Position numbers and translations under genes: made by a program
Source: the human T2T-CHM13v2.0 reference genome, Homo sapiens
DNA length: 64,000 nucleotides
NCBI GenBank assembly: GCA_009914755.4
Contig: CP068257.2
Location: forward strand, 11,104,001 to 11,168,000
Direction of reading: 5' to 3'
In this document: positions 1 to 64,000 of the stretch, in pieces
Layout: each line of letters begins with the position of its first letter
Position numbering within the stretch: the first letter of the stretch is position 1
The notes under the pieces: model-generated
What the model was told of the DNA's origin: nothing
The model's input: the letters and a program-made list of their open reading frames with translations, nothing else
The model's database searches: none

Positions 1-282
1 AAAAATAGAGTTTCAAAGCTGCTCTGTAAAAAGAAAGGTTCCACTCTGTTAGCTGAGTACACACATCACAAACTTGTTTCTGAGAAACCTTCTGTCTCGT
101 TTTTATGGGAAGATATTTACTTTTCCACTGTAGGCATCAAAGCGCTCCAAATGTCCACATCCAGATACTCCAGAACGAGTGTTTCAAACCTGCTCTATGA
201 AAGGGAATCTTCAACTCTATGAGTTGAATGCAGAATCAGAAAGAAATTTCTGAGAATGCTGCTGTCTACCTTTTATTTGAAT

Positions 283-299
283 TCCCGCTTCCAACGAAA
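283..299 (-). promoter_or_regulatory. CENP-B box, HOR monomer 2 (intact)
   Basis: + strand TCCCGCTTCCAACGAAA, which is the reverse complement of the 17-bp CENP-B box nTTCGnnnnAnnCGGGn with all essential positions present. Confidence 0.9.
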
Positions 300-624
300 T
301 CCTCCAAGCTATCCAAATATCCACCTGCATTTTCCACAAAAAGAGTGTTTCAAAACTGCTCTATCAATAGAAATGTTCAACTCCTTTGGCTGGGTACACA
401 CATCACAAACAAGTTTCTGAGAATGCTTCTGTCTAGTTTTTATGGGAAGACGTTCCCTTTTTCACCAAAGGCATCAAAGCGCTCCAAATGTCCACTTCCA
501 GACACTACAAAAAGAGTGTTTCAAACGTGCTCTAAGAAAGCGAATGTTCAACTCTGTGACTTGAATGCAGATATCACAAAGTAGTTTCTGAGAGGGCTTC
601 TGTCTAGATTTTAGATGATGATAT

Positions 625-641
625 TCCCGTTTCCAACGAAA
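625..641 (-). promoter_or_regulatory. CENP-B box, monomer 4 (intact)
   Basis: TCCCGTTTCCAACGAAA. Confidence 0.9.
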
Positions 642-962
642 TCATTAGAGCTATCCAAATATCCACTTACAGTTTCTACAAAAAGAGTGTTTCCAAACTG
701 CTGCATCAAAAGAGAGGTTCCACTCTGTTAGCCGAGTACACACATCACAAACTTGTTTCTCAGAATCCTTCTGTCTCGTTTTTATGGGAAGATATTTACT
801 TTTTCACCGTAGGCATCAAAGCGCTCCAAATGTCCACATCCAGATACTCCAGAAAGAGTGTTTCAAACCTGCTCTATGAAAGGGAATCTTCAACTCTATG
901 AGTTGAATGCAGACATCAGAAAGAAATTTCTGAGAATGCTGCTGTCTACCTTTTATTTGAAT

Positions 963-979
963 TCCCGCTTCCAACGAAA
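963..979 (-). promoter_or_regulatory. CENP-B box, monomer 6 (intact)
   Basis: TCCCGCTTCCAACGAAA. Confidence 0.9.
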
Positions 980-1135
980 TCCTCCAAGCTATCCAAATAT
1001 CCACTTGCAGATTCCACAAAAAGAGTGTTTCAAAACTGCTCTCTATCAATGGCAAAGTTCAACTCTGTTAGTTGAGGACACATATCACCAACAAGTTTCT
1101 GAGAATGCTTCTGTCTATTTTTTATGGGAAGATAT

Positions 1136-1152
1136 TTCCTTTTTCACCGTAG
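1136..1152 (+). promoter_or_regulatory. pJalpha motif (exact match to TTCCTTTTYCACCRTAG), monomer 7
   Basis: TTCCTTTTTCACCGTAG lies at the monomer position that holds the CENP-B box in even-numbered monomers. m1, m3, m5 and m9 carry 1-3-mismatch versions ('ttacttttccactgtag', 'ttccctttttcaccaaag', 'ttactttttcaccgtag', 'ttccttttcaccaaag'). Confidence 0.75.
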
Positions 1153-1302
1153 GCGTCAAGGCGATCGAAATGTCCACTTCCACAAACTACAAAAAGAGTG
1201 TTTCAAACCTGCTCTATGAAAGGCCATGTTCATCTCTATGAGTTGAATGGAAATATCCGAAAGAAATTTCTGGGAATGCTGCTGTCTAGTGTTTATACGA
1301 AT

Positions 1303-1319
1303 TCCCGCTTCCAACGAAA
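1303..1319 (-). promoter_or_regulatory. CENP-B box, monomer 8 (intact)
   Basis: TCCCGCTTCCAACGAAA. Confidence 0.9.
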
Positions 1320-1643
1320 TCCTCAAAGCAATCCAAATATCCACTTGCAGAATCCACAAAAAGAGTGTTTCAAAACTGCTCTATCAATAGAAAGGTTCAA
1401 CTCTTTTAGTTGAGTACACACATCACAAACAAGTTTCTGAGAATGCTTCTGTCTGGCTTTTATTGGAAGACGTTTCCTTTTCACCAAAGGCATCAAAGCG
1501 CTCCAAATGTCCACTTCCAGATTCTTCCAAAAGAGTGTTTCAAACGTGGTCGAAGTAAGGGAATGTTCAACTCTGTGACTTGAATGCAGATATCACCAAG
1601 TAGTTTCTAATAGTGCTTCTGTCTACATTTTAGATGATGATAT

Positions 1644-1660
1644 TCCCGTTTCCAACGAAA
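1644..1660 (-). promoter_or_regulatory. CENP-B box, monomer 10 (intact)
   Basis: TCCCGTTTCCAACGAAA. Confidence 0.9.
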
Positions 1661-1814
1661 TCGTTAGAGCTATCCAAATATCCAGTTACAGTTTCTACCA
1701 AAAGGGTGTTTCCAAATTGCTGCATCAAAAGAAAGGTTCAACTCTGTTAGTTGAGGACACACATCACAAAGAAGTTTGTGAGAATGCTTCTGTCTAGATT
1801 TTGTATGACGATAT

Positions 1815-1831
1815 TCCCTTTTCCAACGATA
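1815..1831 (-). promoter_or_regulatory. Degenerate CENP-B box, monomer 11 (predicted non-binding)
   Basis: TCCCTTTTCCAACGATA. Both essential blocks are hit (CCCG->CCCT and CGAA->CGAT). This form is conserved in all 36 units. Confidence 0.8.
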
Positions 1832-1869
1832 TCGTTAAAGCAATCTAAATATCAATTTGCAGAATCCAC

Positions 1870-3738
1870 AAAAATAGAGTTTCAAAGCTGCTCTGTAAAA
1901 AGAAAGGTTCCACTCTGTTAGCTGAGTACACACATCACAAACTTGTTTCTGAGAAACCTTCTGTCTCGTTTTTATGGGAAGATATTTACTTTTCCACTGT
2001 AGGCATCAAAGCGCTCCAAATGTCCACATCCAGATACTCCAGAACGAGTGTTTCAAACCTGCTCTATGAAAGGGAATCTTCAACTCTATGAGTTGAATGC
2101 AGAATCAGAAAGAAATTTCTGAGAATGCTGCTGTCTACCTTTTATTTGAATTCCCGCTTCCAACGAAATCCTCCAAGCTATCCAAATATCCACCTGCATT
2201 TTCCACAAAAAGAGTGTTTCAAAACTGCTCTATCAATAGAAATGTTCAACTCCTTTGGCTGGGTACACACATCACAAACAAGTTTCTGAGAATGCTTCTG
2301 TCTAGTTTTTATGGGAAGACGTTCCCTTTTTCACCAAAGGCATCAAAGCGCTCCAAATGTCCACTTCCAGACACTACAAAAAGAGTGTTTCAAACGTGCT
2401 CTAAGAAAGCGAATGTTCAACTCTGTGACTTGAATGCAGATATCACAAAGTAGTTTCTGAGAGGGCTTCTGTCTAGATTTTAGATGATGATATTCCCGTT
2501 TCCAACGAAATCATTAGAGCTATCCAAATATCCACTTACAGTTTCTACAAAAAGAGTGTTTCCAAACTGCTGCATCAAAAGAGAGGTTCCACTCTGTTAG
2601 CCGAGTACACACATCACAAACTTGTTTCTCAGAATCCTTCTGTCTCGTTTTTATGGGAAGATATTTACTTTTTCACCGTAGGCATCAAAGCGCTCCAAAT
2701 GTCCACATCCAGATACTCCAGAAAGAGTGTTTCAAACCTGCTCTATGAAAGGGAATCTTCAACTCTATGAGTTGAATGCAGACATCAGAAAGAAATTTCT
2801 GAGAATGCTGCTGTCTACCTTTTATTTGAATTCCCGCTTCCAACGAAATCCTCCAAGCTATCCAAATATCCACTTGCAGATTCCACAAAAAGAGTGTTTC
2901 AAAACTGCTCTCTATCAATGGCAAAGTTCAACTCTGTTAGTTGAGGACACATATCACCAACAAGTTTCTGAGAATGCTTCTGTCTATTTTTTATGGGAAG
3001 ATATTTCCTTTTTCACCGTAGGCGTCAAGGCGATCGAAATGTCCACTTCCACAAACTACAAAAAGAGTGTTTCAAACCTGCTCTATGAAAGGCCATGTTC
3101 ATCTCTATGAGTTGAATGGAAATATCCGAAAGAAATTTCTGGGAATGCTGCTGTCTAGTTTTTATATGAATTCCGGCTTCCAACGAAATCCTCAAAGCAA
3201 TCCAAATATCCACTTGCAGAATCCACAAAAAGAGTGTTTCAAAACTGCTCTATCAATAGAAAGGTTCAACTCTTTTAGTTGAGTACACACATCACAAACA
3301 AGTTTCTGAGAATGCTTCTGTCTGGCTTTTATTGGAAGACGTTTCCTTTTCACCAAAGGCATCAAAGCGCTCCAAATGTCCACTTCCAGATTCTTCCAAA
3401 AGAGTGTTTCAAACGTGCTCGAAGTAAGGGAATGTTCTACTCTGTGACTTGAATGCAGATATCACCAAGTAGTTTCTAATAGTGCTTCTGTCTAGATTTT
3501 AGATGATGATATTCCCGTTTCCAACGAAATCGCTAGAGCTATCCAAATATCCAGTTACAGTTTCTACCAAAAGGGTGTTTCCAAATTGCTGCATCAAAAG
3601 AAAGGTTCAACTCTGTTAGTTGAGGACACACATCACAAAGAAGTTTGTGAGAATGCTTCTGTCTAGATTTTGTATGACGATATTCCCTTTTCCAACGATA
3701 TCGTTAAAGCAATCTAAATATCAATTTGCAGAATCCAC
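1870..3738 (-). repeat. HOR unit 2 (11-mer, 1869 bp), near-identical to unit 1
   Basis: Same anchor 1869 bp downstream. Shares the 'gcagaatcag' and 'gccgag' markers. The m8 CENP-B box is mutated CCCG->CCGG at 3175. Confidence 0.9.
3172..3188 (-). promoter_or_regulatory. Mutated CENP-B box (CCCG->CCGG), unit 2 monomer 8
   Basis: TCCGGCTTCCAACGAAA. Private to unit 2; the EcoRI site GAATTC just upstream is retained. Confidence 0.8.
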
Positions 3739-5607
3739 AAAAATAGAGTTTCAAAGCTGCTCTGTAAAAAGAAAGGTTCCACTCTGTTAGCTGAGTACAC
3801 ACATCACAAACTTGTTTCTCAGAATCCTTCTGTCTCGTTTTTATGGGAAGATACTTACTTTTCCACCGTAGGCATCAAAGCGCTCCAAATGTCCACATCC
3901 AGATACTCCAGAACGAGTGTTTCAAACCTGCTCTATGAAAGGGAATCTTCAACTCTATGAGTTGAATGCAGACATCAGAAAGAAATTTCTGAGAATGCTG
4001 CTGTCTACCTTTTATTTGAATTCCCGCTTCCAACGAAATCCTCCAAGCTATCCAAATATCCACCTGCATTTTCCACAACAAGAGTGTTTCAAAACTGCTC
4101 TATCAATAGAAATGTTCAACTCCTTTGGCTGGGTACACACATCACAAACAAGTTTCTGAGAATGCTTCTGTCTAGTTTTTATGGGAAGACGTTCCCTTTT
4201 TCACCAAAGGCATCAAAGCGCTCCAAATGTCCACTTCCAGACACTACAAAAAGAGTGTTTCCAACGTGCTCTAAGAAAGCGAATGTTCAACTCTGTGACT
4301 TGAATGCAGATATCACAAAGTAGTTTCTGAGAGGGCTTCTGTCTAGATTTTAGATGATGATATTCCCGTTTCCAACAAAATCATTAGAGCTTCCAAATAT
4401 CCACTTACAGTTTCTACAAAAAGAGTGTTTCCAAACTGCTGCATCAAAAGAGAGGTTCCACTCTGTTAGCTGAGTACACACATCACAAACTTGTTTCTCA
4501 GAATCCTTCTGTCTCGTTTTTATGGGAAGATATTTACTTTTTCACCGTAGGCATCAAAGCGCTCCAAATGTCCACATCCAGATACTCCAGAAAGAGTGTT
4601 TCAAACCTGCTCTATGAAAGGGAATCTTCAACTCTATGAGTTGAATGCAGACATCAGAAAGAAATTTCTGAGAATGCTGCTGTCTACCTTTTATTTGAAT
4701 TCCCGCTTCCAACGAAATCCTCCAAGCTATCCAAATATCCACTTGCAGATTCCACAAAAAGAGTGTTTCAAAACTGCTCTCTATCAATGGCAAAGTTCAA
4801 CTCTGTTAGTTGAGGACACATATCACCAACAAGTTTCTGAGAATGCTTCTGTCTATTTTTTATGGGAAGATATTTCCTTTTTCACCGTAGGCGTCAAGGC
4901 GATCGAAATGTCCACTTCCACAAACTACAAAAAGAGTGTTTCAAACCTGCTCTATGAAAGGCCATGTTCATCTCTATGAGTTGAATGGAAATATCCGAAA
5001 GAAATTTCTGGGAATGCTGCTGTCTAGTGTTTATACGAATTCCCGCTTCCAACGAAATCCTCAAAGCAATCCAAATATCCACTTGCAGAATCCACAAAAA
5101 GAGTGTTTCAAAACTGCTCTATCAATAGAAAGGTTCAACTCTTTTAGTTGAGTACACACATCACGAACAAGTTTCTGAGAATGCTTCTGTCTGGCTTTTA
5201 TTGGAAGACGTTTCCTTTTCACCAAAGGCATCAAAGCGCTCCAAATGTCCACTTCCAGATTCTTCCAAAAGAGTGTTTCAAACGTGCTCAAAGTAAGGGA
5301 ATGTTCAACTCTGTGACTTGAATGCAGATATCACCAAGTAGTTTCTAATAGTGCTTCTGTCTAGATTTTAGATGATGATATTCCCGTTTCCAACGAAATC
5401 GTTAGAGCTATCCAAATATCCAGTTACAGTTTCTACCAAAAGGGTGTTTCCAAATTGCTGCATCAAAAGAAAGGTTCAACTCTGTTAGTTGAGGACACAC
5501 ATCACAAAGAAGTTTGTGAGAATGCTTCTGTCTAGATTTTGTATGACGATATTCCCTTTTCCAACGATATCGTTAAAGCAATCTAAATATCAATTTGCAG
5601 AATCCAC
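3739..5607 (-). repeat. HOR unit 3 (11-mer, 1869 bp)
   Basis: Anchor at 3739. m4 box CGAA->CAAA (4364-4380, 'agagcttccaaat' variant). m3 'gtttccaacgtgctc' variant. Confidence 0.9.
4364..4380 (-). promoter_or_regulatory. Mutated CENP-B box (CGAA->CAAA), monomer 4 of the B-type haplotype
   Basis: TCCCGTTTCCAACAAAA. The same lesion is present in units 3, 5, 11, 13, 15, 19, 23, 26 and 30. Confidence 0.8.
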
Positions 5608-7477
5608 AAAAATAGAGTTTCAAAGCTGCTCTGTAAAAAGAAAGGTTCCACTCTGTTAGCTGAGTACACACATCACAAACTTGTTTCTGAGAATCCTTCT
5701 GTCTCGTTTTTATGGGAAGATATTTACTTTTCCACCGTAGGCATCAAAGCGCTCCAAATGTCCACATCCAGATACTCCAGAACGAGTGTTTCAAACCTGC
5801 TCTATGAAAGGGAATCTTCAACTCTATGAGTTGAATGCAGACATCAGAAAGAAATTTCTGAGAATGCTGCTGTCTACCTTTTATTTGAATTCCCGCTTCC
5901 AACGAAATCCTCCAAGCTATCCAAATATCCACTTGCATTTTCCACAACAAGAGTGTTTCAAAACTGCTCTATCAATAGAAATGTTCAACTCCTTTGGCTG
6001 GGTACACACATCACAAACAAGTTTCTGAGAATGCTTCTGTCTAGTTTTTATGGGAAGACATTCCCTTTTTCACCAAAGGCATCAAAGCGCTCCAAATGTC
6101 CACTTCCAGACACTACAAAAAGAGTGTTTCAAACGTGCTCTAAGAAAGCGAATGTTCAACTCTGTGACTTGAATGCAGATATCACAAAGTAGTTTCTGAG
6201 AGTGCTTCTGTCTAGATTTTAGATGATGATATTCCCGTTTCCAAAGAAATCATTAGAGCTATCCAAATATCCACTTACAGTTTCTACAAAAAGAGTGTTT
6301 CCAAACTGCTGCATCAAAAGAGAGGTTCCACTCTGTTAGCTGAGTACACACATCACAAACTTGTTTCTCAGAATCCTTCTGTCTCGTTTTTATGGGAAGA
6401 TATTTACTTTTTCACCGTAGGCATCAAAGCGCTCCAAATGTCCACATCCAGATACTCCAGAAAGAGTGTTTCAAACCTGCTCTATGAAAGGGAATCTTCA
6501 ACTCTATGAGTTGAATGCAGACATCAGAAAGAAATTTCTGAGAATGCTGCTGTCTACCTTTTATTTGAATTCCCGCTTCCAACGAAATCCTCCAAGCTAT
6601 CCAAATATCCACTTGCAGATTCCACAAAAAGAGTGTTTCAAAACTGCTCTCTATCAATGGCAAAGTTCAACTCTGTTAGTTGAGGACACATATCACCAAC
6701 AAGTTTCTGAGAATGCTTCTGTCTATTTTTTATGGGAAGATATTTCCTTTTTCACCGTAGGCGTCAAGGCAATCGAAATGTCCACTTCCGCAAACTACAA
6801 AAAGAGTGTTTCAAACCTGCTCTATGAAAGGCCATGTTCATCTCTATGAGTTGAATGGAAATATCCGAAAGAAATTTCTGGGAATGCTGCTGTCTAGTTT
6901 TTATATGAATTCCCGCTTCCAACGAAATCCTCAAAGCAATCCAAATATCCACTTGCAGAATCCACAAAAAGAGTGTTTCAAAACTGCTCTATCAATAGAA
7001 AGGTTCAACTCTTTTAGTTGAGTACACACATCACAAACAAGTTTCTGAGAATGCTTCTGTCTGGCTTTTATTGGAAGACGTTTCCTTTTCACCAAAGGCA
7101 TCAAAGCGCTCCAAATGTCCACTTCCAGATTCTTCCAAAAGAGTGTTTCAAACGTGGTCGAAGTAAGGGAATGTTCAACTCTGTGACTTGAATGCAGATA
7201 TCACCAAGTAGTTTCTAATAGTGCTTCTGTCTAGATTTTAGATGATGATATTCCCGTTTCCAACGAAATCGTTAGAGCTATCCAAATATCCAGTTACAGT
7301 TTCTACCAAAAGGGTGTTTCCAAATTGCTGCATCAAAAGAAAGGTTCAACTCTGTTAGTTGAGGACACACATCACAAAGAAGTTTGTGAGAATGCTTCTG
7401 TCTAGATTTTGTATGACGATATTCCCTTTTCCAACGATATCGTTAAAGCAATCTAAATATCAATTTGCAGAATCCAC
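5608..7477 (-). repeat. HOR unit 4 (11-mer, 1870 bp)
   Basis: Anchor at 5608. m4 box CGAA->AGAA (6233-6249). m10 'cgtggtcgaag' as in unit 1. Confidence 0.9.
6233..6249 (-). promoter_or_regulatory. Mutated CENP-B box (CGAA->AGAA), unit 4 monomer 4
   Basis: TCCCGTTTCCAAAGAAA. Confidence 0.8.
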
Positions 7478-9344
7478 AAAAATAGAGTTTCAAAGCTGCT
7501 CTGTAAAAAGAAAGGTTCCACTCTGTTAGCTGAGTACACACATCACAAACTTGTTTCTGAGAAACCTTCTGTCTCGTTTTTATGGGAAGATATTTACTTT
7601 TCCACTGTAGGCATCAAAGCGCTCCAAATGTCCACATCCAGATACTCCAGAACGAGTGTTTCAAACCTGCTCTATGAAAGGGAATCTTCAACTCTATGAG
7701 TTGAATGCAGAATCAGAAAGAAATTTCTGAGAATGCTGCTGTCTACCTTTTATTTGAATTCCCGCTTCCAACGAAATCCTCCAAGCTATCCAAATATCCA
7801 CCTGCATTTTCCACAACAAGAGTGTTTCAAAACTGCTCTATCAATAGAAATGTTCAACTCCTTTGGCTGGGTACACACATCACAAACAAGTTTCTGAGAA
7901 TGCTTCTGTCTAGTTTTTATGGGAAGACGTTCCCTTTTTCACCAAAGGCATCAAAGCGCTCCAAATGTCCACTTCCAGACACTACAAAAAGAGTGTTTCA
8001 AACGTGCTCTAAGAAAGCGAATGTTCAACTCTGTGACTTGAATGCACATATCACAAAGTAGTTTCTGAGAGGGCTTCTGTCTAGATTTTAGATGATGATA
8101 TTCCCGTTTCCAACAAAATCATTAGAGCTTCCAAATATCCACTTACAGTTTCTACAAAAAGAGTGTTTCCAAACTGCTGCATCAAAAGAGAGGTTCCACT
8201 CTGTTAGCTGAGTACACACATCACAAACTTGTTTCTCAGAATCCTTCTGTCTCGTTTTTATGGGAAGATTATACTTTTTCACCGTAGGCATCAAAGCGCT
8301 CCAAATGTCCACATCCAGATACTCCAGAAAGAGTGTTTCAAACCTGCTCTATGAAAGGGAATCTTCAACTCTATGAGTTGAATGCAGACATCAGAAAGAA
8401 ATTTCTGAGAATGCTGCTGTCTACCTTTTATTTGAATTCCCGCTTCCAACGAAATCCTCCAAGCTATCCAAATATCCACTTGCAGATTCCACAAAAAGAG
8501 TGTTTCAAAACTGCTCTCTATCAATGGCAAAGTTCAACTCTGTTAGTTGAGGACACATATCACCAACAAGTTTCTGAGAATGCTTCTGTCTATTTTTTAT
8601 GGGAAGATATTTCCTTTTTCACCGTAGGCGTCAAGGCGATCGAAATGTCCACTTCCACAAACTACAAAAAGAGTGTTTCAAACCTGCTCTATGAAAGGCC
8701 ATGTTCATCTCTATGAGTTGAATGGAAATATCCGAAAGAAATTTCTGGGAATGCTGCTGTCTAGTGTTTATACGAATTCCCGCTTCCAACGAAATCCTCA
8801 AAGCAATCCAAATATCCACTTGCAGAATCCACAAAAAGAGTGTTTCAAAACTGCTCTATCAATAGAAAGGTTCAACTCTTTTAGTTGAGTACACACATCA
8901 CGAACAAGTTTCTGAGAATGCTTCTGTCTGGCTTTTATTGGAAGACGTTTCCTTTTCACCAAAGGCATCAAAGCGCTCCAAATGTCCACTTCCAGATTCT
9001 TCCAAAAGAGTGTTTCAAACGTGCTCAAAGTAAGGGAATGTTCAACTCTGTGACTTGAATGCAGATATCACCAAGTAGTTTCTAATAGTGCTTCTGTCTA
9101 CATTTTAGATGATGATATTCCCGTTTCCAACGAAATCGTTAGAGCTATCCAAATATCCAGTTACAGTTTCTACCAAAAGGGTGTTTCCAAATTGCTGCAT
9201 CAAAAGAAAGGTTCAACTCTGTTAGTTGAGGACACACATCACAAAGAAGTTTGTGAGAATGCTTCTGTCTAGATTTTGTATGACGATATTCCCTTTTCCA
9301 ACGATATCGTTAAAGCAATCTAAATATCAATTTGCAGAATCCAC
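7478..9344 (-). repeat. HOR unit 5 (11-mer, 1867 bp; B1-like haplotype)
   Basis: Anchor at 7478. 'gcacatatc' (AHITK) marker. m4 box CGAA->CAAA (8102-8118). Indel 'gggaagattatac' at 8262-8274. m2 1-bp deletion 'gcagaatcag' shared with units 1-2. Confidence 0.9.
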
Positions 9345-11214
9345 AAAAATAGAGTTTCAAAGCTGCTCTGTAAAAAGAAAGGTTCCACTCTGTTAGCTGA
9401 GTACACACATCACAAACTTGTTTCTGAGAATCCTTCTGTCTCGTTTTTATGGGAAGATATTTACTTTTCCACCGTAGGCATCAAAGCGCTCCAAATGTCC
9501 ACATCCAGATACTCCAGAACGAGTGTTTCAAACCTGCTCTATGAAAGGGAATCTTCAACTCTATGAGTTGAATGCAGACATCAGAAAGAAATTTCTGAGA
9601 ATGCTGCTGTCTACCTTTTATTTGAATTCCCGCTTCCAACGAAATCCTCCAAGCTATCCAAATATCCACCTGCATTTTCCACAACAAGAGTGTTTCAAAC
9701 CTGCTCTATCAATAGAAATGTTCAACTCCTTTGGCTGGGTACACACATCACAAACAAGTTTCTGAGAATGCTTCTGTCTAGTTTTTATGGGAAGACGTTC
9801 CCTTTTTCACCAAAGGCATCAAAGCGCTCCAAATGTCCACTTCCAGACACTACAAAAAGAGTGTTTCAAACGTGCTCTAAGAAAGCGAATGTTCAACTCT
9901 GTGACTTGAATGCAGATATCACAAAGTAGTTTCTGAGAGGGCTTCTGTCTAGATTTTAGATGATGATATTCCCGTTTCCAACGAAATCATTAGAGCTATC
10001 CAAATATCCACTTACAGTTTCTACAAAAAGAGTGTTTCCAAACTGCTGCATCAAAAGAGAGGTTCCACTCTGTTAGCTGAGTACACACATCACAAACTTG
10101 TTTCTCAGAATCCTTCTGTCTCGTTTTTATGGGAAGATATTTACTTTTTCACCGTAGGCATCAAAGCGCTCCAAATGTCCACATCCAGATACTCCAGAAA
10201 GAGTGTTTCAAACCTGCTCTATGAAAGGGAATCTTCAACTCTATGAGTTGAATGCAGACATCAGAAAGAAATTTCTGAGAATGCTGCTGTCTACCTTTTA
10301 TTTGAATTCCCGCTTCCAACGAAATCCTCCAAGCTATCCAAATATCCACTTGCAGATTCCACAAAAAGAGTGTTTCAAAACTGCTCTCTATCAATGGCAA
10401 AGTTCAACTCTGTTAGTTGAGGACACATATCACCAACAAGTTTCTGAGAATGCTTCTGTCTATTTTTTATGGGAAGATATTTCCTTTTTCACCGTAGGCG
10501 TCAAGGCGATCGAAATGTCCACTTCCACAAACTACAAAAAGAGTGTTTCAAACCTGCTCTATGAAAGGCCATGTTCATCTCTATGAGTTGAATGGAAATA
10601 TCCGAAAGAAATTTCTGGGAATGCTGCTGTCTAGTGTTTATACGAATTCCCGCTTCCAACGAAATCCTCAAAGCAATCCAAATATCCACTTGCAGAATCC
10701 ACAAAAAGAGTGTTTCAAAACTGCTCTATCAATAGAAAGGTTCAACTCTTTTAGTTGAGTACACACATCACGAACAAGTTTCTGAGAATGCTTCTGTCTG
10801 GCTTTTATTGGAAGACGTTTCCTTTTCACCAAAGGCATCAAAGCGCTCCAAATGTCCACTTCCAGATTCTTCCAAAAGAGTGTTTCAAACGTGCTCAAAG
10901 TAAGGGAATGTTCAACTCTGTGACTTGAATGCAGATATCACCAAGTAGTTTCTAATAGTGCTTCTGTCTACATTTTAGATGATGATATTCCCGTTTCCAA
11001 CGAAATCGTTAGAGCTATCCAAATATCCAGTTACAGTTTCTACCAAAAGGGTGTTTCCAAATTGCTGCATCAAAAGAAAGGTTCAACTCTGTTAGTTGAG
11101 GACACACATCACAAAGAAGTTTGTGAGAATGCTTCTGTCTAGATTTTGTATGACGATATTCCCTTTTCCAACGATATCGTTAAAGCAATCTAAATATCAA
11201 TTTGCAGAATCCAC
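9345..11214 (-). repeat. HOR unit 6 (11-mer, 1870 bp)
   Basis: Anchor at 9345. m3 'caaacctgctctatcaatag' variant (9701-9720). Five intact boxes. Confidence 0.9.
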
Positions 11215-13084
11215 AAAAATAGAGTTTCAAAGCTGCTCTGTAAAAAGAAAGGTTCCACTCTGTTAGCTGAGTACACACATCACAAACTTGTTTCTGAGAA
11301 TCCTTCTGTCTCGTTTTTATGGGAAGATATTTACTTTTCCACCGTAGGCATCAAAGCGCTCCAAATGTCCACATCCAGATACTCCAGAACGAGTGTTTCA
11401 AACCTGCTCTATGAAAGGGAATCTTCAACTCTATGAGTTGAATGCAGACATCAGAAAGAAATTTCTGAGAATGCTGCTGTCTACCTTTTATTTGAATTCC
11501 CGCTTCCAACGAAATCCTCCAAGCTATCCAAATATCCACCTGCATTTTCCACAACAAGAGTGTTTCAAAACTGCTCTATCAATAGAAATGTTCAACTCCT
11601 TTGGCTGGGTACACACATCACAAACAAGTTTCTGAGAATGCTTCTGTCTAGTTTTTATGGGAAGACGTTCCCTTTTTCACCAAAGGCATCAAAGCGCTCC
11701 AAATGTCCACTTCCAGACACTACAAAAAGAGTGTTTCAAACGTGCTCTAAGAAAGCGAATGTTCAACTCTGTGACTTGAATGCAGATATCACAAAGTAGT
11801 TTCTGAGAGGGCTTCTGTCTAGATTTTAGATGATGATATTCCCGTTTCCAACGAAATCATTAGAGCTATCCAAATATCCACTTACAGTTTCTACAAAAAG
11901 AGTGTTTCCAAACTGCTGCATCAAAAGAGAGGTTCCACTCTGTTAGCTGAGTACACACATCACAAACTTGTTTCTCAGAATCCTTCTGTCTCGTTTTTAT
12001 GGGAAAATATTTACTTTTTCACCGTAGGCATCAAAGCGCTCCAAATGTCCACATCCAGATACTCCAGAAAGAGTGTTTCAAACCTGCTCTATGAAAGGGA
12101 ATCTTCAACTCTATGAGTTGAATGCAGACATCAGAAAGAAATTTCTGAGAATGCTGCTGTCTACCTTTTATTTGAATTCCCGCTTCCAACGAAATCCTCC
12201 AAGCTATCCAAATATCCACTTGCAGATTCCACAAAAAGAGTGTTTCAAAACTGCTCTCTATCAATGGCAAAGTTCAACTCTGTTAGTTGAGGACACATAT
12301 CACCAACAAGTTTCTGAGAATGCTTCTGTCTATTTTTTATGGGAAGATATTTCCTTTTTCACCGTAGGCGTCAAGGCGATCGAAATGTCCACTTCCACAA
12401 ACTACAAAAAGAGTGTTTCAAACCTGCTCTATGAAAGGCCATGTTCATCTCTATGAGTTGAATGGAAATATCCGAAAGAAATTTCTGGGAATGCTGCTGT
12501 CTAGTGTTTATACGAATTCCCGCTTCCAACGAAATCCTCAAAGCAATCCAAATATCCACTTGCAGAATCCACAAAAAGAGTGTTTCAAAACTGCTCTATC
12601 AATAGAAAGGTTCAACTCTTTTAGTTGAGTACACACATCACAAACAAGTTTCTGAGAATGCTTCTGTCTGGCTTTTATTGGAAGACGTTTCCTTTTCACC
12701 AAAGGCATCAAAGCGCTCCAAATGTCCACTTCCAGATTCTTCCAAAAGAGTGTTTCAAACGTGCTCAAAGTAAGGGAATGTTCAACTCTGTGACTTGAAT
12801 GCAGATATCACCAAGTAGTTTCTAATAGTGCTTCTGTCTAGATTTTAGATGATGATATTCCCGTTTCCAACGAAATCGTTAGAGCTATCCAAATATCCAG
12901 TTACAGTTTCTACAAAAAGAGTGTTTCCAAACTGCTGCATCAAAAGAAAGGTTCAACTCTGTTAGTTGAGGACACACATCACAAAGAAGTTTGTGAGAAT
13001 GCTTCTGTCTAGATTTTGTATGACGATATTCCCTTTTCCAACGATATCGTTAAAGCAATCTAAATATCAATTTGCAGAATCCAC
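11215..13084 (-). repeat. HOR unit 7 (11-mer, 1870 bp)
   Basis: Anchor at 11215. 'gggaaaatatttac' variant near 12001. Five intact boxes. Confidence 0.9.
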
Positions 13085-14954
13085 AAAAATAGAGTTTCAA
13101 AGCTGCTCTGTAAAAATAAAAGTTCCACTCTGTTAGCTGAGTACACACATCACAAACTTGTTTCTGAGAATCCTTCTGTCTCGTTTTTATGGGAAGATAT
13201 TTACTTTTTCACCGTAGGCATCAAAGCGCTCCAAATGTCCACATCCAGATACTCCAGAAAGACTGTTTCAAACCTGCTCTATGAAAGGGAATCTTCAACT
13301 CTATGAGTTGAATGCAGACATCAGAAAGAAATTTCTGAGAATGCTGCTGTCTACCTTTTATTTGAATTCCCGCTTCCAACGAAATCCTCCAAGCTATCCA
13401 AATATCCACTTGCATTTTCCACAACAAGAGTGTTTCAAAACTGCTCTATCAATAGAAATGTTCAACTCCTTTAGCTGGGTACACACATCACAAACAAGTT
13501 TCTGAGAATGCTTCTGTCTAGTTTTTATGGGAAGACGTTCCCTTTTTCACCAAAGGCATCAAAGCGCTCCAAATGTCCACTTCCAGACACTACAAAAAGA
13601 GTGTTTCAAACGTGCTCTAAGAAAGCGAATGTTCAACTCTGTGACTTGAATGCAGATATCACAAAGTAGTTACTGAGAGGGCTTCTGTCTAGATTTTAGA
13701 TGATGATATTCCCGTTTCCAACGAAATCATTAGAGCTATCCAAATATCCACTTACAGTTTCTACAAAAAGAGTGTTTCCAAACTGCTGCATCAAAAGAGA
13801 GGTTCCACTCTGTTAGCCGAGTACACACATCACAAACTTGTTTCTCAGAATCCTTCTGTCTCGTTTTTATGGGAAGATATTTACTTTTTCACCGTAGGCA
13901 TCAAAGCGCTCCAAATGTCCACATCCAGATACTCCAGAAAGAGTGTTTCAAACCTGCTCTATGAAAGGGAATCTTCAACTCTATGAGTTGAATGCAGACA
14001 TCAGAAAGAAATTTCTGAGAATGCTGCTGTCTACCTTTTATTTGAATTCCCGCTTCCAACGAAATCCTCCAAGCTATCCAAATATCCACTTGCAGATTCC
14101 ACAAAAAGAGTGTTTCAAAACTGCTCTCTATCAATGGCAAAGTTCAACTCTGTTAGTTGAGGACACATATCACCAACAAGTTTCTGAGAATGCTTCTGTC
14201 TATTTTTTATGGGAAGATATTTCCTTTTTCACCGTAGGCGTCAAGGCGATCGAAATGTCCACTTCCACAAACTACAAAAAGAGTGTTTCAAACCTGCTCT
14301 ATGAAAGGCCATGTTCATCTCTATGAGTTGAATGGAAATATCCGAAAGAAATTTCTGGGAATGCTGCTGTCTAGTGTTTATACGAATTCCCGCTTCCAAC
14401 GAAATCCTCAAAGCAATCCAAATATCCACTTGCAGAATCCACAAAAAGAGTGTTTCAAAACTGCTCTATCAATAGAAAGGTTCAACTCTTTTAGTTGAGT
14501 ACACACATCACGAACAAGTTTCTGAGAATGCTTCTGTCTGGCTTTTATTGGAAGACGTTTCCTTTTCACCAAAGGCATCAAAGCGCTCCAAATGTCCACT
14601 TCCAGATTCTTCCAAAAGAGTGTTTCAAACGTGCTCAAAGTAAGGGAATGTTCAACTCTGTGACTTGAATGCAGATATCACCAAGTAGTTTCTAATAGTG
14701 CTTCTGTCTACATTTTAGATGATGATATTCCCTTTTCCAACGAAATCGTTAGAGCTATCCAAATATCCAGTTACAGTTTCTACCAAAAGGGTGTTTCCAA
14801 ATTGCTGCATCAAAAGAAAGGTTCAACTCTGTTAGTTGAGGACACACATCACAAAGAAGTTTGTGAGAATGCTTCTGTCTAGATTTTGTATGACGATATT
14901 CCCTTTTCCAACGATATCGTTAAAGCAATCTAAATATCAATTTGCAGAATCCAC
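13085..14954 (-). repeat. HOR unit 8 (11-mer, 1870 bp)
   Basis: Anchor at 13085. m1 variants 'taaaaataaaagttcc' and 'ccagaaagactg' (m5-like patch). m5 'gccgag'. m10 box CCCG->CCCT (14729-14745). Confidence 0.9.
14729..14745 (-). promoter_or_regulatory. Mutated CENP-B box (CCCG->CCCT), monomer 10. First of 16 units carrying this lesion.
   Basis: TCCCTTTTCCAACGAAA. The same change is in units 8, 11, 13, 15, 17, 19, 21, 23, 25, 26, 28, 30, 32, 33 and 34. Confidence 0.8.
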
Positions 14955-16144
14955 AAAAATAGAGTTTCAAAGCTGCTCTGTAAAAAGAAAGGTTCCACTC
15001 TGTTAGCTGAGTACACACATCACAAACTTGTTTCTGAGAATCCTTCTGTCTCGTTTTTATGGGAAGATATTTACTTTTTCACCGTAGGCATCAAAGCGCT
15101 CCAAATGTCCACATCCAGATACTCCAGAACGAGTGTTTCAAACCTGCTCTATGAAAGGGAATCTTCAACTCTATGAGTTGAATGCAGACATCAGAAAGAA
15201 ATTTCTGAGAATGCTGCTGTCTACCTTTTATTTGAATTCCCGCTTCCAACGAAATCCTCCAAGCTATCCAAATATCCACTTGCAGATTCCACAAAAAGAG
15301 TGTTTCAAAACTGCTCTCTATCAATGGCAAAGTTCAACTCTGTTAGTTGAGGACACATATCACCAACAAGTTTCTGAGAATGCTTCTGTCTATTTTTTAT
15401 GGGAAGATATTTCCTTTTTCAGCGTAGGCGTCAAGGCGATCGAAATGTCCACTTCCACAAACTACAAAAAGAGTGTTTCAAACCTGCTCTATGAAAGGCC
15501 ATGTTCATCTCTATGAGTTGAATGGAAATATCCGAAAGAAATTTCTGGGAATGCTGCTGTCTAGTGTTTATACGAATTCCCGCTTCCAACGAAATCCTCA
15601 AAGCAATCCAAATATCCACTTGCAGAATCCACAAAAAGAGTGTTTCAAAACTGCTCTATCAATAGAAAGGTTCAACTCTTTTAGTTGAGTACACACATCA
15701 CGAACAAGTTTCTGAGAATGCTTCTGTCTGGCTTTTATTGGAAGACGTTTCCTTTTCACCAAAGGCATCAAAGCGCTCCAAATGTCCACTTCCAGATTCT
15801 TCCAAAAGAGTGTTTCAAACGTGCTCAAAGTAAGGGAATGTTCAACTCTGTGACTTGAATGCAGATATCACCAAGTAGTTTCTAATAGTGCTTCTGTCTA
15901 CATTTTAGATGATGATATTCCCGTTTCCAACGAAATCGTTAGAGCTATCCAAATATCCAGTTACAGTTTCTACCAAAAGGGTGTTTCCAAATTGCTGCAT
16001 CAAAAGAAAGGTTCAACTCTGTTAGTTGAGGACACACATCACAAAGAAGTTTGTGAGAATGCTTCTGTCTAGATTTTGTATGACGATATTCCCTTTTCCA
16101 ACGATATCGTTAAAGCAATCTAAATATCAATTTGCAGAATCCAC
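14955..16144 (-). repeat. HOR unit 9: 7-mer deletion variant (1190 bp; m1, m2/6 fusion, m7-m11)
   Basis: Anchor spacing is 1190 bp instead of 1870, i.e. 4 x 170 bp are missing. After m1 the next monomer ends with the m6-type 'ccacttgcagattccacaaaaagag' and runs straight into m7 ('ctctctatcaatggcaaag'). Confidence 0.88.
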
Positions 16145-18014
16145 AAAAATAGAGTTTCAAAGCTGCTCTGTAAAAAGAAAGGTTCCACTCTGTTAGCTGA
16201 GTACACACATCACAAACTTGTTTCTGAGAATCCTTCTGTCTCGTTTTTATGGGAAGATATTTACTTTTCCACCGTAGGCATCAAAGCGCTCCAAATGTCC
16301 ACATCCAGATACTCCAGAACGAGTGTTTCAAACCTGCTCTATGAAAGGGAATCTTCAACTCTATGAGTTGAATGCAGACATCAGAAAGAAATTTCTGAGA
16401 ATGCTGCTGTCTACCTTTTATTTGAATTCCCGCTTCCAACGAAATCCTCCAAGCTATCCAAATATCCACCTGCATTTTCCACAACAAGAGTGTTTCAAAA
16501 CTGCTCTATCAATAGAAATGTTCAACTCCTTTGGCTGGGTACACACATCACAAACAAGTTTCTGAGAATGCTTCTGTCTAGTTTTTATGGGAAGACGTTC
16601 CCTTTTTCACCAAAGGCATCAAAGCGCTCCAAATGTCCACTTCCAGACACTACAAAAAGAGTGTTTCAAACGTGCTCTAAGAAAGCGAATGTTCAACTCT
16701 GTGACTTGAATGCAGATATCACAAAGTAGTTTCTGAGAGGGCTTCTGTCTAGATTTTAGATGATGATATTCCCGTTTCCAACGAAATCATTAGAGCTATC
16801 CAAATATCCACTTACAGTTTCTACAAAAAGAGTGTTTCCAAACTGCTGCATCAAAAGAGAGGTTCCACTCTGTTAGCTGAGTACACACATCACAAACTTG
16901 TTTCTCAGAATCCTTCTGTCTCGTTTTTATGGGAAGATATTTACTTTTTCACCGTAGGCATCAAAGCGCTCCAAATGTCCACATCCAGATACTCCAGAAA
17001 GAGTGTTTCAAACCTGCTCTATGAAAGGGAATCTTCAACTCTATGAGTTGAATGCAGACATCAGAAAGAAATTTCTGAGAATGCTGCTGTCTACCTTTTA
17101 TTTGAATTCCCGCTTCCAACGAAATCCTCCAAGCTATCCAAATATCCACTTGCAGATTCCACAAAAAGAGTGTTTCAAAACTGCTCTCTATCAATGGCAA
17201 AGTTCAACTCTGTTAGTTGAGGACACATATCACCAACAAGTTTCTGAGAATGCTTCTGTCTATTTTTTATGGGAAGATATTTCCTTTTTCACCGTAGGCG
17301 TCAAGGCGATCGAAATGTCCACTTCCACAAACTACAAAAAGAGTGTTTCAAACCTGCTCTATGAAAGGCCATGTTCATCTCTATGAGTTGAATGGAAATA
17401 TCCGAAAGAAATTTCTGGGAATGCTGCTGTCTAGTGTTTATACGAATTCCCGCTTCCAACGTAATCCTCAAAGCAATCCAAATATCCACTTGCAGAATCC
17501 ACAAAAAGAGTGTTTCAAAACTGCTCTATCAATAGAAAGGTTCAACTCTTTTAGTTGAGTACACACATCACGAACAAGTTTCTGAGAATGCTTCTGTCTG
17601 GCTTTTATTGGAAGACGTTTCCTTTTCACCAAAGGCATCAAAGCGCTCCAAATGTCCACTTCCAGATTCTTCCAAAAGAGTGTTTCAAACGTGCTCAAAG
17701 TAAGGGAATGTTCAACTCTGTGACTTGAATGCAGATATCACCAAGTAGTTTCTAATAGTGCTTCTGTCTACATTTTAGATGATGATATTCCCGTTTCCAA
17801 CGAAATCGCTAGAGCTATCCAAATATCCAGTTACAGTTTCTACCAAAAGGGTGTTTCCAAATTGCTGCATCAAAAGAAAGGTTCAACTCTGTTAGTTGAG
17901 GACACACATCACAAAGAAGTTTGTGAGAATGCTTCTGTCTAGGTTTTGTATGACGATATTCCCTTTTCCAACGATATCGTTAAAGCAATCTAAATATCAA
18001 TTTGCAGAATCCAC
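16145..18014 (-). repeat. HOR unit 10 (11-mer, 1870 bp)
   Basis: Anchor at 16145. m8 'cgtaatcctcaaag', m10 'cgctagag', m11 'ctaggttttg'. m3 'ggcatcaaag' with 'gcagatatc'. Confidence 0.9.
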
Positions 18015-19883
18015 AAAAATAGAGTTTCAAAGCTGCTCTGTAAAAAGAAAGGTTCCACTCTGTTAGCTGAGTACACACATCACAAACTTGTTTCTCAGAA
18101 TCCTTCTGTCTCGTTTTTATGGGAAGATACTTACTTTTCCACCGTAGGCATCAAAGCGCTCCAAATGTCCACATCCAGATACTCCAGAACGAGTGTTTCA
18201 AACCTGCTCTATGAAAGGGAATCTTCAACTCTATGAGTTGAATGCAGACATCAGAAAGAAATTTCTGAGAATGCTGCTGTCTACCTTTTATTTGAATTCC
18301 CGCTTCCAACGAAATCCTCCAAGCTATCCAAATATCCACCTGCATTTTCCACAACAAGAGTGTTTCAAAACTGCTCTATCAATAGAAATGTTCAACTCCT
18401 TTGGCTGGGTACACACATCACAAACAAGTTTCTGAGAATGCTTCTGTCTAGTTTTTATGGGAAGACGTTCCCTTTTTCACCAAAGGCATCAAAGCGCTCC
18501 AAATGTCCACTTCCAGACACTACAAAAAGAGTGTTTCAAACGTGCTCTAAGAAAGCGAATGTTCAACTCTGTGACTTGAATGCACATATCACAAAGTAGT
18601 TTCTGAGAGGGCTTCTGTCTAGATTTTAGATGATGATATTCCCGTTTCCAACAAAATCATTAGAGCTTCCAAATATCCACTTACAGTTTCTACAAAAAGA
18701 GTGTTTCCAAACTGCTGCATCAAAAGAGAGGTTCCACTCTGTTAGCTGAGTACACACATCACAAACTTGTTTCTCAGAATCCTTCTGTCTCGTTTTTATG
18801 GGAAGATATTTACTTTTTCACCGTAGGCATCAAAGCGCTCCAAATGTCCACATCCAGATACTCCAGAAAGAGTGTTTCAAACCTGCCCTATGAAAGGGAA
18901 TCTTCAACTCTATGAGTTGAATGCAGACATCAGAAAGAAATTTCTGAGAATGCTGCTGTCTACCTTTTATTTGAATTCCCGCTTCCAACGAAATCCTCCA
19001 AGCTATCCAAATATCCACTTGCAGATTCCACAAAAAGAGTGTTTCAAAACTGCTCTCTATCAATGGCAAAGTTCAACTCTGTTAGTTGAGGACACATATC
19101 ACCAACAAGTTTCTGAGAATGCTTCTGTCTATTTTTTATGGGAAGATATTTCCTTTTTCACCGTAGGCGTCAAGGCGATCGAAATGTCCACTTCCACAAA
19201 CTACAAAAAGAGTGTTTCAAACCTGCTCTATGAAAGGCCATGTTCATCTCTATGAGTTGAATGGAAATATCCGAAAGAAATTTCTGGGAATGCTGCTGTC
19301 TAGTGTTTATACGAATTCCCGCTTCCAACGAAATCCTCAAAGCAATCCAAATATCCACTTGCAGAATCCACAAAAAGAGTGTTTCAAAACTGCTCTATCA
19401 ATAGAAAGGTTCAACTCTTTTAGTTGAGTACACACATCACGAACAAGTTTCTGAGAATGCTTCTGTCTGGCTTTTATTGGAAGACGTTTCCTTTTCAACA
19501 AAGGCATCAAAGCGCTCCAAATGTCCACTTCCAGATTCTTCCAAAAGAGTGTTTCAAACGTGCTCAAAGTAAAGGAATGTTCAACTCTGTGACTTGAATG
19601 CAGATATCACCAAGTAGTTTCTAATAGTGCTTCTGCCTACATTTTAGATGATGATATTCCCTTTTCCAACGAAATCGTTAGAGCTATCCAAATATCCAGT
19701 TACAGTTTCTACCAAAAGGGTGTTTCCAAATTGCTGCATCAAAAGAAAGGTTCAACTCTGTTAGTTGAGGACACACATCACAAAGAAGTTTGTGAGAATG
19801 CTTCTGTCTAGATTTTGTATGACGATATTCCCTTTTCCAACGATATCGTTAAAGCAATCTAAATATCAATTTGCAGAATCCAC
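18015..19883 (-). repeat. HOR unit 11 (11-mer, 1869 bp; B0 haplotype)
   Basis: m1 'tctcagaatcc' and 'gatacttac'. 'gcacatatc'. m4 box CAAA (18640-18656). m6 'cctgccctatg'. m9 'ttcaacaaagg'. m10 'ctgcctac' with box CCCT. Confidence 0.9.
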
Positions 19884-21753
19884 AAAAATAGAGTTTCAAA
19901 GCTGCTCTGTAAAAAGAAAGGTTCCACTCTGTTAGCTGAGTACACACATCACAAACTTGTTTCTGAGAATCCTTCTGTCTCGTTTTTATGGGAAGATATT
20001 TACTTTTCCACCGTAGGCATCAAAGCGCTCCAAATGTCCACATCCAGATACTCCAGAACGAGTGTTTCAAACCTGCTCTATGAAAGGGAATCTTCAACTC
20101 TATGAGTTGAATGCAGACATCAGAAAGAAATTTCTGAGAATGCTGCTGTCTACCTTTTATTTGAATTCCCGCTTCCAACGAAATCCTCCAAGCTATCCAA
20201 ATATCCACCTGCATTTTCCACAAAAAGAGTGTTTCAAAACTGCTCTATCAATAGAAATGTTCAACTCCTTTGGCTGGGTACACACATCACAAACAAGTTT
20301 CTGAGAATGCTTCTGTCTAGTTTTTATGGGAAGACATTCCCTTTTTCACCAAAGACATCAAAGCGCTCCAAATGTCCACTTCCAGACACTACAAAAAGAG
20401 TGTTTCAAACGTGCTCTAAGAAAGCGAATGTTCAACTTTGTGACTTGAATGCAGATATCACAAAGTAGTTTCTGAGAGGGCTTCTGTCTAGATTTTAGAT
20501 GATGATATTCCCGTTTCCAACGAAATCATTAGAGCTATCCAAATATCCACTTACAGTTTCTACAAAAAGAGTGTTTCCAAACTGCTGCATCAAAAGAGAG
20601 GTTCCACTCTGTTAGCTGAGTACACACATCACAAACTTGTTTCTCAGAATCCTTCTGTCTCGTTTTTATGGGAAGATATTTACTTTTTCACCGTAGGCAT
20701 CAAAGCGCTCCAAATGTCCACATCCAGATACTCCAGAAAGAGTGTTTCAAACCTGCTCTATGAAAGGGAATCTTCAACTCTATGAGTTGAATGCAGACAT
20801 CAGAAAGAAATTTCTGAGAATGCTGCTGTCTACCTTTTATTTGAATTCCCGCTTCCAACGAAATCCTCCAAGCTATCCAAATATCCACTTGCAGATTCCA
20901 CAAAAAGAGTGTTTCAAAACTGCTCTCTATCAATGGCAAAGTTCAACTCTGTTAGTTGAGGACACATATCACCAACAAGTTTCTGAGAATGCTTCTGTCT
21001 ATTTTTTATGGGAAGATATTTCCTTTTTCACCGTAGGCGTCAAGGCGATCGAAATGTCCACTTCCACAAACTACAAAAAGAGTGTTTCAAACCTGCTCTA
21101 TGAAAGGCCATGTTCATCTCTATGAGTTGAATGGAAATATCCGAAAGAAATTTCTGGGAATGCTGCTGTCTAGTGTTTATACGAATTCCCGCTTCCAACG
21201 TAATCCTCAAAGCAATCCAAATATCCACTTGCAGAATCCACAAAAAGAGTGTTTCAAAACTGCTCTATCAATAGAAAGGTTCAACTCTTTTAGTTGAGTA
21301 CACACATCACGAACAAGTTTCTGAGAATGCTTCTGTCTGGCTTTTATTGGAAGACGTTTCCTTTTCACCAAAGGCATCAAAGCGCTCCAAATGTCCACTT
21401 CCAGATTCTTCCAAAAGAGTGTTTCAAACGTGCTCAAAGTAAGGGAATGTTCAACTCTGTGACTTGAATGCAGATATCACCAAGTAGTTTCTAATAGTGC
21501 TTCTGTCTACATTTTAGATGATGATATTCCCGTTTCCAACGAAATCGCTAGAGCTATCCAAATATCCAGTTACAGTTTCTACCAAAAGGGTGTTTCCAAA
21601 TTGCTGCATCAAAAGAAAGGTTCAACTCTGTTAGTTGAGGACACACATCACAAAGAAGTTTGTGAGAATGCTTCTGTCTAGGTTTTGTATGACGATATTC
21701 CCTTTTCCAACGATATCGTTAAAGCAATCTAAATATCAATTTGCAGAATCCAC
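19884..21753 (-). repeat. HOR unit 12 (11-mer, 1870 bp; A* haplotype)
   Basis: m3 'gacattccc...gacatcaaag'. 'caactttgtgac'. m8 'cgtaat'. m10 'cgctagag' with intact box. m11 'ctaggttttg'. Confidence 0.9.
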
Positions 21754-23622
21754 AAAAATAGAGTTTCAAAGCTGCTCTGTAAAAAGAAAGGTTCCACTCT
21801 GTTAGCTGAGTACACACATCACAAACTTGTTTCTCAGAATCCTTCTGTCTCGTTTTTATGGGAAGATACTTACTTTTCCACCGTAGGCATCAAAGCGCTC
21901 CAAATGTCCACATCCAGATACTCCAGAACGAGTGTTTCAAACCTGCTCTATGAAAGGGAATCTTCAACTCTATGAGTTGAATGCAGACATCAGAAAGAAA
22001 TTTCTGAGAATGCTGCTGTCTACCTTTTATTTGAATTCCCGCTTCCAACGAAATCCTCCAAGCTATCCAAATATCCACCTGCATTTTCCACAACAAGAGT
22101 GTTTCAAAACTGCTCTATCAATAGAAATGTTCAACTCCTTTGGCTGGGTACACACATCACAAACAAGTTTCTGAGAATGCTTCTGTCTAGTTTTTATGGG
22201 AAGACGTTCCCTTTTTCACCAAAGGCATCAAAGCGCTCCAAATGTCCACTTCCAGACACTACAAAAAGAGTGTTTCAAACGTGCTCTAAGAAAGCGAATG
22301 TTCAACTCTGTGACTTGAATGCACATATCACAAAGTAGTTTCTGAGAGGGCTTCTGTCTAGATTTTAGATGATGATATTCCCGTTTCCAACAAAATCATT
22401 AGAGCTTCCAAATATCCACTTACAGTTTCTACAAAAAGAGTGTTTCCAAACTGCTGCATCAAAAGAGAGGTTCCACTCTGTTAGCTGAGTACACACATCA
22501 CAAACTTGTTTCTCAGAATCCTTCTGTCTCGTTTTTATGGGAAGATATTTACTTTTTCACCGTAGGCATCAAAGCGCTCCAAATGTCCACATCCAGATAC
22601 TCCAGAAAGAGTGTTTCAAACCTGCCCTATGAAAGGGAATCTTCAACTCTATGAGTTGAATGCAGACATCAGAAAGAAATTTCTGAGAATGCTGCTGTCT
22701 ACCTTTTATTTGAATTCCCGCTTCCAACGAAATCCTCCAAGCTATCCAAATATCCACTTGCAGATTCCACAAAAAGAGTGTTTCAAAACTGCTCTCTATC
22801 AATGGCAAAGTTCAACTCTGTTAGTTGAGGACACATATCACCAACAAGTTTCTGAGAATGCTTCTGTCTATTTTTTATGGGAAGATATTTCCTTTTTCAC
22901 CGTAGGCGTCAAGGCGATCGAAATGTCCACTTCCACAAACTACAAAAAGAGTGTTTCAAACCTGCTCTATGAAAGGCCATGTTCATCTCTATGAGTTGAA
23001 TGGAAATATCCGAAAGAAATTTCTGGGAATGCTGCTGTCTAGTGTTTATACGAATTCCCGCTTCCAACGAAATCCTCAAAGCAATCCAAATATCCACTTG
23101 CAGAATCCACAAAAAGAGTGTTTCAAAACTGCTCTATCAATAGAAAGGTTCAACTCTTTTAGTTGAGTACACACATCACGAACAAGTTTCTGAGAATGCT
23201 TCTGTCTGGCTTTTATTGGAAGACGTTTCCTTTTCAACAAAGGCATCAAAGCGCTCCAAATGTCCACTTCCAGATTCTTCCAAAAGAGTGTTTCAAACGT
23301 GCTCAAAGTAAAGGAATGTTCAACTCTGTGACTTGAATGCAGATATCACCAAGTAGTTTCTAATAGTGCTTCTGCCTACATTTTAGATGATGATATTCCC
23401 TTTTCCAACGAAATCGTTAGAGCTATCCAAATATCCAGTTACAGTTTCTACCAAAAGGGTGTTTCCAAATTGCTGCATCAAAAGAAAGGTTCAACTCTGT
23501 TAGTTGAGGACACACATCACAAAGAAGTTTGTGAGAATGCTTCTGTCTAGATTTTGTATGACGATATTCCCTTTTCCAACGATATCGTTAAAGCAATCTA
23601 AATATCAATTTGCAGAATCCAC
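21754..23622 (-). repeat. HOR unit 13 (11-mer, 1869 bp; B0 haplotype)
   Basis: Same marker set as unit 11, including 'gtaaaggaatg'. m4 box CAAA and m10 box CCCT. Confidence 0.9.
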
Positions 23623-25492
23623 AAAAATAGAGTTTCAAAGCTGCTCTGTAAAAAGAAAGGTTCCACTCTGTTAGCTGAGTACACACATCACAAACTTGTT
23701 TCTGAGAATCCTTCTGTCTCGTTTTTATGGGAAGATATTTACTTTTCCACCGTAGGCATCAAAGCGCTCCAAATGTCCACATCCAGATACTCCAGAACGA
23801 GTGTTTCAAACCTGCTCTATGAAAGGGAATCTTCAACTCTATGAGTTGAATGCAGACATCAGAAAGAAATTTCTGAGAATGCTGCTGTCTACCTTTTATT
23901 TGAATTCCCGCTTCCAACGAAATCCTCCAAGCTATCCAAATATCCACCTGCATTTTCCACAAAAAGAGTGTTTCAAAACTGCTCTATCAATAGAAATGTT
24001 CAACTCCTTTGGCTGGGTACACACATCACAAACAAGTTTCTGAGAATGCTTCTGTCTAGTTTTTATGGGAAGACATTCCCTTTTTCACCAAAGACATCAA
24101 AGCGCTCCAAATGTCCACTTCCAGACACTACAAAAAGAGTGTTTCAAACGTGCTCTAAGAAAGCGAATGTTCAACTTTGTGACTTGAATGCAGATATCAC
24201 AAAGTAGTTTCTGAGAGGGCTTCTGTCTAGATTTTAGATGATGATATTCCCGTTTCCAACGAAATCATTAGAGCTATCCAAATATCCACTTACAGTTTCT
24301 ACAAAAAGAGTGTTTCCAAACTGCTGCATCAAAAGAGAGGTTCCACTCTGTTAGCTGAGTACACACATCACAAACTTGTTTCTCAGAATCCTTCTGTCTC
24401 GTTTTTATGGGAAGATATTTACTTTTTCACCGTAGGCATCAAAGCGCTCCAAATGTCCACATCCAGATACTCCAGAAAGAGTGTTTCAAACCTGCTCTAT
24501 GAAAGGGAATCTTCAACTCTATGAGTTGAATGCAGACATCAGAAAGAAATTTCTGAGAATGCTGCTGTCTACCTTTTATTTGAATTCCCGCTTCCAACGA
24601 AATCCTCCAAGCTATCCAAATATCCACTTGCAGATTCCACAAAAAGAGTGTTTCAAAACTGCTCTCTATCAATGGCAAAGTTCAACTCTGTTAGTTGAGG
24701 ACACATATCACCAACAAGTTTCTGAGAATGCTTCTGTCTATTTTTTATGGGAAGATATTTCCTTTTTCACCGTAGGCGTCAAGGCGATCGAAATGTCCAC
24801 TTCCACAAACTACAAAAAGAGTGTTTCAAACCTGCTCTATGAAAGGCCATGTTCATCTCTATGAGTTGAATGGAAATATCCGAAAGAAATTTCTGGGAAT
24901 GCTGCTGTCTAGTGTTTATACGAATTCCCGCTTCCAACGTAATCCTCAAAGCAATCCAAATATCCACTTGCAGAATCCACAAAAAGAGTGTTTCAAAACT
25001 GCTCTATCAATAGAAAGGTTCAACTCTTTTAGTTGAGTACACACATCACGAACAAGTTTCTGAGAATGCTTCTGTCTGGCTTTTATTGGAAGACGTTTCC
25101 TTTTCACCAAAGGCATCAAAGCGCTCCAAATGTCCACTTCCAGATTCTTCCAAAAGAGTGTTTCAAACGTGCTCAAAGTAAGGGAATGTTCAACTCTGTG
25201 ACTTGAATGCAGATATCACCAAGTAGTTTCTAATAGTGCTTCTGTCTACATTTTAGATGATGATATTCCCGTTTCCAACGAAATCGCTAGAGCTATCCAA
25301 ATATCCAGTTACAGTTTCTACCAAAAGGGTGTTTCCAAATTGCTGCATCAAAAGAAAGGTTCAACTCTGTTAGTTGAGGACACACATCACAAAGAAGTTT
25401 GTGAGAATGCTTCTGTCTAGGTTTTGTATGACGATATTCCCTTTTCCAACGATATCGTTAAAGCAATCTAAATATCAATTTGCAGAATCCAC
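23623..25492 (-). repeat. HOR unit 14 (11-mer, 1870 bp; A* haplotype)
   Basis: Same marker set as unit 12 ('caactttgtgac', 'cgtaat', 'ctaggttttg'). Confidence 0.9.
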
Positions 25493-27361
25493 AAAAATAG
25501 AGTTTCAAAGCTGCTCTGTAAAAAGAAAGGTTCCACTCTGTTAGCTGAGTACACACATCACAAACTTGTTTCTCAGAATCCTTCTGTCTCGTTTTTATGG
25601 GAAGATACTTACTTTTCCACCGTAGGCATCAAAGCGCTCCAAATGTCCACATCCAGATACTCCAGAACGAGTGTTTCAAACCTGCTCTATGAAAGGGAAT
25701 CTTCAACTCTATGAGTTGAATGCAGACATCAGAAAGAAATTTCTGAGAATGCTGCTGTCTACCTTTTATTTGAATTCCCGCTTCCAACGAAATCCTCCAA
25801 GCTATCCAAATATCCACCTGCATTTTCCACAACAAGAGTGTTTCAAAACTGCTCTATCAATAGAAATGTTCAACTCCTTTGGCTGGGTACACACATCACA
25901 AACAAGTTTCTGAGAATGCTTCTGTCTAGTTTTTATGGGAAGACGTTCCCTTTTTCACCAAAGGCATCAAAGCGCTCCAAATGTCCACTTCCAGACACTA
26001 CAAAAAGAGTGTTTCAAACGTGCTCTAAGAAAGCGAATGTTCAACTCTGTGACTTGAATGCACATATCACAAAGTAGTTTCTGAGAGGGCTTCTGTCTAG
26101 ATTTTAGATGATGATATTCCCGTTTCCAACAAAATCATTAGAGCTTCCAAATATCCACTTACAGTTTCTACAAAAAGAGTGTTTCCAAACTGCTGCATCA
26201 AAAGAGAGGTTCCACTCTGTTAGCTGAGTACACACATCACAAACTTGTTTCTCAGAATCCTTCTGTCTCGTTTTTATGGGAAGATATTTACTTTTTCACC
26301 GTAGGCATCAAAGCGCTCCAAATGTCCACATCCAGATACTCCAGAAAGAGTGTTTCAAACCTGCCCTATGAAAGGGAATCTTCAACTCTATGAGTTGAAT
26401 GCAGACATCAGAAAGAAATTTCTGAGAATGCTGCTGTCTACCTTTTATTTGAATTCCCGCTTCCAACGAAATCCTCCAAGCTATCCAAATATCCACTTGC
26501 AGATTCCACAAAAAGAGTGTTTCAAAACTGCTCTCTATCAATGGCAAAGTTCAACTCTGTTAGTTGAGGACACATATCACCAACAAGTTTCTGAGAATGC
26601 TTCTGTCTATTTTTTATGGGAAGATATTTCCTTTTTCACCGTAGGCGTCAAGGCGATCGAAATGTCCACTTCCACAAACTACAAAAAGAGTGTTTCAAAC
26701 CTGCTCTATGAAAGGCCATGTTCATCTCTATGAGTTGAATGGAAATATCCGAAAGAAATTTCTGGGAATGCTGCTGTCTAGTGTTTATACGAATTCCCGC
26801 TTCCAACGAAATCCTCAAAGCAATCCAAATATCCACTTGCAGAATCCACAAAAAGAGTGTTTCAAAACTGCTCTATCAATAGAAAGGTTCAACTCTTTTA
26901 GTTGAGTACACACATCACGAACAAGTTTCTGAGAATGCTTCTGTCTGGCTTTTATTGGAAGACGTTTCCTTTTCAACAAAGGCATCAAAGCGCTCCAAAT
27001 GTCCACTTCCAGATTCTTCCAAAAGAGTGTTTCAAACGTGCTCAAAGTAAGGGAATGTTCAACTCTGTGACTTGAATGCAGATATCACCAAGTAGTTTCT
27101 AATAGTGCTTCTGCCTACATTTTAGATGATGATATTCCCTTTTCCAACGAAATCGTTAGAGCTATCCAAATATCCAGTTACAGTTTCTACCAAAAGGGTG
27201 TTTCCAAATTGCTGCATCAAAAGAAAGGTTCAACTCTGTTAGTTGAGGACACACATCACAAAGAAGTTTGTGAGAATGCTTCTGTCTAGATTTTGTATGA
27301 CGATATTCCCTTTTCCAACGATATCGTTAAAGCAATCTAAATATCAATTTGCAGAATCCAC
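25493..27361 (-). repeat. HOR unit 15 (11-mer, 1869 bp; B0 haplotype)
   Basis: Same markers as units 11 and 13 except 'gtaagggaatg'. m4 box CAAA (26118-26134). m10 box CCCT. Confidence 0.9.
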
Positions 27362-29231
27362 AAAAATAGAGTTTCAAAGCTGCTCTGTAAAAAGAAAGGT
27401 TCCACTCTGTTAGCTGAGTACACACATCACAAACTTGTTTCTGAGAATCCTTCTGTCTCGTTTTTATGGGAAGATATTTACTTTTCCACCGTAGGCATCA
27501 AAGCGCTCCAAATGTCCACATCCAGATACTCCAGAACGAGTGTTTCAAACCTGCTCTATGAAAGGGAATCTTCAACTCTATGAGTTGAATGCAGACATCA
27601 GAAAGAAATTTCTGAGAATGCTGCTGTCTACCTTTTATTTGAATTCCCGCTTCCAACGAAATCCTCCAAGCTATCCAAATATCCACCTGCATTTTCCACA
27701 AAAAGAGTGTTTCAAAACTGCTCTATCAATAGAAATGTTCAACTCCTTTGGCTGGGTACACACATCACAAACAAGTTTCTGAGAATGCTTCTGTCTAGTT
27801 TTTATGGGAAGACATTCCCTTTTTCACCAAAGACATCAAAGCGCTCCAAATGTCCACTTCCAGACACTACAAAAAGAGTGTTTCAAACGTGCTCTAAGAA
27901 AGCGAATGTTCAACTCTGTGACTTGAATGCAGATATCACAAAGTAGTTTCTGAGAGGGCTTCTGTCTAGATTTTAGATGATGATATTCCCGTTTCCAACG
28001 AAATCATTAGAGCTATCCAAATATCCACTTACAGTTTCTACAAAAAGAGTGTTTCCAAACTGCTGCATCAAAAGAGAGGTTCCACTCTGTTAGCTGAGTA
28101 CACACATCACAAACTTGTTTCTCAGAATCCTTCTGTCTCGTTTTTATGGGAAGATATTTACTTTTTCACCGTAGGCATCAAAGCGCTCCAAATGTCCACA
28201 TCCAGATACTCCAGAAAGAGTGTTTCAAACCTGCTCTATGAAAGGGAATCTTCAACTCTATGAGTTGAATGCAGACATCAGAAAGAAATTTCTGAGAATG
28301 CTGCTGTCTACCTTTTATTTGAATTCCCGCTTCCAACGAAATCCTCCAAGCTATCCAAATATCCACTTGCAGATTCCACAAAAAGAGTGTTTCAAAACTG
28401 CTCTCTATCAATGGCAAAGTTCAACTCTGTTAGTTGAGGACACATATCACCAACAAGTTTCTGAGAATGCTTCTGTCTATTTTTTATGGGAAGATATTTC
28501 CTTTTTCACCGTAGGCGTCAAGGCGATCGAAATGTCCACTTCCACAAACTACAAAAAGAGTGTTTCAAACCTGCTCTATGAAAGGCCATGTTCATCTCTA
28601 TGAGTTGAATGGAAATATCCGAAAGAAATTTCTGGGAATGCTGCTGTCTAGTGTTTATACGAATTCCCGCTTCCAACGTAATCCTCAAAGCAATCCAAAT
28701 ATCCACTTGCAGAATCCACAAAAAGAGTGTTTCAAAACTGCTCTATCAATAGAAAGGTTCAACTCTTTTAGTTGAGTACACACATCACGAACAAGTTTCT
28801 GAGAATGCTTCTGTCTGGCTTTTATTGGAAGACGTTTCCTTTTCACCAAAGGCATCAAAGCGCTCCAAATGTCCACTTCCAGATTCTTCCAAAAGAGTGT
28901 TTCAAACGTGCTCAAAGTAAGGGAATGTTCAACTCTGTGACTTGAATGCAGATATCACCAAGTAGTTTCTAATAGTGCTTCTGTCTACATTTTAGATGAT
29001 GATATTCCCGTTTCCAACGAAATCGCTAGAGCTATCCAAATATCCAGTTACAGTTTCTACCAAAAGGGTGTTTCCAAATTGCTGCATCAAAAGAAAGGTT
29101 CAACTCTGTTAGTTGAGGACACACATCACAAAGAAGTTTGTGAGAATGCTTCTGTCTAGATTTTGTATGACGATATTCCCTTTTCCAACGATATCGTTAA
29201 AGCAATCTAAATATCAATTTGCAGAATCCAC
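27362..29231 (-). repeat. HOR unit 16 (11-mer, 1870 bp; A*-like haplotype)
   Basis: KTSKRSK-type m3, 'cgtaat', 'cgctagag', but 'caactctgtgac' and 'ctagattttg', i.e. slightly diverged from units 12 and 14. Confidence 0.9.
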
Positions 29232-30759
29232 AAAAATAGAGTTTCAAAGCTGCTCTGTAAAAAGAAAGGTTCCACTCTGTTAGCTGAGTACACACATCAC
29301 AAACTTGTTTCTCAGAATCCTTCTGTCTCGTTTTTATGGGAAGATACTTACTTTTCCACCGTAGGCATCAAAGCGCTCCAAATGTCCACATCCAGATACT
29401 CCAGAACGAGTGTTTCAAACCTGCTCTATGAAAGGGAATCTTCAACTCTATGAGTTGAATGCAGACATCAGAAAGAAATTTCTGAGAATGCTGCTGTCTA
29501 CCTTTTATTTGAATTCCCGCTTCCAACGAAATCCTCCAAGCTATCCAAATATCCACCTGCATTTTCCACAACAAGAGTGTTTCAAAACTGCTCTATCAAT
29601 AGAAATGTTCAACTCCTTTGGCTGGGTACACACATCACAAACAAGTTTCTGAGAATGCTTCTGTCTAGTTTTTATGGGAAGACGTTCCCTTTTTCACCAA
29701 AGGCATCCAAGCGCTCCAAATGTCCACATCCAGATACTCCAGAAAGAGTGTTTCAAACCTGCTCTATGAAAGGGAATCTTCAACTCTATGAGTTGAATGC
29801 AGACATCAGAAAGAAATTTCTGAGAATGCTGCTGTCTACCTTTTATTTGAATTCCCGCTTCCAACGAAATCCTCCAAGCTATCCAAATATCCACTTGCAG
29901 ATTCCACAAAAAGAGTGTTTCAAAACTGCTCTCTATCAATGGCAAAGTTCAACTCTGTTAGTTGAGGACACATATCACCAACAAGTTTCTGAGAATGCTT
30001 CTGTCTATTTTTTATGGGAAGATATTTCCTTTTTCACCATAGGCGTCAAGGCGATCGAAATGTCCACTTCCACAAACTACAAAAAGAGTGTTTCAAACCT
30101 GCTCTATGAAAGGCCATGTTCATCTCTATGAGTTGAATGGAAATATCCGAAAGAAATTTCTGGGAATGCTGCTGTCTAGTGTTTATACGAATTCCCGCTT
30201 CCAACGAAATCCTCAAAGCAATCCAAATATCCACTTGCAGAATCCACAAAAAGAGTGTTTCAAAACTGCTCTATCAATAGAAAGGTTCAACTCTTTTAGT
30301 TGAGTACACACATCACGAACAAGTTTCTGAGAATGCTTCTGTCTGGCTTTTATTGGAAGACGTTTCCTTTTCAACAAAGGCATCAAAGCGCTCCAAATGT
30401 CCACTTCCAGATTCTTCCAAAAGAGTGTTTCAAACGTGCTCAAAGTAAGGGAATGTTCAACTCTGTGACTTGAATGCAGATATCACCAAGTAGTTTCTAA
30501 TAGTGCTTCTGCCTACATTTTAGATGATGATATTCCCTTTTCCAACGAAATCGTTAGAGCTATCCAAATATCCAGTTACAGTTTCTACCAAAAGGGTGTT
30601 TCCAAATTGCTGCATCAAAAGAAAGGTTCAACTCTGTTAGTTGAGGACACACATCACAAAGAAGTTTGTGAGAATGCTTCTGTCTAGATTTTGTATGACG
30701 ATATTCCCTTTTCCAACGATATCGTTAAAGCAATCTAAATATCAATTTGCAGAATCCAC
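29232..30759 (-). repeat. HOR unit 17: 9-mer deletion variant (1528 bp; m1, m2, m3/5 fusion, m6-m11)
   Basis: Anchor spacing 1528 bp, i.e. 2 x 171 bp missing. The m3 end joins the m5 end inside the shared 'aaagcgctccaaatgtccac' tract. The junction is marked by the unique 'ggcatccaagcgc' at ~29705-29730. m7 'caccataggcg', m9 'ttcaacaaagg', m10 'ctgcctac' with box CCCT. Confidence 0.9.
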
Positions 30760-32629
30760 AAAAATAGAGTTTCAAAGCTGCTCTGTAAAAAGAAAGGTTC
30801 CACTCTGTTAGCTGAGTACACACATCACAAACTTGTTTCTGAGAATCCTTCTGTCTCGTTTTTATGGGAAGATATTTACTTTTCCACCGTAGGCATCAAA
30901 GCGCTCCAAATGTCCACATCCAGATACTCCAGAACGAGTGTTTCAAACCTGCTCTATGAAAGGGAATCTTCAACTCTATGAGTTGAATGCAGACATCAGA
31001 AAGAAATTTCTGAGAATGCTGCTGTCTACCTTTTATTTGAATTCCCGCTTCCAACGAAATCCTCCAAGCTATCCAAATATCCACCTGCATTTTCCACAAA
31101 AAGAGTGTTTCAAAACTGCTCTATCAATAGAAATGTTCAACTCCTTTGGCTGGGTACACACATCACAAACAAGTTTCTGAGAATGCTTCTGTCTAGTTTT
31201 TATGGGAAGACATTCCCTTTTTCACCAAAGACATCAAAGCGCTCCAAATGTCCACTTCCAGACACTACAAAAAGAGTGTTTCAAACGTGCTCTAAGAAAG
31301 CGAATGTTCAACTCTGTGACTTGAATGCAGATATCACAAAGTAGTTTCTGAGAGGGCTTCTGTCTAGATTTTAGATGATGATATTCCCGTTTCCAACGAA
31401 ATCATTAGAGCTATCCAAATATCCACTTACAGTTTCTACAAAAAGAGTGTTTCCAAACTGCTGCATCAAAAGAGAGGTTCCACTCTGTTAGCTGAGTACA
31501 CACATCACAAACTTGTTTCTCAGAATCCTTCTGTCTCGTTTTTATGGGAAGATATTTACTTTTTCACCGTAGGCATCAAAGCGCTCCAAATGTCCACATC
31601 CAGATACTCCAGAAAGAGTGTTTCAAACCTGCTCTATGAAAGGGAATCTTCAACTCTATGAGTTGAATGCAGACATCAGAAAGAAATTTCTGAGAATGCT
31701 GCTGTCTACCTTTTATTTGAATTCCCGCTTCCAACGAAATCCTCCAAGCTATCCAAATATCCACTTGCAGATTCCACAAAAAGAGTGTTTCAAAACTGCT
31801 CTCTATCAATGGCAAAGTTCAACTCTGTTAGTTGAGGACACATATCACCAACAAGTTTCTGAGAATGCTTCTGTCTATTTTTTATGGGAAGATATTTCCT
31901 TTTTCACCGTAGGCGTCAAGGCGATCGAAATGTCCACTTCCACAAACTACAAAAAGAGTGTTTCAAACCTGCTCTATGAAAGGCCATGTTCATCTCTATG
32001 AGTTGAATGGAAATATCCGAAAGAAATTTCTGGGAATGCTGCTGTCTAGTGTTTATACGAATTCCCGCTTCCAACGTAATCCTCAAAGCAATCCAAATAT
32101 CCACTTGCAGAATCCACAAAAAGAGTGTTTCAAAACTGCTCTATCAATAGAAAGGTTCAACTCTTTTAGTTGAGTACACACATCACGAACAAGTTTCTGA
32201 GAATGCTTCTGTCTGGCTTTTATTGGAAGACGTTTCCTTTTCACCAAAGGCATCAAAGCGCTCCAAATGTCCACTTCCAGATTCTTCCAAAAGAGTGTTT
32301 CAAACGTGCTCAAAGTAAGGGAATGTTCAACTCTGTGACTTGAATGCAGATATCACCAAGTAGTTTCTAATAGTGCTTCTGTCTACATTTTAGATGATGA
32401 TATTCCCGTTTCCAACGAAATCGCTAGAGCTATCCAAATATCCAGTTACAGTTTCTACCAAAAGGGTGTTTCCAAATTGCTGCATCAAAAGAAAGGTTCA
32501 ACTCTGTTAGTTGAGGACACACATCACAAAGAAGTTTGTGAGAATGCTTCTGTCTAGGTTTTGTATGACGATATTCCCTTTTCCAACGATATCGTTAAAG
32601 CAATCTAAATATCAATTTGCAGAATCCAC
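30760..32629 (-). repeat. HOR unit 18 (11-mer, 1870 bp; haplotype A)
   Basis: m1 'tctgagaatcc...gatatttacttttcc'. m3 'gacattccc/gacatcaaag'. 'gcagatatc'. m8 'cgtaat'. m10 intact box with 'cgctagag'. m11 'ctaggttttg'. Confidence 0.9.
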
Positions 32630-34497
32630 AAAAATAGAGTTTCAAAGCTGCTCTGTAAAAAGAAAGGTTCCACTCTGTTAGCTGAGTACACACATCACAA
32701 ACTTGTTTCTCAGAATCCTTCTGTCTCGTTTTTATGGGAAGATACTTACTTTTCCACCGTAGGCATCAAAGCGCTCCAAATGTCCACATCCAGATACTCC
32801 AGAACGAGTGTTTCAAACCTGCTCTATGAAAGGGAATCTTCAACTCTATGAGTTGAATGCAGACATCAGAAAGAAATTTCTGAGAATGCTGCTGTCTACC
32901 TTTTATTTGAATTCCCGCTTCCAACGAAATCCTCCAAGCTATCCAAATATCCACCTGCATTTTCCACAACAAGAGTGTTTCAAAACTGCTCTATCAATAG
33001 AAATGTTCAACTCCTTTGGCTGGGTACACACATCACAAACAAGTTTCTGAGAATGCTTCTGTCTAGTTTTTATGGGAAGACGTTCCCTTTTTCACCAAAG
33101 GCATCAAAGCGCTCCAAATGTCCACTTCCAGACACTACAAAAAGAGTGTTTCAAACGTGCTCTAAGAAAGCGAATGTTCAACTCTGTGACTTGAATGCAC
33201 ATATCACAAAGTAGTTTCTGAGAGGGCTTCTGTCTAGATTTTAGATGATGATATTCCCGTTTCCAACAAAATCATTAGAGCTTCCAAATATCCACTTACA
33301 GTTTCTACAAAAAGAGTGTTTCCAAACTGCTGCATCAAAAGAGAGGTTCCACTCTGTTAGCTGAGTACACACATCACAAACTTGTTTCTCAGAATCCTTC
33401 TGTCTCGTTTTTATGGGAAGATTATACTTTTTCACCGTAGGCATCAAAGCGCTCCAAATGTCCACATCCAGATACTCCAGAAAGAGTGTTTCAAACCTGC
33501 CCTATGAAAGGGAATCTTCAACTCTATGAGTTGAATGCAGACATCAGAAAGAAATTTCTGAGAATGCTGCTGTCTACCTTTTATTTGAATTCCCGCTTCC
33601 AACGAAATCCTCCAAGCTATCCAAATATCCACTTGCAGATTCCACAAAAAGAGTGTTTCAAAACTGCTCTCTATCAATGGCAAAGTTCAACTCTGTTAGT
33701 TGAGGACACATATCACCAACAAGTTTCTGAGAATGCTTCTGTCTATTTTTTATGGGAAGATATTTCCTTTTTCACCGTAGGCGTCAAGGCGATCGAAATG
33801 TCCACTTCCACAAACTACAAAAAGAGTGTTTCAAACCTGCTCTATGAAAGGCCATGTTCATCTCTATGAGTTGAATGGAAATATCCGAAAGAAATTTCTG
33901 GGAATGCTGCTGTCTAGTGTTTATACGAATTCCCGCTTCCAACGAAATCCTCAAAGCAATCCAAATATCCACTTGCAGAATCCACAAAAAGAGTGTTTCA
34001 AAACTGCTCTATCAATAGAAAGGTTCAACTCTTTTAGTTGAGTACACACATCACGAACAAGTTTCTGAGAATGCTTCTGTCTGGCTTTTATTGGAAGACG
34101 TTTCCTTTTCAACAAAGGCATCAAAGCGCTCCAAATGTCCACTTCCAGATTCTTCCAAAAGAGTGTTTCAAACGTGCTCAAAGTAAGGGAATGTTCAACT
34201 CTGTGACTTGAATGCAGATATCACCAAGTAGTTTCTAATAGTGCTTCTGCCTACATTTTAGATGATGATATTCCCTTTTCCAACGAAATCGTTAGAGCTA
34301 TCCAAATATCCAGTTACAGTTTCTACCAAAAGGGTGTTTCCAAATTGCTGCATCAAAAGAAAGGTTCAACTCTGTTAGTTGAGGACACACATCACAAAGA
34401 AGTTTGTGAGAATGCTTCTGTCTAGATTTTGTATGACGATATTCCCTTTTCCAACGATATCGTTAAAGCAATCTAAATATCAATTTGCAGAATCCAC
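32630..34497 (-). repeat. HOR unit 19 (11-mer, 1868 bp; haplotype B1)
   Basis: 'gcacatatc'. m4 box CAAA (33255-33271). Indel 'gggaagattatac' (~33415). m6 'cctgccctatg'. m9 'ttcaacaaagg'. m10 'ctgcctac' with box CCCT. Confidence 0.9.
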
Positions 34498-36367
34498 AAA
34501 AATAGAGTTTCAAAGCTGCTCTGTAAAAAGAAAGGTTCCACTCTGTTAGCTGAGTACACACATCACAAACTTGTTTCTGAGAATCCTTCTGTCTCGTTTT
34601 TATGGGAAGATATTTACTTTTCCACCGTAGGCATCAAAGCGCTCCAAATGTCCACATCCAGATACTCCAGAACGAGTGTTTCAAACCTGCTCTATGAAAG
34701 GGAATCTTCAACTCTATGAGTTGAATGCAGACATCAGAAAGAAATTTCTGAGAATGCTGCTGTCTACCTTTTATTTGAATTCCCGCTTCCAACGAAATCC
34801 TCCAAGCTATCCAAATATCCACCTGCATTTTCCACAAAAAGAGTGTTTCAAAACTGCTCTATCAATAGAAATGTTCAACTCCTTTGGCTGGGTACACACA
34901 TCACAAACAAGTTTCTGAGAATGCTTCTGTCTAGTTTTTATGGGAAGACATTCCCTTTTTCACCAAAGACATCAAAGCGCTCCAAATGTCCACTTCCAGA
35001 CACTACAAAAAGAGTGTTTCAAACGTGCTCTAAGAAAGCGAATGTTCAACTCTGTGACTTGAATGCAGATATCACAAAGTAGTTTCTGAGAGGGCTTCTG
35101 TCTAGATTTTAGATGATGATATTCCCGTTTCCAACGAAATCATTAGAGCTATCCAAATATCCACTTACAGTTTCTACAAAAAGAGTGTTTCCAAACTGCT
35201 GCATCAAAAGAGAGGTTCCACTCTGTTAGCCGAGTACACACATCACAAACTTGTTTCTCAGAATCCTTCTGTCTCGTTTTTATGGGAAGATATTTACTTT
35301 TTCACCGTAGGCATCAAAGCGCTCCAAATGTCCACATCCAGATACTCCAGAAAGAGTGTTTCAAACCTGCTCTATGAAAGGGAATCTTCAACTCTATGAG
35401 TTGAATGCAGACATCAGAAAGAAATTTCTGAGAATGCTGCTGTCTACCTTTTATTTGAATTCCCGCTTCCAACGAAATCCTCCAAGCTATCCAAATATCC
35501 ACTTGCAGATTCCACAAAAAGAGTGTTTCAAAACTGCTCTCTATCAATGGCAAAGTTCAACTCTGTTAGTTGAGGACACATATCACCAACAAGTTTCTGA
35601 GAATGCTTCTGTCTATTTTTTATGGGAAGATATTTCCTTTTTCACCGTAGGCGTCAAGGCGATCGAAATGTCCACTTCCACAAACTACAAAAAGAGTGTT
35701 TCAAACCTGCTCTATGAAAGGCCATGTTCATCTCTATGAGTTGAATGGAAATATCCGAAAGAAATTTCTGGGAATGCTGCTGTCTAGTGTTTATACGAAT
35801 TCCCGCTTCCAACGAAATCCTCAAAGCAATCCAAATATCCACTTGCAGAATCCACAAAAAGAGTGTTTCAAAACTGCTCTATCAATAGAAAGGTTCAACT
35901 CTTTTAGTTGAGTACACACATCACGAACAAGTTTCTGAGAATGCTTCTGTCTGGCTTTTATTGGAAGACGTTTCCTTTTCACCAAAGGCATCAAAGCGCT
36001 CCAAATGTCCACTTCCAGATTCTTCCAAAAGAGTGTTTCAAACGTGCTCAAAGTAAGGGAATGTTCAACTCTGTGACTTGAATGCAGATATCACCAAGTA
36101 GTTTCTAATAGTGCTTCTGTCTACATTTTAGATGATGATATTCCCGTTTCCAACGAAATCGCTAGAGCTATCCAAATATCCAGTTACAGTTTCTACCAAA
36201 AGGGTGTTTCCAAATTGCTGCATCAAAAGAAAGGTTCAACTCTGTTAGTTGAGGACACACATCACAAAGAAGTTTGTGAGAATGCTTCTGTCTAGATTTT
36301 GTATGACGATATTCCCTTTTCCAACGATATCGTTAAAGCAATCTAAATATCAATTTGCAGAATCCAC
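34498..36367 (-). repeat. HOR unit 20 (11-mer, 1870 bp; haplotype C)
   Basis: A-like first half. m5 'gccgag' (35221). m8 'cgaaat'. m10 intact box. m11 'ctagattttg'. Confidence 0.9.
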
Positions 36368-37895
36368 AAAAATAGAGTTTCAAAGCTGCTCTGTAAAAAG
36401 AAAGGTTCCACTCTGTTAGCTGAGTACACACATCACAAACTTGTTTCTCAGAATCCTTCTGTCTCGTTTTTATGGGAAGATACTTACTTTTCCACCGTAG
36501 GCATCAAAGCGCTCCAAATGTCCACATCCAGATACTCCAGAACGAGTGTTTCAAACCTGCTCTATGAAAGGGAATCTTCAACTCTATGAGTTGAATGCAG
36601 ACATCAGAAAGAAATTTCTGAGAATGCTGCTGTCTACCTTTTATTTGAATTCCCGCTTCCAACGAAATCCTCCAAGCTATCCAAATATCCACCTGCATTT
36701 TCCACAACAAGAGTGTTTCAAAACTGCTCTATCAATAGAAATGTTCAACTCCTTTGGCTGGGTACACACATCACAAACAAGTTTCTGAGAATGCTTCTGT
36801 CTAGTTTTTATGGGAAGACGTTCCCTTTTTCACCAAAGGCATCCAAGCGCTCCAAATGTCCACATCCAGATACTCCAGAAAGAGTGTTTCAAACCTGCTC
36901 TATGAAAGGGAATCTTCAACTCTATGAGTTGAATGCAGACATCAGAAAGAAATTTCTGAGAATGCTGCTGTCTACCTTTTATTTGAATTCCCGCTTCCAA
37001 CGAAATCCTCCAAGCTATCCAAATATCCACTTGCAGATTCCACAAAAAGAGTGTTTCAAAACTGCTCTCTATCAATGGCAAAGTTCAACTCTGTTAGTTG
37101 AGGACACATATCACCAACAAGTTTCTGAGAATGCTTCTGTCTATTTTTTATGGGAAGATATTTCCTTTTTCACCATAGGCGTCAAGGCGATCGAAATGTC
37201 CACTTCCACAAACTACAAAAAGAGTGTTTCAAACCTGCTCTATGAAAGGCCATGTTCATCTCTATGAGTTGAATGGAAATATCCGAAAGAAATTTCTGGG
37301 AATGCTGCTGTCTAGTGTTTATACGAATTCCCGCTTCCAACGAAATCCTCAAAGCAATCCAAATATCCACTTGCAGAATCCACAAAAAGAGTGTTTCAAA
37401 ACTGCTCTATCAATAGAAAGGTTCAACTCTTTTAGTTGAGTACACACATCACGAACAAGTTTCTGAGAATGCTTCTGTCTGGCTTTTATTGGAAGACGTT
37501 TCCTTTTCAACAAAGGCATCAAAGCGCTCCAAATGTCCACTTCCAGATTCTTCCAAAAGAGTGTTTCAAACGTGCTCAAAGTAAGGGAATGTTCAACTCT
37601 GTGACTTGAATGCAGATATCACCAAGTAGTTTCTAATAGTGCTTCTGCCTACATTTTAGATGATGATATTCCCTTTTCCAACGAAATCGTTAGAGCTATC
37701 CAAATATCCAGTTACAGTTTCTACCAAAAGGGTGTTTCCAAATTGCTGCATCAAAAGAAAGGTTCAACTCTGTTAGTTGAGGACACACATCACAAAGAAG
37801 TTTGTGAGAATGCTTCTGTCTAGATTTTGTATGACGATATTCCCTTTTCCAACGATATCGTTAAAGCAATCTAAATATCAATTTGCAGAATCCAC
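36368..37895 (-). repeat. HOR unit 21: 9-mer variant (1528 bp)
   Basis: Same m3/m5 junction 'ggcatccaagcgc' at ~36840-36866. Identical ORF artefacts to unit 17 (the 184-aa fusion ORF at 36713). Confidence 0.9.
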
Positions 37896-39765
37896 AAAAA
37901 TAGAGTTTCAAAGCTGCTCTGTAAAAAGAAAGGTTCCACTCTGTTAGCTGAGTACACACATCACAAACTTGTTTCTGAGAATCCTTCTGTCTCGTTTTTA
38001 TGGGAAGATATTTACTTTTCCACCGTAGGCATCAAAGCGCTCCAAATGTCCACATCCAGATACTCCAGAACGAGTGTTTCAAACCTGCTCTATGAAAGGG
38101 AATCTTCAACTCTATGAGTTGAATGCAGACATCAGAAAGAAATTTCTGAGAATGCTGCTGTCTACCTTTTATTTGAATTCCCGCTTCCAACGAAATCCTC
38201 CAAGCTATCCAAATATCCACCTGCATTTTCCACAAAAAGAGTGTTTCAAAACTGCTCTATCAATAGAAATGTTCAACTCCTTTGGCTGGGTACACACATC
38301 ACAAACAAGTTTCTGAGAATGCTTCTGTCTAGTTTTTATGGGAAGACATTCCCTTTTTCACCAAAGACATCAAAGCGCTCCAAATGTCCACTTCCAGACA
38401 CTACAAAAAGAGTGTTTCAAACGTGCTCTAAGAAAGCGAATGTTCAACTCTGTGACTTGAATGCAGATATCACAAAGTAGTTTCTGAGAGGGCTTCTGTC
38501 TAGATTTTAGATGATGATATTCCCGTTTCCAACGAAATCATTAGAGCTATCCAAATATCCACTTACAGTTTCTACAAAAAGAGTGTTTCCAAACTGCTGC
38601 ATCAAAAGAGAGGTTCCACTCTGTTAGCTGAGTACACACATCACAAACTTGTTTCTCAGAATCCTTCTGTCTCGTTTTTATGGGAAGATATTTACTTTTT
38701 CACCGTAGGCATCAAAGCGCTCCAAATGTCCACATCCAGATACTCCAGAAAGAGTGTTTCAAACCTGCTCTATGAAAGGGAATCTTCAACTCTATGAGTT
38801 GAATGCAGACATCAGAAAGAAATTTCTGAGAATGCTGCTGTCTACCTTTTATTTGAATTCCCGCTTCCAACGAAATCCTCCAAGCTATCCAAATATCCAC
38901 TTGCAGATTCCACAAAAAGAGTGTTTCAAAACTGCTCTCTATCAATGGCAAAGTTCAACTCTGTTAGTTGAGGACACATATCACCAACAAGTTTCTGAGA
39001 ATGCTTCTGTCTATTTTTTATGGGAAGATATTTCCTTTTTCACCGTAGGCGTCAAGGCGATCGAAATGTCCACTTCCACAAACTACAAAAAGAGTGTTTC
39101 AAACCTGCTCTATGAAAGGCCATGTTCATCTCTATGAGTTGAATGGAAATATCCGAAAGAAATTTCTGGGAATGCTGCTGTCTAGTGTTTATACGAATTC
39201 CCGCTTCCAACGTAATCCTCAAAGCAATCCAAATATCCACTTGCAGAATCCACAAAAAGAGTGTTTCAAAACTGCTCTATCAATAGAAAGGTTCAACTCT
39301 TTTAGTTGAGTACACACATCACGAACAAGTTTCTGAGAATGCTTCTGTCTGGCTTTTATTGGAAGACGTTTCCTTTTCACCAAAGGCATCAAAGCGCTCC
39401 AAATGTCCACTTCCAGATTCTTCCAAAAGAGTGTTTCAAACGTGCTCAAAGTAAGGGAATGTTCAACTCTGTGACTTGAATGCAGATATCACCAAGTAGT
39501 TTCTAATAGTGCTTCTGTCTACATTTTAGATGATGATATTCCCGTTTCCAACGAAATCGCTAGAGCTATCCAAATATCCAGTTACAGTTTCTACCAAAAG
39601 GGTGTTTCCAAATTGCTGCATCAAAAGAAAGGTTCAACTCTGTTAGTTGAGGACACACATCACAAAGAAGTTTGTGAGAATGCTTCTGTCTAGGTTTTGT
39701 ATGACGATATTCCCTTTTCCAACGATATCGTTAAAGCAATCTAAATATCAATTTGCAGAATCCAC
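37896..39765 (-). repeat. HOR unit 22 (11-mer, 1870 bp; haplotype A)
   Basis: Same markers as unit 18 ('cgtaat' at 39211, 'cgctagag' at 39551, 'ctaggttttg' at 39681). Confidence 0.9.
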
Positions 39766-41633
39766 AAAAATAGAGTTTCAAAGCTGCTCTGTAAAAAGAA
39801 AGGTTCCACTCTGTTAGCTGAGTACACACATCACAAACTTGTTTCTGAGAATCCTTCTGTCTCGTTTTTATGGGAAGATACTTACTTTTCCACCGTAGGC
39901 ATCAAAGCGCTCCAAATGTCCACATCCAGATACTCCAGAACGAGTGTTTCAAACCTGCTCTATGAAAGGGAATCTTCAACTCTATGAGTTGAATGCAGAC
40001 ATCAGAAAGAAATTTCTGAGAATGCTGCTGTCTACCTTTTATTTGAATTCCCGCTTCCAACGAAATCCTCCAAGCTATCCAAATATCCACCTGCATTTTC
40101 CACAACAAGAGTGTTTCAAAACTGCTCTATCAATAGAAATGTTCAACTCCTTTGGCTGGGTACACACATCACAAACAAGTTTCTGAGAATGCTTCTGTCT
40201 AGTTTTTATGGGAAGACGTTCCCTTTTTCACCAAAGGCATCAAAGCGCTCCAAATGTCCACTTCCAGACACTACAAAAAGAGTGTTTCAAACGTGCTCTA
40301 AGAAAGCGAATGTTCAACTCTGTGACTTGAATGCACATATCACAAAGTAGTTCCTGAGAGGGCTTCTGTCTAGATTTTAGATGATGATATTCCCGTTTCC
40401 AACAAAATCATTAGAGCTTCCAAATATCCACTTACAGTTTCTACAAAAAGAGTGTTTCCAAACTGCTGCATCAAAAGAGAGGTTCCACTCTGTTAGCTGA
40501 GTACACACATCACAAACTTGTTTCTCAGAATCCTTCTGTCTCGTTTTTATGGGAAGATTATACTTTTTCACCGTAGGCATCAAAGCGCTCCAAATGTCCA
40601 CATCCAGATACTCCAGAAAGAGTGTTTCAAACCTGCCCTATGAAAGGGAATCTTCAACTCTATGAGTTGAATGCAGACATCAGAAAGAAATTTCTGAGAA
40701 TGCTGCTGTCTACCTTTTATTTGAATTCCCGCTTCCAACGAAATCCTCCAAGCTATCCAAATATCCACTTGCAGATTCCACAAAAAGAGTGTTTCAAAAC
40801 TGCTCTCTATCAATGGCAAAGTTCAACTCTGTTAGTTGAGGACACATATCACCAACAAGTTTCTGAGAATGCTTCTGTCTATTTTTTATGGGAAGATATT
40901 TCCTTTTTCACCGTAGGCGTCAAGGCGATCGAAATGTCCACTTCCACAAACTACAAAAAGAGTGTTTCAAACCTGCTCTATGAAAGGCCATGTTCATCTC
41001 TATGAGTTGAATGGAAATATCCGAAAGAAATTTCTGGGAATGCTGCTGTCTAGTGTTTATACGAATTCCCGCTTCCAACGAAATCCTCAAAGCAATCCAA
41101 ATATCCACTTGCAGAATCCACAAAAAGAGTGTTTCAAAACTGCTCTATCAATAGAAAGGTTCAACTCTTTTAGTTGAGTACACACATCACGAACAAGTTT
41201 CTGAGAATGCTTCTGTCTGGCTTTTATTGGAAGACGTTTCCTTTTCACCAAAGGCATCAAAGCGCTCCAAATGTCCACTTCCAGATTCTTCCAAAAGAGT
41301 GTTTCAAACGTGCTCAAAGTAAGGGAATGTTCAACTCTGTGACTTGAATGCAGATATCACCAAGTAGTTTCTAATAGTGCTTCTGCCTACATTTTAGATG
41401 ATGATATTCCCTTTTCCAACGAAATCGTTAGAGCTATCCAAATATCCAGTTACAGTTTCTACCAAAAGGGTGTTTCCAAATTGCTGCATCAAAAGAAAGG
41501 TTCAACTCTGTTAGTTGAGGACACACATCACAAAGAAGTTTGTGAGAATGCTTCTGTCTAGATTTTGTATGACGATATTCCCTTTTCCAACGATATCGTT
41601 AAAGCAATCTAAATATCAATTTGCAGAATCCAC
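39766..41633 (-). repeat. HOR unit 23 (11-mer, 1868 bp; haplotype B1)
   Basis: 'gcacatatc'. 'gtagttcctgag' variant. m4 box CAAA (40391-40407). 'gattatac'. m6 'cctgccctatg'. m10 'ctgcctac' with box CCCT. m9 reverted to 'ttcaccaaagg'. Confidence 0.9.
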
Positions 41634-43503
41634 AAAAATAGAGTTTCAAAGCTGCTCTGTAAAAAGAAAGGTTCCACTCTGTTAGCTGAGTACACACATC
41701 ACAAACTTGTTTCTGAGAATCCTTCTGTCTCGTTTTTATGGGAAGATATTTACTTTTCCACCGTAGGCATCAAAGCGCTCCAAATGTCCACATCCAGATA
41801 CTCCAGAACGAGTGTTTCAAACCTGCTCTATGAAAGGGAATCTTCAACTCTATGAGTTGAATGCAGACATCAGAAAGAAATTTCTGAGAATGCTGCTGTC
41901 TACCTTTTATTTGAATTCCCGCTTCCAACGAAATCCTCCAAGCTATCCAAATATCCACCTGCATTTTCCACAAAAAGAGTGTTTCAAAACTGCTCTATCA
42001 ATAGAAATGTTCAACTCCTTTGGCTGGGTACACACATCACAAACAAGTTTCTGAGAATGCTTCTGTCTAGTTTTTATGGGAAGACATTCCCTTTTTCACC
42101 AAAGACATCAAAGCGCTCCAAATGTCCACTTCCAGACACTACAAAAAGAGTGTTTCAAACGTGCTCTAAGAAAGCGAATGTTCAACTCTGTGACTTGAAT
42201 GCAGATATCACAAAGTAGTTTCTGAGAGGGCTTCTGTCTAGATTTTAGATGATGATATTCCCGTTTCCAACGAAATCATTAGAGCTATCCAAATATCCAC
42301 TTACAGTTTCTACAAAAAGAGTGTTTCCAAACTGCTGCATCAAAAGAGAGGTTCCACTCTGTTAGCCGAGTACACACATCACAAACTTGTTTCTCAGAAT
42401 CCTTCTGTCTCGTTTTTATGGGAAGATATTTACTTTTTCACCGTAGGCATCAAAGCGCTCCAAATGTCCACATCCAGATACTCCAGAAAGAGTGTTTCAA
42501 ACCTGCTCTATGAAAGGGAATCTTCAACTCTATGAGTTGAATGCAGACATCAGAAAGAAATTTCTGAGAATGCTGCTGTCTACCTTTTATTTGAATTCCC
42601 GCTTCCAACGAAATCCTCCAAGCTATCCAAATATCCACTTGCAGATTCCACAAAAAGAGTGTTTCAAAACTGCTCTCTATCAATGGCAAAGTTCAACTCT
42701 GTTAGTTGAGGACACATATCACCAACAAGTTTCTGAGAATGCTTCTGTCTATTTTTTATGGGAAGATATTTCCTTTTTCACCGTAGGCGTCAAGGCGATC
42801 GAAATGTCCACTTCCACAAACTACAAAAAGAGTGTTTCAAACCTGCTCTATGAAAGGCCATGTTCATCTCTATGAGTTGAATGGAAATATCCGAAAGAAA
42901 TTTCTGGGAATGCTGCTGTCTAGTGTTTATACGAATTCCCGCTTCCAACGTAATCCTCAAAGCAATCCAAATATCCACTTGCAGAATCCACAAAAAGAGT
43001 GTTTCAAAACTGCTCTATCAATAGAAAGGTTCAACTCTTTTAGTTGAGTACACACATCACGAACAAGTTTCTGAGAATGCTTCTGTCTGGCTTTTATTGG
43101 AAGACGTTTCCTTTTCACCAAAGGCATCAAAGCGCTCCAAATGTCCACTTCCAGATTCTTCCAAAAGAGTGTTTCAAACGTGCTCAAAGTAAGGGAATGT
43201 TCAACTCTGTGACTTGAATGCAGATATCACCAAGTAGTTTCTAATAGTGCTTCTGTCTACATTTTAGATGATGATATTCCCGTTTCCAACGAAATCGCTA
43301 GAGCTATCCAAATATCCAGTTACAGTTTCTACCAAAAGGGTGTTTCCAAATTGCTGCATCAAAAGAAAGGTTCAACTCTGTTAGTTGAGGACACACATCA
43401 CAAAGAAGTTTGTGAGAATGCTTCTGTCTAGATTTTGTATGACGATATTCCCTTTTCCAACGATATCGTTAAAGCAATCTAAATATCAATTTGCAGAATC
43501 CAC
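41634..43503 (-). repeat. HOR unit 24 (11-mer, 1870 bp; haplotype C)
   Basis: m5 'gccgag' (42361). m8 'cgtaat' (42951). m10 intact box. m11 'ctagattttg'. Confidence 0.9.
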
Positions 43504-45031
43504 AAAAATAGAGTTTCAAAGCTGCTCTGTAAAAAGAAAGGTTCCACTCTGTTAGCTGAGTACACACATCACAAACTTGTTTCTCAGAATCCTTCTGTCT
43601 CGTTTTTATGGGAAGATACTTACTTTTCCACCGTAGGCATCAAAGCGCTCCAAATGTCCACATCCAGATACTCCAGAACGAGTGTTTCAAACCTGCTCTA
43701 TGAAAGGGAATCTTCAACTCTATGAGTTGAATGCAGACATCAGAAAGAAATTTCTGAGAATGCTGCTGTCTACCTTTTATTTGAATTCCCGCTTCCAACG
43801 AAATCCTCCAAGCTATCCAAATATCCACCTGCATTTTCCACAACAAGAGTGTTTCAAAACTGCTCTATCAATAGAAATGTTCAACTCCTTTGGCTGGGTA
43901 CACACATCACAAACAAGTTTCTGAGAATGCTTCTGTCTAGTTTTTATGGGAAGACGTTCCCTTTTTCACCAAAGGCATCCAAGCGCTCCAAATGTCCACA
44001 TCCAGATACTCCAGAAAGAGTGTTTCAAACCTGCTCTATGAAAGGGAATCTTCAACTCTATGAGTTGAATGCAGACATCAGAAAGAAATTTCTGAGAATG
44101 CTGCTGTCTACCTTTTATTTGAATTCCCGCTTCCAACGAAATCCTCCAAGCTATCCAAATATCCACTTGCAGATTCCACAAAAAGAGTGTTTCAAAACTG
44201 CTCTCTATCAATGGCAAAGTTCAACTCTGTTAGTTGAGGACACATATCACCAACAAGTTTCTGAGAATGCTTCTGTCTATTTTTTATGGGAAGATATTTC
44301 CTTTTTCACCATAGGCGTCAAGGCGATCGAAATGTCCACTTCCACAAACTACAAAAAGAGTGTTTCAAACCTGCTCTATGAAAGGCCATGTTCATCTCTA
44401 TGAGTTGAATGGAAATATCCGAAAGAAATTTCTGGGAATGCTGCTGTCTAGTGTTTATACGAATTCCCGCTTCCAACGAAATCCTCAAAGCAATCCAAAT
44501 ATCCACTTGCAGAATCCACAAAAAGAGTGTTTCAAAACTGCTCTATCAATAGAAAGGTTCAACTCTTTTAGTTGAGTACACACATCACGAACAAGTTTCT
44601 GAGAATGCTTCTGTCTGGCTTTTATTGGAAGACGTTTCCTTTTCAACAAAGGCATCAAAGCGCTCCAAATGTCCACTTCCAGATTCTTCCAAAAGAGTGT
44701 TTCAAACGTGCTCAAAGTAAGGGAATGTTCAACTCTGTGACTTGAATGCAGATATCACCAAGTAGTTTCTAATAGTGCTTCTGCCTACATTTTAGATGAT
44801 GATATTCCCTTTTCCAACGAAATCGTTAGAGCTATCCAAATATCCAGTTACAGTTTCTACCAAAAGGGTGTTTCCAAATTGCTGCATCAAAAGAAAGGTT
44901 CAACTCTGTTAGTTGAGGACACACATCACAAAGAAGTTTGTGAGAATGCTTCTGTCTAGATTTTGTATGACGATATTCCCTTTTCCAACGATATCGTTAA
45001 AGCAATCTAAATATCAATTTGCAGAATCCAC
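43504..45031 (-). repeat. HOR unit 25: 9-mer variant (1528 bp)
   Basis: Junction 'ggcatccaagcgc' at ~43977-44000. 184-aa fusion ORF at 43849. Confidence 0.9.
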
Positions 45032-46899
45032 AAAAATAGAGTTTCAAAGCTGCTCTGTAAAAAGAAAGGTTCCACTCTGTTAGCTGAGTACACACATCAC
45101 AAACTTGTTTCTGAGAATCCTTCTGTCTCGTTTTTATGGGAAGATATTTACTTTTCCACCGTAGGCATCAAAGCGCTCCAAATGTCCACATCCAGATACT
45201 CCAGAACGAGTGTTTCAAACCTGCTCTATGAAAGGGAATCTTCAACTCTATGAGTTGAATGCAGACATCAGAAAGAAATTTCTGAGAATGCTGCTGTCTA
45301 CCTTTTATTTGAATTCCCGCTTCCAACGAAATCCTCCAAGCTATCCAAATATCCACCTGCATTTTCCACAAAAAGAGTGTTTCAAAACTGCTCTATCAAT
45401 AGAAATGTTCAACTCCTTTGGCTGGGTACACACATCACAAACAAGTTTCTGAGAATGCTTCTGTCTAGTTTTTATGGGAAGACATTCCCTTTTTCACCAA
45501 AGACATCAAAGCGCTCCAAATGTCCACTTCCAGACACTACAAAAAGAGTGTTTCAAACGTGCTCTAAGAAAGCGAATGTTCAACTCTGTGACTTGAATGC
45601 ACATATCACAAAGTAGTTTCTGAGAGGGCTTCTGTCTAGATTTTAGATGATGATATTCCCGTTTCCAACAAAATCATTAGAGCTTCCAAATATCCACTTA
45701 CAGTTTCTACAAAAAGAGTGTTTCCAAACTGCTGCATCAAAAGAGAGGTTCCACTCTGTTAGCTGAGTACACACATCACAAACTTGTTTCTCAGAATCCT
45801 TCTGTCTCGTTTTTATGGGAAGATTATACTTTTTCACCGTAGGCATCAAAGCGCTCCAAATGTCCACATCCAGATACTCCAGAAAGAGTGTTTCAAACCT
45901 GCCCTATGAAAGGGAATCTTCAACTCTATGAGTTGAATGCAGACATCAGAAAGAAATTTCTGAGAATGCTGCTGTCTACCTTTTATTTGAATTCCCGCTT
46001 CCAACGAAATCCTCCAAGCTATCCAAATATCCACTTGCAGATTCCACAAAAAGAGTGTTTCAAAACTGCTCTCTATCAATGGCAAAGTTCAACTCTGTTA
46101 GTTGAGGACACATATCACCAACAAGTTTCTGAGAATGCTTCTGTCTATTTTTTATGGGAAGATATTTCCTTTTTCACCGTAGGCGTCAAGGCGATCGAAA
46201 TGTCCACTTCCACAAACTACAAAAAGAGTGTTTCAAACCTGCTCTATGAAAGGCCATGTTCATCTCTATGAGTTGAATGGAAATATCCGAAAGAAATTTC
46301 TGGGAATGCTGCTGTCTAGTGTTTATACGAATTCCCGCTTCCAACGAAATCCTCAAAGCAATCCAAATATCCACTTGCAGAATCCACAAAAAGAGTGTTT
46401 CAAAACTGCTCTATCAATAGAAAGGTTCAACTCTTTTAGTTGAGTACACACATCACGAACAAGTTTCTGAGAATGCTTCTGTCTGGCTTTTATTGGAAGA
46501 CGTTTCCTTTTCAACAAAGGCATCAAAGCGCTCCAAATGTCCACTTCCAGATTCTTCCAAAAGAGTGTTTCAAACGTGCTCAAAGTAAGGGAATGTTCAA
46601 CTCTGTGACTTGAATGCAGATATCACCAAGTAGTTTCTAATAGTGCTTCTGCCTACATTTTAGATGATGATATTCCCTTTTCCAACGAAATCGTTAGAGC
46701 TATCCAAATATCCAGTTACAGTTTCTACCAAAAGGGTGTTTCCAAATTGCTGCATCAAAAGAAAGGTTCAACTCTGTTAGTTGAGGACACACATCACAAA
46801 GAAGTTTGTGAGAATGCTTCTGTCTAGATTTTGTATGACGATATTCCCTTTTCCAACGATATCGTTAAAGCAATCTAAATATCAATTTGCAGAATCCAC
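45032..46899 (-). repeat. HOR unit 26 (11-mer, 1868 bp; A/B1 recombinant)
   Basis: m1-m3 carry the A markers ('gatatttacttttcc', 'gacattccc', 'aagacatcaaag' at 45501-45515). From 'gcacatatc' (45600-45608) onward the markers are B1: m4 box CAAA (45657-45673), 'gattatac' (~45825), 'cctgccctatg', 'ctgcctac', box CCCT. Confidence 0.88.
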
Positions 46900-48769
46900 A
46901 AAAATAGAGTTTCAAAGCTGCTCTGTAAAAAGAAAGGTTCCACTCTGTTAGCTGAGTACACACATCACAAACTTGTTTCTGAGAATCCTTCTGTCTCGTT
47001 TTTATGGGAAGATATTTACTTTTCCACCGTAGGCATCAAAGCGCTCCAAATGTCCACATCCAGATACTCCAGAACGAGTGTTTCAAACCTGCTCTATGAA
47101 AGGGAATCTTCAACTCTATGAGTTGAATGCAGACATCAGAAAGAAATTTCTGAGAATGCTGCTGTCTACCTTTTATTTGAATTCCCGCTTCCAACGAAAT
47201 CCTCCAAGCTATCCAAATATCCACCTGCATTTTCCACAAAAAGAGTGTTTCAAAACTGCTCTATCAATAGAAATGTTCAACTCCTTTGGCTGGGTACACA
47301 CATCACAAACAAGTTTCTGAGAATGCTTCTGTCTAGTTTTTATGGGAAGACATTCCCTTTTTCACCAAAGACATCAAAGCGCTCCAAATGTCCACTTCCA
47401 GACACTACAAAAAGAGTGTTTCAAACGTGCTCTAAGAAAGCGAATGTTCAACTCTGTGACTTGAATGCAGATATCACAAAGTAGTTTCTGAGAGGGCTTC
47501 TGTCTAGATTTTAGATGATGATATTCCCGTTTCCAACGAAATCATTAGAGCTATCCAAATATCCACTTACAGTTTCTACAAAAAGAGTGTTTCCAAACTG
47601 CTGCATCAAAAGAGAGGTTCCACTCTGTTAGCCGAGTACACACATCACAAACTTGTTTCTCAGAATCCTTCTGTCTCGTTTTTATGGGAAGATATTTACT
47701 TTTTCACCGTAGGCATCAAAGCGCTCCAAATGTCCACATCCAGATACTCCAGAAAGAGTGTTTCAAACCTGCTCTATGAAAGGGAATCTTCAACTCTATG
47801 AGTTGAATGCAGACATCAGAAAGAAATTTCTGAGAATGCTGCTGTCTACCTTTTATTTGAATTCCCGCTTCCAACGAAATCCTCCAAGCTATCCAAATAT
47901 CCACTTGCAGATTCCACAAAAAGAGTGTTTCAAAACTGCTCTCTATCAATGGCAAAGTTCAACTCTGTTAGTTGAGGACACATATCACCAACAAGTTTCT
48001 GAGAATGCTTCTGTCTATTTTTTATGGGAAGATATTTCCTTTTTCACCGTAGGCGTCAAGGCGATCGAAATGTCCACTTCCACAAACTACAAAAAGAGTG
48101 TTTCAAACCTGCTCTATGAAAGGCCATGTTCATCTCTATGAGTTGAATGGAAATATCCGAAAGAAATTTCTGGGAATGCTGCTGTCTAGTGTTTATACGA
48201 ATTCCCGCTTCCAACGAAATCCTCAAAGCAATCCAAATATCCACTTGCAGAATCCACAAAAAGAGTGTTTCAAAACTGCTCTATCAATAGAAAGGTTCAA
48301 CTCTTTTAGTTGAGTACACACATCACGAACAAGTTTCTGAGAATGCTTCTGTCTGGCTTTTATTGGAAGACGTTTCCTTTTCACCAAAGGCATCAAAGCG
48401 CTCCAAATGTCCACTTCCAGATTCTTCCAAAAGAGTGTTTCAAACGTGCTCAAAGTAAGGGAATGTTCAACTCTGTGACTTGAATGCAGATATCACCAAG
48501 TAGTTTCTAATAGTGCTTCTGTCTACATTTTAGATGATGATATTCCCGTTTCCAACGAAATCGCTAGAGCTATCCAAATATCCAGTTACAGTTTCTACCA
48601 AAAGGGTGTTTCCAAATTGCTGCATCAAAAGAAAGGTTCAACTCTGTTAGTTGAGGACACACATCACAAAGAAGTTTGTGAGAATGCTTCTGTCTAGATT
48701 TTGTATGACGATATTCCCTTTTCCAACGATATCGTTAAAGCAATCTAAATATCAATTTGCAGAATCCAC
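46900..48769 (-). repeat. HOR unit 27 (11-mer, 1870 bp; haplotype C)
   Basis: m5 'gccgag' (47631). m8 'cgaaat'. m10 intact box. Confidence 0.9.
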
Positions 48770-50297
48770 AAAAATAGAGTTTCAAAGCTGCTCTGTAAAA
48801 AGAAAGGTTCCACTCTGTTAGCTGAGTACACACATCACAAACTTGTTTCTCAGAATCCTTCTGTCTCGTTTTTATGGGAAGATACTTACTTTTCCACCGT
48901 AGGCATCAAAGCGCTCCAAATGTCCACATCCAGATACTCCAGAACGAGTGTTTCAAACCTGCTCTATGAAAGGGAATCTTCAACTCTATGAGTTGAATGC
49001 AGACATCAGAAAGAAATTTCTGAGAATGCTGCTGTCTACCTTTTATTTGAATTCCCGCTTCCAACGAAATCCTCCAAGCTATCCAAATATCCACCTGCAT
49101 TTTCCACAACAAGAGTGTTTCAAAACTGCTCTATCAATAGAAATGTTCAACTCCTTTGGCTGGGTACACACATCACAAACAAGTTTCTGAGAATGCTTCT
49201 GTCTAGTTTTTATGGGAAGACGTTCCCTTTTTCACCAAAGGCATCCAAGCGCTCCAAATGTCCACATCCAGATACTCCAGAAAGAGTGTTTCAAACCTGC
49301 TCTATGAAAGGGAATCTTCAACTCTATGAGTTGAATGCAGACATCAGAAAGAAATTTCTGAGAATGCTGCTGTCTACCTTTTATTTGAATTCCCGCTTCC
49401 AACGAAATCCTCCAAGCTATCCAAATATCCACTTGCAGATTCCACAAAAAGAGTGTTTCAAAACTGCTCTCTATCAATGGCAAAGTTCAACTCTGTTAGT
49501 TGAGGACACATATCACCAACAAGTTTCTGAGAATGCTTCTGTCTATTTTTTATGGGAAGATATTTCCTTTTTCACCATAGGCGTCAAGGCGATCGAAATG
49601 TCCACTTCCACAAACTACAAAAAGAGTGTTTCAAACCTGCTCTATGAAAGGCCATGTTCATCTCTATGAGTTGAATGGAAATATCCGAAAGAAATTTCTG
49701 GGAATGCTGCTGTCTAGTGTTTATACGAATTCCCGCTTCCAACGAAATCCTCAAAGCAATCCAAATATCCACTTGCAGAATCCACAAAAAGAGTGTTTCA
49801 AAACTGCTCTATCAATAGAAAGGTTCAACTCTTTTAGTTGAGTACACACATCACGAACAAGTTTCTGAGAATGCTTCTGTCTGGCTTTTATTGGAAGACG
49901 TTTCCTTTTCAACAAAGGCATCAAAGCGCTCCAAATGTCCACTTCCAGATTCTTCCAAAAGAGTGTTTCAAACGTGCTCAAAGTAAGGAAATGTTCAACT
50001 CTGTGACTTGAATGCAGATATCACCAAGTAGTTTCTAATAGTGCTTCTGCCTACATTTTAGATGATGATATTCCCTTTTCCAACGAAATCGTTAGAGCTA
50101 TCCAAATATCCAGTTACAGTTTCTACCAAAAGGGTGTTTCCAAATTGCTGCATCAAAAGAAAGGTTCAACTCTGTTAGTTGAGGACACACATCACAAAGA
50201 AGTTTGTGAGAATGCTTCTGTCTAGATTTTGTATGACGATATTCCCTTTTCCAACGATATCGTTAAAGCAATCTAAATATCAATTTGCAGAATCCAC
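48770..50297 (-). repeat. HOR unit 28: 9-mer variant (1528 bp)
   Basis: Junction 'ggcatccaagcgc' at ~49243-49266. Private variant 'gtaaggaaatg' at ~49983. Confidence 0.9.
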
Positions 50298-52167
50298 AAA
50301 AATAGAGTTTCAAAGCTGCTCTGTAAAAAGAAAGGTTCCACTCTGTTAGCTGAGTACACACATCACAAACTTGTTTCTGAGAATCCTTCTGTCTCGTTTT
50401 TATGGGAAGATATTTACTTTTCCACCGTAGGCATCAAAGCGCTCCAAATGTCCACATCCAGATACTCCAGAACGAGTGTTTCAAACCTGCTCTATGAAAG
50501 GGAATCTTCAACTCTATGAGTTGAATGCAGACATCAGAAAGAAATTTCTGAGAATGCTGCTGTCTACCTTTTATTTGAATTCCCGCTTCCAACGAAATCC
50601 TCCAAGCTATCCAAATATCCACCTGCATTTTCCACAAAAAGAGTGTTTCAAAACTGCTCTATCAATAGAAATGTTCAACTCCTTTGGCTGGGTACACACA
50701 TCACAAACAAGTTTCTGAGAATGCTTCTGTCTAGTTTTTATGGGAAGACATTCCCTTTTTCACCAAAGACATCAAAGCGCTCCAAATGTCCACTTCCAGA
50801 CACTACAAAAAGAGTGTTTCAAACGTGCTCTAAGAAAGCGAATGTTCAACTCTGTGACTTGAATGCAGATATCACAAAGTAGTTTCTGAGAGGGCTTCTG
50901 TCTAGATTTTAGATGATGATATTCCCGTTTCCAACGAAATCATTAGAGCTATCCAAATATCCACTTACAGTTTCTACAAAAAGAGTGTTTCCAAACTGCT
51001 GCATCAAAAGAGAGGTTCCACTCTGTTAGCTGAGTACACACATCACAAACTTGTTTCTCAGAATCCTTCTGTCTCGTTTTTATGGGAAGATATTTACTTT
51101 TTCACCGTAGGCATCAAAGCGCTCCAAATGTCCACATCCAGATACTCCAGAAAGAGTGTTTCAAACCTGCTCTATGAAAGGGAATCTTCAACTCTATGAG
51201 TTGAATGCAGACATCAGAAAGAAATTTCTGAGAATGCTGCTGTCTACCTTTTATTTGAATTCCCGCTTCCAACGAAATCCTCCAAGCTATCCAAATATCC
51301 ACTTGCAGATTCCACAAAAAGAGTGTTTCAAAACTGCTCTCTATCAATGGCAAAGTTCAACTCTGTTAGTTGAGGACACATATCACCAACAAGTTTCTGA
51401 GAATGCTTCTGTCTATTTTTTATGGGAAGATATTTCCTTTTTCACCGTAGGCGTCAAGGCGATCGAAATGTCCACTTCCACAAACTACAAAAAGAGTGTT
51501 TCAAACCTGCTCTATGAAAGGCCATGTTCATCTCTATGAGTTGAATGGAAATATCCGAAAGAAATTTCTGGGAATGCTGCTGTCTAGTGTTTATACGAAT
51601 TCCCGCTTCCAACGTAATCCTCAAAGCAATCCAAATATCCACTTGCAGAATCCACAAAAAGAGTGTTTCAAAACTGCTCTATCAATAGAAAGGTTCAACT
51701 CTTTTAGTTGAGTACACACATCACGAACAAGTTTCTGAGAATGCTTCTGTCTGGCTTTTATTGGAAGACGTTTCCTTTTCACCAAAGGCATCAAAGCGCT
51801 CCAAATGTCCACTTCCAGATTCTTCCAAAAGAGTGTTTCAAACGTGCTCAAAGTAAGGGAATGTTCAACTCTGTGACTTGAATGCAGATATCACCAAGTA
51901 GTTTCTAATAGTGCTTCTGTCTACATTTTAGATGATGATATTCCCGTTTCCAACGAAATCGCTAGAGCTATCCAAATATCCAGTTACAGTTTCTACCAAA
52001 AGGGTGTTTCCAAATTGCTGCATCAAAAGAAAGGTTCAACTCTGTTAGTTGAGGACACACATCACAAAGAAGTTTGTGAGAATGCTTCTGTCTAGGTTTT
52101 GTATGACGATATTCCCTTTTCCAACGATATCGTTAAAGCAATCTAAATATCAATTTGCAGAATCCAC
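50298..52167 (-). repeat. HOR unit 29 (11-mer, 1870 bp; haplotype A)
   Basis: 'cgtaat' (51611), 'cgctagag' (51961), 'ctaggttttg' (52091). Confidence 0.9.
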
Positions 52168-54035
52168 AAAAATAGAGTTTCAAAGCTGCTCTGTAAAAAG
52201 AAAGGTTCCACTCTGTTAGCTGAGTACACACATCACAAATTTGTTTCTGAGAATCCTTCTGTCTCGTTTTTATGGGAAGATACTTACTTTTCCACCGTAG
52301 GCATCAAAGCGCTCCAAATGTCCACATCCAGATACTCCAGAACGAGTGTTTCAAACCTGCTCTATGAAAGGGAATCTTCAACTCTATGAGTTGAATGCAG
52401 ACATCAGAAAGAAATTTCTGAGAATGCTGCTGTCTACCTTTTATTTGAATTCCCGCTTCCAACGAAATCCTCCAAGCTATCCAAATATCCACCTGCATTT
52501 TCCACAACAAGAGTGTTTCAAAACTGCTCTATCAATAGAAATGTTCAACTCCTTTGGCTGGGTACACACATCACAAACAAGTTTCTGAGAATGCTTCTGT
52601 CTAGTTTTTATGGGAAGACGTTCCCTTTTTCACCAAAGGCATCAAAGCGCTCCAAATGTCCACTTCCAGACACTACAAAAAGAGTGTTTCAAACGTGCTC
52701 TAAGAAAGCGAATGTTCAACTCTGTGACTTGAATGCACATATCACAAAGTAGTTCCTGAGAGGGCTTCTGTCTAGATTTTAGATGATGATATTCCCGTTT
52801 CCAACAAAATCATTAGAGCTTCCAAATATCCACTTACAGTTTCTACAAAAAGAGTGTTTCCAAACTGCTGCATCAAAAGAGAGGTTCCACTCTGTTAGCT
52901 GAGTACACACATCACAAACTTGTTTCTCAGAATCCTTCTGTCTCGTTTTTATGGGAAGATTATACTTTTTCACCGTAGGCATCAAAGCGCTCCAAATGTC
53001 CACATCCAGATACTCCAGAAAGAGTGTTTCAAACCTGCCCTATGAAAGGGAATCTTCAACTCTATGAGTTGAATGCAGACATCAGAAAGAAATTTCTGAG
53101 AATGCTGCTGTCTACCTTTTATTTGAATTCCCGCTTCCAACGAAATCCTCCAAGCTATCCAAATATCCACTTGCAGATTCCACAAAAAGAGTGTTTCAAA
53201 ACTGCTCTCTATCAATGGCAAAGTTCAACTCTGTTAGTTGAGGACACATATCACCAACAAGTTTCTGAGAATGCTTCTGTCTATTTTTTATGGGAAGATA
53301 TTTCCTTTTTCACCGTAGGCGTCAAGGCGATCGAAATGTCCACTTCCACAAACTACAAAAAGAGTGTTTCAAACCTGCTCTATGAAAGGCCATGTTCATC
53401 TCTATGAGTTGAATGGAAATATCCGAAAGAAATTTCTGGGAATGCTGCTGTCTAGTGTTTATACGAATTCCCGCTTCCAACGAAATCCTCAAAGCAATCC
53501 AAATATCCACTTGCAGAATCCACAAAAAGAGTGTTTCAAAACTGCTCTATCAATAGAAAGGTTCAACTCTTTTAGTTGAGTACACACATCACGAACAAGT
53601 TTCTGAGAATGCTTCTGTCTGGCTTTTATTGGAAGACGTTTCCTTTTCACCAAAGGCATCAAAGCGCTCCAAATGTCCACTTCCAGATTCTTCCAAAAGA
53701 GTGTTTCAAACGTGCTCAAAGTAAGGGAATGTTCAACTCTGTGACTTGAATGCAGATATCACCAAGTAGTTTCTAATAGTGCTTCTGCCTACATTTTAGA
53801 TGATGATATTCCCTTTTCCAACGAAATCGTTAGAGCTATCCAAATATCCAGTTACAGTTTCTACCAAAAGGGTGTTTCCAAATTGCTGCATCAAAAGAAA
53901 GGTTCAACTCTGTTAGTTGAGGACACACATCACAAAGAAGTTTGTGAGAATGCTTCTGTCTAGATTTTGTATGACGATATTCCCTTTTCCAACGATATCG
54001 TTAAAGCAATCTAAATATCAATTTGCAGAATCCAC
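52168..54035 (-). repeat. HOR unit 30 (11-mer, 1868 bp; haplotype B1)
   Basis: 'cacaaatttg' private variant. 'gcacatatc'. 'gtagttcctgag'. m4 box CAAA (52793-52809). 'gattatac'. 'ctgcctac' with box CCCT. Confidence 0.9.
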
Positions 54036-55905
54036 AAAAATAGAGTTTCAAAGCTGCTCTGTAAAAAGAAAGGTTCCACTCTGTTAGCTGAGTACACACA
54101 TCACAAACTTGTTTCTGAGAATCCTTCTGTCTCGTTTTTATGGGAAGATATTTACTTTTCCACCGTAGGCATCAAAGCGCTCCAAATGTCCACATCCAGA
54201 TACTCCAGAACGAGTGTTTCAAACCTGCTCTATGAAAGGGAATCTTCAACTCTATGAGTTGAATGCAGACATCAGAAAGAAATTTCTGAGAATGCTGCTG
54301 TCTACCTTTTATTTGAATTCCCGCTTCCAACGAAATCCTCCAAGCTATCCAAATATCCACCTGCATTTTCCACAAAAAGAGTGTTTCAAAACTGCTCTAT
54401 CAATAGAAATGTTCAACTCCTTTGGCTGGGTACACACATCACAAACAAGTTTCTGAGAATGCTTCTGTCTAGTTTTTATGGGAAGACATTCCCTTTTTCA
54501 CCAAAGACATCAAAGCGCTCCAAATGTCCACTTCCAGACACTACAAAAAGAGTGTTTCAAACGTGCTCTAAGAAAGCGAATGTTCAACTCTGTGACTTGA
54601 ATGCAGATATCACAAAGTAGTTTCTGAGAGGGCTTCTGTCTAGATTTTAGATGATGATATTCCCGTTTCCAACGAAATCATTAGAGCTATCCAAATATCC
54701 ACTTACAGTTTCTACAAAAAGAGTGTTTCCAAACTGCTGCATCAAAAGAGAGGTTCCACTCTGTTAGCCGAGTACACACATCACAAACTTGTTTCTCAGA
54801 ATCCTTCTGTCTCGTTTTTATGGGAAGATATTTACTTTTTCACCGTAGGCATCAAAGCGCTCCAAATGTCCACATCCAGATACTCCAGAAAGAGTGTTTC
54901 AAACCTGCTCTATGAAAGGGAATCTTCAACTCTATGAGTTGAATGCAGACATCAGAAAGAAATTTCTGAGAATGCTGCTGTCTACCTTTTATTTGAATTC
55001 CCGCTTCCAACGAAATCCTCCAAGCTATCCAAATATCCACTTGCAGATTCCACAAAAAGAGTGTTTCAAAACTGCTCTCTATCAATGGCAAAGTTCAACT
55101 CTGTTAGTTGAGGACACATATCACCAACAAGTTTCTGAGAATGCTTCTGTCTATTTTTTATGGGAAGATATTTCCTTTTTCACCGTAGGCGTCAAGGCGA
55201 TCGAAATGTCCACTTCCACAAACTACAAAAAGAGTGTTTCAAACCTGCTCTATGAAAGGCCATGTTCATCTCTATGAGTTGAATGGAAATATCCGAAAGA
55301 AATTTCTGGGAATGCTGCTGTCTAGTGTTTATACGAATTCCCGCTTCCAACGTAATCCTCAAAGCAATCCAAATATCCACTTGCAGAATCCACAAAAAGA
55401 GTGTTTCAAAACTGCTCTATCAATAGAAAGGTTCAACTCTTTTAGTTGAGTACACACATCACGAACAAGTTTCTGAGAATGCTTCTGTCTGGCTTTTATT
55501 GGAAGACGTTTCCTTTTCACCAAAGGCATCAAAGCGCTCCAAATGTCCACTTCCAGATTCTTCCAAAAGAGTGTTTCAAACGTGCTCAAAGTAAGGGAAT
55601 GTTCAACTCTGTGACTTGAATGCAGATATCACCAAGTAGTTTCTAATAGTGCTTCTGTCTACATTTTAGATGATGATATTCCCGTTTCCAACGAAATCGC
55701 TAGAGCTATCCAAATATCCAGTTACAGTTTCTACCAAAAGGGTGTTTCCAAATTGCTGCATCAAAAGAAAGGTTCAACTCTGTTAGTTGAGGACACACAT
55801 CACAAAGAAGTTTGTGAGAATGCTTCTGTCTAGATTTTGTATGACGATATTCCCTTTTCCAACGATATCGTTAAAGCAATCTAAATATCAATTTGCAGAA
55901 TCCAC
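54036..55905 (-). repeat. HOR unit 31 (11-mer, 1870 bp; haplotype C)
   Basis: 'gccgag' (54771), 'cgtaat' (55351), m10 intact box. Confidence 0.9.
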
Positions 55906-57433
55906 AAAAATAGAGTTTCAAAGCTGCTCTGTAAAAAGAAAGGTTCCACTCTGTTAGCTGAGTACACACATCACAAACTTGTTTCTCAGAATCCTTCTGT
56001 CTCGTTTTTATGGGAAGATACTTACTTTTCCACCGTAGGCATCAAAGCGCTCCAAATGTCCACATCCAGATACTCCAGAACGAGTGTTTCAAACCTGCTC
56101 TATGAAAGGGAATCTTCAACTCTATGAGTTGAATGCAGACATCAGAAAGAAATTTCTGAGAATGCTGCTGTCTACCTTTTATTTGAATTCCCGCTTCCAA
56201 CGAAATCCTCCAAGCTATCCAAATATCCACCTGCATTTTCCACAACAAGAGTGTTTCAAAACTGCTCTATCAATAGAAATGTTCAACTCCTTTGGCTGGG
56301 TACACACATCACAAACAAGTTTCTGAGAATGCTTCTGTCTAGTTTTTATGGGAAGACGTTCCCTTTTTCACCAAAGGCATCCAAGCGCTCCAAATGTCCA
56401 CATCCAGATACTCCAGAAAGAGTGTTTCAAACCTGCTCTATGAAAGGGAATCTTCAACTCTATGAGTTGAATGCAGACATCAGAAAGAAATTTCTGAGAA
56501 TGCTGCTGTCTACCTTTTATTTGAATTCCCGCTTCCAACGAAATCCTCCAAGCTATCCAAATATCCACTTGCAGATTCCACAAAAAGAGTGTTTCAAAAC
56601 TGCTCTCTATCAATGGCAAAGTTCAACTCTGTTAGTTGAGGACACATATCACCAACAAGTTTCTGAGAATGCTTCTGTCTATTTTTTATGGGAAGATATT
56701 TCCTTTTTCACCATAGGCGTCAAGGCGATCGAAATGTCCACTTCCACAAACTACAAAAAGAGTGTTTCAAACCTGCTCTATGAAAGGCCATGTTCATCTC
56801 TATGAGTTGAATGGAAATATCCGAAAGAAATTTCTGGGAATGCTGCTGTCTAGTGTTTATACGAATTCCCGCTTCCAACGAAATCCTCAAAGCAATCCAA
56901 ATATCCACTTGCAGAATCCACAAAAAGAGTGTTTCAAAACTGCTCTATCAATAGAAAGGTTCAACTCTTTTAGTTGAGTACACACATCACGAACAAGTTT
57001 CTGAGAATGCTTCTGTCTGGCTTTTATTGGAAGACGTTTCCTTTTCAACAAAGGCATCAAAGCGCTCCAAATGTCCACTTCCAGATTCTTCCAAAAGAGT
57101 GTTTCAAACGTGCTCAAAGTAAGGGAATGTTCAACTCTGTGACTTGAATGCAGATATCACCAAGTAGTTTCTAATAGTGCTTCTGCCTACATTTTAGATG
57201 ATGATATTCCCTTTTCCAACGAAATCGTTAGAGCTATCCAAATATCCAGTTACAGTTTCTACCAAAAGGGTGTTTCCAAATTGCTGCATCAAAAGAAAGG
57301 TTCAACTCTGTTAGTTGAGGACACACATCACAAAGAAGTTTGTGAGAATGCTTCTGTCTAGATTTTGTATGACGATATTCCCTTTTCCAACGATATCGTT
57401 AAAGCAATCTAAATATCAATTTGCAGAATCCAC
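55906..57433 (-). repeat. HOR unit 32: 9-mer variant (1528 bp)
   Basis: Junction 'ggcatccaagcgc' at ~56380-56403. 184-aa fusion ORF at 56251. Confidence 0.9.
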
Positions 57434-59303
57434 AAAAATAGAGTTTCAAAGCTGCTCTGTAAAAAGAAAGGTTCCACTCTGTTAGCTGAGTACACACATC
57501 ACAAACTTGTTTCTGAGAATCCTTCTGTCTCGTTTTTATGGGAAGATATTTACTTTTCCACCGTAGGCATCAAAGCGCTCCAAATGTCCACATCCAGATA
57601 CTCCAGAACGAGTGTTTCAAACCTGCTCTATGAAAGGGAATCTTCAACTCTATGAGTTGAATGCAGACATCAGAAAGAAATTTCTGAGAATGCTGCTGTC
57701 TACCTTTTATTTGAATTCCCGCTTCCAACGAAATCCTCCAAGCTATCCAAATATCCACCTGCATTTTCCACAAAAAGAGTGTTTCAAAACTGCTCTATCA
57801 ATAGAAATGTTCAACTCCTTTGGCTGGGTACACACATCACAAACAAGTTTCTGAGAATGCTTCTGTCTAGTTTTTATGGGAAGACATTCCCTTTTTCACC
57901 AAAGACATCAAAGCGCTCCAAATGTCCACTTCCAGACACTACAAAAAGAGTGTTTCAAACGTGCTCTAAGAAAGCGAATGTTCAACTCTGTGACTTGAAT
58001 GCAGATATCACAAAGTAGTTTCTGAGAGGGCTTCTGTCTAGATTTTAGATGATGATATTCCCGTTTCCAACGAAATCATTAGAGCTATCCAAATATCCAC
58101 TTACAGTTTCTACAAAAAGAGTGTTTCCAAACTGCTGCATCAAAAGAGAGGTTCCACTCTGTTAGCTGAGTACACACATCACAAACTTGTTTCTCAGAAT
58201 CCTTCTGTCTCGTTTTTATGGGAAGATATTTACTTTTTCACCGTAGGCATCAAAGCGCTCCAAATGTCCACATCCAGATACTCCAGAAAGAGTGTTTCAA
58301 ACCTGCTCTATGAAAGGGAATCTTCAACTCTATGAGTTGAATGCAGACATCAGAAAGAAATTTCTGAGAATGCTGCTGTCTACCTTTTATTTGAATTCCC
58401 GCTTCCAACGAAATCCTCCAAGCTATCCAAATATCCACTTGCAGATTCCACAAAAAGAGTGTTTCAAAACTGCTCTCTATCAATGGCAAAGTTCAACTCT
58501 GTTAGTTGAGGACACATATCACCAACAAGTTTCTGAGAATGCTTCTGTCTATTTTTTATGGGAAGATATTTCCTTTTTCACCGTAGGCGTCAAGGCGATC
58601 GAAATGTCCACTTCCACAAACTACAAAAAGAGTGTTTCAAACCTGCTCTATGAAAGGCCATGTTCATCTCTATGAGTTGAATGGAAATATCCGAAAGAAA
58701 TTTCTGGGAATGCTGCTGTCTAGTGTTTATACGAATTCCCGCTTCCAACGAAATCCTCAAAGCAATCCAAATATCCACTTGCAGAATCCACAAAAAGAGT
58801 GTTTCAAAACTGCTCTATCAATAGAAAGGTTCAACTCTTTTAGTTGAGTACACACATCACGAACAAGTTTCTGAGAATGCTTCTGTCTGGCTTTTATTGG
58901 AAGACGTTTCCTTTTCAACAAAGGCATCAAAGCGCTCCAAATGTCCACTTCCAGATTCTTCCAAAAGAGTGTTTCAAACGTGCTCAAAGTAAGGGAATGT
59001 TCAACTCTGTGACTTGAATGCAGATATCACCAAGTAGTTTCTAATAGTGCTTCTGCCTACATTTTAGATGATGATATTCCCTTTTCCAACGAAATCGTTA
59101 GAGCTATCCAAATATCCAGTTACAGTTTCTACCAAAAGGGTGTTTCCAAATTGCTGCATCAAAAGAAAGGTTCAACTCTGTTAGTTGAGGACACACATCA
59201 CAAAGAAGTTTGTGAGAATGCTTCTGTCTAGATTTTGTATGACGATATTCCCTTTTCCAACGATATCGTTAAAGCAATCTAAATATCAATTTGCAGAATC
59301 CAC
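57434..59303 (-). repeat. HOR unit 33 (11-mer, 1870 bp; A-like first half, B-like second half)
   Basis: m3 'gacatcaaag' and 'gcagatatc', but m8 'cgaaat', m9 'ttcaacaaagg', m10 'ctgcctac' with box CCCT. Confidence 0.88.
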
Positions 59304-61173
59304 AAAAATAGAGTTTCAAAGCTGCTCTGTAAAAAGAAAGGTTCCACTCTGTTAGCTGAGTACACACATCACAAACTTGTTTCTGAGAATCCTTCTGTCT
59401 CGTTTTTATGGGAAGATATTTACTTTTCCACCGTAGGCATCAAAGCGCTCCAAATGTCCACATCCAGATACTCCAGAACGAGTGTTTCAAACCTGCTCTA
59501 TGAAAGGGAATCTTCAACTCTATGAGTTGAATGCAGACATCAGAAAGAAATTTCTGAGAATGCTGCTGTCTACCTTTTATTTGAATTCCCGCTTCCAACG
59601 AAATCCTCCAAGCTATCCAAATATCCACCTGCATTTTCCACAAAAAGAGTGTTTCAAAACTGCTCTATCAATAGAAATGTTCAACTCCTTTGGCTGGGTA
59701 CACACATCACAAACAAGTTTCTGAGAATGCTTCTGTCTAGTTTTTATGGGAAGACATTCCCTTTTTCACCAAAGACATCAAAGCGCTCCAAATGTCCACT
59801 TCCAGACACTACAAAAAGAGTGTTTCAAACGTGCTCTAAGAAAGCGAATGTTCAACTCTGTGACTTGAATGCAGATATCACAAAGTAGTTTCTGAGAGGG
59901 CTTCTGTCTAGATTTTAGATGATGATATTCCCGTTTCCAACGAAATCATTAGAGCTATCCAAATATCCACTTACAGTTTCTACAAAAAGAGTGTTTCCAA
60001 ACTGCTGCATCAAAAGAGAGGTTCCACTCTGTTAGCTGAGTACACACATCACAAACTTGTTTCTCAGAATCCTTCTGTCTCGTTTTTATGGGAAGATATT
60101 TACTTTTTCACCGTAGGCATCAAAGCGCTCCAAATGTCCACATCCAGATACTCCAGAAAGAGTGTTTCAAACCTGCTCTATGAAAGGGAATCTTCAACTC
60201 TATGAGTTGAATGCAGACATCAGAAAGAAATTTCTGAGAATGCTGCTGTCTACCTTTTATTTGAATTCCCGCTTCCAACGAAATCCTCCAAGCTATCCAA
60301 ATATCCACTTGCAGATTCCACAAAAAGAGTGTTTCAAAACTGCTCTCTATCAATGGCAAAGTTCAACTCTGTTAGTTGAGGACACATATCACCAACAAGT
60401 TTCTGAGAATGCTTCTGTCTATTTTTTATGGGAAGATATTTCCTTTTTCACCGTAGGCGTCAAGGCGATCGAAATGTCCACTTCCACAAACTACAAAAAG
60501 AGTGTTTCAAACCTGCTCTATGAAAGGCCATGTTCATCTCTATGAGTTGAATGGAAATATCCGAAAGAAATTTCTGGGAATGCTGCTGTCTAGTGTTTAT
60601 ACGAATTCCCGCTTCCAACGTAATCCTCAAAGCAATCCAAATATCCACTTGCAGAATCCACAAAAAGAGTGTTTCAAAACTGCTCTATCAATAGAAAGGT
60701 TCAACTCTTTTAGTTGAGTACACACATCACGAACAAGTTTCTGAGAATGCTTCTGTCTGGCTTTTATTGGAAGACGTTTCCTTTTCACCAAAGGCATCAA
60801 AGCGCTCCAAATGTCCACTTCCAGATTCTTCCAAAAGAGTGTTTCAAACGTGCTCAAAGTAAGGGAATGTTCAACTCTGTGACTTGAATGCAGATATCAC
60901 CAAGTAGTTTCTAATAGTGCTTCTGCCTACATTTTAGATGATGATATTCCCTTTTCCAACGAAATCGTTAGAGCTATCCAAATATCCAGTTACAGTTTCT
61001 ACCAAAAGGGTGTTTCCAAATTGCTGCATCAAAAGAAAGGTTCAACTCTGTTAGTTGAGGACACACATCACAAAGAAGTTTGTGAGAATGCTTCTGTCTA
61101 GATTTTGTATGACGATATTCCCTTTTCCAACGATATCGTTAAAGCAATCTAAATATCAATTTGCAGAATCCAC
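59304..61173 (-). repeat. HOR unit 34 (11-mer, 1870 bp; A-like unit in the slot where B1 is expected)
   Basis: A markers through m8 ('cgtaat' at 60611) and none of the B1 markers (no 'gcacatatc', no 'gattatac', no m4 CAAA). m10 does carry 'ctgcctac' with box CCCT. Confidence 0.88.
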
Positions 61174-63043
61174 AAAAATAGAGTTTCAAAGCTGCTCTGT
61201 AAAAAGAAAGGTTCCACTCTGTTAGCTGAGTACACACATCACAAACTTGTTTCTGAGAATCCTTCTGTCTCGTTTTTATGGGAAGATATTTACTTTTCCA
61301 CCGTAGGCATCAAAGCGCTCCAAATGTCCACATCCAGATACTCCAGAACGAGTGTTTCAAACCTGCTCTATGAAAGGGAATCTTCAACTCTATGAGTTGA
61401 ATGCAGACATCAGAAAGAAATTTCTGAGAATGCTGCTGTCTACCTTTTATTTGAATTCCCGCTTCCAACGAAATCCTCCAAGCTATCCAAATATCCACCT
61501 GCATTTTCCACAAAAAGAGTGTTTCAAAACTGCTCTATCAATAGAAATGTTCAACTCCTTTGGCTGGGTACACACATCACAAACAAGTTTCTGAGAATGC
61601 TTCTGTCTAGTTTTTATGGGAAGACATTCCCTTTTTCACCAAAGACATCAAAGCGCTCCAAATGTCCACTTCCAGACACTACAAAAAGAGTGTTTCAAAC
61701 GTGCTCTAAGAAAGCGAATGTTCAACTCTGTGACTTGAATGCAGATATCACAAAGTAGTTTCTGAGAGGGCTTCTGTCTAGATTTTAGATGATGATATTC
61801 CCGTTTCCAACGAAATCATTAGAGCTATCCAAATATCCACTTACAGTTTCTACAAAAAGAGTGTTTCCAAACTGCTGCATCAAAAGAGAGGTTCCACTCT
61901 GTTAGCCGAGTACACACATCACAAACTTGTTTCTCAGAATCCTTCTGTCTCGTTTTTATGGGAAGATATTTACTTTTTCACCGTAGGCATCAAAGCGCTC
62001 CAAATGTCCACATCCAGATACTCCAGAAAGAGTGTTTCAAACCTGCTCTATGAAAGGGAATCTTCAACTCTATGAGTTGAATGCAGACATCAGAAAGAAA
62101 TTTCTGAGAATGCTGCTGTCTACCTTTTATTTGAATTCCCGCTTCCAACGAAATCCTCCAAGCTATCCAAATATCCACTTGCAGATTCCACAAAAAGAGT
62201 GTTTCAAAACTGCTCTCTATCAATGGCAAAGTTCAACTCTGTTAGTTGAGGACACATATCACCAACAAGTTTCTGAGAATGCTTCTGTCTATTTTTTATG
62301 GGAAGATATTTCCTTTTTCACCGTAGGCGTCAAGGCGATCGAAATGTCCACTTCCACAAACTACAAAAAGAGTGTTTCAAACCTGCTCTATGAAAGGCCA
62401 TGTTCATCTCTATGAGTTGAATGGAAATATCCGAAAGAAATTTCTGGGAATGCTGCTGTCTAGTGTTTATACGAATTCCCGCTTCCAACGTAATCCTCAA
62501 AGCAATCCAAATATCCACTTGCAGAATCCACAAAAAGAGTGTTTCAAAACTGCTCTATCAATAGAAAGGTTCAACTCTTTTAGTTGAGTACACACATCAC
62601 GAACAAGTTTCTGAGAATGCTTCTGTCTGGCTTTTATTGGAAGACGTTTCCTTTTCACCAAAGGCATCAAAGCGCTCCAAATGTCCACTTCCAGATTCTT
62701 CCAAAAGAGTGTTTCAAACGTGCTCAAAGTAAGGGAATGTTCAACTCTGTGACTTGAATGCAGATATCACCAAGTAGTTTCTAATAGTGCTTCTGTCTAC
62801 ATTTTAGATGATGATATTCCCGTTTCCAACGAAATCGCTAGAGCTATCCAAATATCCAGTTACAGTTTCTACCAAAAGGGTGTTTCCAAATTGCTGCATC
62901 AAAAGAAAGGTTCAACTCTGTTAGTTGAGGACACACATCACAAAGAAGTTTGTGAGAATGCTTCTGTCTAGATTTTGTATGACGATATTCCCTTTTCCAA
63001 CGATATCGTTAAAGCAATCTAAATATCAATTTGCAGAATCCAC
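61174..63043 (-). repeat. HOR unit 35 (11-mer, 1870 bp; haplotype C)
   Basis: 'gccgag' (61911), 'cgtaat' (62471), m10 intact box. Confidence 0.9.
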
Positions 63044-64000
63044 AAAAATAGAGTTTCAAAGCTGCTCTGTAAAAAGAAAGGTTCCACTCTGTTAGCTGAG
63101 TACACACATCACAAACTTGTTTCTCAGAATCCTTCTGTCTCGTTTTTATGGGAAGATACTTACTTTTCCACCGTAGGCATCAAAGCGCTCCAAATGTCCA
63201 CATCCAGATACTCCAGAACGAGTGTTTCAAACCTGCTCTATGAAAGGGAATCTTCAACTCTATGAGTTGAATGCAGACATCAGAAAGAAATTTCTGAGAA
63301 TGCTGCTGTCTACCTTTTATTTGAATTCCCGCTTCCAACGAAATCCTCCAAGCTATCCAAATATCCACCTGCATTTTCCACAACAAGAGTGTTTCAAAAC
63401 TGCTCTATCAATAGAAATGTTCAACTCCTTTGGCTGGGTACACACATCACAAACAAGTTTCTGAGAATGCTTCTGTCTAGTTTTTATGGGAAGACGTTCC
63501 CTTTTTCACCAAAGGCATCCAAGCGCTCCAAATGTCCACATCCAGATACTCCAGAAAGAGTGTTTCAAACCTGCTCTATGAAAGGGAATCTTCAACTCTA
63601 TGAGTTGAATGCAGACATCAGAAAGAAATTTCTGAGAATGCTGCTGTCTACCTTTTATTTGAATTCCCGCTTCCAACGAAATCCTCCAAGCTATCCAAAT
63701 ATCCACTTGCAGATTCCACAAAAAGAGTGTTTCAAAACTGCTCTCTATCAATGGCAAAGTTCAACTCTGTTAGTTGAGGACACATATCACCAACAAGTTT
63801 CTGAGAATGCTTCTGTCTATTTTTTATGGGAAGATATTTCCTTTTTCACCATAGGCGTCAAGGCGATCGAAATGTCCACTTCCACAAACTACAAAAAGAG
63901 TGTTTCAAACCTGCTCTATGAAAGGCCATGTTCATCTCTATGAGTTGAATGGAAATATCCGAAAGAAATTTCTGGGAATGCTGCTGTCTAGTGTTTATAC
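63044..64000 (-). repeat. HOR unit 36: 9-mer variant, truncated by the window end
   Basis: Anchor at 63044. m3/m5 junction 'ggcatccaagcgc' at ~63518-63541. 184-aa fusion ORF at 63389. Confidence 0.85.

What the first reader, a model, noticed from the sequence alone, without database searches (positions are those of the whole stretch)
1..64000. Window is a pure centromeric alpha-satellite HOR array, not a gene-bearing or prokaryotic locus
I see 171-bp-class monomers with canonical CENP-B boxes and pJalpha motifs. Multimer lengths are strictly quantised at 1190, 1528 and 1867-1870 bp, so there are no TE insertions. There are no unique spacers and no start/stop-bounded genes with distinct composition. 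Every ORF in the supplied track recurs with the repeat period on both strands. Any 'novel system' hunt here has to be about array architecture, not proteins.
Basis: partly seen in the sequence, partly recalled or inferred. Interest (0 to 1): 0.5.

Follow-up and report, generated by a model that had tools for sequence, protein, structure and literature searches.

The report
Human chromosome 21 centromere alpha satellite
The whole window is tandem alpha-satellite DNA from the core of the human chromosome 21 centromere (the D21Z1 11-monomer repeat, T2T-CHM13 chr21 at about 11.104-11.168 Mb), which is already sequenced, annotated and published, so it is ordinary.

Summary
All 64,000 bases are head-to-tail alpha satellite: 376 monomers of 166-173 bp in 11 types. 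They form 36 higher-order repeat (HOR) units: 29 11-mers (1867-1870 bp), five complete 9-mers (1528 bp) plus a truncated sixth, and one 7-mer (1190 bp). There is no insertion, unique spacer, gene, tRNA or Rfam RNA. The repeat lies on the minus strand and carries 133 intact CENP-B boxes and 35 exact pJalpha motifs.

It is the alpha21-I / D21Z1 / S2C13/21H1L 11-mer of suprachromosomal family 2. Both published "Cen21" qPCR primers match every unit. The published T2T-CHM13 chr21 consensus monomers align at 98-100% and tile 99.8% of the window.

The published chr21 coordinates of seven variant HOR copies equal my window positions plus exactly 11,104,000. That places the window at T2T-CHM13 chr21:11,104,001-11,168,000, plus strand, at the centre of the 340-kb active array. 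Published estimates place it inside the CENP-A region there.

The finer architecture is a 3.7-kb two-unit repeat and a 7.1-kb four-unit super-repeat. The 9-mer and 7-mer arose by in-register unequal crossover. This architecture has also been described already. Novelty: none. Interest: low.

The parts
1..64000 (-). Uninterrupted alpha-satellite array of the S2C13/21H1L (D21Z1, alpha21-I) 11-mer HOR. The conventional monomer orientation is on the minus strand. It corresponds to T2T-CHM13 chr21:11,104,001-11,168,000.
2..1870 (-). One canonical 11-monomer HOR unit (1869 bp). Monomers alternate A-type (1, 3, 5, 7, 9) and B-type (2, 4, 6, 8, 10). Monomer 11 is B-like with a degenerate box and breaks the dimer rhythm.
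283..299 (-). Example CENP-B box. It reads TCCCGCTTCCAACGAAA on the plus strand, which is TTTCGTTGGAAGCGGGA on the minus strand. It is one of 133 intact boxes.
1136..1153 (+). Example exact pJalpha motif, TTCCTTTTTCACCGTAGG, in monomer 7. It is one of 35.
13086..14955 (-). An 11-mer whose second monomer is closer to type 6 than to type 2. It is probably a gene conversion between monomers that are 97% identical. It is the most divergent 11-mer in the window and sits next to the 7-mer.
14956..16145 (-). The single 7-mer HOR variant (1190 bp). A 680-bp in-register deletion fuses monomer 1 to monomer 5 at monomer position 81. It matches the published variant copy at chr21:11,118,525.
16146..29232 (-). 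Seven 11-mers alternating between two sequence haplotypes (A B A B A B A). This forms a 3.74-kb, 22-monomer super-unit. Divergence is 0.75 substitutions per kb at lag 2 and 7.9 per kb at lag 1.
29233..64000 (-). A 7.14-kb, 42-monomer super-repeat of the form [9-mer, A, B, A]. One copy is shortened to three units (43505-48770). Units 33 and 34 are hybrid haplotypes.
29233..30760 (-). 9-mer HOR variant (1528 bp). A 342-bp in-register deletion fuses monomer 3 to monomer 5. It derives from the B haplotype, with 3 mismatches to unit 19. Identical or nearly identical copies lie at 36369-37896, 43505-45032, 48771-50298 and 55907-57434, and a truncated copy starts at 63045.

Best explanation
The window is the central 64 kb of the active alpha-satellite array of human chromosome 21. 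This array is named D21Z1, alpha21-I or S2C13/21H1L, and belongs to suprachromosomal family 2. The sequence is that of the T2T-CHM13 assembly at about chr21:11,104,001-11,168,000, plus strand.

It encodes nothing. It works as the DNA substrate of the centromere. CENP-B binds the 17-bp boxes found in every second monomer. CENP-A nucleosomes and the kinetochore assemble epigenetically on a hypomethylated stretch of the array.

The array evolves by unequal crossover and gene conversion. In-register exchange between similar A-type monomers produced the 9-mer (3/5 hybrid) and the 7-mer (1/5 hybrid). Blocks of two units (A-B) and then four units (9mer-A-B-A) were amplified locally.

Shown here: the sequence identity, the array anatomy, the deletion junctions and the haplotype periodicity. 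Taken from the literature: the genomic position and the CENP-A and hypomethylation overlap. Inferred: the order of the amplification events.
For: A continuous 171-bp array covers the window and 99.9% of it is repeated 24-mers. There are 11 monomer types in 36 HOR units.

The published Cen21 primers (PMC4694756, PMC7679138) match. The forward primer matches 71 times exactly on the plus strand. The reverse primer matches 35 times, once per unit that carries monomer 3, with 0-1 mismatch on the minus strand. Neither matches in shuffled sequence.

The ten CHM13 chr21 consensus monomers from PMC12385485 align at 98-100%. They run in the published order and cover 99.8% of the window.

The published chr21 coordinates of variant copies are 11,118,525; 11,132,802; 11,139,938; 11,147,074; 11,152,340; 11,159,476 and 11,166,614. 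Each equals my window position 14,525; 28,802; 35,938; 43,074; 48,340; 55,476 and 62,614 plus 11,104,000. The spacings 14277, 7136, 7136, 5266, 7136 and 7138 are asymmetric, so they also fix the strand.

The Altemose et al. supplement lists 11 copies of the 9-mer variant 1-7_10-11 on chr21 and none on chr13. D13Z1/D21Z1 is classed as a live SF2 HOR.

CHM13v1.0 CENP-A lies at 11.7-11.9 Mb and the hypomethylated dip (CDR) at 11.8-11.9 Mb on chr21. The window maps to about 11.84-11.905 Mb in v1.0 coordinates.
Against: Nothing in the sequence argues against this.

There are four caveats. No human reference genome was available to align against, so the placement rests on published coordinates and consensus sequences. 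The exact offset assumes that the published 'start' of a copy is the t1/t2 monomer boundary, and it could otherwise shift by about 170 bp. The conversion from v1.0 to v2.0 coordinates, about 736.6 kb, is estimated from array start coordinates and could be off by 1-2 kb. CENP-A occupancy and methylation cannot be read from sequence.
Confidence: 0.97

Rival explanations
1. The window is the chromosome 13 copy of the same HOR family (D13Z1) rather than the chromosome 21 copy.
For: The two arrays share the S2C13/21H1L HOR and cannot be separated with ordinary probes or primers.
Against: Seven variant-copy positions match the published chr21 coordinates to the base. In CHM13, chr13 is dominated by the 1-7 variant (691 copies against 580 11-mers) and has no 1-7_10-11 9-mer. 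chr21 has 161 11-mers and 11 such 9-mers. The window has 29 11-mers, 6 9-mers and 1 7-mer.
Confidence: 0.01
2. The window is the chr21 array of a different human genome or haplotype, not CHM13, that happens to share this local structure.
For: I could not align the window to the assembly itself. Closely related centromere haplotypes do exist in the population.
Against: Centromere arrays differ greatly between individuals. Base-exact agreement of six consecutive spacings, with an offset that is a round multiple of 32,000, points to the CHM13 assembly itself.
Confidence: 0.02
3. The window is a different SF2 11-mer HOR (for example D8Z2 or D15Z3), a non-human primate alpha satellite, or a cloned alphoid construct built for artificial chromosomes.
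For: Other SF2 arrays also have 11-monomer units of about 1.87 kb with dimeric A/B alternation (one search lists S2C15H1L as an 11-mer).
Against: The primer and consensus matches are specific to the 13/21 HOR. There is no vector sequence. The natural haplotype structure and variant units are unlike a synthetic multimer.
Confidence: 0.005

Closest known systems
S2C13/21H1L (D21Z1 / alpha21-I) 11-mer alpha-satellite HOR, active array of T2T-CHM13 chr21
   Same: Every feature checked agrees. These are the 11-monomer unit of about 1870 bp, the monomer sequences, the Cen21 primer sites, five CENP-B-box-bearing monomers per canonical unit, the 9-mer variant, its CCCV periodic pattern and the exact variant coordinates.
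   Different: Nothing differs. The window is a piece of this array, not a relative of it.
D13Z1 (chr13 copy of S2C13/21H1L)
   Same: It has the same HOR family and monomer set.
   Different: In CHM13 it is dominated by the 1-7 seven-monomer variant and lacks the 1-7_10-11 nine-monomer variant. Its coordinates do not fit.
Super-HORs and local multi-unit duplications described in T2T centromeres (layered expansion model, Altemose et al.; 'CCCV' pattern, Gluncic et al. 2025)
   Same: Blocks of two and four units were amplified at the centre of the array. Copies at the block period are nearly identical (0-1 substitutions per kb), while neighbouring units differ by 6-8 per kb.
   Different: My analysis adds only detail. 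It identifies the A/B haplotype alternation upstream of the 9-mer zone, shows that the 9-mer derives from the B haplotype, and locates the exact in-register junctions.

Membership tests
Alpha satellite (primate centromeric satellite) | Head-to-tail monomers of about 171 bp, AT-rich, 60-100% identical to each other | tested here: met
   There are 376 monomers of 166-173 bp. GC content is 0.39. Identity between monomer types is 65-97%.
Alpha satellite (primate centromeric satellite) | An A/B box at a fixed monomer position: a CENP-B box in B-type monomers and a pJalpha motif in A-type monomers | tested here: met
   There are 133 intact CENP-B boxes in monomers 2, 4, 6, 8 and 10. Exact or near pJalpha motifs occur in monomers 1, 3, 5 and 7 at the equivalent position.
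Homogeneous higher-order repeat (HOR) array | Multimeric units that are at least about 95% identical to each other, while monomers within a unit are 20-35% divergent | tested here: met
   Mean unit-to-unit identity is 99.4%. Identity between monomers within a unit is 65-97%.
Suprachromosomal family 2 | D1(B)-D2(A) dimeric alternation, often with one hybrid monomer per HOR | tested here: inconclusive
   Strict A/B alternation with a 338-bp sub-period, plus one odd B-like monomer (11), is seen. No D1/D2 versus J1/J2 class consensus was available to tell SF2 from SF1 directly. The SF2 label comes from the literature for D13Z1/D21Z1.
S2C13/21H1L (D13Z1/D21Z1, alpha21-I) | 11-monomer unit whose sequence matches the published HOR | tested here: met
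   The published chr21 consensus monomers align at 98-100% and tile 99.8% of the window. Both Cen21 primers match every unit that carries monomer 3.
T2T-CHM13 chr21 active array, specific locus | Order and spacing of structural-variant HOR copies | tested here: met
   Seven of seven published variant coordinates in range equal the window position plus 11,104,000. No extra variants appear in either list.
Functional centromere core (CENP-A chromatin, hypomethylated dip) | CENP-A enrichment and CpG hypomethylation over the sequence | not testable with these tools
   This rests on the literature only. Table S17 of the Altemose et al. preprint puts CENP-A at 11.7-11.9 Mb and the dip at 11.8-11.9 Mb in CHM13v1.0 chr21. 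The window converts to about 11.84-11.905 Mb.

The most novel reading that the evidence does not exclude
The most novel reading left open concerns the 7.1-kb [9mer-A-B-A] super-repeat in the right half of the window. It may be the youngest layer of the CHM13 chr21 array and the sequence that positions the kinetochore there. The A and B haplotypes alternately lose CENP-B boxes, keeping 4 and 3 boxes per unit against 5 in the canonical unit. That loss might matter for CENP-A placement. Altemose et al. list the 'young HOR-hap' status of chr21 as unknown, so this has not been stated explicitly.
Probability: 0.1. Interest if true: 0.3.

Novelty: already known. Interest (0 to 1): 0.08.

Why it matters
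It matters mainly as a triage result. This window can be removed from any search for new genes or systems. It is eukaryotic satellite DNA from a finished, annotated human reference centromere.

The chromosome 21 centromere is of medical interest because of trisomy 21 and Robertsonian translocations. This particular sequence and its variant pattern are already published. The small additions made here are incremental: the exact crossover junctions, the A/B haplotype alternation and the per-haplotype CENP-B box counts.

Tried and rejected
Several literature routes led nowhere.
- A search for the name S2C13/21H1L failed on the slash and then found nothing.
- I looked for the LNA primers of Contreras-Galindo et al. 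2017 that separate D13Z1 from D21Z1. The supplements were not held, or held only data tables.
- The PMC copy of Altemose et al. 2022 was not held, so I used the bioRxiv version instead.

One analysis was misleading. The first MAFFT alignment of HOR units misplaced the deletions, which made the 9-mers look 17-27 substitutions per kb diverged. Re-aligning with a long-gap model corrected this to 0-9 per kb.

Negative controls all came back empty.
- Pfam on the six distinct longest ORFs gave only a sub-threshold DUF1363 hit (16.1 bits against a cutoff of 24.2, E = 0.014), which I treat as chance.
- The Rfam gathering scan gave 0 hits.
- The tRNA scan gave 0 hits.

Nothing in the window is a plausible gene.
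Full report
**Observation.** The window is one uninterrupted tandem array. Tandem Repeats Finder reports a single array over 1-63,998 with periods of 171 bp and 338 bp. Base composition is flat, with GC at 0.385-0.393 in every 2-kb bin. Repeated 24-mers cover 99.9% of all bases, and the only non-repeated runs are 18 and 20 bp long.

Anchoring on the conserved AAAAGAGTGTTTC motif splits the window into 376 monomers of 166-173 bp. These fall into 11 types. Every monomer is at least 97.1% identical to its type reference (mean 99.3%), while the types are 65-97% identical to each other.

**Higher-order structure.** The monomers form 36 HOR units:
- 29 are 11-mers of 1867-1870 bp.
- Five are complete 9-mers of 1528 bp, and a sixth is cut by the window end.
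- One is a 7-mer of 1190 bp, at 14956-16145.

One nuance concerns the strong 1190-bp k-mer spacing signal. It is mostly an internal echo, because monomers 5 and 6 resemble monomers 1 and 2 of the next unit at 92% and 97% identity. Only one real 7-mer unit exists.

**Protein-binding motifs.** The array is in reverse orientation relative to the usual alpha-satellite consensus. All 133 intact CENP-B boxes lie on the minus strand and read TCCCG[CT]TTCCAACGAA[AG] on the plus strand. They sit in monomer types 2, 4, 6, 8 and 10. Monomer 11 always carries a degenerate box.

Boxes are lost in three ways in a subset of units: CGAA to CAAA in monomer 4, CGAA to CGTA in monomer 8, and CCCG to CCCT in monomer 10. 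The exact pJalpha motif occurs 35 times, only in monomer 7. Monomers 1, 5 and 3 carry versions with one or two mismatches.

**No genes.** All 204 ORFs of at least 70 aa recur at the repeat period on both strands. The longest, 184 aa, spans the 9-mer deletion junction and appears once in each 9-mer. Six representative ORFs gave no Pfam hit above threshold, only a chance-level DUF1363 match at 16 bits against a cutoff of 24.2. Rfam and tRNA scans were empty.

**Which repeat it is.** Two primers widely used as "Cen21" or "chromosome 21 alpha-satellite" qPCR primers are GTCTACCTTTTATTTGAATTCCCG and AGGGAATGTCTTCCCATAAAAACT (PMC4694756 and PMC7679138, citing Nakano et al. 2003).
- The first matches 71 times exactly on the plus strand.
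- The second matches 35 times with 0-1 mismatch on the minus strand, once per unit that carries monomer 3.
- Neither matches in shuffled sequence.

Gluncic et al. 2025 (PMC12385485) give consensus sequences for the ten monomer types of the T2T-CHM13 chr21 11-mer. These align to the window at 98-100%, and the residual differences look like PDF-to-text errors in homopolymer runs. All align on the minus strand, in the published order t1-t8, t5, t9, t10, and cover 99.8% of the window. D13Z1/D21Z1 is classed as a live SF2 HOR, systematic name S2C13/21H1L, an 11-mer.

**Where it is.** The legend of Figure 3d in the same paper lists chr21 coordinates of variant HOR copies. The table compares them with my positions for the matching t1/t2 monomer boundaries in the window.

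| Published chr21 coordinate | Window position | Variant |
|---|---|---|
| 11,118,525 | 14,525 | 7-mer |
| 11,132,802 | 28,802 | 9-mer |
| 11,139,938 | 35,938 | 9-mer |
| 11,147,074 | 43,074 | 9-mer |
| 11,152,340 | 48,340 | 9-mer |
| 11,159,476 | 55,476 | 9-mer |
| 11,166,614 | 62,614 | 9-mer |

All seven agree with a single offset of exactly 11,104,000. The spacing series 14277, 7136, 7136, 5266, 7136, 7138 is asymmetric, so it also fixes the strand. The window is therefore T2T-CHM13 chr21:11,104,001-11,168,000, plus strand, give or take one monomer depending on how the authors define a copy's start. The published array runs from 10,963,339 to 11,302,559, so the window straddles its midpoint.

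There is independent support for chromosome 21 over chromosome 13 in the Altemose et al. preprint supplement. It lists 161 canonical units and 11 copies of the 9-mer variant 1-7_10-11 on CHM13 chr21. On chr13 it lists 691 copies of 1-7, 580 canonical units and no such 9-mer.

**How it works.** The sequence encodes nothing. It is the DNA platform of the centromere. From established knowledge, CENP-B binds the 17-bp boxes, and CENP-A nucleosomes and the kinetochore assemble epigenetically on a hypomethylated part of the active array.

For CHM13v1.0, Table S17 of the Altemose preprint gives CENP-A on chr21 at 11.7-11.9 Mb (0.247 Mb) and the methylation dip at 11.8-11.9 Mb (0.118 Mb). The array starts at 11,699,928 in v1.0 and at 10,963,339 in the coordinates used by Gluncic et al.. 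That gives an offset of about 736.6 kb and places the window at about 11.84-11.905 Mb in v1.0. Allowing for the rounding of the table values, at least about 56 kb of the window lies in the CENP-A range and at least about 27 kb lies in the dip range. This step is inference from published numbers, not something I could measure.

**How it evolved.** A long-gap alignment shows two deletions.
- The 9-mer lacks 342 bp, unit positions 469-810. The junction is in register between monomers 3 and 5, so the unit is really 1-2-(3/5)-6-...-11.
- The 7-mer lacks 680 bp, unit positions 82-761. The junction is in register between monomers 1 and 5.

Both are what unequal crossover between similar A-type monomers would produce.

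Pairwise divergence between units shows three zones.
- Units 1-9 are individually distinct, at about 6 substitutions per kb, with no sub-period.
- Units 10-16 alternate between two haplotypes, A and B. Divergence is 0.75 per kb at lag 2 and 7.9 per kb at lag 1. This makes a 3.74-kb super-unit.
- Units 17-36 repeat a 7.14-kb block of [9-mer, A, B, A]. Copies are identical or differ by 1-2 per kb.

The 9-mer derives from haplotype B, with 3 mismatches to unit 19. One block is shortened to three units around a hybrid unit (unit 26), and units 33 and 34 are also hybrids.

The likely history is amplification of the A-B pair, then a deletion in one B copy, then amplification of the four-unit block. 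That order is inferred. Gluncic et al. describe the same pattern as CCCVCCCVCCV.... The general behaviour, recent multi-unit expansion in the middle of an active array, is the layered-expansion picture of Altemose et al..

**Verdict.** The sequence is a known, named, published and annotated part of a reference genome. Nothing here is new apart from minor descriptive detail. Interest is low.

Noticed in passing
window 435-458 and every later monomer-3 copy (35 sites): The widely used Cen21 reverse qPCR primer matches exactly at only 16 of the 35 sites. The other 19 have C instead of T at a CpG (AGGGAACGTC). The two states largely track the A and B HOR haplotypes. The primer therefore has a one-base mismatch to about half the units in this part of the array.
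   Followed up: partly
window 16146-64000, monomers 4, 8 and 10 of each unit: CENP-B box loss is haplotype-specific. A-type units have lost the monomer-8 box (CGAA to CGTA). B-type units and 9-mers have lost the monomer-10 box (CCCG to CCCT), and B-type units have also lost the monomer-4 box (CGAA to CAAA). Recently amplified units thus carry 3-4 boxes rather than 5. Boxes in monomers 2 and 6 are intact in every unit.
   Followed up: partly
window 29577-30131 and the same position in each 9-mer: The longest ORF in the window (184 aa, GTG start) exists only because the 342-bp deletion joins two reading frames. It has a sub-threshold Pfam DUF1363 match (E = 0.014, 16 bits against a cutoff of 24.2), which I judge to be chance.
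   Followed up: yes
window 13086-16145 (units 8 and 9): Unit 8, the 11-mer just before the single 7-mer, is the most divergent 11-mer, with 16 differences from unit 7. Its second monomer is converted towards type 6. This suggests a local cluster of recombination or conversion events.
   Followed up: partly
window 45033-46900 (unit 26) and 57435-61174 (units 33, 34): These units are intermediate between the A and B haplotypes (2-6 substitutions per kb to each). Unit 26 sits in the one super-repeat copy that has three units instead of four. That is consistent with an unequal crossover that merged an A unit and a B unit.
   Followed up: partly
whole window: The inferred genomic offset, 11,104,000, equals 347 x 32,000. 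This suggests that scan windows are cut on a 32-kb grid of the T2T-CHM13 chromosome.
   Followed up: no

What the first reader, a model, noticed from the sequence alone, without database searches (positions are those of the whole stretch)
1..16144. Left 16 kb is a distinctly more heterogeneous, presumably older, flank of the same array
Units 1-9 each carry private or sparsely shared variants. These include the 1-bp deletion 'gcagaatcag' in units 1, 2 and 5, 'cgtggtcgaag' in units 1, 2 and 4, three different m4 box lesions, 'taaaaataaaagttcc', and the unique 7-mer. They show no clean super-period. Units 10-36 fall into a few near-identical haplotypes. The transition is sharp, at ~16145 and again at ~29232. 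This matches the layered model of centromere arrays, where a young homogenised core is flanked by progressively diverged HOR copies. Unit 5 (7478-9344) already carries the complete B1 signature, including the 'gattatac' indel at 8262-8274. So the B1 haplotype predates the super-repeat and exists as a dispersed copy in the older flank.
Basis: partly seen in the sequence, partly recalled or inferred. Interest (0 to 1): 0.5.

Follow-up and report, generated by a model that had tools for sequence, protein, structure and literature searches.

The report
Unamplified stretch inside chromosome 21 centromere array
The left 16 kb is an ordinary, not recently duplicated stretch in the middle of the human chromosome 21 centromeric alpha-satellite array, next to a recently amplified block; this pattern is already described for this same assembled centromere.

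Summary
The window is human alpha satellite of the D21Z1/D13Z1 11-monomer repeat. It can be placed at about T2T-CHM13 chr21:11.104-11.168 Mb. Its one 7-mer and six 9-mer variant units have exactly the published spacings: 14277, 7136, 7136, 5266, 7136 and 7138 bp.

Units 1-9 are all different from each other (nearest neighbour 2-10 differences, 19 singletons, longest exact repeat 1.5 kb or less). Units 10-36 fall into three near-identical haplotypes arranged in 3.7-kb and 7.1-kb super-repeats (exact repeats 2-6.6 kb).

The contrast is weaker than claimed. Mean identity is 99.27% on the left and 99.5% on the right. Haplotypes A and B differ from each other as much as the left units do.

The left block is not an array flank. 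It lies about 140 kb inside a 339-kb array. Its 0.73% divergence is below the published array mean of 0.90%. It keeps more intact CENP-B boxes than the amplified block.

Unit 5 is a mosaic with 7 of 13 B1 markers, not a complete B1 copy.

"Older" is supported only in one sense: the left units coalesce deeper and branch basally. Twelve of 29 left-only substitutions match paralogous monomers, which means either retained ancestral states or gene conversion.

This is known biology and of low interest.

The parts
1..14954 (.). Units 1-8: eight complete 11-monomer HOR copies (1867-1870 bp), all different from one another. This is the 'heterogeneous' block of the finding.
   Evidence: Pairwise distance is 7-21 differences. 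No exact repeat is longer than 1513 bp.
14955..16144 (.). Unit 9: a 7-monomer variant (1190 bp). It is an 11-mer that lost 680 bp by out-of-register exchange between the near-identical segments at columns 36-330 and 716-1010. The junction lies between unit offsets 176 and 326 (about window 15130-15280).
   Evidence: It corresponds to the single variant copy listed at chr21:11,118,525 in PMC12385485.
13209..13410 (.). Patch in unit 8 carrying the monomer-5/6 states at three (125T, 176A, 326T) of the only four sites that separate columns 36-330 from their paralogue shifted by 680 bp. It is most simply one conversion or out-of-register exchange tract. It lies next to the 7-mer, which shares 125T.
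   Evidence: (paralogue differences at columns 82, 125, 176 and 326 only).
12914..12932 (.). Unit 7: three 'private' changes within 19 bp (columns 1700A, 1706A, 1718C). They make this stretch identical to the paralogous fourth monomer.
7478..9344 (.). Unit 5 is a mosaic. The 5' end resembles units 1 and 2 (87A, 129T, 235del). The middle part (about 8047-8274, including 'gattatac') resembles haplotype B. The 3' part is consensus.
16145..29231 (.). Units 10-16: alternating A and B haplotypes with a 3739-bp period. A 6612-bp exact repeat occurs at 16700 and 20439.
29232..63043 (.). Units 17-35: five copies of a super-repeat headed by a 9-mer (C-A-B-A, 7136 bp). One copy is shortened to 5266 bp.
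   Evidence: The spacings equal the published chr21 coordinates.
45032..46899 (.). Unit 26: a recombinant, haplotype A at the 5' end and B1 at the 3' end, with the crossover between columns 472 and 571. It explains the 5266-bp copy as loss of one unit by unequal exchange.
   Evidence: (variant table).
63044..64000 (.). Unit 36: a 9-mer cut off by the window end. The super-repeat continues past the window.

Best explanation
The window lies in the interior of the human chromosome 21 centromeric alpha-satellite array (D21Z1, the 11-monomer repeat shared with chromosome 13), at about T2T-CHM13 chr21:11.104-11.168 Mb. Its right three quarters belong to the array's central block. There, multi-unit segments built from three haplotypes (A, B and the 9-mer C) were copied very recently by unequal exchange, first as A-B pairs and then as C-A-B-A quartets. 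Later unequal crossovers removed or recombined single units. The left 16 kb simply escaped these recent duplications, so it shows the array's standing diversity. Its units are stem or basal relatives of A and B. They differ through a mix of ordinary point mutations, exchanges between units (mosaics such as unit 5), and changes towards the sequence of paralogous monomers. The paralogue-directed changes are either retained ancestral states or gene conversion between misaligned monomers. Misalignment of this same kind produced the adjacent 7-mer. What is shown: the structure, the placement, the haplotypes, the recombinant units and the paralogue-directed bias. What is inferred: the order of events and the conversion mechanism.
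For: **Placement.**
- The window's 7-mer and 9-mers start at 14955, 29232, 36368, 43504, 48770, 55906 and 63044.
- Their spacings reproduce the published variant-copy coordinates 11,118,525; 11,132,802; 11,139,938; 11,147,074; 11,152,340; 11,159,476; 11,166,614.
- The ten published consensus monomers match my consensus at 165-170 of about 170 bases.
- The array spans 10,963,339-11,302,559.

**Recent amplification on the right.**
- Units 11 and 13 are identical, as are 12 and 14; 18, 22 and 29; 20 and 27; 24, 31 and 35; and 17, 21, 25 and 32.
- Exact repeats reach 6612 bp.
- Unit 26 is an A/B1 recombinant that accounts for the 5266-bp copy.

**The left block is array background.**
- Its divergence is 0.73%, against the published array mean of 0.90%.
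- CENP-B boxes and CpG density are undiminished.

**Basal position of the left units.** See the rooted tree.

**Paralogue-directed changes.**
- Twelve of 29 left-only substitutions match the paralogue state, against a 3.2% chance expectation (p = 3e-11). None of the 13 right-only alleles does (Fisher p = 0.005).
- They cluster in tracts in units 7, 8 and 2/4.

**Literature.** The most identical segments of chr21 arrays lie in the central section, CHM13 included (PMC13288774). Crossovers build domains while mutation and conversion differentiate them (PMC2853522).
Against: - The window shows only 64 kb of a 339-kb array. The left units could have near-identical partners further left, for example as part of a super-repeat with a period above 16 kb. 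In that case the block would be no less 'amplified' than the right.
- The rooting of the tree rests on the paralogue-like states. If those arose by conversion, the basal position of units 4, 7 and 8 is partly an artefact.
- The absolute coordinate offset is uncertain by about 0.6 kb, because the paper's unit phase differs from mine.
- The chr21 versus chr13 assignment rests on the spacing pattern, not on diagnostic bases.
Confidence: 0.75

Rival explanations
1. The left 16 kb is a genuine older evolutionary layer (an older HOR haplotype zone) of the array. It was pushed aside by a younger core that expanded in the middle. Its paralogue-like alleles are retained ancestral states.
For: - The left units form a basal grade in the rooted tree.
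- Twelve of 29 left-only substitutions equal the ancestral-class state, and no right-only allele does.
- The 9-mer block is central in the array.
- Intra-array layers with slightly lower divergence in the middle are a documented general pattern (PMC11062924).
Against: - The mean identity difference is only 0.2-0.3 percentage points. Haplotypes A and B inside the 'young' zone are as diverged as the left units.
- Left divergence is below the array mean.
- There is no divergence gradient across units 1-8.
- The left units keep more intact CENP-B boxes than the core.
- The paralogue-like changes occur in tight tracts, and one tract lies beside an out-of-register deletion. That fits conversion at least as well.
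- Symmetry was not observed and cannot be tested here.
Confidence: 0.2
2. The contrast is an assembly or polishing artefact. Either collapsed or over-polished repeats make the right side look identical, or uncorrected read errors make the left side look variable.
For: Nothing positive was found. It is considered only because satellite arrays are hard to assemble.
Against: - Left variants are shared between non-adjacent units in consistent combinations, for example 87A/129T/235del in units 1, 2 and 5, and 1292T/1299T in units 2 and 4.
- Most are substitutions rather than homopolymer indels.
- The right-hand copies still carry structured differences and recombinant units.
- An independent analysis of the same assembly reports the same variant-unit map.
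Confidence: 0.02
3. The left-block variants were imported from the near-identical chromosome 13 array (D13Z1) by exchange between acrocentric chromosomes.
For: Only general knowledge supports this. The 11-mer is shared by chr13 and chr21 with minor differences.
Against: No chr13 sequence was available for comparison. The paralogue-directed bias and the link to the neighbouring 7-mer are explained without it.
Confidence: 0.03

Closest known systems
D21Z1/D13Z1 (alpha21-I, S2C13/21H1L) 11-mer array of T2T-CHM13 chromosome 21, as mapped by Gluncic et al. 2025 (PMC12385485)
   Same: It is the same locus. The consensus monomers match. The single 7-mer and the series of 9-mer variant copies lie at identical spacings. 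The paper already notes that groups of four, three or two HOR copies were duplicated in the central part.
   Different: The paper classifies copies by monomer composition only. It does not describe the single-base haplotypes A, B and C, the recombinant units or the paralogue-directed variants found here.
Intra-array HOR-haplotype layers ('layered expansions'), Altemose et al. (preprint 10.1101/2021.07.12.452052); evolutionary layers, Logsdon et al. 2024 (PMC11062924)
   Same: A central zone of recently expanded, slightly more homogeneous and more derived HOR haplotypes sits next to less derived copies. The rooting method, using ancestral-type monomers, is also the same.
   Different: Those layers are defined over whole arrays, with symmetry on both sides. 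Here only one edge of the central block is visible, over 16 kb. The identity difference is very small and there is no gradient.
Domain/subdomain model of homogeneous alpha-satellite arrays (Pironon, Puechberty and Roizes 2010, PMC2853522; Smith 1976 unequal crossover)
   Same: Crossovers homogenise and expand local domains, while sporadic mutation and conversion differentiate the copies. This is the mixture seen in this window, and chr21 was one of the chromosomes studied.
   Different: That work used BAC and PCR samples, not a complete array.
Diverged HOR and monomeric pericentromeric flanks (the classical 'old layers')
   Same: Only the idea that older alpha satellite lies outside younger alpha satellite.
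   Different: Those flanks have eroded or lost HOR periodicity and are far more diverged. The left block has intact 11-mer periodicity and 99.3% identity.

Membership tests
Human alpha satellite D21Z1/D13Z1 11-mer HOR (S2C13/21H1L) | Monomers of about 171 bp arranged in a higher-order unit of 11 monomers (about 1.87 kb) | tested here: met
   TRF gives periods of 171 and 338 across 1-63998. The dominant k-mer spacing is 1868-1870 bp, and there are 36 units.
Human alpha satellite D21Z1/D13Z1 11-mer HOR (S2C13/21H1L) | Sequence match to the published chr21 canonical monomers t1-t10 | tested here: met
   165-170 matches per monomer of about 170 bp against the reverse complement of my consensus. 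All 11 positions are covered, with t5 used twice as published.
Human alpha satellite D21Z1/D13Z1 11-mer HOR (S2C13/21H1L) | Dimeric (two-class) monomer alternation with CENP-B boxes in one class | tested here: met
   The monomer identity matrix shows two classes, with monomers 10 and 11 in the same class. The consensus has five intact boxes, all in the same class.
Human alpha satellite D21Z1/D13Z1 11-mer HOR (S2C13/21H1L) | Chromosome 21 rather than chromosome 13 copy | tested here: met
   Six consecutive spacings of variant copies equal the CHM13 chr21 coordinates. Diagnostic chr13/chr21 bases were not compared.
Older evolutionary layer in the layered-expansion model | Lower within-layer identity than the core | tested here: inconclusive
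   99.27% against 99.50-99.57%. The permutation p is 0.085 and the ranges nearly coincide. Nearest-neighbour distance and exact-repeat length differ strongly.
Older evolutionary layer in the layered-expansion model | Less derived (basal) position when rooted on ancestral-type monomers | tested here: met
   The left units form a basal grade and the right units fall in two crown clades. The caveat is that the rooting sites may reflect gene conversion.
Older evolutionary layer in the layered-expansion model | Identity falls progressively towards the periphery | tested here: not met
   Distances from units 1-8 to haplotype A (unit 18) are 12, 15, 12, 16, 14, 7, 12 and 16, with no trend. Only 16 kb is visible.
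Older evolutionary layer in the layered-expansion model | Mirror-symmetric counterpart on the other side of the core | not testable with these tools
   The window ends inside the 9-mer block, which continues to about 11,190,740.
Older evolutionary layer in the layered-expansion model | Kinetochore (CENP-A, hypomethylated dip) located relative to the layers | not testable with these tools
   No epigenetic data are available. The literature says the most identical chr21 segment is usually not the hypomethylated region.
Diverged HOR / monomeric pericentromeric flank | Eroded HOR periodicity and divergence far above that of a homogeneous array | tested here: not met
   Periodicity of 1867-1870 bp is intact and identity is 99.3%. 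The block lies about 140 kb from the array edge.

The most novel reading that the evidence does not exclude
The extra diversity of the left block is largely produced locally rather than by age. Misaligned pairing between paralogous monomers made the 680-bp deletion of the 7-mer. The same kind of pairing may also have left conversion tracts in the neighbouring units: unit 8 columns 125-326, unit 7 columns 1700-1718, and units 2 and 4 columns 1292-1299. On this reading, out-of-register recombination both reshapes HOR length and drives paralogue-directed sequence change in stretches of the array that are not being homogenised.
Probability: 0.3. Interest if true: 0.35.

Novelty: already known. Interest (0 to 1): 0.15.

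Why it matters
It matters little beyond bookkeeping. The locus is part of a published, fully assembled centromere. A recently amplified central block bordered by more varied copies is the documented organisation of chr21 arrays and of human centromeres generally.

The useful corrections are these. The left block is array background, not a decayed flank. The difference lies in recent duplication, not in overall divergence.

The one modestly new point is that about 40% of the block's own substitutions point towards paralogous monomers. This could be followed up across the whole array, to separate ancestral retention from inter-monomer gene conversion.

Tried and rejected
- **MAFFT alignment of all 36 units.** It misplaced the large deletions of the 7-mer and the 9-mers, giving spurious distances of 70-80 differences. 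I replaced it with a single-gap placement against the consensus.
- **Mean pairwise identity as the discriminator.** It is weak (99.27% against 99.5%, permutation p = 0.085). Nearest-neighbour distance and exact-repeat length are the informative measures.
- **Separating ancestral retention from conversion by looking for donor-specific states in the tracts.** This was not possible. In every tract all candidate donor paralogues carry the same state.
- **Decay signatures on the left.** I looked for loss of CENP-B boxes and CpG depletion and found none.
- **Published CENP-A or hypomethylation coordinates for the CHM13 chr21 array.** I searched for them and found none in the accessible text. One paper notes that CENP-A was hard to localise on chr21 in all the cell lines it compared.
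- **Literature searches.** The first search with hyphenated terms found nothing. One PMC id was not held.

Full report
**What the window is.** The whole 64 kb is alpha satellite with 171-bp monomers and a strong two-monomer period, and its base composition is flat. The spacing of repeated 24-mers peaks at 1868-1870 bp, with side peaks at 1190, 1528, 680, 3739 and 7136 bp. Anchoring on the first 30 bases gives 36 higher-order units. Twenty-nine are complete 11-monomer units of 1867-1870 bp. One is a 1190-bp 7-mer (unit 9, 14955-16144). Six are 1528-bp 9-mers (units 17, 21, 25, 28, 32 and the truncated unit 36).

**Where it comes from.** A literature search led to Gluncic et al. 2025 (PMC12385485), an analysis of the T2T-CHM13 chromosome 21 centromere.

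- The ten published consensus monomers match my 11-mer consensus (reverse complement) at 165-170 of about 170 bases each. They tile all 11 positions, with their type t5 used twice, as published.
- The paper lists start coordinates of variant copies: one at 11,118,525, then 11,132,802; 11,139,938; 11,147,074; 11,152,340; 11,159,476; 11,166,614.
- The spacings are 14277, 7136, 7136, 5266, 7136 and 7138 bp. These are exactly the spacings of the window's 7-mer and 9-mers (14955, 29232, 36368, 43504, 48770, 55906, 63044).

The window is therefore CHM13 chr21 from about 11.1036-11.1042 Mb to about 11.168 Mb, in the same orientation. The 0.6-kb uncertainty comes from the different unit phase used in the paper.

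The array runs from 10,963,339 to 11,302,559 and holds 182 copies. The finding's 16 kb thus lies about 140-156 kb from the p-side edge, just left of the array midpoint (about 11,132,950). It is not at a flank of the array. The 9-mer-bearing block continues to about 11,190,740, beyond the window.

**Checking the observation.** MAFFT misplaced the large deletions, so I fixed them with a single-gap fit. The 7-mer lacks 680 bp, with an ambiguous junction in columns 82-325. The 9-mers lack 342 bp, with the junction in columns 469-496. There are 54 variable columns in all, 50 of them among the complete units.

| Measure | Left (units 1-9) | Right (units 10-36) |
|---|---|---|
| Distinct complete units | 8 of 8 | 14 of 21 |
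| Singleton variants | 19 | 2 |
| Minor alleles confined to the domain | 30 | 13 |
| Nearest-neighbour distance (differences) | 2-10 | 0-5 (p = 8.5e-6) |
| Longest exact repeat covering a position | at most 1513 bp up to 16616 | at least 2000 bp over 99% |

Twelve further minor alleles are shared between the two domains. The step in exact-repeat length sits at 16617-16700, inside unit 10.

The details need correcting.

- 'cgtggtcgaag' is in units 1 and 4 only.
- I find two, not three, distinct lesions in the CENP-B box of the fourth monomer.
- Unit 5 has only 7 of the 13 B1 markers and also carries three unit-1/2 markers.

Mean identity is 99.27% (units 1-8) against 99.50-99.57%, with a permutation p of 0.085. 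Haplotypes A and B inside the 'homogeneous' zone differ by 14-18 sites, as much as the left units differ from each other at 7-21.

**Anatomy of the right side.** The units fall into three haplotypes:

- A: units 12, 14, 16, 18, 20, 22, 24, 27, 29, 31 and 35, with sub-types.
- B: units 11, 13, 15, 19, 23 and 30.
- C: the 9-mer, a B derivative with a 342-bp deletion and two changes of its own.

Units 10-16 alternate A and B with a 3739-bp period, and a 6612-bp exact repeat occurs at 16700 and 20439. Units 17-35 are C-A-B-A quartets. Unit 26 is haplotype A up to column 472 and B1 from column 571. The 5266-bp quartet is therefore a copy of the quartet 17-20 that lost one unit by unequal exchange. 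Units 33 and 34 are further A/B recombinants. This is the signature of very recent, nested, multi-unit duplication by unequal exchange, and the source paper notes the same pattern of duplication in groups of four, three or two copies.

**What the left side is.**

First, it is not unusually diverged. Its 0.73% is below the 0.90% mean (maximum 2.57%) reported for all canonical copies of this array.

Second, it shows no decay. Left units keep 4-5 of the 5 CENP-B boxes. Haplotype A keeps 4 (5 in units 20 and 27), and haplotypes B and C keep 3. CpG density is 17-19 per kb throughout.

Third, its units are relatives of the amplified haplotypes. I built a mock ancestor from the majority state of same-class paralogous monomers, which is the approach used for HOR-haplotype trees in the T2T centromere paper. 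In a neighbour-joining tree rooted on it, units 4, 7, (1,2), 8 and 6 form a basal grade. Units 3 and 5 lie on the stem of the B clade and unit 10 on the stem of the A clade. All right-hand units fall in those two crown clades. The 13 right-only alleles are all non-paralog-like, and most sit at multiple copies, up to 14.

So 'older' is fair in the sense of deeper coalescence and no recent copying. The B and A lineages themselves are nevertheless old, and most B markers are already scattered over units 3, 5 and 8.

Twelve of the 29 left-only substitutions change the base to the state carried by paralogous monomers. The expectation for random substitutions is 3.2% (binomial p = 3e-11). None of 13 right-only alleles and none of 10 shared alleles does so (Fisher p = 0.005).

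These changes cluster.

- Unit 8 carries 125T, 176A and 326T. These are three of the only four sites that separate columns 36-330 from the paralogue 680 bp downstream.
- Unit 7 carries three changes in 19 bp that make it identical to the fourth monomer.
- Units 2 and 4 share 1292T and 1299T.

Unit 8 lies directly beside the 7-mer. The 680-bp deletion of the 7-mer was made by pairing of exactly those two paralogous segments, with the junction between offsets 176 and 326. The 7-mer also shares 125T with unit 8.

These states are either ancestral bases retained in old lineages or products of gene conversion between misaligned monomers. I could not separate the two, because every candidate donor carries the same state. 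Either way, the count of independent 'private mutations' on the left is smaller than it looks.

**Comparison with what is known.** Several descriptions already cover this.

- Central, most-identical segments in chr21 arrays, explicitly including CHM13 and usually not coinciding with the hypomethylated kinetochore region, are described in PMC13288774 and PMC10925182.
- Intra-array layers of HOR haplotypes, with slightly lower divergence in the middle, are described genome-wide (PMC11062924).
- The mechanism of crossover-driven domains with differentiation by mutation and conversion was proposed for chr21 among other chromosomes in 2010 (PMC2853522).

The finding is therefore a correct sighting of a known pattern in a published locus, with an over-reading ('flank', 'progressively diverged', 'complete B1 signature').

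**Limits.** Only 19% of the array is visible. Symmetry, gradients, possible partners of units 1-8 outside the window, and the CENP-A and methylation profiles could not be examined. I found no published coordinates for the CHM13 chr21 kinetochore site in the accessible texts.

Noticed in passing
window 36-330 vs 716-1010 of every 11-mer unit (e.g. 1905-2199 vs 2585-2879): The HOR contains an internal near-identical duplication. Columns 36-330 and 716-1010, offset by 680 bp (four monomers), differ at only 4 sites (82, 125, 176, 326). All four sites are polymorphic among units in the direction of the downstream copy. This segment is the substrate of the 7-mer deletion.
   Followed up: partly
window 45032-46899 (unit 26); 57434-61173 (units 33, 34): These are recombinant units. 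Unit 26 is haplotype A up to column 472 and B1 from column 571, which explains the 5266-bp short copy of the 7136-bp super-repeat. Units 33 and 34 are haplotype A at the 5' end and B-like at the 3' end, with different crossover points.
   Followed up: partly
CENP-B box positions at unit offsets 285, 627, 965, 1305, 1646 across the window: The recently amplified haplotypes carry fewer intact CENP-B boxes than the unamplified left units. Haplotype B and the 9-mer have 3 and haplotype A has 4, against 4-5 on the left. The lesions are 639G>A and 1649G>T in B and 1318A>T in A. Amplification has therefore spread box-defective copies.
   Followed up: partly
window 29700-29730 and equivalent positions in units 21, 25, 28, 32, 36: The 9-mer deletion (342 bp, two monomers) has its junction within columns 469-496 joined to 811-838. 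This creates a hybrid of monomers 3 and 5. All six copies share it and differ by at most one base, so they derive from a single event.
   Followed up: partly
window 13111-13126 (unit 8): Unit 8 has two substitutions 4 bp apart (columns 33 G>T and 37 G>A, 'taaaaataaaagttcc'). It also has 176A with 179C. These are closely spaced double changes that look like single complex events rather than independent mutations.
   Followed up: no
whole window, strand: The CENP-B boxes read as their reverse complement on the + strand (CCCG..T....CGAA). The published consensus monomers are the reverse complement of the window, although the published coordinates ascend in the same order as the window. The paper evidently prints monomers in the conventional orientation.
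   Followed up: yes

What the first reader, a model, noticed from the sequence alone, without database searches (positions are those of the whole stretch)
18015..29231. Intermediate domain with a 3.74-kb two-haplotype alternation that appears ancestral to the super-repeat
Units 11-16 alternate B0 (AHITK 'gcacatatc', 'cctgccctatg', broken m4 and m10 boxes) with A* ('gacatcaaag', 'cgtaat', intact boxes) at an exact 3739-bp period. The 9-mers and B1 units further right share the derived states of B0 ('ttcaacaaagg', 'ctgcctac', CCCT box). B1 is B0 plus the 'gattatac' indel. The A/C units share the A* states. The order of events implied is: two-unit alternation, then the 9-mer deletion in a B0-like unit, then amplification of the four-unit block.
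Basis: inference. Interest (0 to 1): 0.5.

Follow-up and report, generated by a model that had tools for sequence, protein, structure and literature searches.

The report
Alternating repeat variants, chromosome 21 centromere

Summary
The whole window is alpha satellite: 36 copies of the 11-monomer (1870 bp) higher-order repeat (HOR) of human chromosomes 13 and 21. The spacing of its 7-mer and 9-mer variants matches published T2T-CHM13 chr21 coordinates exactly, placing the window at about 11.104-11.168 Mb.

Units 11-16 alternate B0 and A* with starts exactly 3739 bp apart. The two types differ at 14-17 sites, and all quoted marker strings check out.

- **Clades:** measured against the published array-wide consensus, the 9-mers share derived B states and A/C share derived A* states. 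NJ bootstrap for B0+B1+9-mers is 80%.
- **9-mers:** they are sister to B0+B1, not nested in it. They lack 874C.
- **u11-u14:** these are a very recent, 100% identical duplication with private mutations. Only u15-u16 looks ancestral.
- **B1 indel:** it also occurs in unit 5, so its direction of change is open.
- **Exchange:** four hybrid units (u10, u26, u33, u34) plus the patchy B1b units u23/u30 show exchange or conversion.
- **CENP-B boxes:** A* is not fully intact. 'cgtaat' breaks the m8 box.

The pattern fits in-register unequal exchange producing nested superHORs of 2, then 4, then 8 units. The CCCV pattern is already published. Interest is low.

The parts
18015..19883 (.). u11, an 11-mer HOR of haplotype B0 (1869 bp). 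Carries 82C, 116C, 571C, 639A, 654del, 874C, 1485A, 1560A, 1623C and 1649T.
19884..21753 (.). u12, an 11-mer HOR of haplotype A* (1870 bp). Carries 453A, 472A, 555T, 1318T, 1665C and 1799G.
21754..25492 (.). u13 (B0) plus u14 (A*). This pair is 100% identical to u11+u12 over 3739 bp.
25493..29231 (.). u15 (B0 without 1560A) plus u16 (A* without 555T and 1799G). This is the ancestor-like pair for the B1+C half of the super-repeat.
18641..18655 (-). Broken CENP-B box of monomer 4 in B0 (CCCGTTTCCAACAAA; 639 G>A).
19659..19673 (-). Broken CENP-B box of monomer 10 in B0 (CCCTTTTCCAACGAA; 1649 G>T).
21188..21202 (-). Broken CENP-B box of monomer 8 in A* (CCCGCTTCCAACGTA; 1318 A>T, the 'cgtaat' marker).
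16145..18014 (.). u10. Consensus-like on the left and A-type on the right (1318T, 1665C, 1799G). It marks the left edge of the alternation.
14955..16144 (.). u09, a 7-mer variant (1190 bp). It comes from an m1/m5 exchange inside a 42-bp identical tract.
29232..43503 (.). Super-repeat copies 1 and 2, each 7136 bp, with the order 9-mer, A, B1, C (u17-u24).
29700..29727 (.). Junction of the 9-mer. The m3/m5 exchange lies within a roughly 26-bp shared tract and carries the private change 819C.
43504..48769 (.). Super-repeat copy 3 (5266 bp). One unit was lost. u26 is a hybrid, A on the left and B1 on the right, with the switch at 45504-45601.
48770..64000 (.). Super-repeat copy 4 (7136 bp), copy 5 (7138 bp, with hybrids u33 and u34), and the start of copy 6 (9-mer u36, truncated by the window end).

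Best explanation
**What it is.** The region is part of the active alpha-satellite array of human chromosome 21 (D21Z1, the alpha21-I 11-monomer higher-order repeat). It lies at about chr21:11.122-11.133 Mb of T2T-CHM13.

**The alternation.** Two HOR haplotypes differ at about 0.9% of positions and in which CENP-B boxes are mutated. They alternate as a 22-monomer 'superHOR' present three times.

**How it arose (inferred).** In-register unequal exchange, either between sister chromatids or coupled to replication, duplicated two-HOR blocks.
- The neighbouring 7136-bp repeat (9-mer, A, B1, C) descends from a four-HOR block made of two such pairs.
- In one B unit an out-of-register exchange between monomers 3 and 5 removed 342 bp.
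- That block was then amplified, including a later eight-HOR duplication, and was edited by further exchanges that left hybrid units.
- The present alternation is a sister lineage of the super-repeat's ancestor, not the ancestor itself. u15-u16 are ancestor-like, while u11-u14 are a very recent duplicate.

**Shown versus inferred.** The identity of the array, the haplotypes, the clades, the hybrid units and the junctions are shown. The exchange mechanism and the order of events are inferred.
For: **Identity.**
- The window is 171-bp satellite throughout.
- The 1870-bp unit is 99.6% identical to the published chr21 consensus.
- The 'Cen21' primers match exactly.
- 9-mer spacings of 7136, 7136, 5266, 7136 and 7138 bp, and the 7-mer offset, equal the published CHM13 chr21 positions.

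**Haplotypes and clades.**

**Block duplication.** The 3739-bp copies are identical and the 7136-bp copies differ at 2-4 sites.

**Hierarchy.** A and C differ at 2-3 sites, whereas A and B differ at 14-17. The B-like/A-like alternation persists through the super-repeat.

**Exchange.**
- Hybrids u10, u26, u33 and u34 each have a single switch point.
- Copy 3 equals copy 1 minus one unit, with no substitutions.
- The deletion junctions lie in identical tracts between paralogous monomers.
Against: - The history is not a clean tree. 47 of 231 site pairs fail the four-gamete test.
- 874C versus 1799G requires an extra exchange.
- B1b (u23, u30) lacks 82C and 1485A.
- The B1 indel is shared with the distant unit u05.
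- The outgroup is a majority consensus taken from a PDF, not a true ancestor.
- Only 36 of the 182 HOR copies in the array are visible, so the donor units may lie outside the window.
- The [9-mer + 11-mer] repeats reported to the right of the window were not examined.
Confidence: 0.75

Rival explanations
1. Reverse polarity. The two-haplotype alternation is derived from the super-repeat, for example from its B1+C half, rather than the other way round.
For: - u11-u14 are 100% identical copies with private derived states, so part of the domain is very young.
- The B1 indel haplotype exists elsewhere, in u05, so B1 could be the older form.
Against: - u15 and u16 carry the consensus state at every site where they differ from B1a and C (795/797 and 734) and have no private derived state.
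- None of the super-repeat-specific changes (the 342-bp deletion, 819C, 1150A, 734C) occurs in u11-u16.
- A deletion of two monomers cannot revert without a donor.
Confidence: 0.12
2. Similarity through conversion rather than descent. The B-like and A-like marker sets were spread among units by short-tract gene conversion, so the clades do not record duplication history.
For: - Four-gamete failures.
- B1b lacks two B markers at separate places.
- u05 and u03 carry partial B marker sets.
- The left domain is a mosaic, with 61 of 105 site pairs incompatible.
Against: - Marker sets are linked over the full 1.87 kb and repeat in strict multi-kb register.
- Multi-kb copies are identical or differ at 2-4 sites, including private variants in adjacent units.
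- Removing three single-switch hybrids removes most of the incompatibilities: 47 falls to 11.
Confidence: 0.1
3. Assembly artefact. The near-identical periodic structure reflects collapse or mis-joining in a satellite assembly.
For: None comes from the sequence itself. Copies this similar are in general hard to assemble.
Against: - The structure has internally consistent nested variants and hybrids with clean switch points.
- The same coordinates and pattern were reported from the T2T-CHM13 assembly by others, although that is the same assembly.
- Central high-identity blocks are reported for many independently assembled chr21 centromeres.
Confidence: 0.03

Closest known systems
T2T-CHM13 chr21 'cascading 11mer HOR' array with the CCCV variant pattern (Gluncic et al. 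2025, PMC12385485)
   Same: - It is the same locus. The published variant positions give spacings identical to the window's 9-mers and 7-mer.
- The consensus is the same (99.6%).
- The 9-mer is the same, with two monomers lost and a hybrid monomer type.
- The authors already propose that a variant arose and that groups of 4, 3 or 2 HOR copies were then duplicated.
   Different: That paper treats all 11-mers as 'canonical'. It does not resolve the A*/B0/B1/C haplotypes, the 3739-bp alternation to the left of the first 9-mer, or the hybrids.
SuperHORs and HORhaps (HG002 annotation, PMC13477032; HOR-haps and layered or nested recent duplications, Altemose et al., bioRxiv 10.1101/2021.07.12.452052)
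   Same: - An n-mer of HORs with at least one differing HOR haplotype, repeated at least three times. u11-u16 meet this with n=2.
- Nested recent duplications within a young, highly identical central zone.
   Different: This is a small, local case of 11 kb. I found no published superHOR annotation for this chr21 stretch in the papers I could read.
Smith-type unequal crossing-over in tandem arrays
   Same: - In-register block duplication and deletion.
- Hybrid units with single switch points.
- Deletions between paralogous monomers inside identical tracts.
   Different: The mechanism is inferred from its products. Sister-chromatid exchange, break-induced replication and conversion cannot be told apart here.

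Membership tests
Human alpha satellite HOR array D21Z1 (alpha21-I 11-mer, shared with D13Z1) | Head-to-tail monomers of about 171 bp | tested here: met
   TRF finds period 171 over positions 1-63998. The monomers are 167-173 bp long.
Human alpha satellite HOR array D21Z1 (alpha21-I 11-mer, shared with D13Z1) | Higher-order unit: monomers within a unit are divergent, while units are nearly identical to each other | tested here: met
   Monomers are 67-98% identical. Units differ at 0-24 of 1870 sites.
Human alpha satellite HOR array D21Z1 (alpha21-I 11-mer, shared with D13Z1) | Sequence match to the published chr21 11-mer consensus and to Cen21 primers | tested here: met
   1843 of 1850 aligned bases are identical to the consensus in the supplement of PMC12385485. 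The primers from PMC4694756 match exactly, 71 and 15 times.
Human alpha satellite HOR array D21Z1 (alpha21-I 11-mer, shared with D13Z1) | CENP-B boxes in alternate monomers | tested here: met
   The core motif is present in m2, m4, m6, m8 and m10 of the consensus.
Human alpha satellite HOR array D21Z1 (alpha21-I 11-mer, shared with D13Z1) | Chromosome 21 rather than chromosome 13 | tested here: met
   Five successive 9-mer spacings and the 7-mer offset equal the CHM13 chr21 positions in the Figure 3 legend of PMC12385485. No chr13 sequence was available for a direct comparison.
Human alpha satellite HOR array D21Z1 (alpha21-I 11-mer, shared with D13Z1) | CENP-A or kinetochore occupancy | not testable with these tools
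   No chromatin or methylation data were available.
SuperHOR (definition in PMC13477032) | Unit is an n-mer of HORs with n = 2-9 | tested here: met
   n=2 for u11-u16 and n=4 for u17-u24.
SuperHOR (definition in PMC13477032) | [quoted passage not shown] | tested here: met
   For n=2 there are three consecutive copies at a period of 3739 bp. For n=4 only two intact copies are consecutive within the window. Copy 3 lost a unit and copy 5 has hybrids.
SuperHOR (definition in PMC13477032) | At least one HOR of the n-mer has a different HOR haplotype | tested here: met
   A* and B0 differ at 14-17 sites. The formal HORhap tool was not run.
Products of unequal crossing-over | Hybrid units with a single switch point, accompanied by a unit gain or loss | tested here: met
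   u26 is A on the left and B1 on the right, and its super-repeat copy is one unit short (5266 bp). u10, u33 and u34 are also hybrids.
Products of unequal crossing-over | Reciprocal products, or direct observation of the exchange | not testable with these tools
   This needs population or pedigree assemblies.

The most novel reading that the evidence does not exclude
The alternation is not neutral. On this reading, two HOR haplotypes with complementary CENP-B-box losses form a functional 22-monomer unit. B has lost the m4 and m10 boxes and A has lost the m8 box. The box spacing of that unit would favour the unit's own amplification or affect CENP-A/CENP-B positioning in the chr21 centromere core. 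Nothing here tests this. A published report that the most identical central segments of chr21 arrays usually do not coincide with the CDR argues against a kinetochore link.
Probability: 0.04. Interest if true: 0.5.

Novelty: already known. Interest (0 to 1): 0.12.

Why it matters
The value is mainly as a worked example. It shows at base resolution how a centromeric array builds nested periodicities of 1, 2, 4 and 8 HOR units, and how it edits them by unequal exchange. This happens in the smallest human active centromere array, which is of interest for chromosome 21 nondisjunction.

There are two practical by-products:
- The standard Cen21 reverse qPCR primer perfectly matches only one haplotype clade, 15 of the 36 units in this window.
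- The haplotypes differ in the number of intact CENP-B boxes per unit (3, 4 or 5).

None of this changes current understanding of satellite evolution.

Tried and rejected
- **MAFFT alignment of all 36 units.** It misplaced the large deletions and gave 1291 'variable' columns. I replaced it with pairwise global alignment to u12 using cheap gap extension, which gave 55 variable sites.
- **Chromosome identity.** Before identification I considered the 11-mer arrays of chromosomes 8, 13 and 15 from memory. The primer matches and the coordinate spacing settled on chr21.
- **Literature look-ups.** A search for 'S2C13 21H1L' found nothing. PMC9233505 is not held, so I used the bioRxiv version instead.
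- **Protein, RNA, phage and plasmid tools.** I did not use them, because the whole window is satellite.
- **Exact genomic offset.** I could fix it only to within a few hundred bases. The window start is chr21:11,104,001 if the published starts refer to the other end of their monomer t1, and about 11,104,167 otherwise.
Full report
**What the window is**

Tandem Repeats Finder reports one array of 171-bp units, with a 338-bp dimeric sub-period, over positions 1-63998. Base composition is flat. Autocorrelation peaks at 1870 bp and 7136 bp. A local lag scan shows near-perfect 3739-bp periodicity from about 15 to 26 kb and 7136/7137-bp periodicity from about 23 kb onward.

A 40-bp anchor finds 36 unit starts.
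- Most units are 1867-1870 bp, which is 11 monomers.
- u09 is 1190 bp, a 7-mer.
- u17, u21, u25, u28 and u32 are 1528 bp, and u36 (cut by the window end) carries the same deletion. These are the 9-mers.

Monomers within a unit are 67-98% identical, and m2 and m6 are 98% identical. Units differ from one another at only 0-24 sites. [quoted passage not shown]

**Which array it is**

I recalled two alpha21-I primer sequences from memory and then checked them.
- Both are listed as 'Cen21 fw/rv' in PMC4694756.
- The forward primer matches the window exactly 71 times, in m2 and m6 of every unit that retains them.
- The reverse primer matches 15 times, only in m3 of units carrying 453A.

Gluncic et al. 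2025 (PMC12385485) describe the T2T-CHM13 chr21 11-mer array at 10,963,339-11,302,559, with 182 copies.
- Their consensus monomers, from the supplement, are 99.6% identical to the window consensus when concatenated.
- Their Figure 3 legend lists one variant type at 11,132,802; 11,139,938; 11,147,074; 11,152,340; 11,159,476; 11,166,614 and further positions.
- The spacings are 7136, 7136, 5266, 7136 and 7138 bp. These equal the spacings of my 9-mers at 29232, 36368, 43504, 48770, 55906 and 63044.
- Another listed variant at 11,118,525 has the same offset as my 7-mer.

The window is therefore CHM13 chr21 at about 11.104-11.168 Mb on the plus strand. The finding lies at about 11.122-11.133 Mb. 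The same paper already reports a 'CCCV' pattern and proposes that a variant arose and was then co-duplicated with 4, 3 or 2 HOR copies.

**Checking the observation**

Pairwise alignment of every unit to u12 gives 55 variable sites.
- u11, u13 and u15 (B0) and u12, u14 and u16 (A*) alternate. Same-type starts are exactly 3739 bp apart.
- u11+u12 equals u13+u14 at all 3739 bases. u15+u16 differs from them at three sites: 1560, 555 and 1799.
- B0 and A* differ at 14-17 sites.
- B0 has broken CENP-B boxes in m4 (639 G>A) and m10 (1649 G>T).

Three corrections apply.
- The A* marker 'cgtaat' (1318 A>T) breaks the m8 box. A* therefore has four intact boxes out of five, not five.
- u23 and u30 lack 'ttcaacaaagg'.
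- 'gattatac' also occurs in u05.

**Testing the interpretation: polarity and clades**

The published array-wide consensus serves as a proxy ancestor. It carries the non-B, non-A state at nearly all marker sites. Both haplotypes are therefore derived.
- **B states:** 82C, 116C, 1485A, 1623C and 1649T, plus 571C, 639A and 654del where that segment is not deleted.
- **A states:** 453A, 472A, 1665C and mostly 1318T.
- The 9-mers carry the five B states that lie outside their deletion.
- All A and C units carry the A states.

NJ trees place the 9-mers with B0 and B1, and place A and C with A*. With hybrids removed and the proxy ancestor as root, bootstrap values are as follows.

| Grouping | Bootstrap |
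|---|---|
| B0+B1+9-mers | 80% |
| 9-mers alone | 88% |
| A*+A+C | 58% |
| A*+A+C with u10 | 71% |
| B0+B1 | 44% |
| B0+9-mers | 1% |
| B1+9-mers | 5% |

The refuting outcome, 9-mers clustering with A-type units, does not occur.

**Testing the interpretation: where it falls short**

1. **The 9-mers are sister to B0+B1.** All B0 and B1 units share 874C, while the 9-mers have the ancestral T. The 9-mers also have private 1150A and 819C, and 819C lies inside the crossover window. The unit that suffered the deletion was therefore a B unit unlike any 11-mer in the window.
2. **The intermediate domain is not a frozen ancestor.**
   - u11-u14 are two identical copies that share private 1560A and 555T. 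This duplication is at least as recent as the super-repeat copies, which differ at 2-4 sites per 7136 bp.
   - Only u15+u16 is ancestor-like. It has no private derived state and differs from B1a (u19) plus C (u24) only by lacking 795del/797A and 734C.
3. **The direction of the B1 change is open.** u19 equals u15 plus the compound change 795del/797A. However, the same change, together with 571C, 639A and 654del, is present in u05, 24 kb to the left. Either B1 acquired it by exchange, or B0 lost it.
4. **The markers are not fully congruent.**
   - In u10-u35, 47 of 231 informative site pairs fail the four-gamete test.
   - This falls to 11 after removing u26, u33 and u34, and to 7 after also removing u23 and u30.
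   - 874C occurs in B0 and B1. 1799G occurs in u10, u12, u14 and A. With the ancestral T/A combination included, all four combinations exist, so at least one extra exchange or recurrent change is needed.

**Mechanism (inferred)**

The products look like unequal exchange.
- The 9-mer junction is identical to m3 up to CACCAAAGGCATC and identical to m5 from AAGCGCTCCAAATGTCCACA. The exchange therefore lies within a shared tract of about 26 bp.
- The 7-mer junction lies in a 42-bp tract shared by m1 and m5.
- u26 is A-type up to site 472 and B1-type from site 571. Its super-repeat copy is exactly one unit short (5266 bp) and otherwise has no substitution relative to copy 1.
- u33 and u34 are A-left/B-right hybrids with different switch points. 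This explains the 7138-bp copy.
- Copies 1 and 2 differ at four sites, copy 3 equals copy 1, and copy 4 equals copy 2 plus two changes. A 14.27-kb, eight-HOR duplication therefore followed the four-HOR stage.
- The alternation of B-like and A-like units runs through u25 and, apart from the hybrids u26, u33 and u34, to u36. A and C differ at 2-3 sites, against 14-17 for A versus B.

This hierarchy supports the order two-unit, then four-unit, then eight-unit periodicity.

**Comparison with what is known**

- HOR haplotypes, central zones of recent nested duplication and layered expansion are described genome-wide for CHM13.
- 'SuperHORs' are formally defined as n-mers of HORs (n = 2-9) with differing HORhaps, repeated at least three times. 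u11-u16 meet that definition with n=2.
- 7-mer and 9-mer variants of the chr21 11-mer, and highly identical central segments, are reported across many chr21 centromeres.
- The CCCV pattern of this exact locus is published.
- What appears not to be spelled out there is the haplotype-level alternation to the left of the first 9-mer and the hybrid units. These are details of a known process.

**Verdict**

The clades and the general order of events hold. 'Ancestral', 'nested within B0/B1' and 'B1 = B0 + indel' are overstated, and exchange or conversion has blurred the record.
- In novelty terms this is already known, and interest is low.

**Limits**

- Only 36 of the 182 HOR copies were visible.
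- The outgroup is a majority consensus read from a PDF.
- No chr13 sequence, other human haplotypes or chromatin data could be examined.

Noticed in passing
window 14955-16144: u09 is a 7-monomer variant (1190 bp) made by an exchange between monomers 1 and 5 within a 42-bp identical tract. It corresponds to the published variant at chr21:11,118,525.
   Followed up: yes
window 29232-55905: There is an eight-HOR (14.27 kb) level of repetition. Super-repeat copy 3 equals copy 1 with no substitutions but one unit lost. Copy 4 equals copy 2 plus two changes. Copies 1 and 2 differ at four sites.
   Followed up: yes
window 45504-45601 (u26); 58308-58750 (u33); 60622-60925 (u34): These are the switch intervals of three hybrid units, each A-type on the left and B-type on the right. 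u26 explains the 5266-bp spacing, and u33 and u34 explain the 7138-bp spacing.
   Followed up: yes
window 7478-9344 (u05): u05 carries the B1 segment haplotype (571C, 639A, 654del, 795del/797A, i.e. 'gattatac') on an otherwise u01-like or consensus background. It lies 24 kb from the first B1 unit.
   Followed up: partly
window 1-18014: The left domain is much more heterogeneous. Units differ at 13.6 sites per pair on average, against 0-1 within classes on the right. It is also mosaic: 61 of 105 informative site pairs fail the four-gamete test.
   Followed up: partly
whole window; e.g. 20319-20342: The widely used 'Cen21' reverse qPCR primer matches perfectly only in units with 453A, which are the A-clade units plus u04 (15 of 36 units). 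The other units have one mismatch, so the assay may weight HOR haplotypes unequally.
   Followed up: partly
whole window: The number of intact CENP-B boxes per unit varies by haplotype: 5 in the consensus and in u20/u27, 4 in A*/A, 3 in B0/B1, and 3 in the 9-mers. A four-unit super-repeat copy therefore has 14-15 boxes in 42 monomers, against 20 in 44 for four consensus units.
   Followed up: partly
PMC12385485 text versus its Figure 3 legend: The CCCV string printed in the paper's text puts the two-unit gap one variant earlier than its own listed coordinates do. The coordinates agree with the window.
   Followed up: yes

What the first reader, a model, noticed from the sequence alone, without database searches (positions are those of the whole stretch)
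29232..64000. Haplotype-linked loss of CENP-B boxes gives the super-repeat an alternating 3 / 5 / 3 / 5 box density
A and C units keep five consensus boxes (m2, m4, m6, m8, m10). B1 units have m4 CGAA->CAAA and m10 CCCG->CCCT, both at positions essential for CENP-B binding, which leaves 3. The 9-mers have m4 deleted and m10 CCCT, which also leaves 3. The degenerate m11 box is fixed in all units. Within each 7.1-kb period the density of functional boxes is therefore modulated: 3 in 9 monomers, 5 in 11, 3 in 11, 5 in 11. Private lesions also occur in the older flank, CCGG at 3172-3188 and AGAA at 6233-6249. Box-poor haplotypes are nonetheless amplified as efficiently as box-rich ones, which is relevant to models linking CENP-B box density to HOR fitness.
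Basis: partly seen in the sequence, partly recalled or inferred. Interest (0 to 1): 0.6.

Follow-up and report, generated by a model that had tools for sequence, protein, structure and literature searches.

The report
Uneven CENP-B boxes in chr13/21 alpha satellite

Summary
The window is alpha satellite with its CENP-B boxes on the minus strand. It is organised as the alpha21-I / D13Z1-D21Z1 11-monomer HOR (1870 bp; EcoRI 4mer/2mer/5mer ladder; 96-99% identical to the published T2T-CHM13 chr21 consensus).

**What holds**
- The 7136-bp super-repeat from 29234 is real: a 9-mer plus three 11-mers, with copies differing by 0-18 nt.

**What does not hold**
- The true counts from 29234 are 3,4,3,5 | 3,4,3,4 | 3,3,5 | 3,4,3,4 | 3,4,3,4, not 3/5/3/5.
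- A 4/3 alternation already exists upstream, at 16147-29233.

All lesions hit the 9-nt core NTTCGNNNNANNCGGGN. Their excess at core positions is explained by general CpG hypermutability.

Box-poor and box-rich units are physically linked in one amplified block. Their equal copy number therefore says nothing about their relative fitness. The repeat, its five boxes plus dead motif, the 9-mer variant and a matching canonical/variant unit pattern are published.

Verdict: real, ordinary, low interest.

The parts
1..64000 (-). Alpha-satellite array. It is the 11-monomer HOR of the alpha21-I / D13Z1-D21Z1 (S2C13/21H1L) type. The standard orientation, with the CENP-B box read forward, is on the minus strand.
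   Evidence: TRF finds period 171/338 across 1-63998. There are 376 monomers of 166-173 bp. The chain is 1..11 repeated. EcoRI spacing is 680/340/850. Identity to the published chr21 consensus monomers is 96-99%.
3..14956 (-). Units u0-u7: eight less homogeneous 11-mers with box counts 5,4,4,4,4,5,5,4. Lesions: 3172-3188 m8 GCCGGA; 4364-4380 and 8102-8118 m4 TTTTG; 6233-6249 m4 TTTCT; 14729-14745 m10 AAGGGA.
14957..16146 (-). 7-monomer variant unit (u8). An m1/m5 hybrid junction removes the m2 and m4 boxes, leaving 3 intact boxes.
16147..29233 (-). Units u9-u15: a 22-monomer (3.74-kb) alternation of A-type and B-type 11-mers with box counts 4,3,4,3,4,3,4. m8 TTACG at 17448, 21187, 24926, 28665. 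m4 TTTTG at 18640, 22379, 26118. m10 AAGGGA at 19658, 23397, 27136.
29234..36369 (-). Super-repeat copy P1 (7136 bp). It holds 9-mer u16 (3 boxes; m10 lesion 30534-30550; m3/m5 hybrid monomer 29572-29742), A unit u17 (4 boxes; m8 lesion 32063-32079), B unit u18 (3 boxes; m4 lesion 33255-33271, m10 lesion 34272-34288) and C unit u19 (5 boxes).
36370..43505 (-). Super-repeat copy P2 (7136 bp). It holds 9-mer u20 (3 boxes; m10 lesion 37670), u21 (4 boxes; m8 lesion 39199), u22 (3 boxes; m4 lesion 40391, m10 lesion 41408) and u23 (4 boxes; m8 lesion 42937).
43506..48771 (-). Super-repeat copy P3 (5266 bp, 31 monomers). It holds 9-mer u24 (3 boxes; m10 lesion 44806), A/B recombinant u25 (3 boxes; m4 lesion 45657, m10 lesion 46674) and u26 (5 boxes). 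It equals P1 minus exactly 1870 bp, with 0 mismatches.
48772..55907 (-). Super-repeat copy P4 (7136 bp). It holds 9-mer u27 (3 boxes; m10 lesion 50072), u28 (4 boxes; m8 lesion 51601), u29 (3 boxes; m4 lesion 52793, m10 lesion 53810) and u30 (4 boxes; m8 lesion 55339).
55908..63045 (-). Super-repeat copy P5 (7138 bp), 16-18 nt different from P1, P2 and P4. It holds 9-mer u31 (3 boxes; m10 lesion 57208), recombinant u32 (4 boxes; m10 lesion 59078), recombinant u33 (3 boxes; m8 lesion 60607, m10 lesion 60948) and u34 (4 boxes; m8 lesion 62477).
63046..64000 (-). Start of a sixth super-repeat copy: a 9-mer cut by the window end. Its m2 and m6 boxes are intact.

Best explanation
The window is a stretch of the active-type alpha-satellite HOR array shared by human chromosomes 13 and 21 (alpha21-I, 11 monomers, five CENP-B boxes in alternate monomers plus one naturally dead motif).

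Individual HOR copies picked up ordinary neutral mutations. Three of these are recurrent single-base changes inside boxes: m4 C4>T, m8 T3>A and m10 C13>A. One is a 342-bp unequal-exchange deletion (m3/m5 hybrid) that removed the m4 box and created the 9-mer.

Unequal crossing-over or tandem duplication then copied blocks of neighbouring units. First came a two-unit A/B block (22 monomers, 16147-29233). Next came a four-unit block of 9-mer/A/B/C (42 monomers, 7136 bp, from 29234). Each block carries its units' box lesions along with it. The density of intact boxes therefore repeats with the block: 3,4,3,5 or 3,4,3,4 per unit.

Later exchanges within the array produced three things:
- the 31-monomer copy;
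- the recombinant units in the last copy;
- the C units that differ only by the m8 lesion.

Shown: the sequence facts, the block identity, and the haplotype linkage. Inferred: that each 8-of-9 motif no longer binds CENP-B, that the lesions are selectively neutral, and the order of the events.
For: **Identity of the repeat**
- Monomer chain.
- EcoRI 4mer/2mer/5mer ladder, matching Ohzeki 2002.
- Five boxes plus a dead motif with two variations, matching.
- 96-99% identity to the T2T-CHM13 chr21 11-mer consensus.
- The published chr21 array shows the same canonical/variant pattern, CCCVCCCVCCVCCCVCCCV..., and a 9-monomer variant lacking two monomers.

**Block amplification**
- P1/P2/P4 differ by 2-6 nt in 7136 bp.
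- P3 is P1 minus exactly one 1870-bp unit, with 0 mismatches.
- Same-class units differ by 0-3 nt.

**Lesions older than the block**
- The m4 and m10 lesions occur separately in u2, u4 and u7, and together in u10-u14.

**Neutral origin**
- Variable columns are enriched at core positions (5/45 vs 54/1825, p=0.012).
- CpG columns are hypervariable everywhere (11/70 vs 48/1800, p=6e-6).
- Box CpGs are no more variable than other CpGs (4/20 vs 7/50, p=0.38).
- Ti:Tv is 29:26. This fits the transversion-rich spectrum reported for active alpha satellite.

**Recombination within the array**
- Haplotype table.
- u19 and u23 differ by one base, the m8 lesion.
Against: - No binding, methylation or CENP-A data can be read from the sequence, so 'functional box' is only a motif call.
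- 8-of-9 motifs might retain weak binding in vivo. An equid ChIP study reports peaks over motifs with at least 7 of 9 core bases.
- The neutrality test rests on only 5 variable box columns and has little power.
- All five box variants hit core positions and none hits the 40 non-core box positions. This could also reflect something non-neutral.
- The origin of the window (which genome, chromosome 13 or 21) could not be confirmed directly.
- The published consensus is given in the box-forward orientation, whereas here the boxes lie on the minus strand. The window may therefore be reverse-complemented relative to the published array; read in that direction the unit pattern no longer matches throughout. 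The published pattern matches only if its quoted string starts after the first 9-mer.
Confidence: 0.85

Rival explanations
1. The periodic thinning of boxes is selected. The array is tuned towards a lower or patterned CENP-B occupancy, for example to space CENP-B dimers/loops or to phase CENP-A nucleosomes. The box-depleted block was amplified because of that pattern.
For: - Box density falls from 0.40 per monomer in u0-u8 to 0.33-0.34 in the more homogeneous u9-u34, against an ideal of 0.4545.
- All 5 variable box columns are core positions, and none of the 40 non-core box columns varies.
- The chr21 CDR has a lower box density (2.33/kb) than chr13 (2.61/kb) in T2T-CHM13.
Against: - CpG hypermutability accounts for the core-position excess.
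- Per-block density is nearly flat (0.33-0.36), so there is no striking pattern to select.
- Across thousands of haplotypes, CDRs are enriched for intact boxes, not depleted (2.60 vs 2.52 per kb).
- Lesion combinations are reshuffled by recombination without any regularity (u25, u32, u33).
Confidence: 0.07
2. The lesions spread mainly by gene conversion between units or between monomers (for example m10 acquiring the AAGGGA half of the neighbouring dead m11 motif), rather than by block duplication of once-mutated copies.
For: - The m10 lesion makes the 3' half of the box identical to m11. A second linked difference 16 bp away also matches m11.
- The m8 lesion is the sole difference between u19 and u23.
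- The m8 lesion is shared by A and C' units that otherwise differ.
Against: - The linked column (10,134) is T in all other monomer types and in the older units, so T is simply ancestral there.
- The third linked change (col 92) does not match m11.
- Whole 7136-bp copies with 0-6 differences cannot be produced by short conversion tracts.
- Conversion may explain the m8 state of the C units, but not the periodicity.
Confidence: 0.05
3. The periodic pattern is an assembly artefact: near-identical repeats were collapsed or duplicated by the assembler.
For: Very high identity between copies is the regime in which assemblers fail. No reads are available to check this here.
Against: - Copies are not identical. 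They carry private differences, a clean one-unit deletion and recombinant units.
- An independent analysis of T2T-CHM13 chr21 reports the same canonical/variant pattern.
- Restriction-enzyme studies from before genome sequencing already detected 7mer, 9mer and 22mer subfamilies on chromosome 21.
Confidence: 0.03

Closest known systems
alpha21-I 11mer (D21Z1/D13Z1; S2C13/21H1L), as cloned and used for artificial chromosomes (Ikeno 1994/1998; Ohzeki 2002, PMC2173396)
   Same: - 11 monomers.
- EcoRI 4mer/2mer/5mer sub-fragments.
- Five CENP-B boxes in every other monomer.
- One extra motif with two variations that lacks binding.
   Different: - Only 5 of the 29 full 11-mers here keep all five boxes; 16 have four and 8 have three.
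- The cloned reference unit is the intact form.
T2T-CHM13 chromosome 21 'Cascading 11mer HOR array' with its 9-monomer variant and the CCCVCCCVCCV... pattern (Gluncic et al. 2025, PMC12385485)
   Same: - Consensus monomers 96-99% identical.
- One monomer type used twice per unit (m1~m5, m2~m6).
- Variant lacking two monomers, with a hybrid monomer.
- The order of canonical and variant units matches the window from its second block onward.
   Different: - That paper does not tabulate CENP-B boxes ('CENP-B' occurs only in its reference list).
- Its quoted pattern would have to start after the window's first 9-mer.
- Its consensus is given on the strand opposite to the window's + strand.
- Identity of the locus is inferred, not proven.
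Local CENP-B-box density variation caused by HOR structural variants and haplotypes in human active arrays (bioRxiv 10.64898/2026.09.03.749043; Parl 2024, PMC11060027)
   Same: - HOR structural variants (StVs) reshape local box density.
- Densities are about 2-3 per kb.
- CpG-rich boxes sit in a transversion-rich mutational background.
   Different: Here most of the density loss comes from point mutations inside boxes (37 lesions) rather than only from changes in monomer composition. The window's density (2.0-2.35 per kb) is below the population means of 2.52-2.60.
CENP-B box decay in equid CENPB-sat (Cappelletti et al. 2025, PMC11804003)
   Same: Recurrent loss of boxes through changes at C4 and C13, the two CpG cytosines of the core.
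   Different: - In the donkey both changes are C>T transitions and the satellite is uncoupled from CENP-A.
- Here C13 changes to A.
- Most boxes in the array remain intact.

Membership tests
Alpha satellite, alpha21-I / D13Z1-D21Z1 11-mer HOR (S2C13/21H1L) | Tandem monomers of about 171 bp | tested here: met
   TRF period 171 over 1-63998. There are 376 monomers of 166-173 bp.
Alpha satellite, alpha21-I / D13Z1-D21Z1 11-mer HOR (S2C13/21H1L) | An 11-monomer higher-order unit of about 1.87 kb, with units nearly identical and monomers within a unit 67-98% identical | tested here: met
   Chain 1..B repeated. Best monomer identity to the reference unit is at least 96.5%, mean 99.5%. The intra-unit matrix runs from 0.67 to 0.98.
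Alpha satellite, alpha21-I / D13Z1-D21Z1 11-mer HOR (S2C13/21H1L) | EcoRI cuts the unit into 4mer, 2mer and 5mer fragments (Ohzeki 2002) | tested here: met
   GAATTC spacing is 680/340/850 throughout. The description is in PMC2173396.
Alpha satellite, alpha21-I / D13Z1-D21Z1 11-mer HOR (S2C13/21H1L) | Five CENP-B boxes in alternate monomers, plus one inactive motif with two variations | tested here: met
   The consensus unit has boxes in m2, m4, m6, m8 and m10. m11 is TATCGTTGGAAAAGGGA in 35 of 35 units. Literature.
Alpha satellite, alpha21-I / D13Z1-D21Z1 11-mer HOR (S2C13/21H1L) | Sequence match to a published chr21 consensus | tested here: met
   All ten published monomer types align at 95.9-99.4%. 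The published text comes from a PDF and contains small indels.
Alpha satellite, alpha21-I / D13Z1-D21Z1 11-mer HOR (S2C13/21H1L) | Assignment to chromosome 21 rather than 13, and to a particular genome | not testable with these tools
   No human genome collection is available. The only support is the similarity of the unit pattern to PMC12385485.
Functional CENP-B box | All nine core bases present: NTTCGNNNNANNCGGGN | tested here: met
   133 sites have 9/9, all on the minus strand. 37 sites have 8/9 (the lesions) and fail. The m11 motif has 7/9 and fails.
Functional CENP-B box | CENP-B actually binds (EMSA, ChIP or footprint) | not testable with these tools
   Only the m11-type double mutant has published gel-shift data, showing no competition at 100-fold excess. 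The single mutants T3A, C4T and C13A were not found tested in the papers read.
Functional CENP-B box | Both CpGs of the box unmethylated | not testable with these tools
   Methylation reduces binding (Tanaka 2005, as cited). The sequence alone gives no methylation state.
Multi-unit 'super-HOR' block amplification | A period spanning several HOR units, with copies more alike than the neighbouring units within a copy | tested here: met
   7136-bp copies differ by 0-18 nt. The unit classes A, B and C within a copy carry different haplotypes at the 38 informative columns.

The most novel reading that the evidence does not exclude
The most homogeneous, and so presumably youngest, part of this chr13/21 array is also its most box-depleted part: 0.33-0.34 intact boxes per monomer, against 0.40 in the flank and 0.45 in the intact unit. 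If this block underlies the kinetochore (CDR) on chromosome 21, that chromosome would run counter to the population-wide rule that CDRs sit on box-enriched sequence. This could bear on why the chr21 CDR has a low box density, and possibly on chr21 segregation fidelity.
Probability: 0.1. Interest if true: 0.5.

Novelty: already known. Interest (0 to 1): 0.15.

Why it matters
It matters little beyond bookkeeping. The result gives a clean, worked example of how point mutations and a two-monomer deletion are frozen into a larger amplification unit, producing a periodic CENP-B box density inside a human active-type array.

The correction matters for anyone using this stretch to argue about box density and HOR 'fitness'. 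Linked units in one amplified block cannot be used as independent evidence. Per block, the density is almost constant at 0.33-0.36 boxes per monomer.

Only if the block coincides with the chr21 kinetochore would the box depletion be of wider interest.

Tried and rejected
1. A loose 10-nt monomer anchor gave many spurious hits. It was replaced by a 15-nt anchor with de-duplication.
2. Whole-unit MAFFT put the 9-mer gap at the unit start and produced a false block of 'variants'. It was replaced by per-monomer-type alignments.
3. I tested whether box lesions are over-represented at core positions. There is a nominal excess (p=0.012), but it is fully explained by CpG hypermutability. I therefore rejected it as evidence of selection.
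4. I tested whether the m10 lesion came from conversion by the neighbouring dead m11 motif. The result is inconclusive, leaning to no, because the linked matching base is simply ancestral.
5. I looked for additional boxes on the + strand or in odd monomers. There are none at 7 or more of 9 core bases, other than non-box motifs.
6. Primary binding and structural papers could not be read (Tanaka 2001, PMC125324; Altemose 2022, PMC9233505). Masumoto 1993 was not looked for, because it is a book chapter that this library was not expected to hold. The core definition therefore rests on secondary citations and on the Ohzeki 2002 figure legend.
7. A term search of Parl 2024 for chr21 returned nothing. 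The numbers were taken from its Table 1 instead.
8. The protein, RNA, phage, plasmid and bacterial tools were not used, because the window is non-coding primate satellite.
Full report
**What the window is**

Tandem Repeats Finder reports one array of 171/338-bp periods over 1-63998. Anchoring on a conserved 15-mer gives 376 complete monomers of 166-173 bp. I classified each monomer against one internal reference unit. The result is a clean chain 1-2-...-11 repeated, with mean identity 99.5% to the reference monomers. Monomers within a unit are 67-98% alike. [quoted passage not shown]

The CENP-B box reads forward on the minus strand. The strict core NTTCGNNNNANNCGGGN has 133 matches on the minus strand and none on the plus strand, against zero in shuffles.

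Four independent features identify the repeat as the alpha21-I / D13Z1-D21Z1 11-mer:
- EcoRI sites are spaced 680/340/850 bp. This matches the 4mer/2mer/5mer sub-fragments described by Ohzeki et al. 2002 (PMC2173396).
- There are five boxes in alternate monomers, as that paper states.
- A sixth, dead motif with two deviations from the core (TATCGTTGGAAAAGGGA) is fixed in 35 of 35 units. It corresponds to the motif the same paper showed to lack binding, and which it copied into all five boxes to make its mutant array.
- All ten consensus monomer types published for the T2T-CHM13 chromosome 21 11-mer array align to the window's unit at 96-99%. The residue is largely PDF-extraction noise.

Chromosome 21 versus 13, and the genome of origin, cannot be tested with the tools available.

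**Unit structure**

The 36 units run as follows:
- eight 11-mers;
- one 7-mer (14957-16146);
- seven 11-mers;
- then from 29234: 9,11,11,11 | 9,11,11,11 | 9,11,11 | 9,11,11,11 | 9,11,11,11 | 9 (cut by the window end).

The 9-mer has an m3/m5 hybrid third monomer. A 342-bp unequal exchange therefore removed the tail of m3, all of the m4 box and the head of m5. The 7-mer is an m1/m5 hybrid.

Gluncic et al. 2025 (PMC12385485) describe the same thing in T2T-CHM13 chr21. Their variant lacks two monomers and has a new hybrid monomer type. It is arranged among canonical copies as CCCVCCCVCCVCCCVCCCVCCCV.... The window's order matches that string from its second block onward. Earlier restriction-enzyme work had already seen 7mer, 9mer and 22mer subfamilies on chromosome 21.

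**The super-repeat is real**

The four-unit blocks are 7136 bp long:
- P1, P2 and P4 differ from each other by 2-6 substitutions.
- P3 equals P1 minus exactly one 1870-bp unit, with no mismatches.
- P5 differs from the others by 16-18 nt.

Same-class units in different blocks differ by 0-3 nt.

Upstream, 16147-29233 is a simpler two-unit (22-monomer) alternation of the same A-type and B-type units.

**The box census**

I extracted the 17-mer at the box position of every monomer and scored it against the nine-base core. Five kinds of lesion appear in the five box-bearing monomers:

| Monomer | Change | Box position | Units |
|---|---|---|---|
| m4 | TTCG>TTTG | C4>T | 9 |
| m4 | TTCG>TTCT | G5>T | 1 (6233-6249) |
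| m8 | TTTCG>TTACG | T3>A | 11 |
| m8 | CGGG>CCGG | G14>C | 1 (3172-3188) |
| m10 | CGGG>AGGG | C13>A | 15 |

A scan for 8-of-9 core matches returns exactly these 37 sites and nothing else.

On the plus strand it reads CGAAA>CGTAA. I confirmed it by direct reading at 32063-32079 and by exact search, which finds 11 copies. It sits in every A unit and in three of the five C units.

The true counts from 29234 are 3,4,3,5 | 3,4,3,4 | 3,3,5 | 3,4,3,4 | 3,4,3,4, not 3/5/3/5. Of the 29 full 11-mers in the window, only 5 keep all five boxes; 16 have four and 8 have three.

**Haplotype linkage and history**

Per-monomer alignments give 59 variable columns in 1870, of which 38 are informative.
- The m4 and m10 lesions ride on a B-type haplotype. 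The m8 lesion rides on the A type.
- Linkage is not absolute. The m4 lesion occurs alone in u2 and u4, and the m10 lesion alone in u7, both in the less homogeneous flank.
- u25 is an A-left/B-right recombinant.
- u32 and u33 combine A-type left halves with the B-type m10.
- u19 and u23 differ by a single base, the m8 lesion.

So the lesions predate the super-repeat and have been reshuffled by exchange or conversion since.

**Are the mutated positions essential?**

All five lie in the nine-base core. The papers I could read treat this core as required for binding (PMC4904201; PMC10651114; bioRxiv 10.64898/2026.05.28.728588; the figure legend of PMC2173396).

Direct binding data exist only for the m11-type double mutant, which shows no competition at 100-fold excess. 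Loss of binding by each single mutant is an inference. An equid ChIP study reports CENP-B peaks over motifs with 7 or more of the 9 core bases, so weak residual binding cannot be excluded. Binding also depends on CpG methylation (Tanaka 2005, as cited), which the sequence does not show.

**Is the box loss more than chance?**

- Variable columns are over-represented at core positions: 5 of 45, against 54 of 1825 elsewhere (p=0.012).
- Four of the five lesion columns lie in the two core CpGs.
- CpG columns are hypervariable throughout the unit: 11 of 70, against 48 of 1800 (p=6e-6).
- Box CpGs are no more variable than other CpGs: 4 of 20 against 7 of 50 (p=0.38).

Ordinary CpG-associated mutation suffices. 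The overall Ti:Tv is 29:26, and four of the five box lesions are transversions. This agrees with the transversion-rich spectrum recently reported for active alpha satellite.

**Mechanism**

The best-supported account is passive. Single HOR copies acquired neutral lesions and one deletion. Unequal exchange then amplified first a two-unit block and later a four-unit block, so the box density repeats with the block.

Box density per monomer:

| Region | Intact boxes per monomer |
|---|---|
| u0-u8 | 0.40 |
| u9-u15 | 0.325 |
| u16-u34 | 0.342 |
| Each block P1-P5 | 0.33-0.36 |
| Intact unit (ideal) | 0.4545 |

Because the four unit types are copied together, their equal representation carries no information about relative 'fitness'.

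The alternatives are weaker:
- Selection for a patterned or reduced density has no positive support. It also runs against the population-scale finding that CDRs are enriched for intact boxes (2.60 vs 2.52 per kb).
- Conversion from the neighbouring m11 motif as the source of the m10 lesion is not supported.
- An assembly artefact is unlikely, given the private differences, the clean recombinants and independent reports of the pattern.

**Comparison with what is known, and novelty**

The following are all published:
- the repeat family, its five boxes and dead motif;
- the 9-mer and 7-mer variants;
- the canonical/variant periodicity in chr21;
- the general point that HOR variants reshape local box density;
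- the chr21 CDR box density of 2.33/kb in T2T-CHM13, lower than chr13's 2.61/kb.

A per-unit tabulation of which box is lost in which unit type was not found in the papers read. It is, however, a descriptive detail of a sequence whose box annotation already exists. I therefore rate the finding as already known in kind and of low interest.

One reading is still open and would raise interest. This box-depleted, highly homogeneous block may coincide with the chr21 kinetochore. The published array (10.96-11.30 Mb) and CDR (11.03-11.18 Mb) coordinates make overlap possible. I could not place the window, so I give this a low probability.

Noticed in passing
window 16147-29233: There is a two-unit (22-monomer, 3.74-kb) alternation of A-type and B-type 11-mers with box counts 4,3,4,3,4,3,4.
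   Followed up: yes
window 14957-16146: There is a single 7-monomer variant unit with an m1/m5 hybrid monomer. It loses the m2 and m4 boxes. It separates the heterogeneous units u0-u7 from the homogeneous ones.
   Followed up: partly
window 43506-48771: This super-repeat copy has only 31 monomers. It is identical to copy P1 except for an exact 1870-bp deletion. The junction unit u25 (45034-46901) is an A-left/B-right recombinant, a textbook unequal-crossover product.
   Followed up: yes
window 57436-61175: Units u32 and u33 in the last full copy are recombinants. They have A-type left halves and a B-type m10, and u33 also carries the m8 lesion. As a result this copy differs from the others by 16-18 nt.
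   Followed up: partly
window 34500-36369 vs 41636-43505: Units u19 and u23 differ by a single base in 1870, and that base is the m8 box lesion (42937-42953). The cause is either a very recent mutation or reversion, or a short conversion tract.
   Followed up: partly
whole window: Among 55 biallelic variable columns the transition:transversion ratio is 29:26. This is far below the roughly 2:1 usually quoted for the genome as a whole (my own recollection, not checked here). It is consistent with a recent report of a transversion-rich spectrum in active alpha satellite.
   Followed up: partly
any 11-mer unit, e.g. 9347-11216: Monomers m2 and m6 are 98% identical and m1 and m5 are 94% identical. 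The 11-mer therefore contains an internal duplication, which explains why the 4-monomer (7-mer) and 2-monomer (9-mer) deletions arise easily.
   Followed up: partly
m10 lesion sites, e.g. 34272-34288: The m10 lesion makes the 3' half of the box (GGAAAAGGGA) identical to that of the adjacent dead m11 motif. Conversion from m11 was considered, but the flanking evidence is ambiguous.
   Followed up: partly

What the first reader, a model, noticed from the sequence alone, without database searches (positions are those of the whole stretch)
45504..45601. Unequal crossover between A and B1 units shortened super-repeat copy 3; breakpoint localised to ~100 bp
S3 (43504-48769) is 5266 bp, which is 7136 minus one 1870-bp unit. 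Its middle unit (45032-46899) carries the A markers up to 'aagacatcaaag' (45501-45515) and the B1 markers from 'gcacatatc' (~45600) onward, including the broken m4 box, 'gattatac', 'cctgccctatg' and 'ctgcctac'. That is the product expected from a one-unit out-of-register exchange between the adjacent A and B1 units of an intact copy. It fuses them and deletes 1870 bp, with the exchange point in the m3/m4 boundary region between the last A and the first B1 marker.
Basis: seen in the sequence. Interest (0 to 1): 0.55.

Follow-up and report, generated by a model that had tools for sequence, protein, structure and literature searches.

The report
Chimeric repeat unit in chromosome-21 centromere
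One 1.87-kb repeat unit in the human chromosome 21 centromere satellite is a clean left-half/right-half fusion of two neighbouring unit types, the ordinary footprint of out-of-register recombination that makes centromere arrays gain and lose repeats.

Summary
The window is alpha satellite, and its variant positions match the D21Z1 11-mer array of T2T-CHM13 chr21, starting at about 11,103,571.

Unit u26 (45032-46899) differs from the A units at 0 sites up to 45503 and at 12 sites from 45602 onward. It differs from the B1 unit of super-repeat copy S1 at 5 sites on the left and 0 on the right. Of the 15 fixed A/B1 differences, 4 are A-type on the left and 11 are B1-type on the right, so there is one switch. 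Copy S3 equals copy S1 minus 1870 bp with 0 mismatches in 5266 bp. The junction can lie anywhere in the 98 identical bases 45504-45601.

The interpretation, an out-of-register homologous exchange between an A and a B1 unit, is supported. Two points stay open:
- **History.** A single 12,402-bp tandem duplication, joining A of a later copy to B1 of S1, gives the same sequence as a one-unit deletion.
- **Pathway.** Sister-chromatid crossover, loop-out, single-strand annealing and break-induced replication cannot be told apart from the product.

A and B2 are one haplotype (Y); B1 and the 9-mer are another (X).

This process is well known, and the short copy already appears in a published chr21 map. 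Interest is low.

The parts
45504..45601 (.). Exchange interval: 98 bp identical in A and B1 units. It is bounded by the last A marker (45503, A rather than G) and the first B1 marker (45602, C rather than G), and it spans the m3/m4 monomer boundary (unit columns 473-570).
   Evidence: This 98-mer occurs 26 times in the window. The 100-mer 45503-45602 occurs only once.
45032..46899 (.). Chimeric 11-mer HOR unit u26 (1868 bp). The left part, 45032-45503, is A/Y-type. The right part, 45602-46899, is B1/X-type and identical to u19. It has 3 intact CENP-B boxes (m2, m6, m8), the same as an X unit.
43504..48769 (.). Short super-repeat copy S3 (5266 bp), made of the 9-mer u25, the chimera u26 and the Y unit u27. 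It is identical to S1 minus 1870 bp.
   Evidence: 0 mismatches against S1 with the deletion; 3 against S2 and 4 against S4
29232..36367 (.). Copy S1 (7136 bp), made of the 9-mer u17, A u18, B1 u19 and B2 u20. It is the intact form whose B1 and B2 variants (33217 T, 34112 A, 35815 A) are the ones carried by S3.
33102..45601 (.). First copy of a 12.4-kb identity block. It matches 45504-58003 at lag 12402 with 2 mismatches (37587/49989 and 39838/52240). This is the expected footprint of either history: duplication followed by deletion, or a single 12.4-kb duplication.
45659..45675 (-). m4 CENP-B box position in u26, inactivated by the X-type G>A change at 45670 (TTCG becomes TTTG on the box strand). 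It lies 58 bp to the right of the exchange interval.

Best explanation
**Context.** The window is the active D21Z1 (alpha21-I, 11-monomer, 1870 bp) alpha-satellite array of human chromosome 21. Between about 18 kb and 57 kb, two HOR haplotypes alternate. A four-unit block, in which the first X unit had lost two monomers, was amplified as a 7136-bp super-repeat.

**Proposed event.** Copy S3 arose when a Y unit (A) and the X unit one position downstream (B1) paired one unit out of register. The two units are 99.2% identical. Homology-directed repair resolved the exchange inside a 98-bp stretch of perfect identity (45504-45601). This fused A-left to B1-right and removed 1870 bp from a copy of S1 type. 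That copy had itself been made by duplication of the S1-S2 pair.

**Shown:**
- the chimeric unit and its single switch;
- the exact one-unit length change;
- the S1-type identity of everything to the right of the junction.

**Inferred:**
- that an intact S1-like copy once stood at this position;
- that the pathway was unequal sister-chromatid or intrachromatid recombination, rather than single-strand annealing or replication template switching.

**Consequence.** S3 has four fewer intact CENP-B boxes than S1 (11 against 15), and no other detectable effect.
For: - **Periodicity and unit map:**
- **Identity of the array:** the positions of the 7-mer and of six 9-mers match the T2T-CHM13 chr21 coordinates in the Fig. 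3d legend of PMC12385485 to the base. The Cen21 ChIP primers of PMC4694756 match the array, at about one and two sites per unit. CENP-B boxes sit in alternate monomers.
- **Chimera:** 0/12 and 5/0 mismatch profiles and 15 fixed markers with one switch.
- **Deletion:** S3 equals S1 minus 1870 bp with 0 mismatches in 5266 bp.
- **Parent units are older:** pure X and pure Y units alternate upstream in u11-u16, so A and B1 are the ancestral forms and the chimera is derived.
- **Such events are frequent:** whole-HOR insertions and deletions arise de novo. 18 of 150 centromere transmissions carried a de novo structural variant, 13 of them in HOR arrays, and chromosome 21 is among the examples (PMC12240836).
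Against: - A two-step history (14,272-bp duplication followed by 1870-bp deletion) needs one more event than a single 12,402-bp duplication that yields the same sequence. No marker on the left side of S3 tells the two apart.
- No reciprocal product (B1-left/A-right) is present in the window. None is expected on the same chromatid.
- Read-level support for this part of the assembly could not be examined.
Confidence: 0.5

Rival explanations
1. The junction is the same, but it was made in one step. An unequal exchange, or break-induced replication with out-of-register re-invasion, joined the A unit of the copy that originally followed S2 to the B1 unit of S1, 12,402 bp upstream. This duplicated the segment B1-right + B2 + S2 + 9-mer + A-left. 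On this reading S3 is the novel joint of a tandem duplication and was never a full four-unit copy.
For: - 33102-45601 equals 45504-58003 at lag 12402 with only 2 mismatches. The block is 12,402 + 98 bp long, which is the signature of a duplication whose ends share the 98-bp exchange interval.
- Everything in S3 to the right of the junction is S1-type, and S4 is S2-type plus two private changes, as a single duplication predicts.
- It needs one event instead of two.
Against: - Pairing in super-repeat register (offset 7136 or 14,272 bp, about 99.95% identity) should be favoured over an X-against-Y register (99.2%).
- One-unit indels are common enough that about 0.7 would be expected in the same time as the 2 substitutions seen. 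This is my estimate from the rates in PMC12240836.
- The window holds no marker that discriminates between the two histories.
Confidence: 0.4
2. Assembly artefact: one 1870-bp unit was collapsed during assembly of near-identical repeats, which created a false A/B1 junction.
For: The repeats are 99-100% identical over kilobases, the situation in which collapses occur. Read data could not be inspected here.
Against: - The junction is a clean, in-register chimera with no extra errors.
- S3 otherwise matches S1 perfectly.
- The A and B1 units differ at 15 sites within 1.87 kb, which accurate long reads can resolve.
- The same 5266-bp spacing is reported independently from the released T2T-CHM13 assembly.
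- The T2T centromeres were read-validated; this rests on my own knowledge and was not checked here.
Confidence: 0.04
3. Gene-conversion mosaic, or an ancestral chimera. Either u26 is a patchwork made by non-crossover conversion, or the three-unit copy is the original form and the four-unit copies derive from it.
For: Out-of-register conversion-like chimeras do exist nearby. u33 and u34 are Y-left/X-right with no net length change.
Against: - Conversion does not remove exactly one unit.
- The profile has one switch, not several.
- Deriving A (all Y) and B1 (all X) from the chimera would need about 15 coordinated reversions.
- Pure X and pure Y units predate the super-repeat (u11-u16).
- No single unequal exchange starting from 9-mer + chimera + B2 produces a unit with an X-type left part (reasoned from the marker matrix).
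Confidence: 0.02

Closest known systems
Unequal homologous exchange in alpha-satellite HOR arrays. Hybrid HOR copies are recognised by diagnostic variant nucleotides, as in Smith 1976, Waye & Willard 1986, Warburton et al. 1993, and Roizes and co-workers (PMC2853522).
   Same: Near-identical tandem units pair out of register. The product is a chimeric unit with one switch of diagnostic nucleotides and a length change of a whole number of units. [quoted passage not shown]
   Different: Here the exchange is mapped in a complete assembly with both parental unit types alongside, so the interval (98 bp) and the parental copy type (S1) can be named. The classic breakpoint studies concerned exchanges between different monomers, which create shorter HORs. 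This exchange is in register at monomer level and one HOR unit out of register.
Published HOR map of T2T-CHM13 chromosome 21 (Gluncic et al. 2025, PMC12385485)
   Same: It is the same locus. The paper lists the 9-mer variants at 11,132,802, 11,139,938, 11,147,074, 11,152,340, 11,159,476 and 11,166,614. Those spacings (7136, 7136, 5266, 7136, 7138) are identical to the window's. It also notes a CCCV/CCV/CV pattern of canonical (C) and variant (V) units.
   Different: [quoted passage not shown] It gives no nucleotide-level haplotypes, chimeric unit or breakpoint. Its printed letter string places the CC copy one slot earlier than its own coordinates do.
De novo whole-HOR insertions and deletions seen in pedigrees (Porubsky et al. 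2025, PMC12240836)
   Same: All de novo structural changes in HOR arrays were whole numbers of HOR units (680 bp to 12.2 kb), and chromosome 21 is among the examples. Both histories considered here (1.87 kb and 12.4 kb) fall in or at the edge of that size range.
   Different: Those events were observed directly between parent and child. This one is inferred from its product and dated only roughly, at about 800-6,700 generations for the 12.4-kb block, from 2 substitutions.

Membership tests
Human alpha satellite, D21Z1/D13Z1 (alpha21-I) 11-mer HOR array | 171-bp monomer tandem periodicity | tested here: met
   TRF reports a period of 171 (376.6 copies) and a 338-bp dimer period across 1-63998.
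Human alpha satellite, D21Z1/D13Z1 (alpha21-I) 11-mer HOR array | 11-monomer HOR of about 1.87 kb with more than 99% identity between units | tested here: met
   The strongest autocorrelation is at 1870 bp. There are 36 unit starts, mostly 1867-1870 bp apart. Only 53 variable columns exist across the 35 aligned units (u09 left out). PMC2853522 gives 1866 nt for the chr21 HOR.
Human alpha satellite, D21Z1/D13Z1 (alpha21-I) 11-mer HOR array | CENP-B boxes in alternate monomers | tested here: met
   133 matches to the box core, all on the minus strand, at the m2, m4, m6, m8 and m10 positions. Units carry up to 5; X units have 3 and Y units 4.
Human alpha satellite, D21Z1/D13Z1 (alpha21-I) 11-mer HOR array | Locus-level identity with chromosome 21 | tested here: met
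   The Cen21 fw primer matches exactly 71 times. The rv primer matches 15 times exactly and 35 times with at most 1 mismatch. Seven variant-unit coordinates from T2T-CHM13 chr21 match the window if its position 1 is chr21:11,103,571.
Product of unequal (out-of-register) homologous exchange between tandem repeats | Length change equal to a whole number of repeat units | tested here: met
   S3 is 5266 bp = 7136 - 1870.
Product of unequal (out-of-register) homologous exchange between tandem repeats | Chimeric unit with a single switch between parental marker sets | tested here: met
   4 A-type markers followed by 11 B1-type markers.
Product of unequal (out-of-register) homologous exchange between tandem repeats | Junction lies in uninterrupted homology, and the flanks are collinear with a parental copy | tested here: met
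   The identity interval is 98 bp. S1 with 1870 bp removed reproduces S3 with 0 mismatches in 5266 bp.
Product of unequal (out-of-register) homologous exchange between tandem repeats | Reciprocal product (B1-left/A-right, five-unit copy) on the partner chromatid | not testable with these tools
   None is present in the window. The partner chromatid would have segregated away, and intrachromatid or single-strand-annealing routes give no reciprocal product.
Non-crossover gene-conversion mosaic | Two or more switches of marker phase, with no change in length | tested here: not met
   u26 has one switch and S3 is 1870 bp shorter. By contrast, u33/u34 keep the unit count of S5 unchanged.
Assembly collapse | Junction not supported by spanning reads | not testable with these tools
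   No read data are available. Scans of public contig collections for the junction 100-mer found nothing. The control hits never carry the Y marker 472A, so that absence says nothing.

The most novel reading that the evidence does not exclude
The exchange interval of u26 (unit columns 473-570) overlaps the junction of the older two-monomer deletion that created the 9-mer (columns 469-496). Both abut the A/B-box position of monomer 3. This could mark a preferred break or resolution site in D21Z1, comparable to the non-random breakpoint clustering that Warburton et al. 1993 reported for D17Z1. If S3 is also the joint of a single 12.4-kb duplication, the locus would record a datable amplification step inside an active centromere array.
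Probability: 0.07. Interest if true: 0.35.

Novelty: already known. Interest (0 to 1): 0.12.

Why it matters
It gives a clean, base-resolved example of how centromeric HOR arrays change unit number, in the small active array of human chromosome 21. It also supplies a unique 100-bp junction marker (45503-45602) that could be used to check the assembly or to trace this centromere haplotype in other genomes. It adds no new mechanism. Unequal exchange, hybrid HOR units and whole-unit gains and losses are textbook features of alpha satellite, have been seen de novo in pedigrees, and the short copy is already visible in a published map of this assembly.

Tried and rejected
- **MAFFT alignment of whole super-repeat copies.** It placed the 1870-bp gap arbitrarily at 46985, which turned the B1 markers into apparent mismatches. 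I replaced it with unit-level alignment and an exhaustive scan of deletion placements.
- **Partner unit could be a 9-mer rather than B1.** Rejected. u26 has the B1-only states at columns 795, 797 and 874 and lacks the 9-mer-specific ones.
- **Chimera is ancestral, or a conversion mosaic.** Rejected because of the single switch, the exact unit loss and the older pure X and Y units.
- **Independent occurrences of the junction.** The 100-mer was scanned against metagenome and prokaryote-genome contigs, where human contamination occurs, and gave 0 hits. The control 98-mer found 25 contaminant contigs. None carries the Y marker 472A, so the absence is uninformative.
- **Warburton et al. 1993 (PMC364711).** The paper is not held in the library, so what I say about it rests on my own recollection and on its citation in PMC5052062.
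- **Recombination motif.** No CENP-B box lies inside the exchange interval. The nearest is 58 bp to the right.
- **Separating deletion from the 12.4-kb duplication with left-side markers.** Not possible. All the 9-mers except u28, which has a private change, are identical, and so are all the A-left parts.

Full report
**What the window is**

Tandem Repeats Finder reports one array covering 1-63998, with a 171-bp period and a stronger 338-bp dimer period. Base composition is flat throughout. Autocorrelation peaks at 1870 bp, then at 7136, 3398, 1528, 5266 and 12402 bp. This is primate alpha satellite arranged as an 11-monomer higher-order repeat (HOR).

CENP-B box cores occur 133 times, all on the minus strand, at the m2, m4, m6, m8 and m10 positions.

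Two primers published as 'Cen21 fw/rv' (PMC4694756) match the array, the forward at about two sites per unit and the reverse at about one.

The decisive evidence is positional. The Fig. 3d legend of Gluncic et al. 2025 (PMC12385485) lists a variant unit in T2T-CHM13 chr21 at 11,118,525. It lists 9-mer variants at 11,132,802, 11,139,938, 11,147,074, 11,152,340, 11,159,476 and 11,166,614. The window has its 7-mer at 14955 and its 9-mers at 29232, 36368, 43504, 48770, 55906 and 63044. All seven positions agree if window position 1 is chr21:11,103,571. The window is therefore the active D21Z1 array of CHM13, and the exchange interval corresponds to about chr21:11,149,074-11,149,171.

**Anatomy**

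I split the window into 36 HOR units (u01-u36) at a conserved 30-mer and aligned them. Apart from a 7-mer (u09) and the 9-mers, only 53 columns vary.

Eleven columns are fixed between X and Y. The A and B1 units differ at 15 fixed sites.

The 7136-bp super-repeat is therefore two X-Y pairs in which the first X unit has lost two monomers (342 bp, with the junction at unit columns 469-496). Units u13-u16 are the same four-unit block without that loss.

B2 is not a B1-like unit; it belongs with A.

X and Y also differ in which CENP-B boxes are broken. X lacks the m4 and m10 boxes, and Y lacks the m8 box.

**The finding itself**

The mismatch profile of unit u26 (45032-46899) is as follows:

| Compared with | Differences at or left of 45503 | Differences from 45602 onward |
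|---|---|---|
| A units u18, u22, u29 | 0 | 12 |
| B1 of S1 (u19) | 5 | 0 |
| B1 of S2 (u23) | 4 | 2 (45619, 46514) |
| B1 of S4 (u30) | 5 | 2 (45619, 46514) |

- At the 15 fixed A/B1 sites the pattern is four A-type states followed by eleven B1-type states, with one switch. Random assignment of the markers would give one switch or none with p of about 0.0009.
- Removing 1870 bp from S1 at any of 99 equivalent positions (last retained base 45503-45601) reproduces S3 with 0 mismatches in 5266 bp. The same operation leaves 3 mismatches on S2 and 4 on S4.
It is 98 bp of perfect identity spanning the m3/m4 boundary.
- The broken m4 CENP-B box (45659-45675, G>A at 45670) lies 58 bp to its right and comes from the B1 side.
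- The 100-mer 45503-45602 is unique in the window.

**How it arose**

An in-register but one-unit-offset homologous exchange between a Y and an X unit explains every feature.

The chimera must be derived. Pure X and pure Y units alternate upstream, before the super-repeat begins. No single exchange starting from 9-mer + chimera + B2 can create a unit with an X-type left part.

Gene conversion alone cannot remove one unit, and the profile shows no second switch.

Two matters remain open.

First, the history. S1 and S3 share three variants (B1 columns 588 and 1485, B2 column 1318). S2 and S4 share the alternative states. Block 33102-45601 matches block 45504-58003 at lag 12402 with two mismatches. 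Two routes give this result:
- Duplication of the S1-S2 pair (14,272 bp), followed by a one-unit deletion in the new S1-type copy.
- A single 12,402-bp duplication whose joint is the A/B1 chimera.

No marker to the left of the junction separates the two routes. I weigh them at about 50:40. In-register pairing and the high rate of one-unit indels count on one side, and the saving of one event counts on the other.

Second, the pathway. Unequal sister-chromatid exchange, intrachromatid loop-out, single-strand annealing and break-induced replication all leave this same product.

Two substitutions across the 12.4-kb pair put the duplication at roughly 800-6,700 generations ago, depending on the mutation rate used (rates from PMC12240836).

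**Comparison with what is known**

- Hybrid HOR units recognised by diagnostic nucleotides, and array evolution by accumulated unequal crossovers, have been described for D21Z1 and other arrays (PMC2853522).
- HOR size variants produced by unequal exchange are classical (PMC5052062 and the Willard-laboratory papers it cites).
- De novo structural variants were seen in 18 of 150 centromere transmissions. Thirteen were in HOR arrays, all of them changes of whole HOR units, and chromosome 21 is among the illustrated examples (PMC12240836).
- The chr21 array length varies greatly between genomes (PMC11062924).
- The CCCV/CCV/CV pattern of this very array is published (PMC12385485). It is explained there as duplications of four, three or two units, without haplotypes or breakpoints. 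The letter string printed in that paper puts the CC copy one slot earlier than its own coordinates do.

**Verdict**

It is a tidy instance of a well-known process in a published reference sequence. The only additions are the base-level breakpoint, the identification of the parental copy type, and the X/Y reading of the super-repeat. Interest is low (0.12).

An assembly collapse cannot be excluded without reads, but I consider it unlikely. Scans of public contig collections for the junction were uninformative.

Noticed in passing
window 57434-61173 (u33, u34; copy S5 = 55906-63043, 7138 bp): Two more Y-left/X-right chimeric units sit side by side, with breakpoints different from u26. u33 switches between columns 874 and 1318 (58307-58751). 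u34 switches between columns 1318 and 1623 (60621-60926). The unit count of S5 is unchanged. The tract u33-right + u34-left looks like a 9-mer-to-A junction copied one unit out of register. That suggests either a conversion tract of about 2.2-2.6 kb or a one-unit duplication followed by an A x B1 deletion; both routes give 7138 bp.
   Followed up: partly
window 29700-29727 and the same position in every 9-mer (unit columns 469-496): The junction of the two-monomer (342-bp) deletion that created the 9-mer maps to a 28-bp ambiguity window. That window overlaps the u26 exchange interval (columns 473-570) and abuts the A/B-box position of monomer 3. The chance of such an overlap is about 5%. The u33/u34 breakpoints lie elsewhere, so the evidence for a hotspot is weak.
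   Followed up: partly
window 18015-57433 (u11-u32): Two HOR haplotypes alternate strictly, giving a 3.74-kb two-unit period beneath the 7136-bp super-repeat. Each haplotype has a different set of inactivated CENP-B boxes: X lacks m4 and m10, and Y lacks m8. Only u20 and u27 in this stretch have all five boxes intact.
   Followed up: yes
window 14955-16144 (u09): A single 7-monomer unit (1190 bp) has lost four monomers. The junction is ambiguous over unit columns 82-325. It corresponds to the 'dark red' variant at chr21:11,118,525 in PMC12385485.
   Followed up: partly
window 1-16144 (u01-u09): The left quarter of the window is more heterogeneous. Its units carry mixed X/Y marker states and private variants, and they have 1-bp length differences (1867-1870 bp). 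It looks like an older or differently homogenised domain next to the super-repeat domain.
   Followed up: no
loci L001-L025: Human D13Z1/D21Z1 alpha-satellite contigs are present as contaminants in public metagenome assemblies. They also occur in two records labelled as bacterial genomes (Campylobacter concisus CABPVN010000095.1 and Ornithinimicrobium laminariae JAHZSU010000008.1). None carries the Y-haplotype marker 472A, and one (L019) carries the X marker 571C.
   Followed up: partly
PMC12385485, section 2.3 against the Fig. 3d legend: The letter string printed in the paper (CCCVCCCVCCV...) places the two-unit copy one slot earlier than the paper's own coordinates do. The coordinates agree exactly with the window.
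   Followed up: yes
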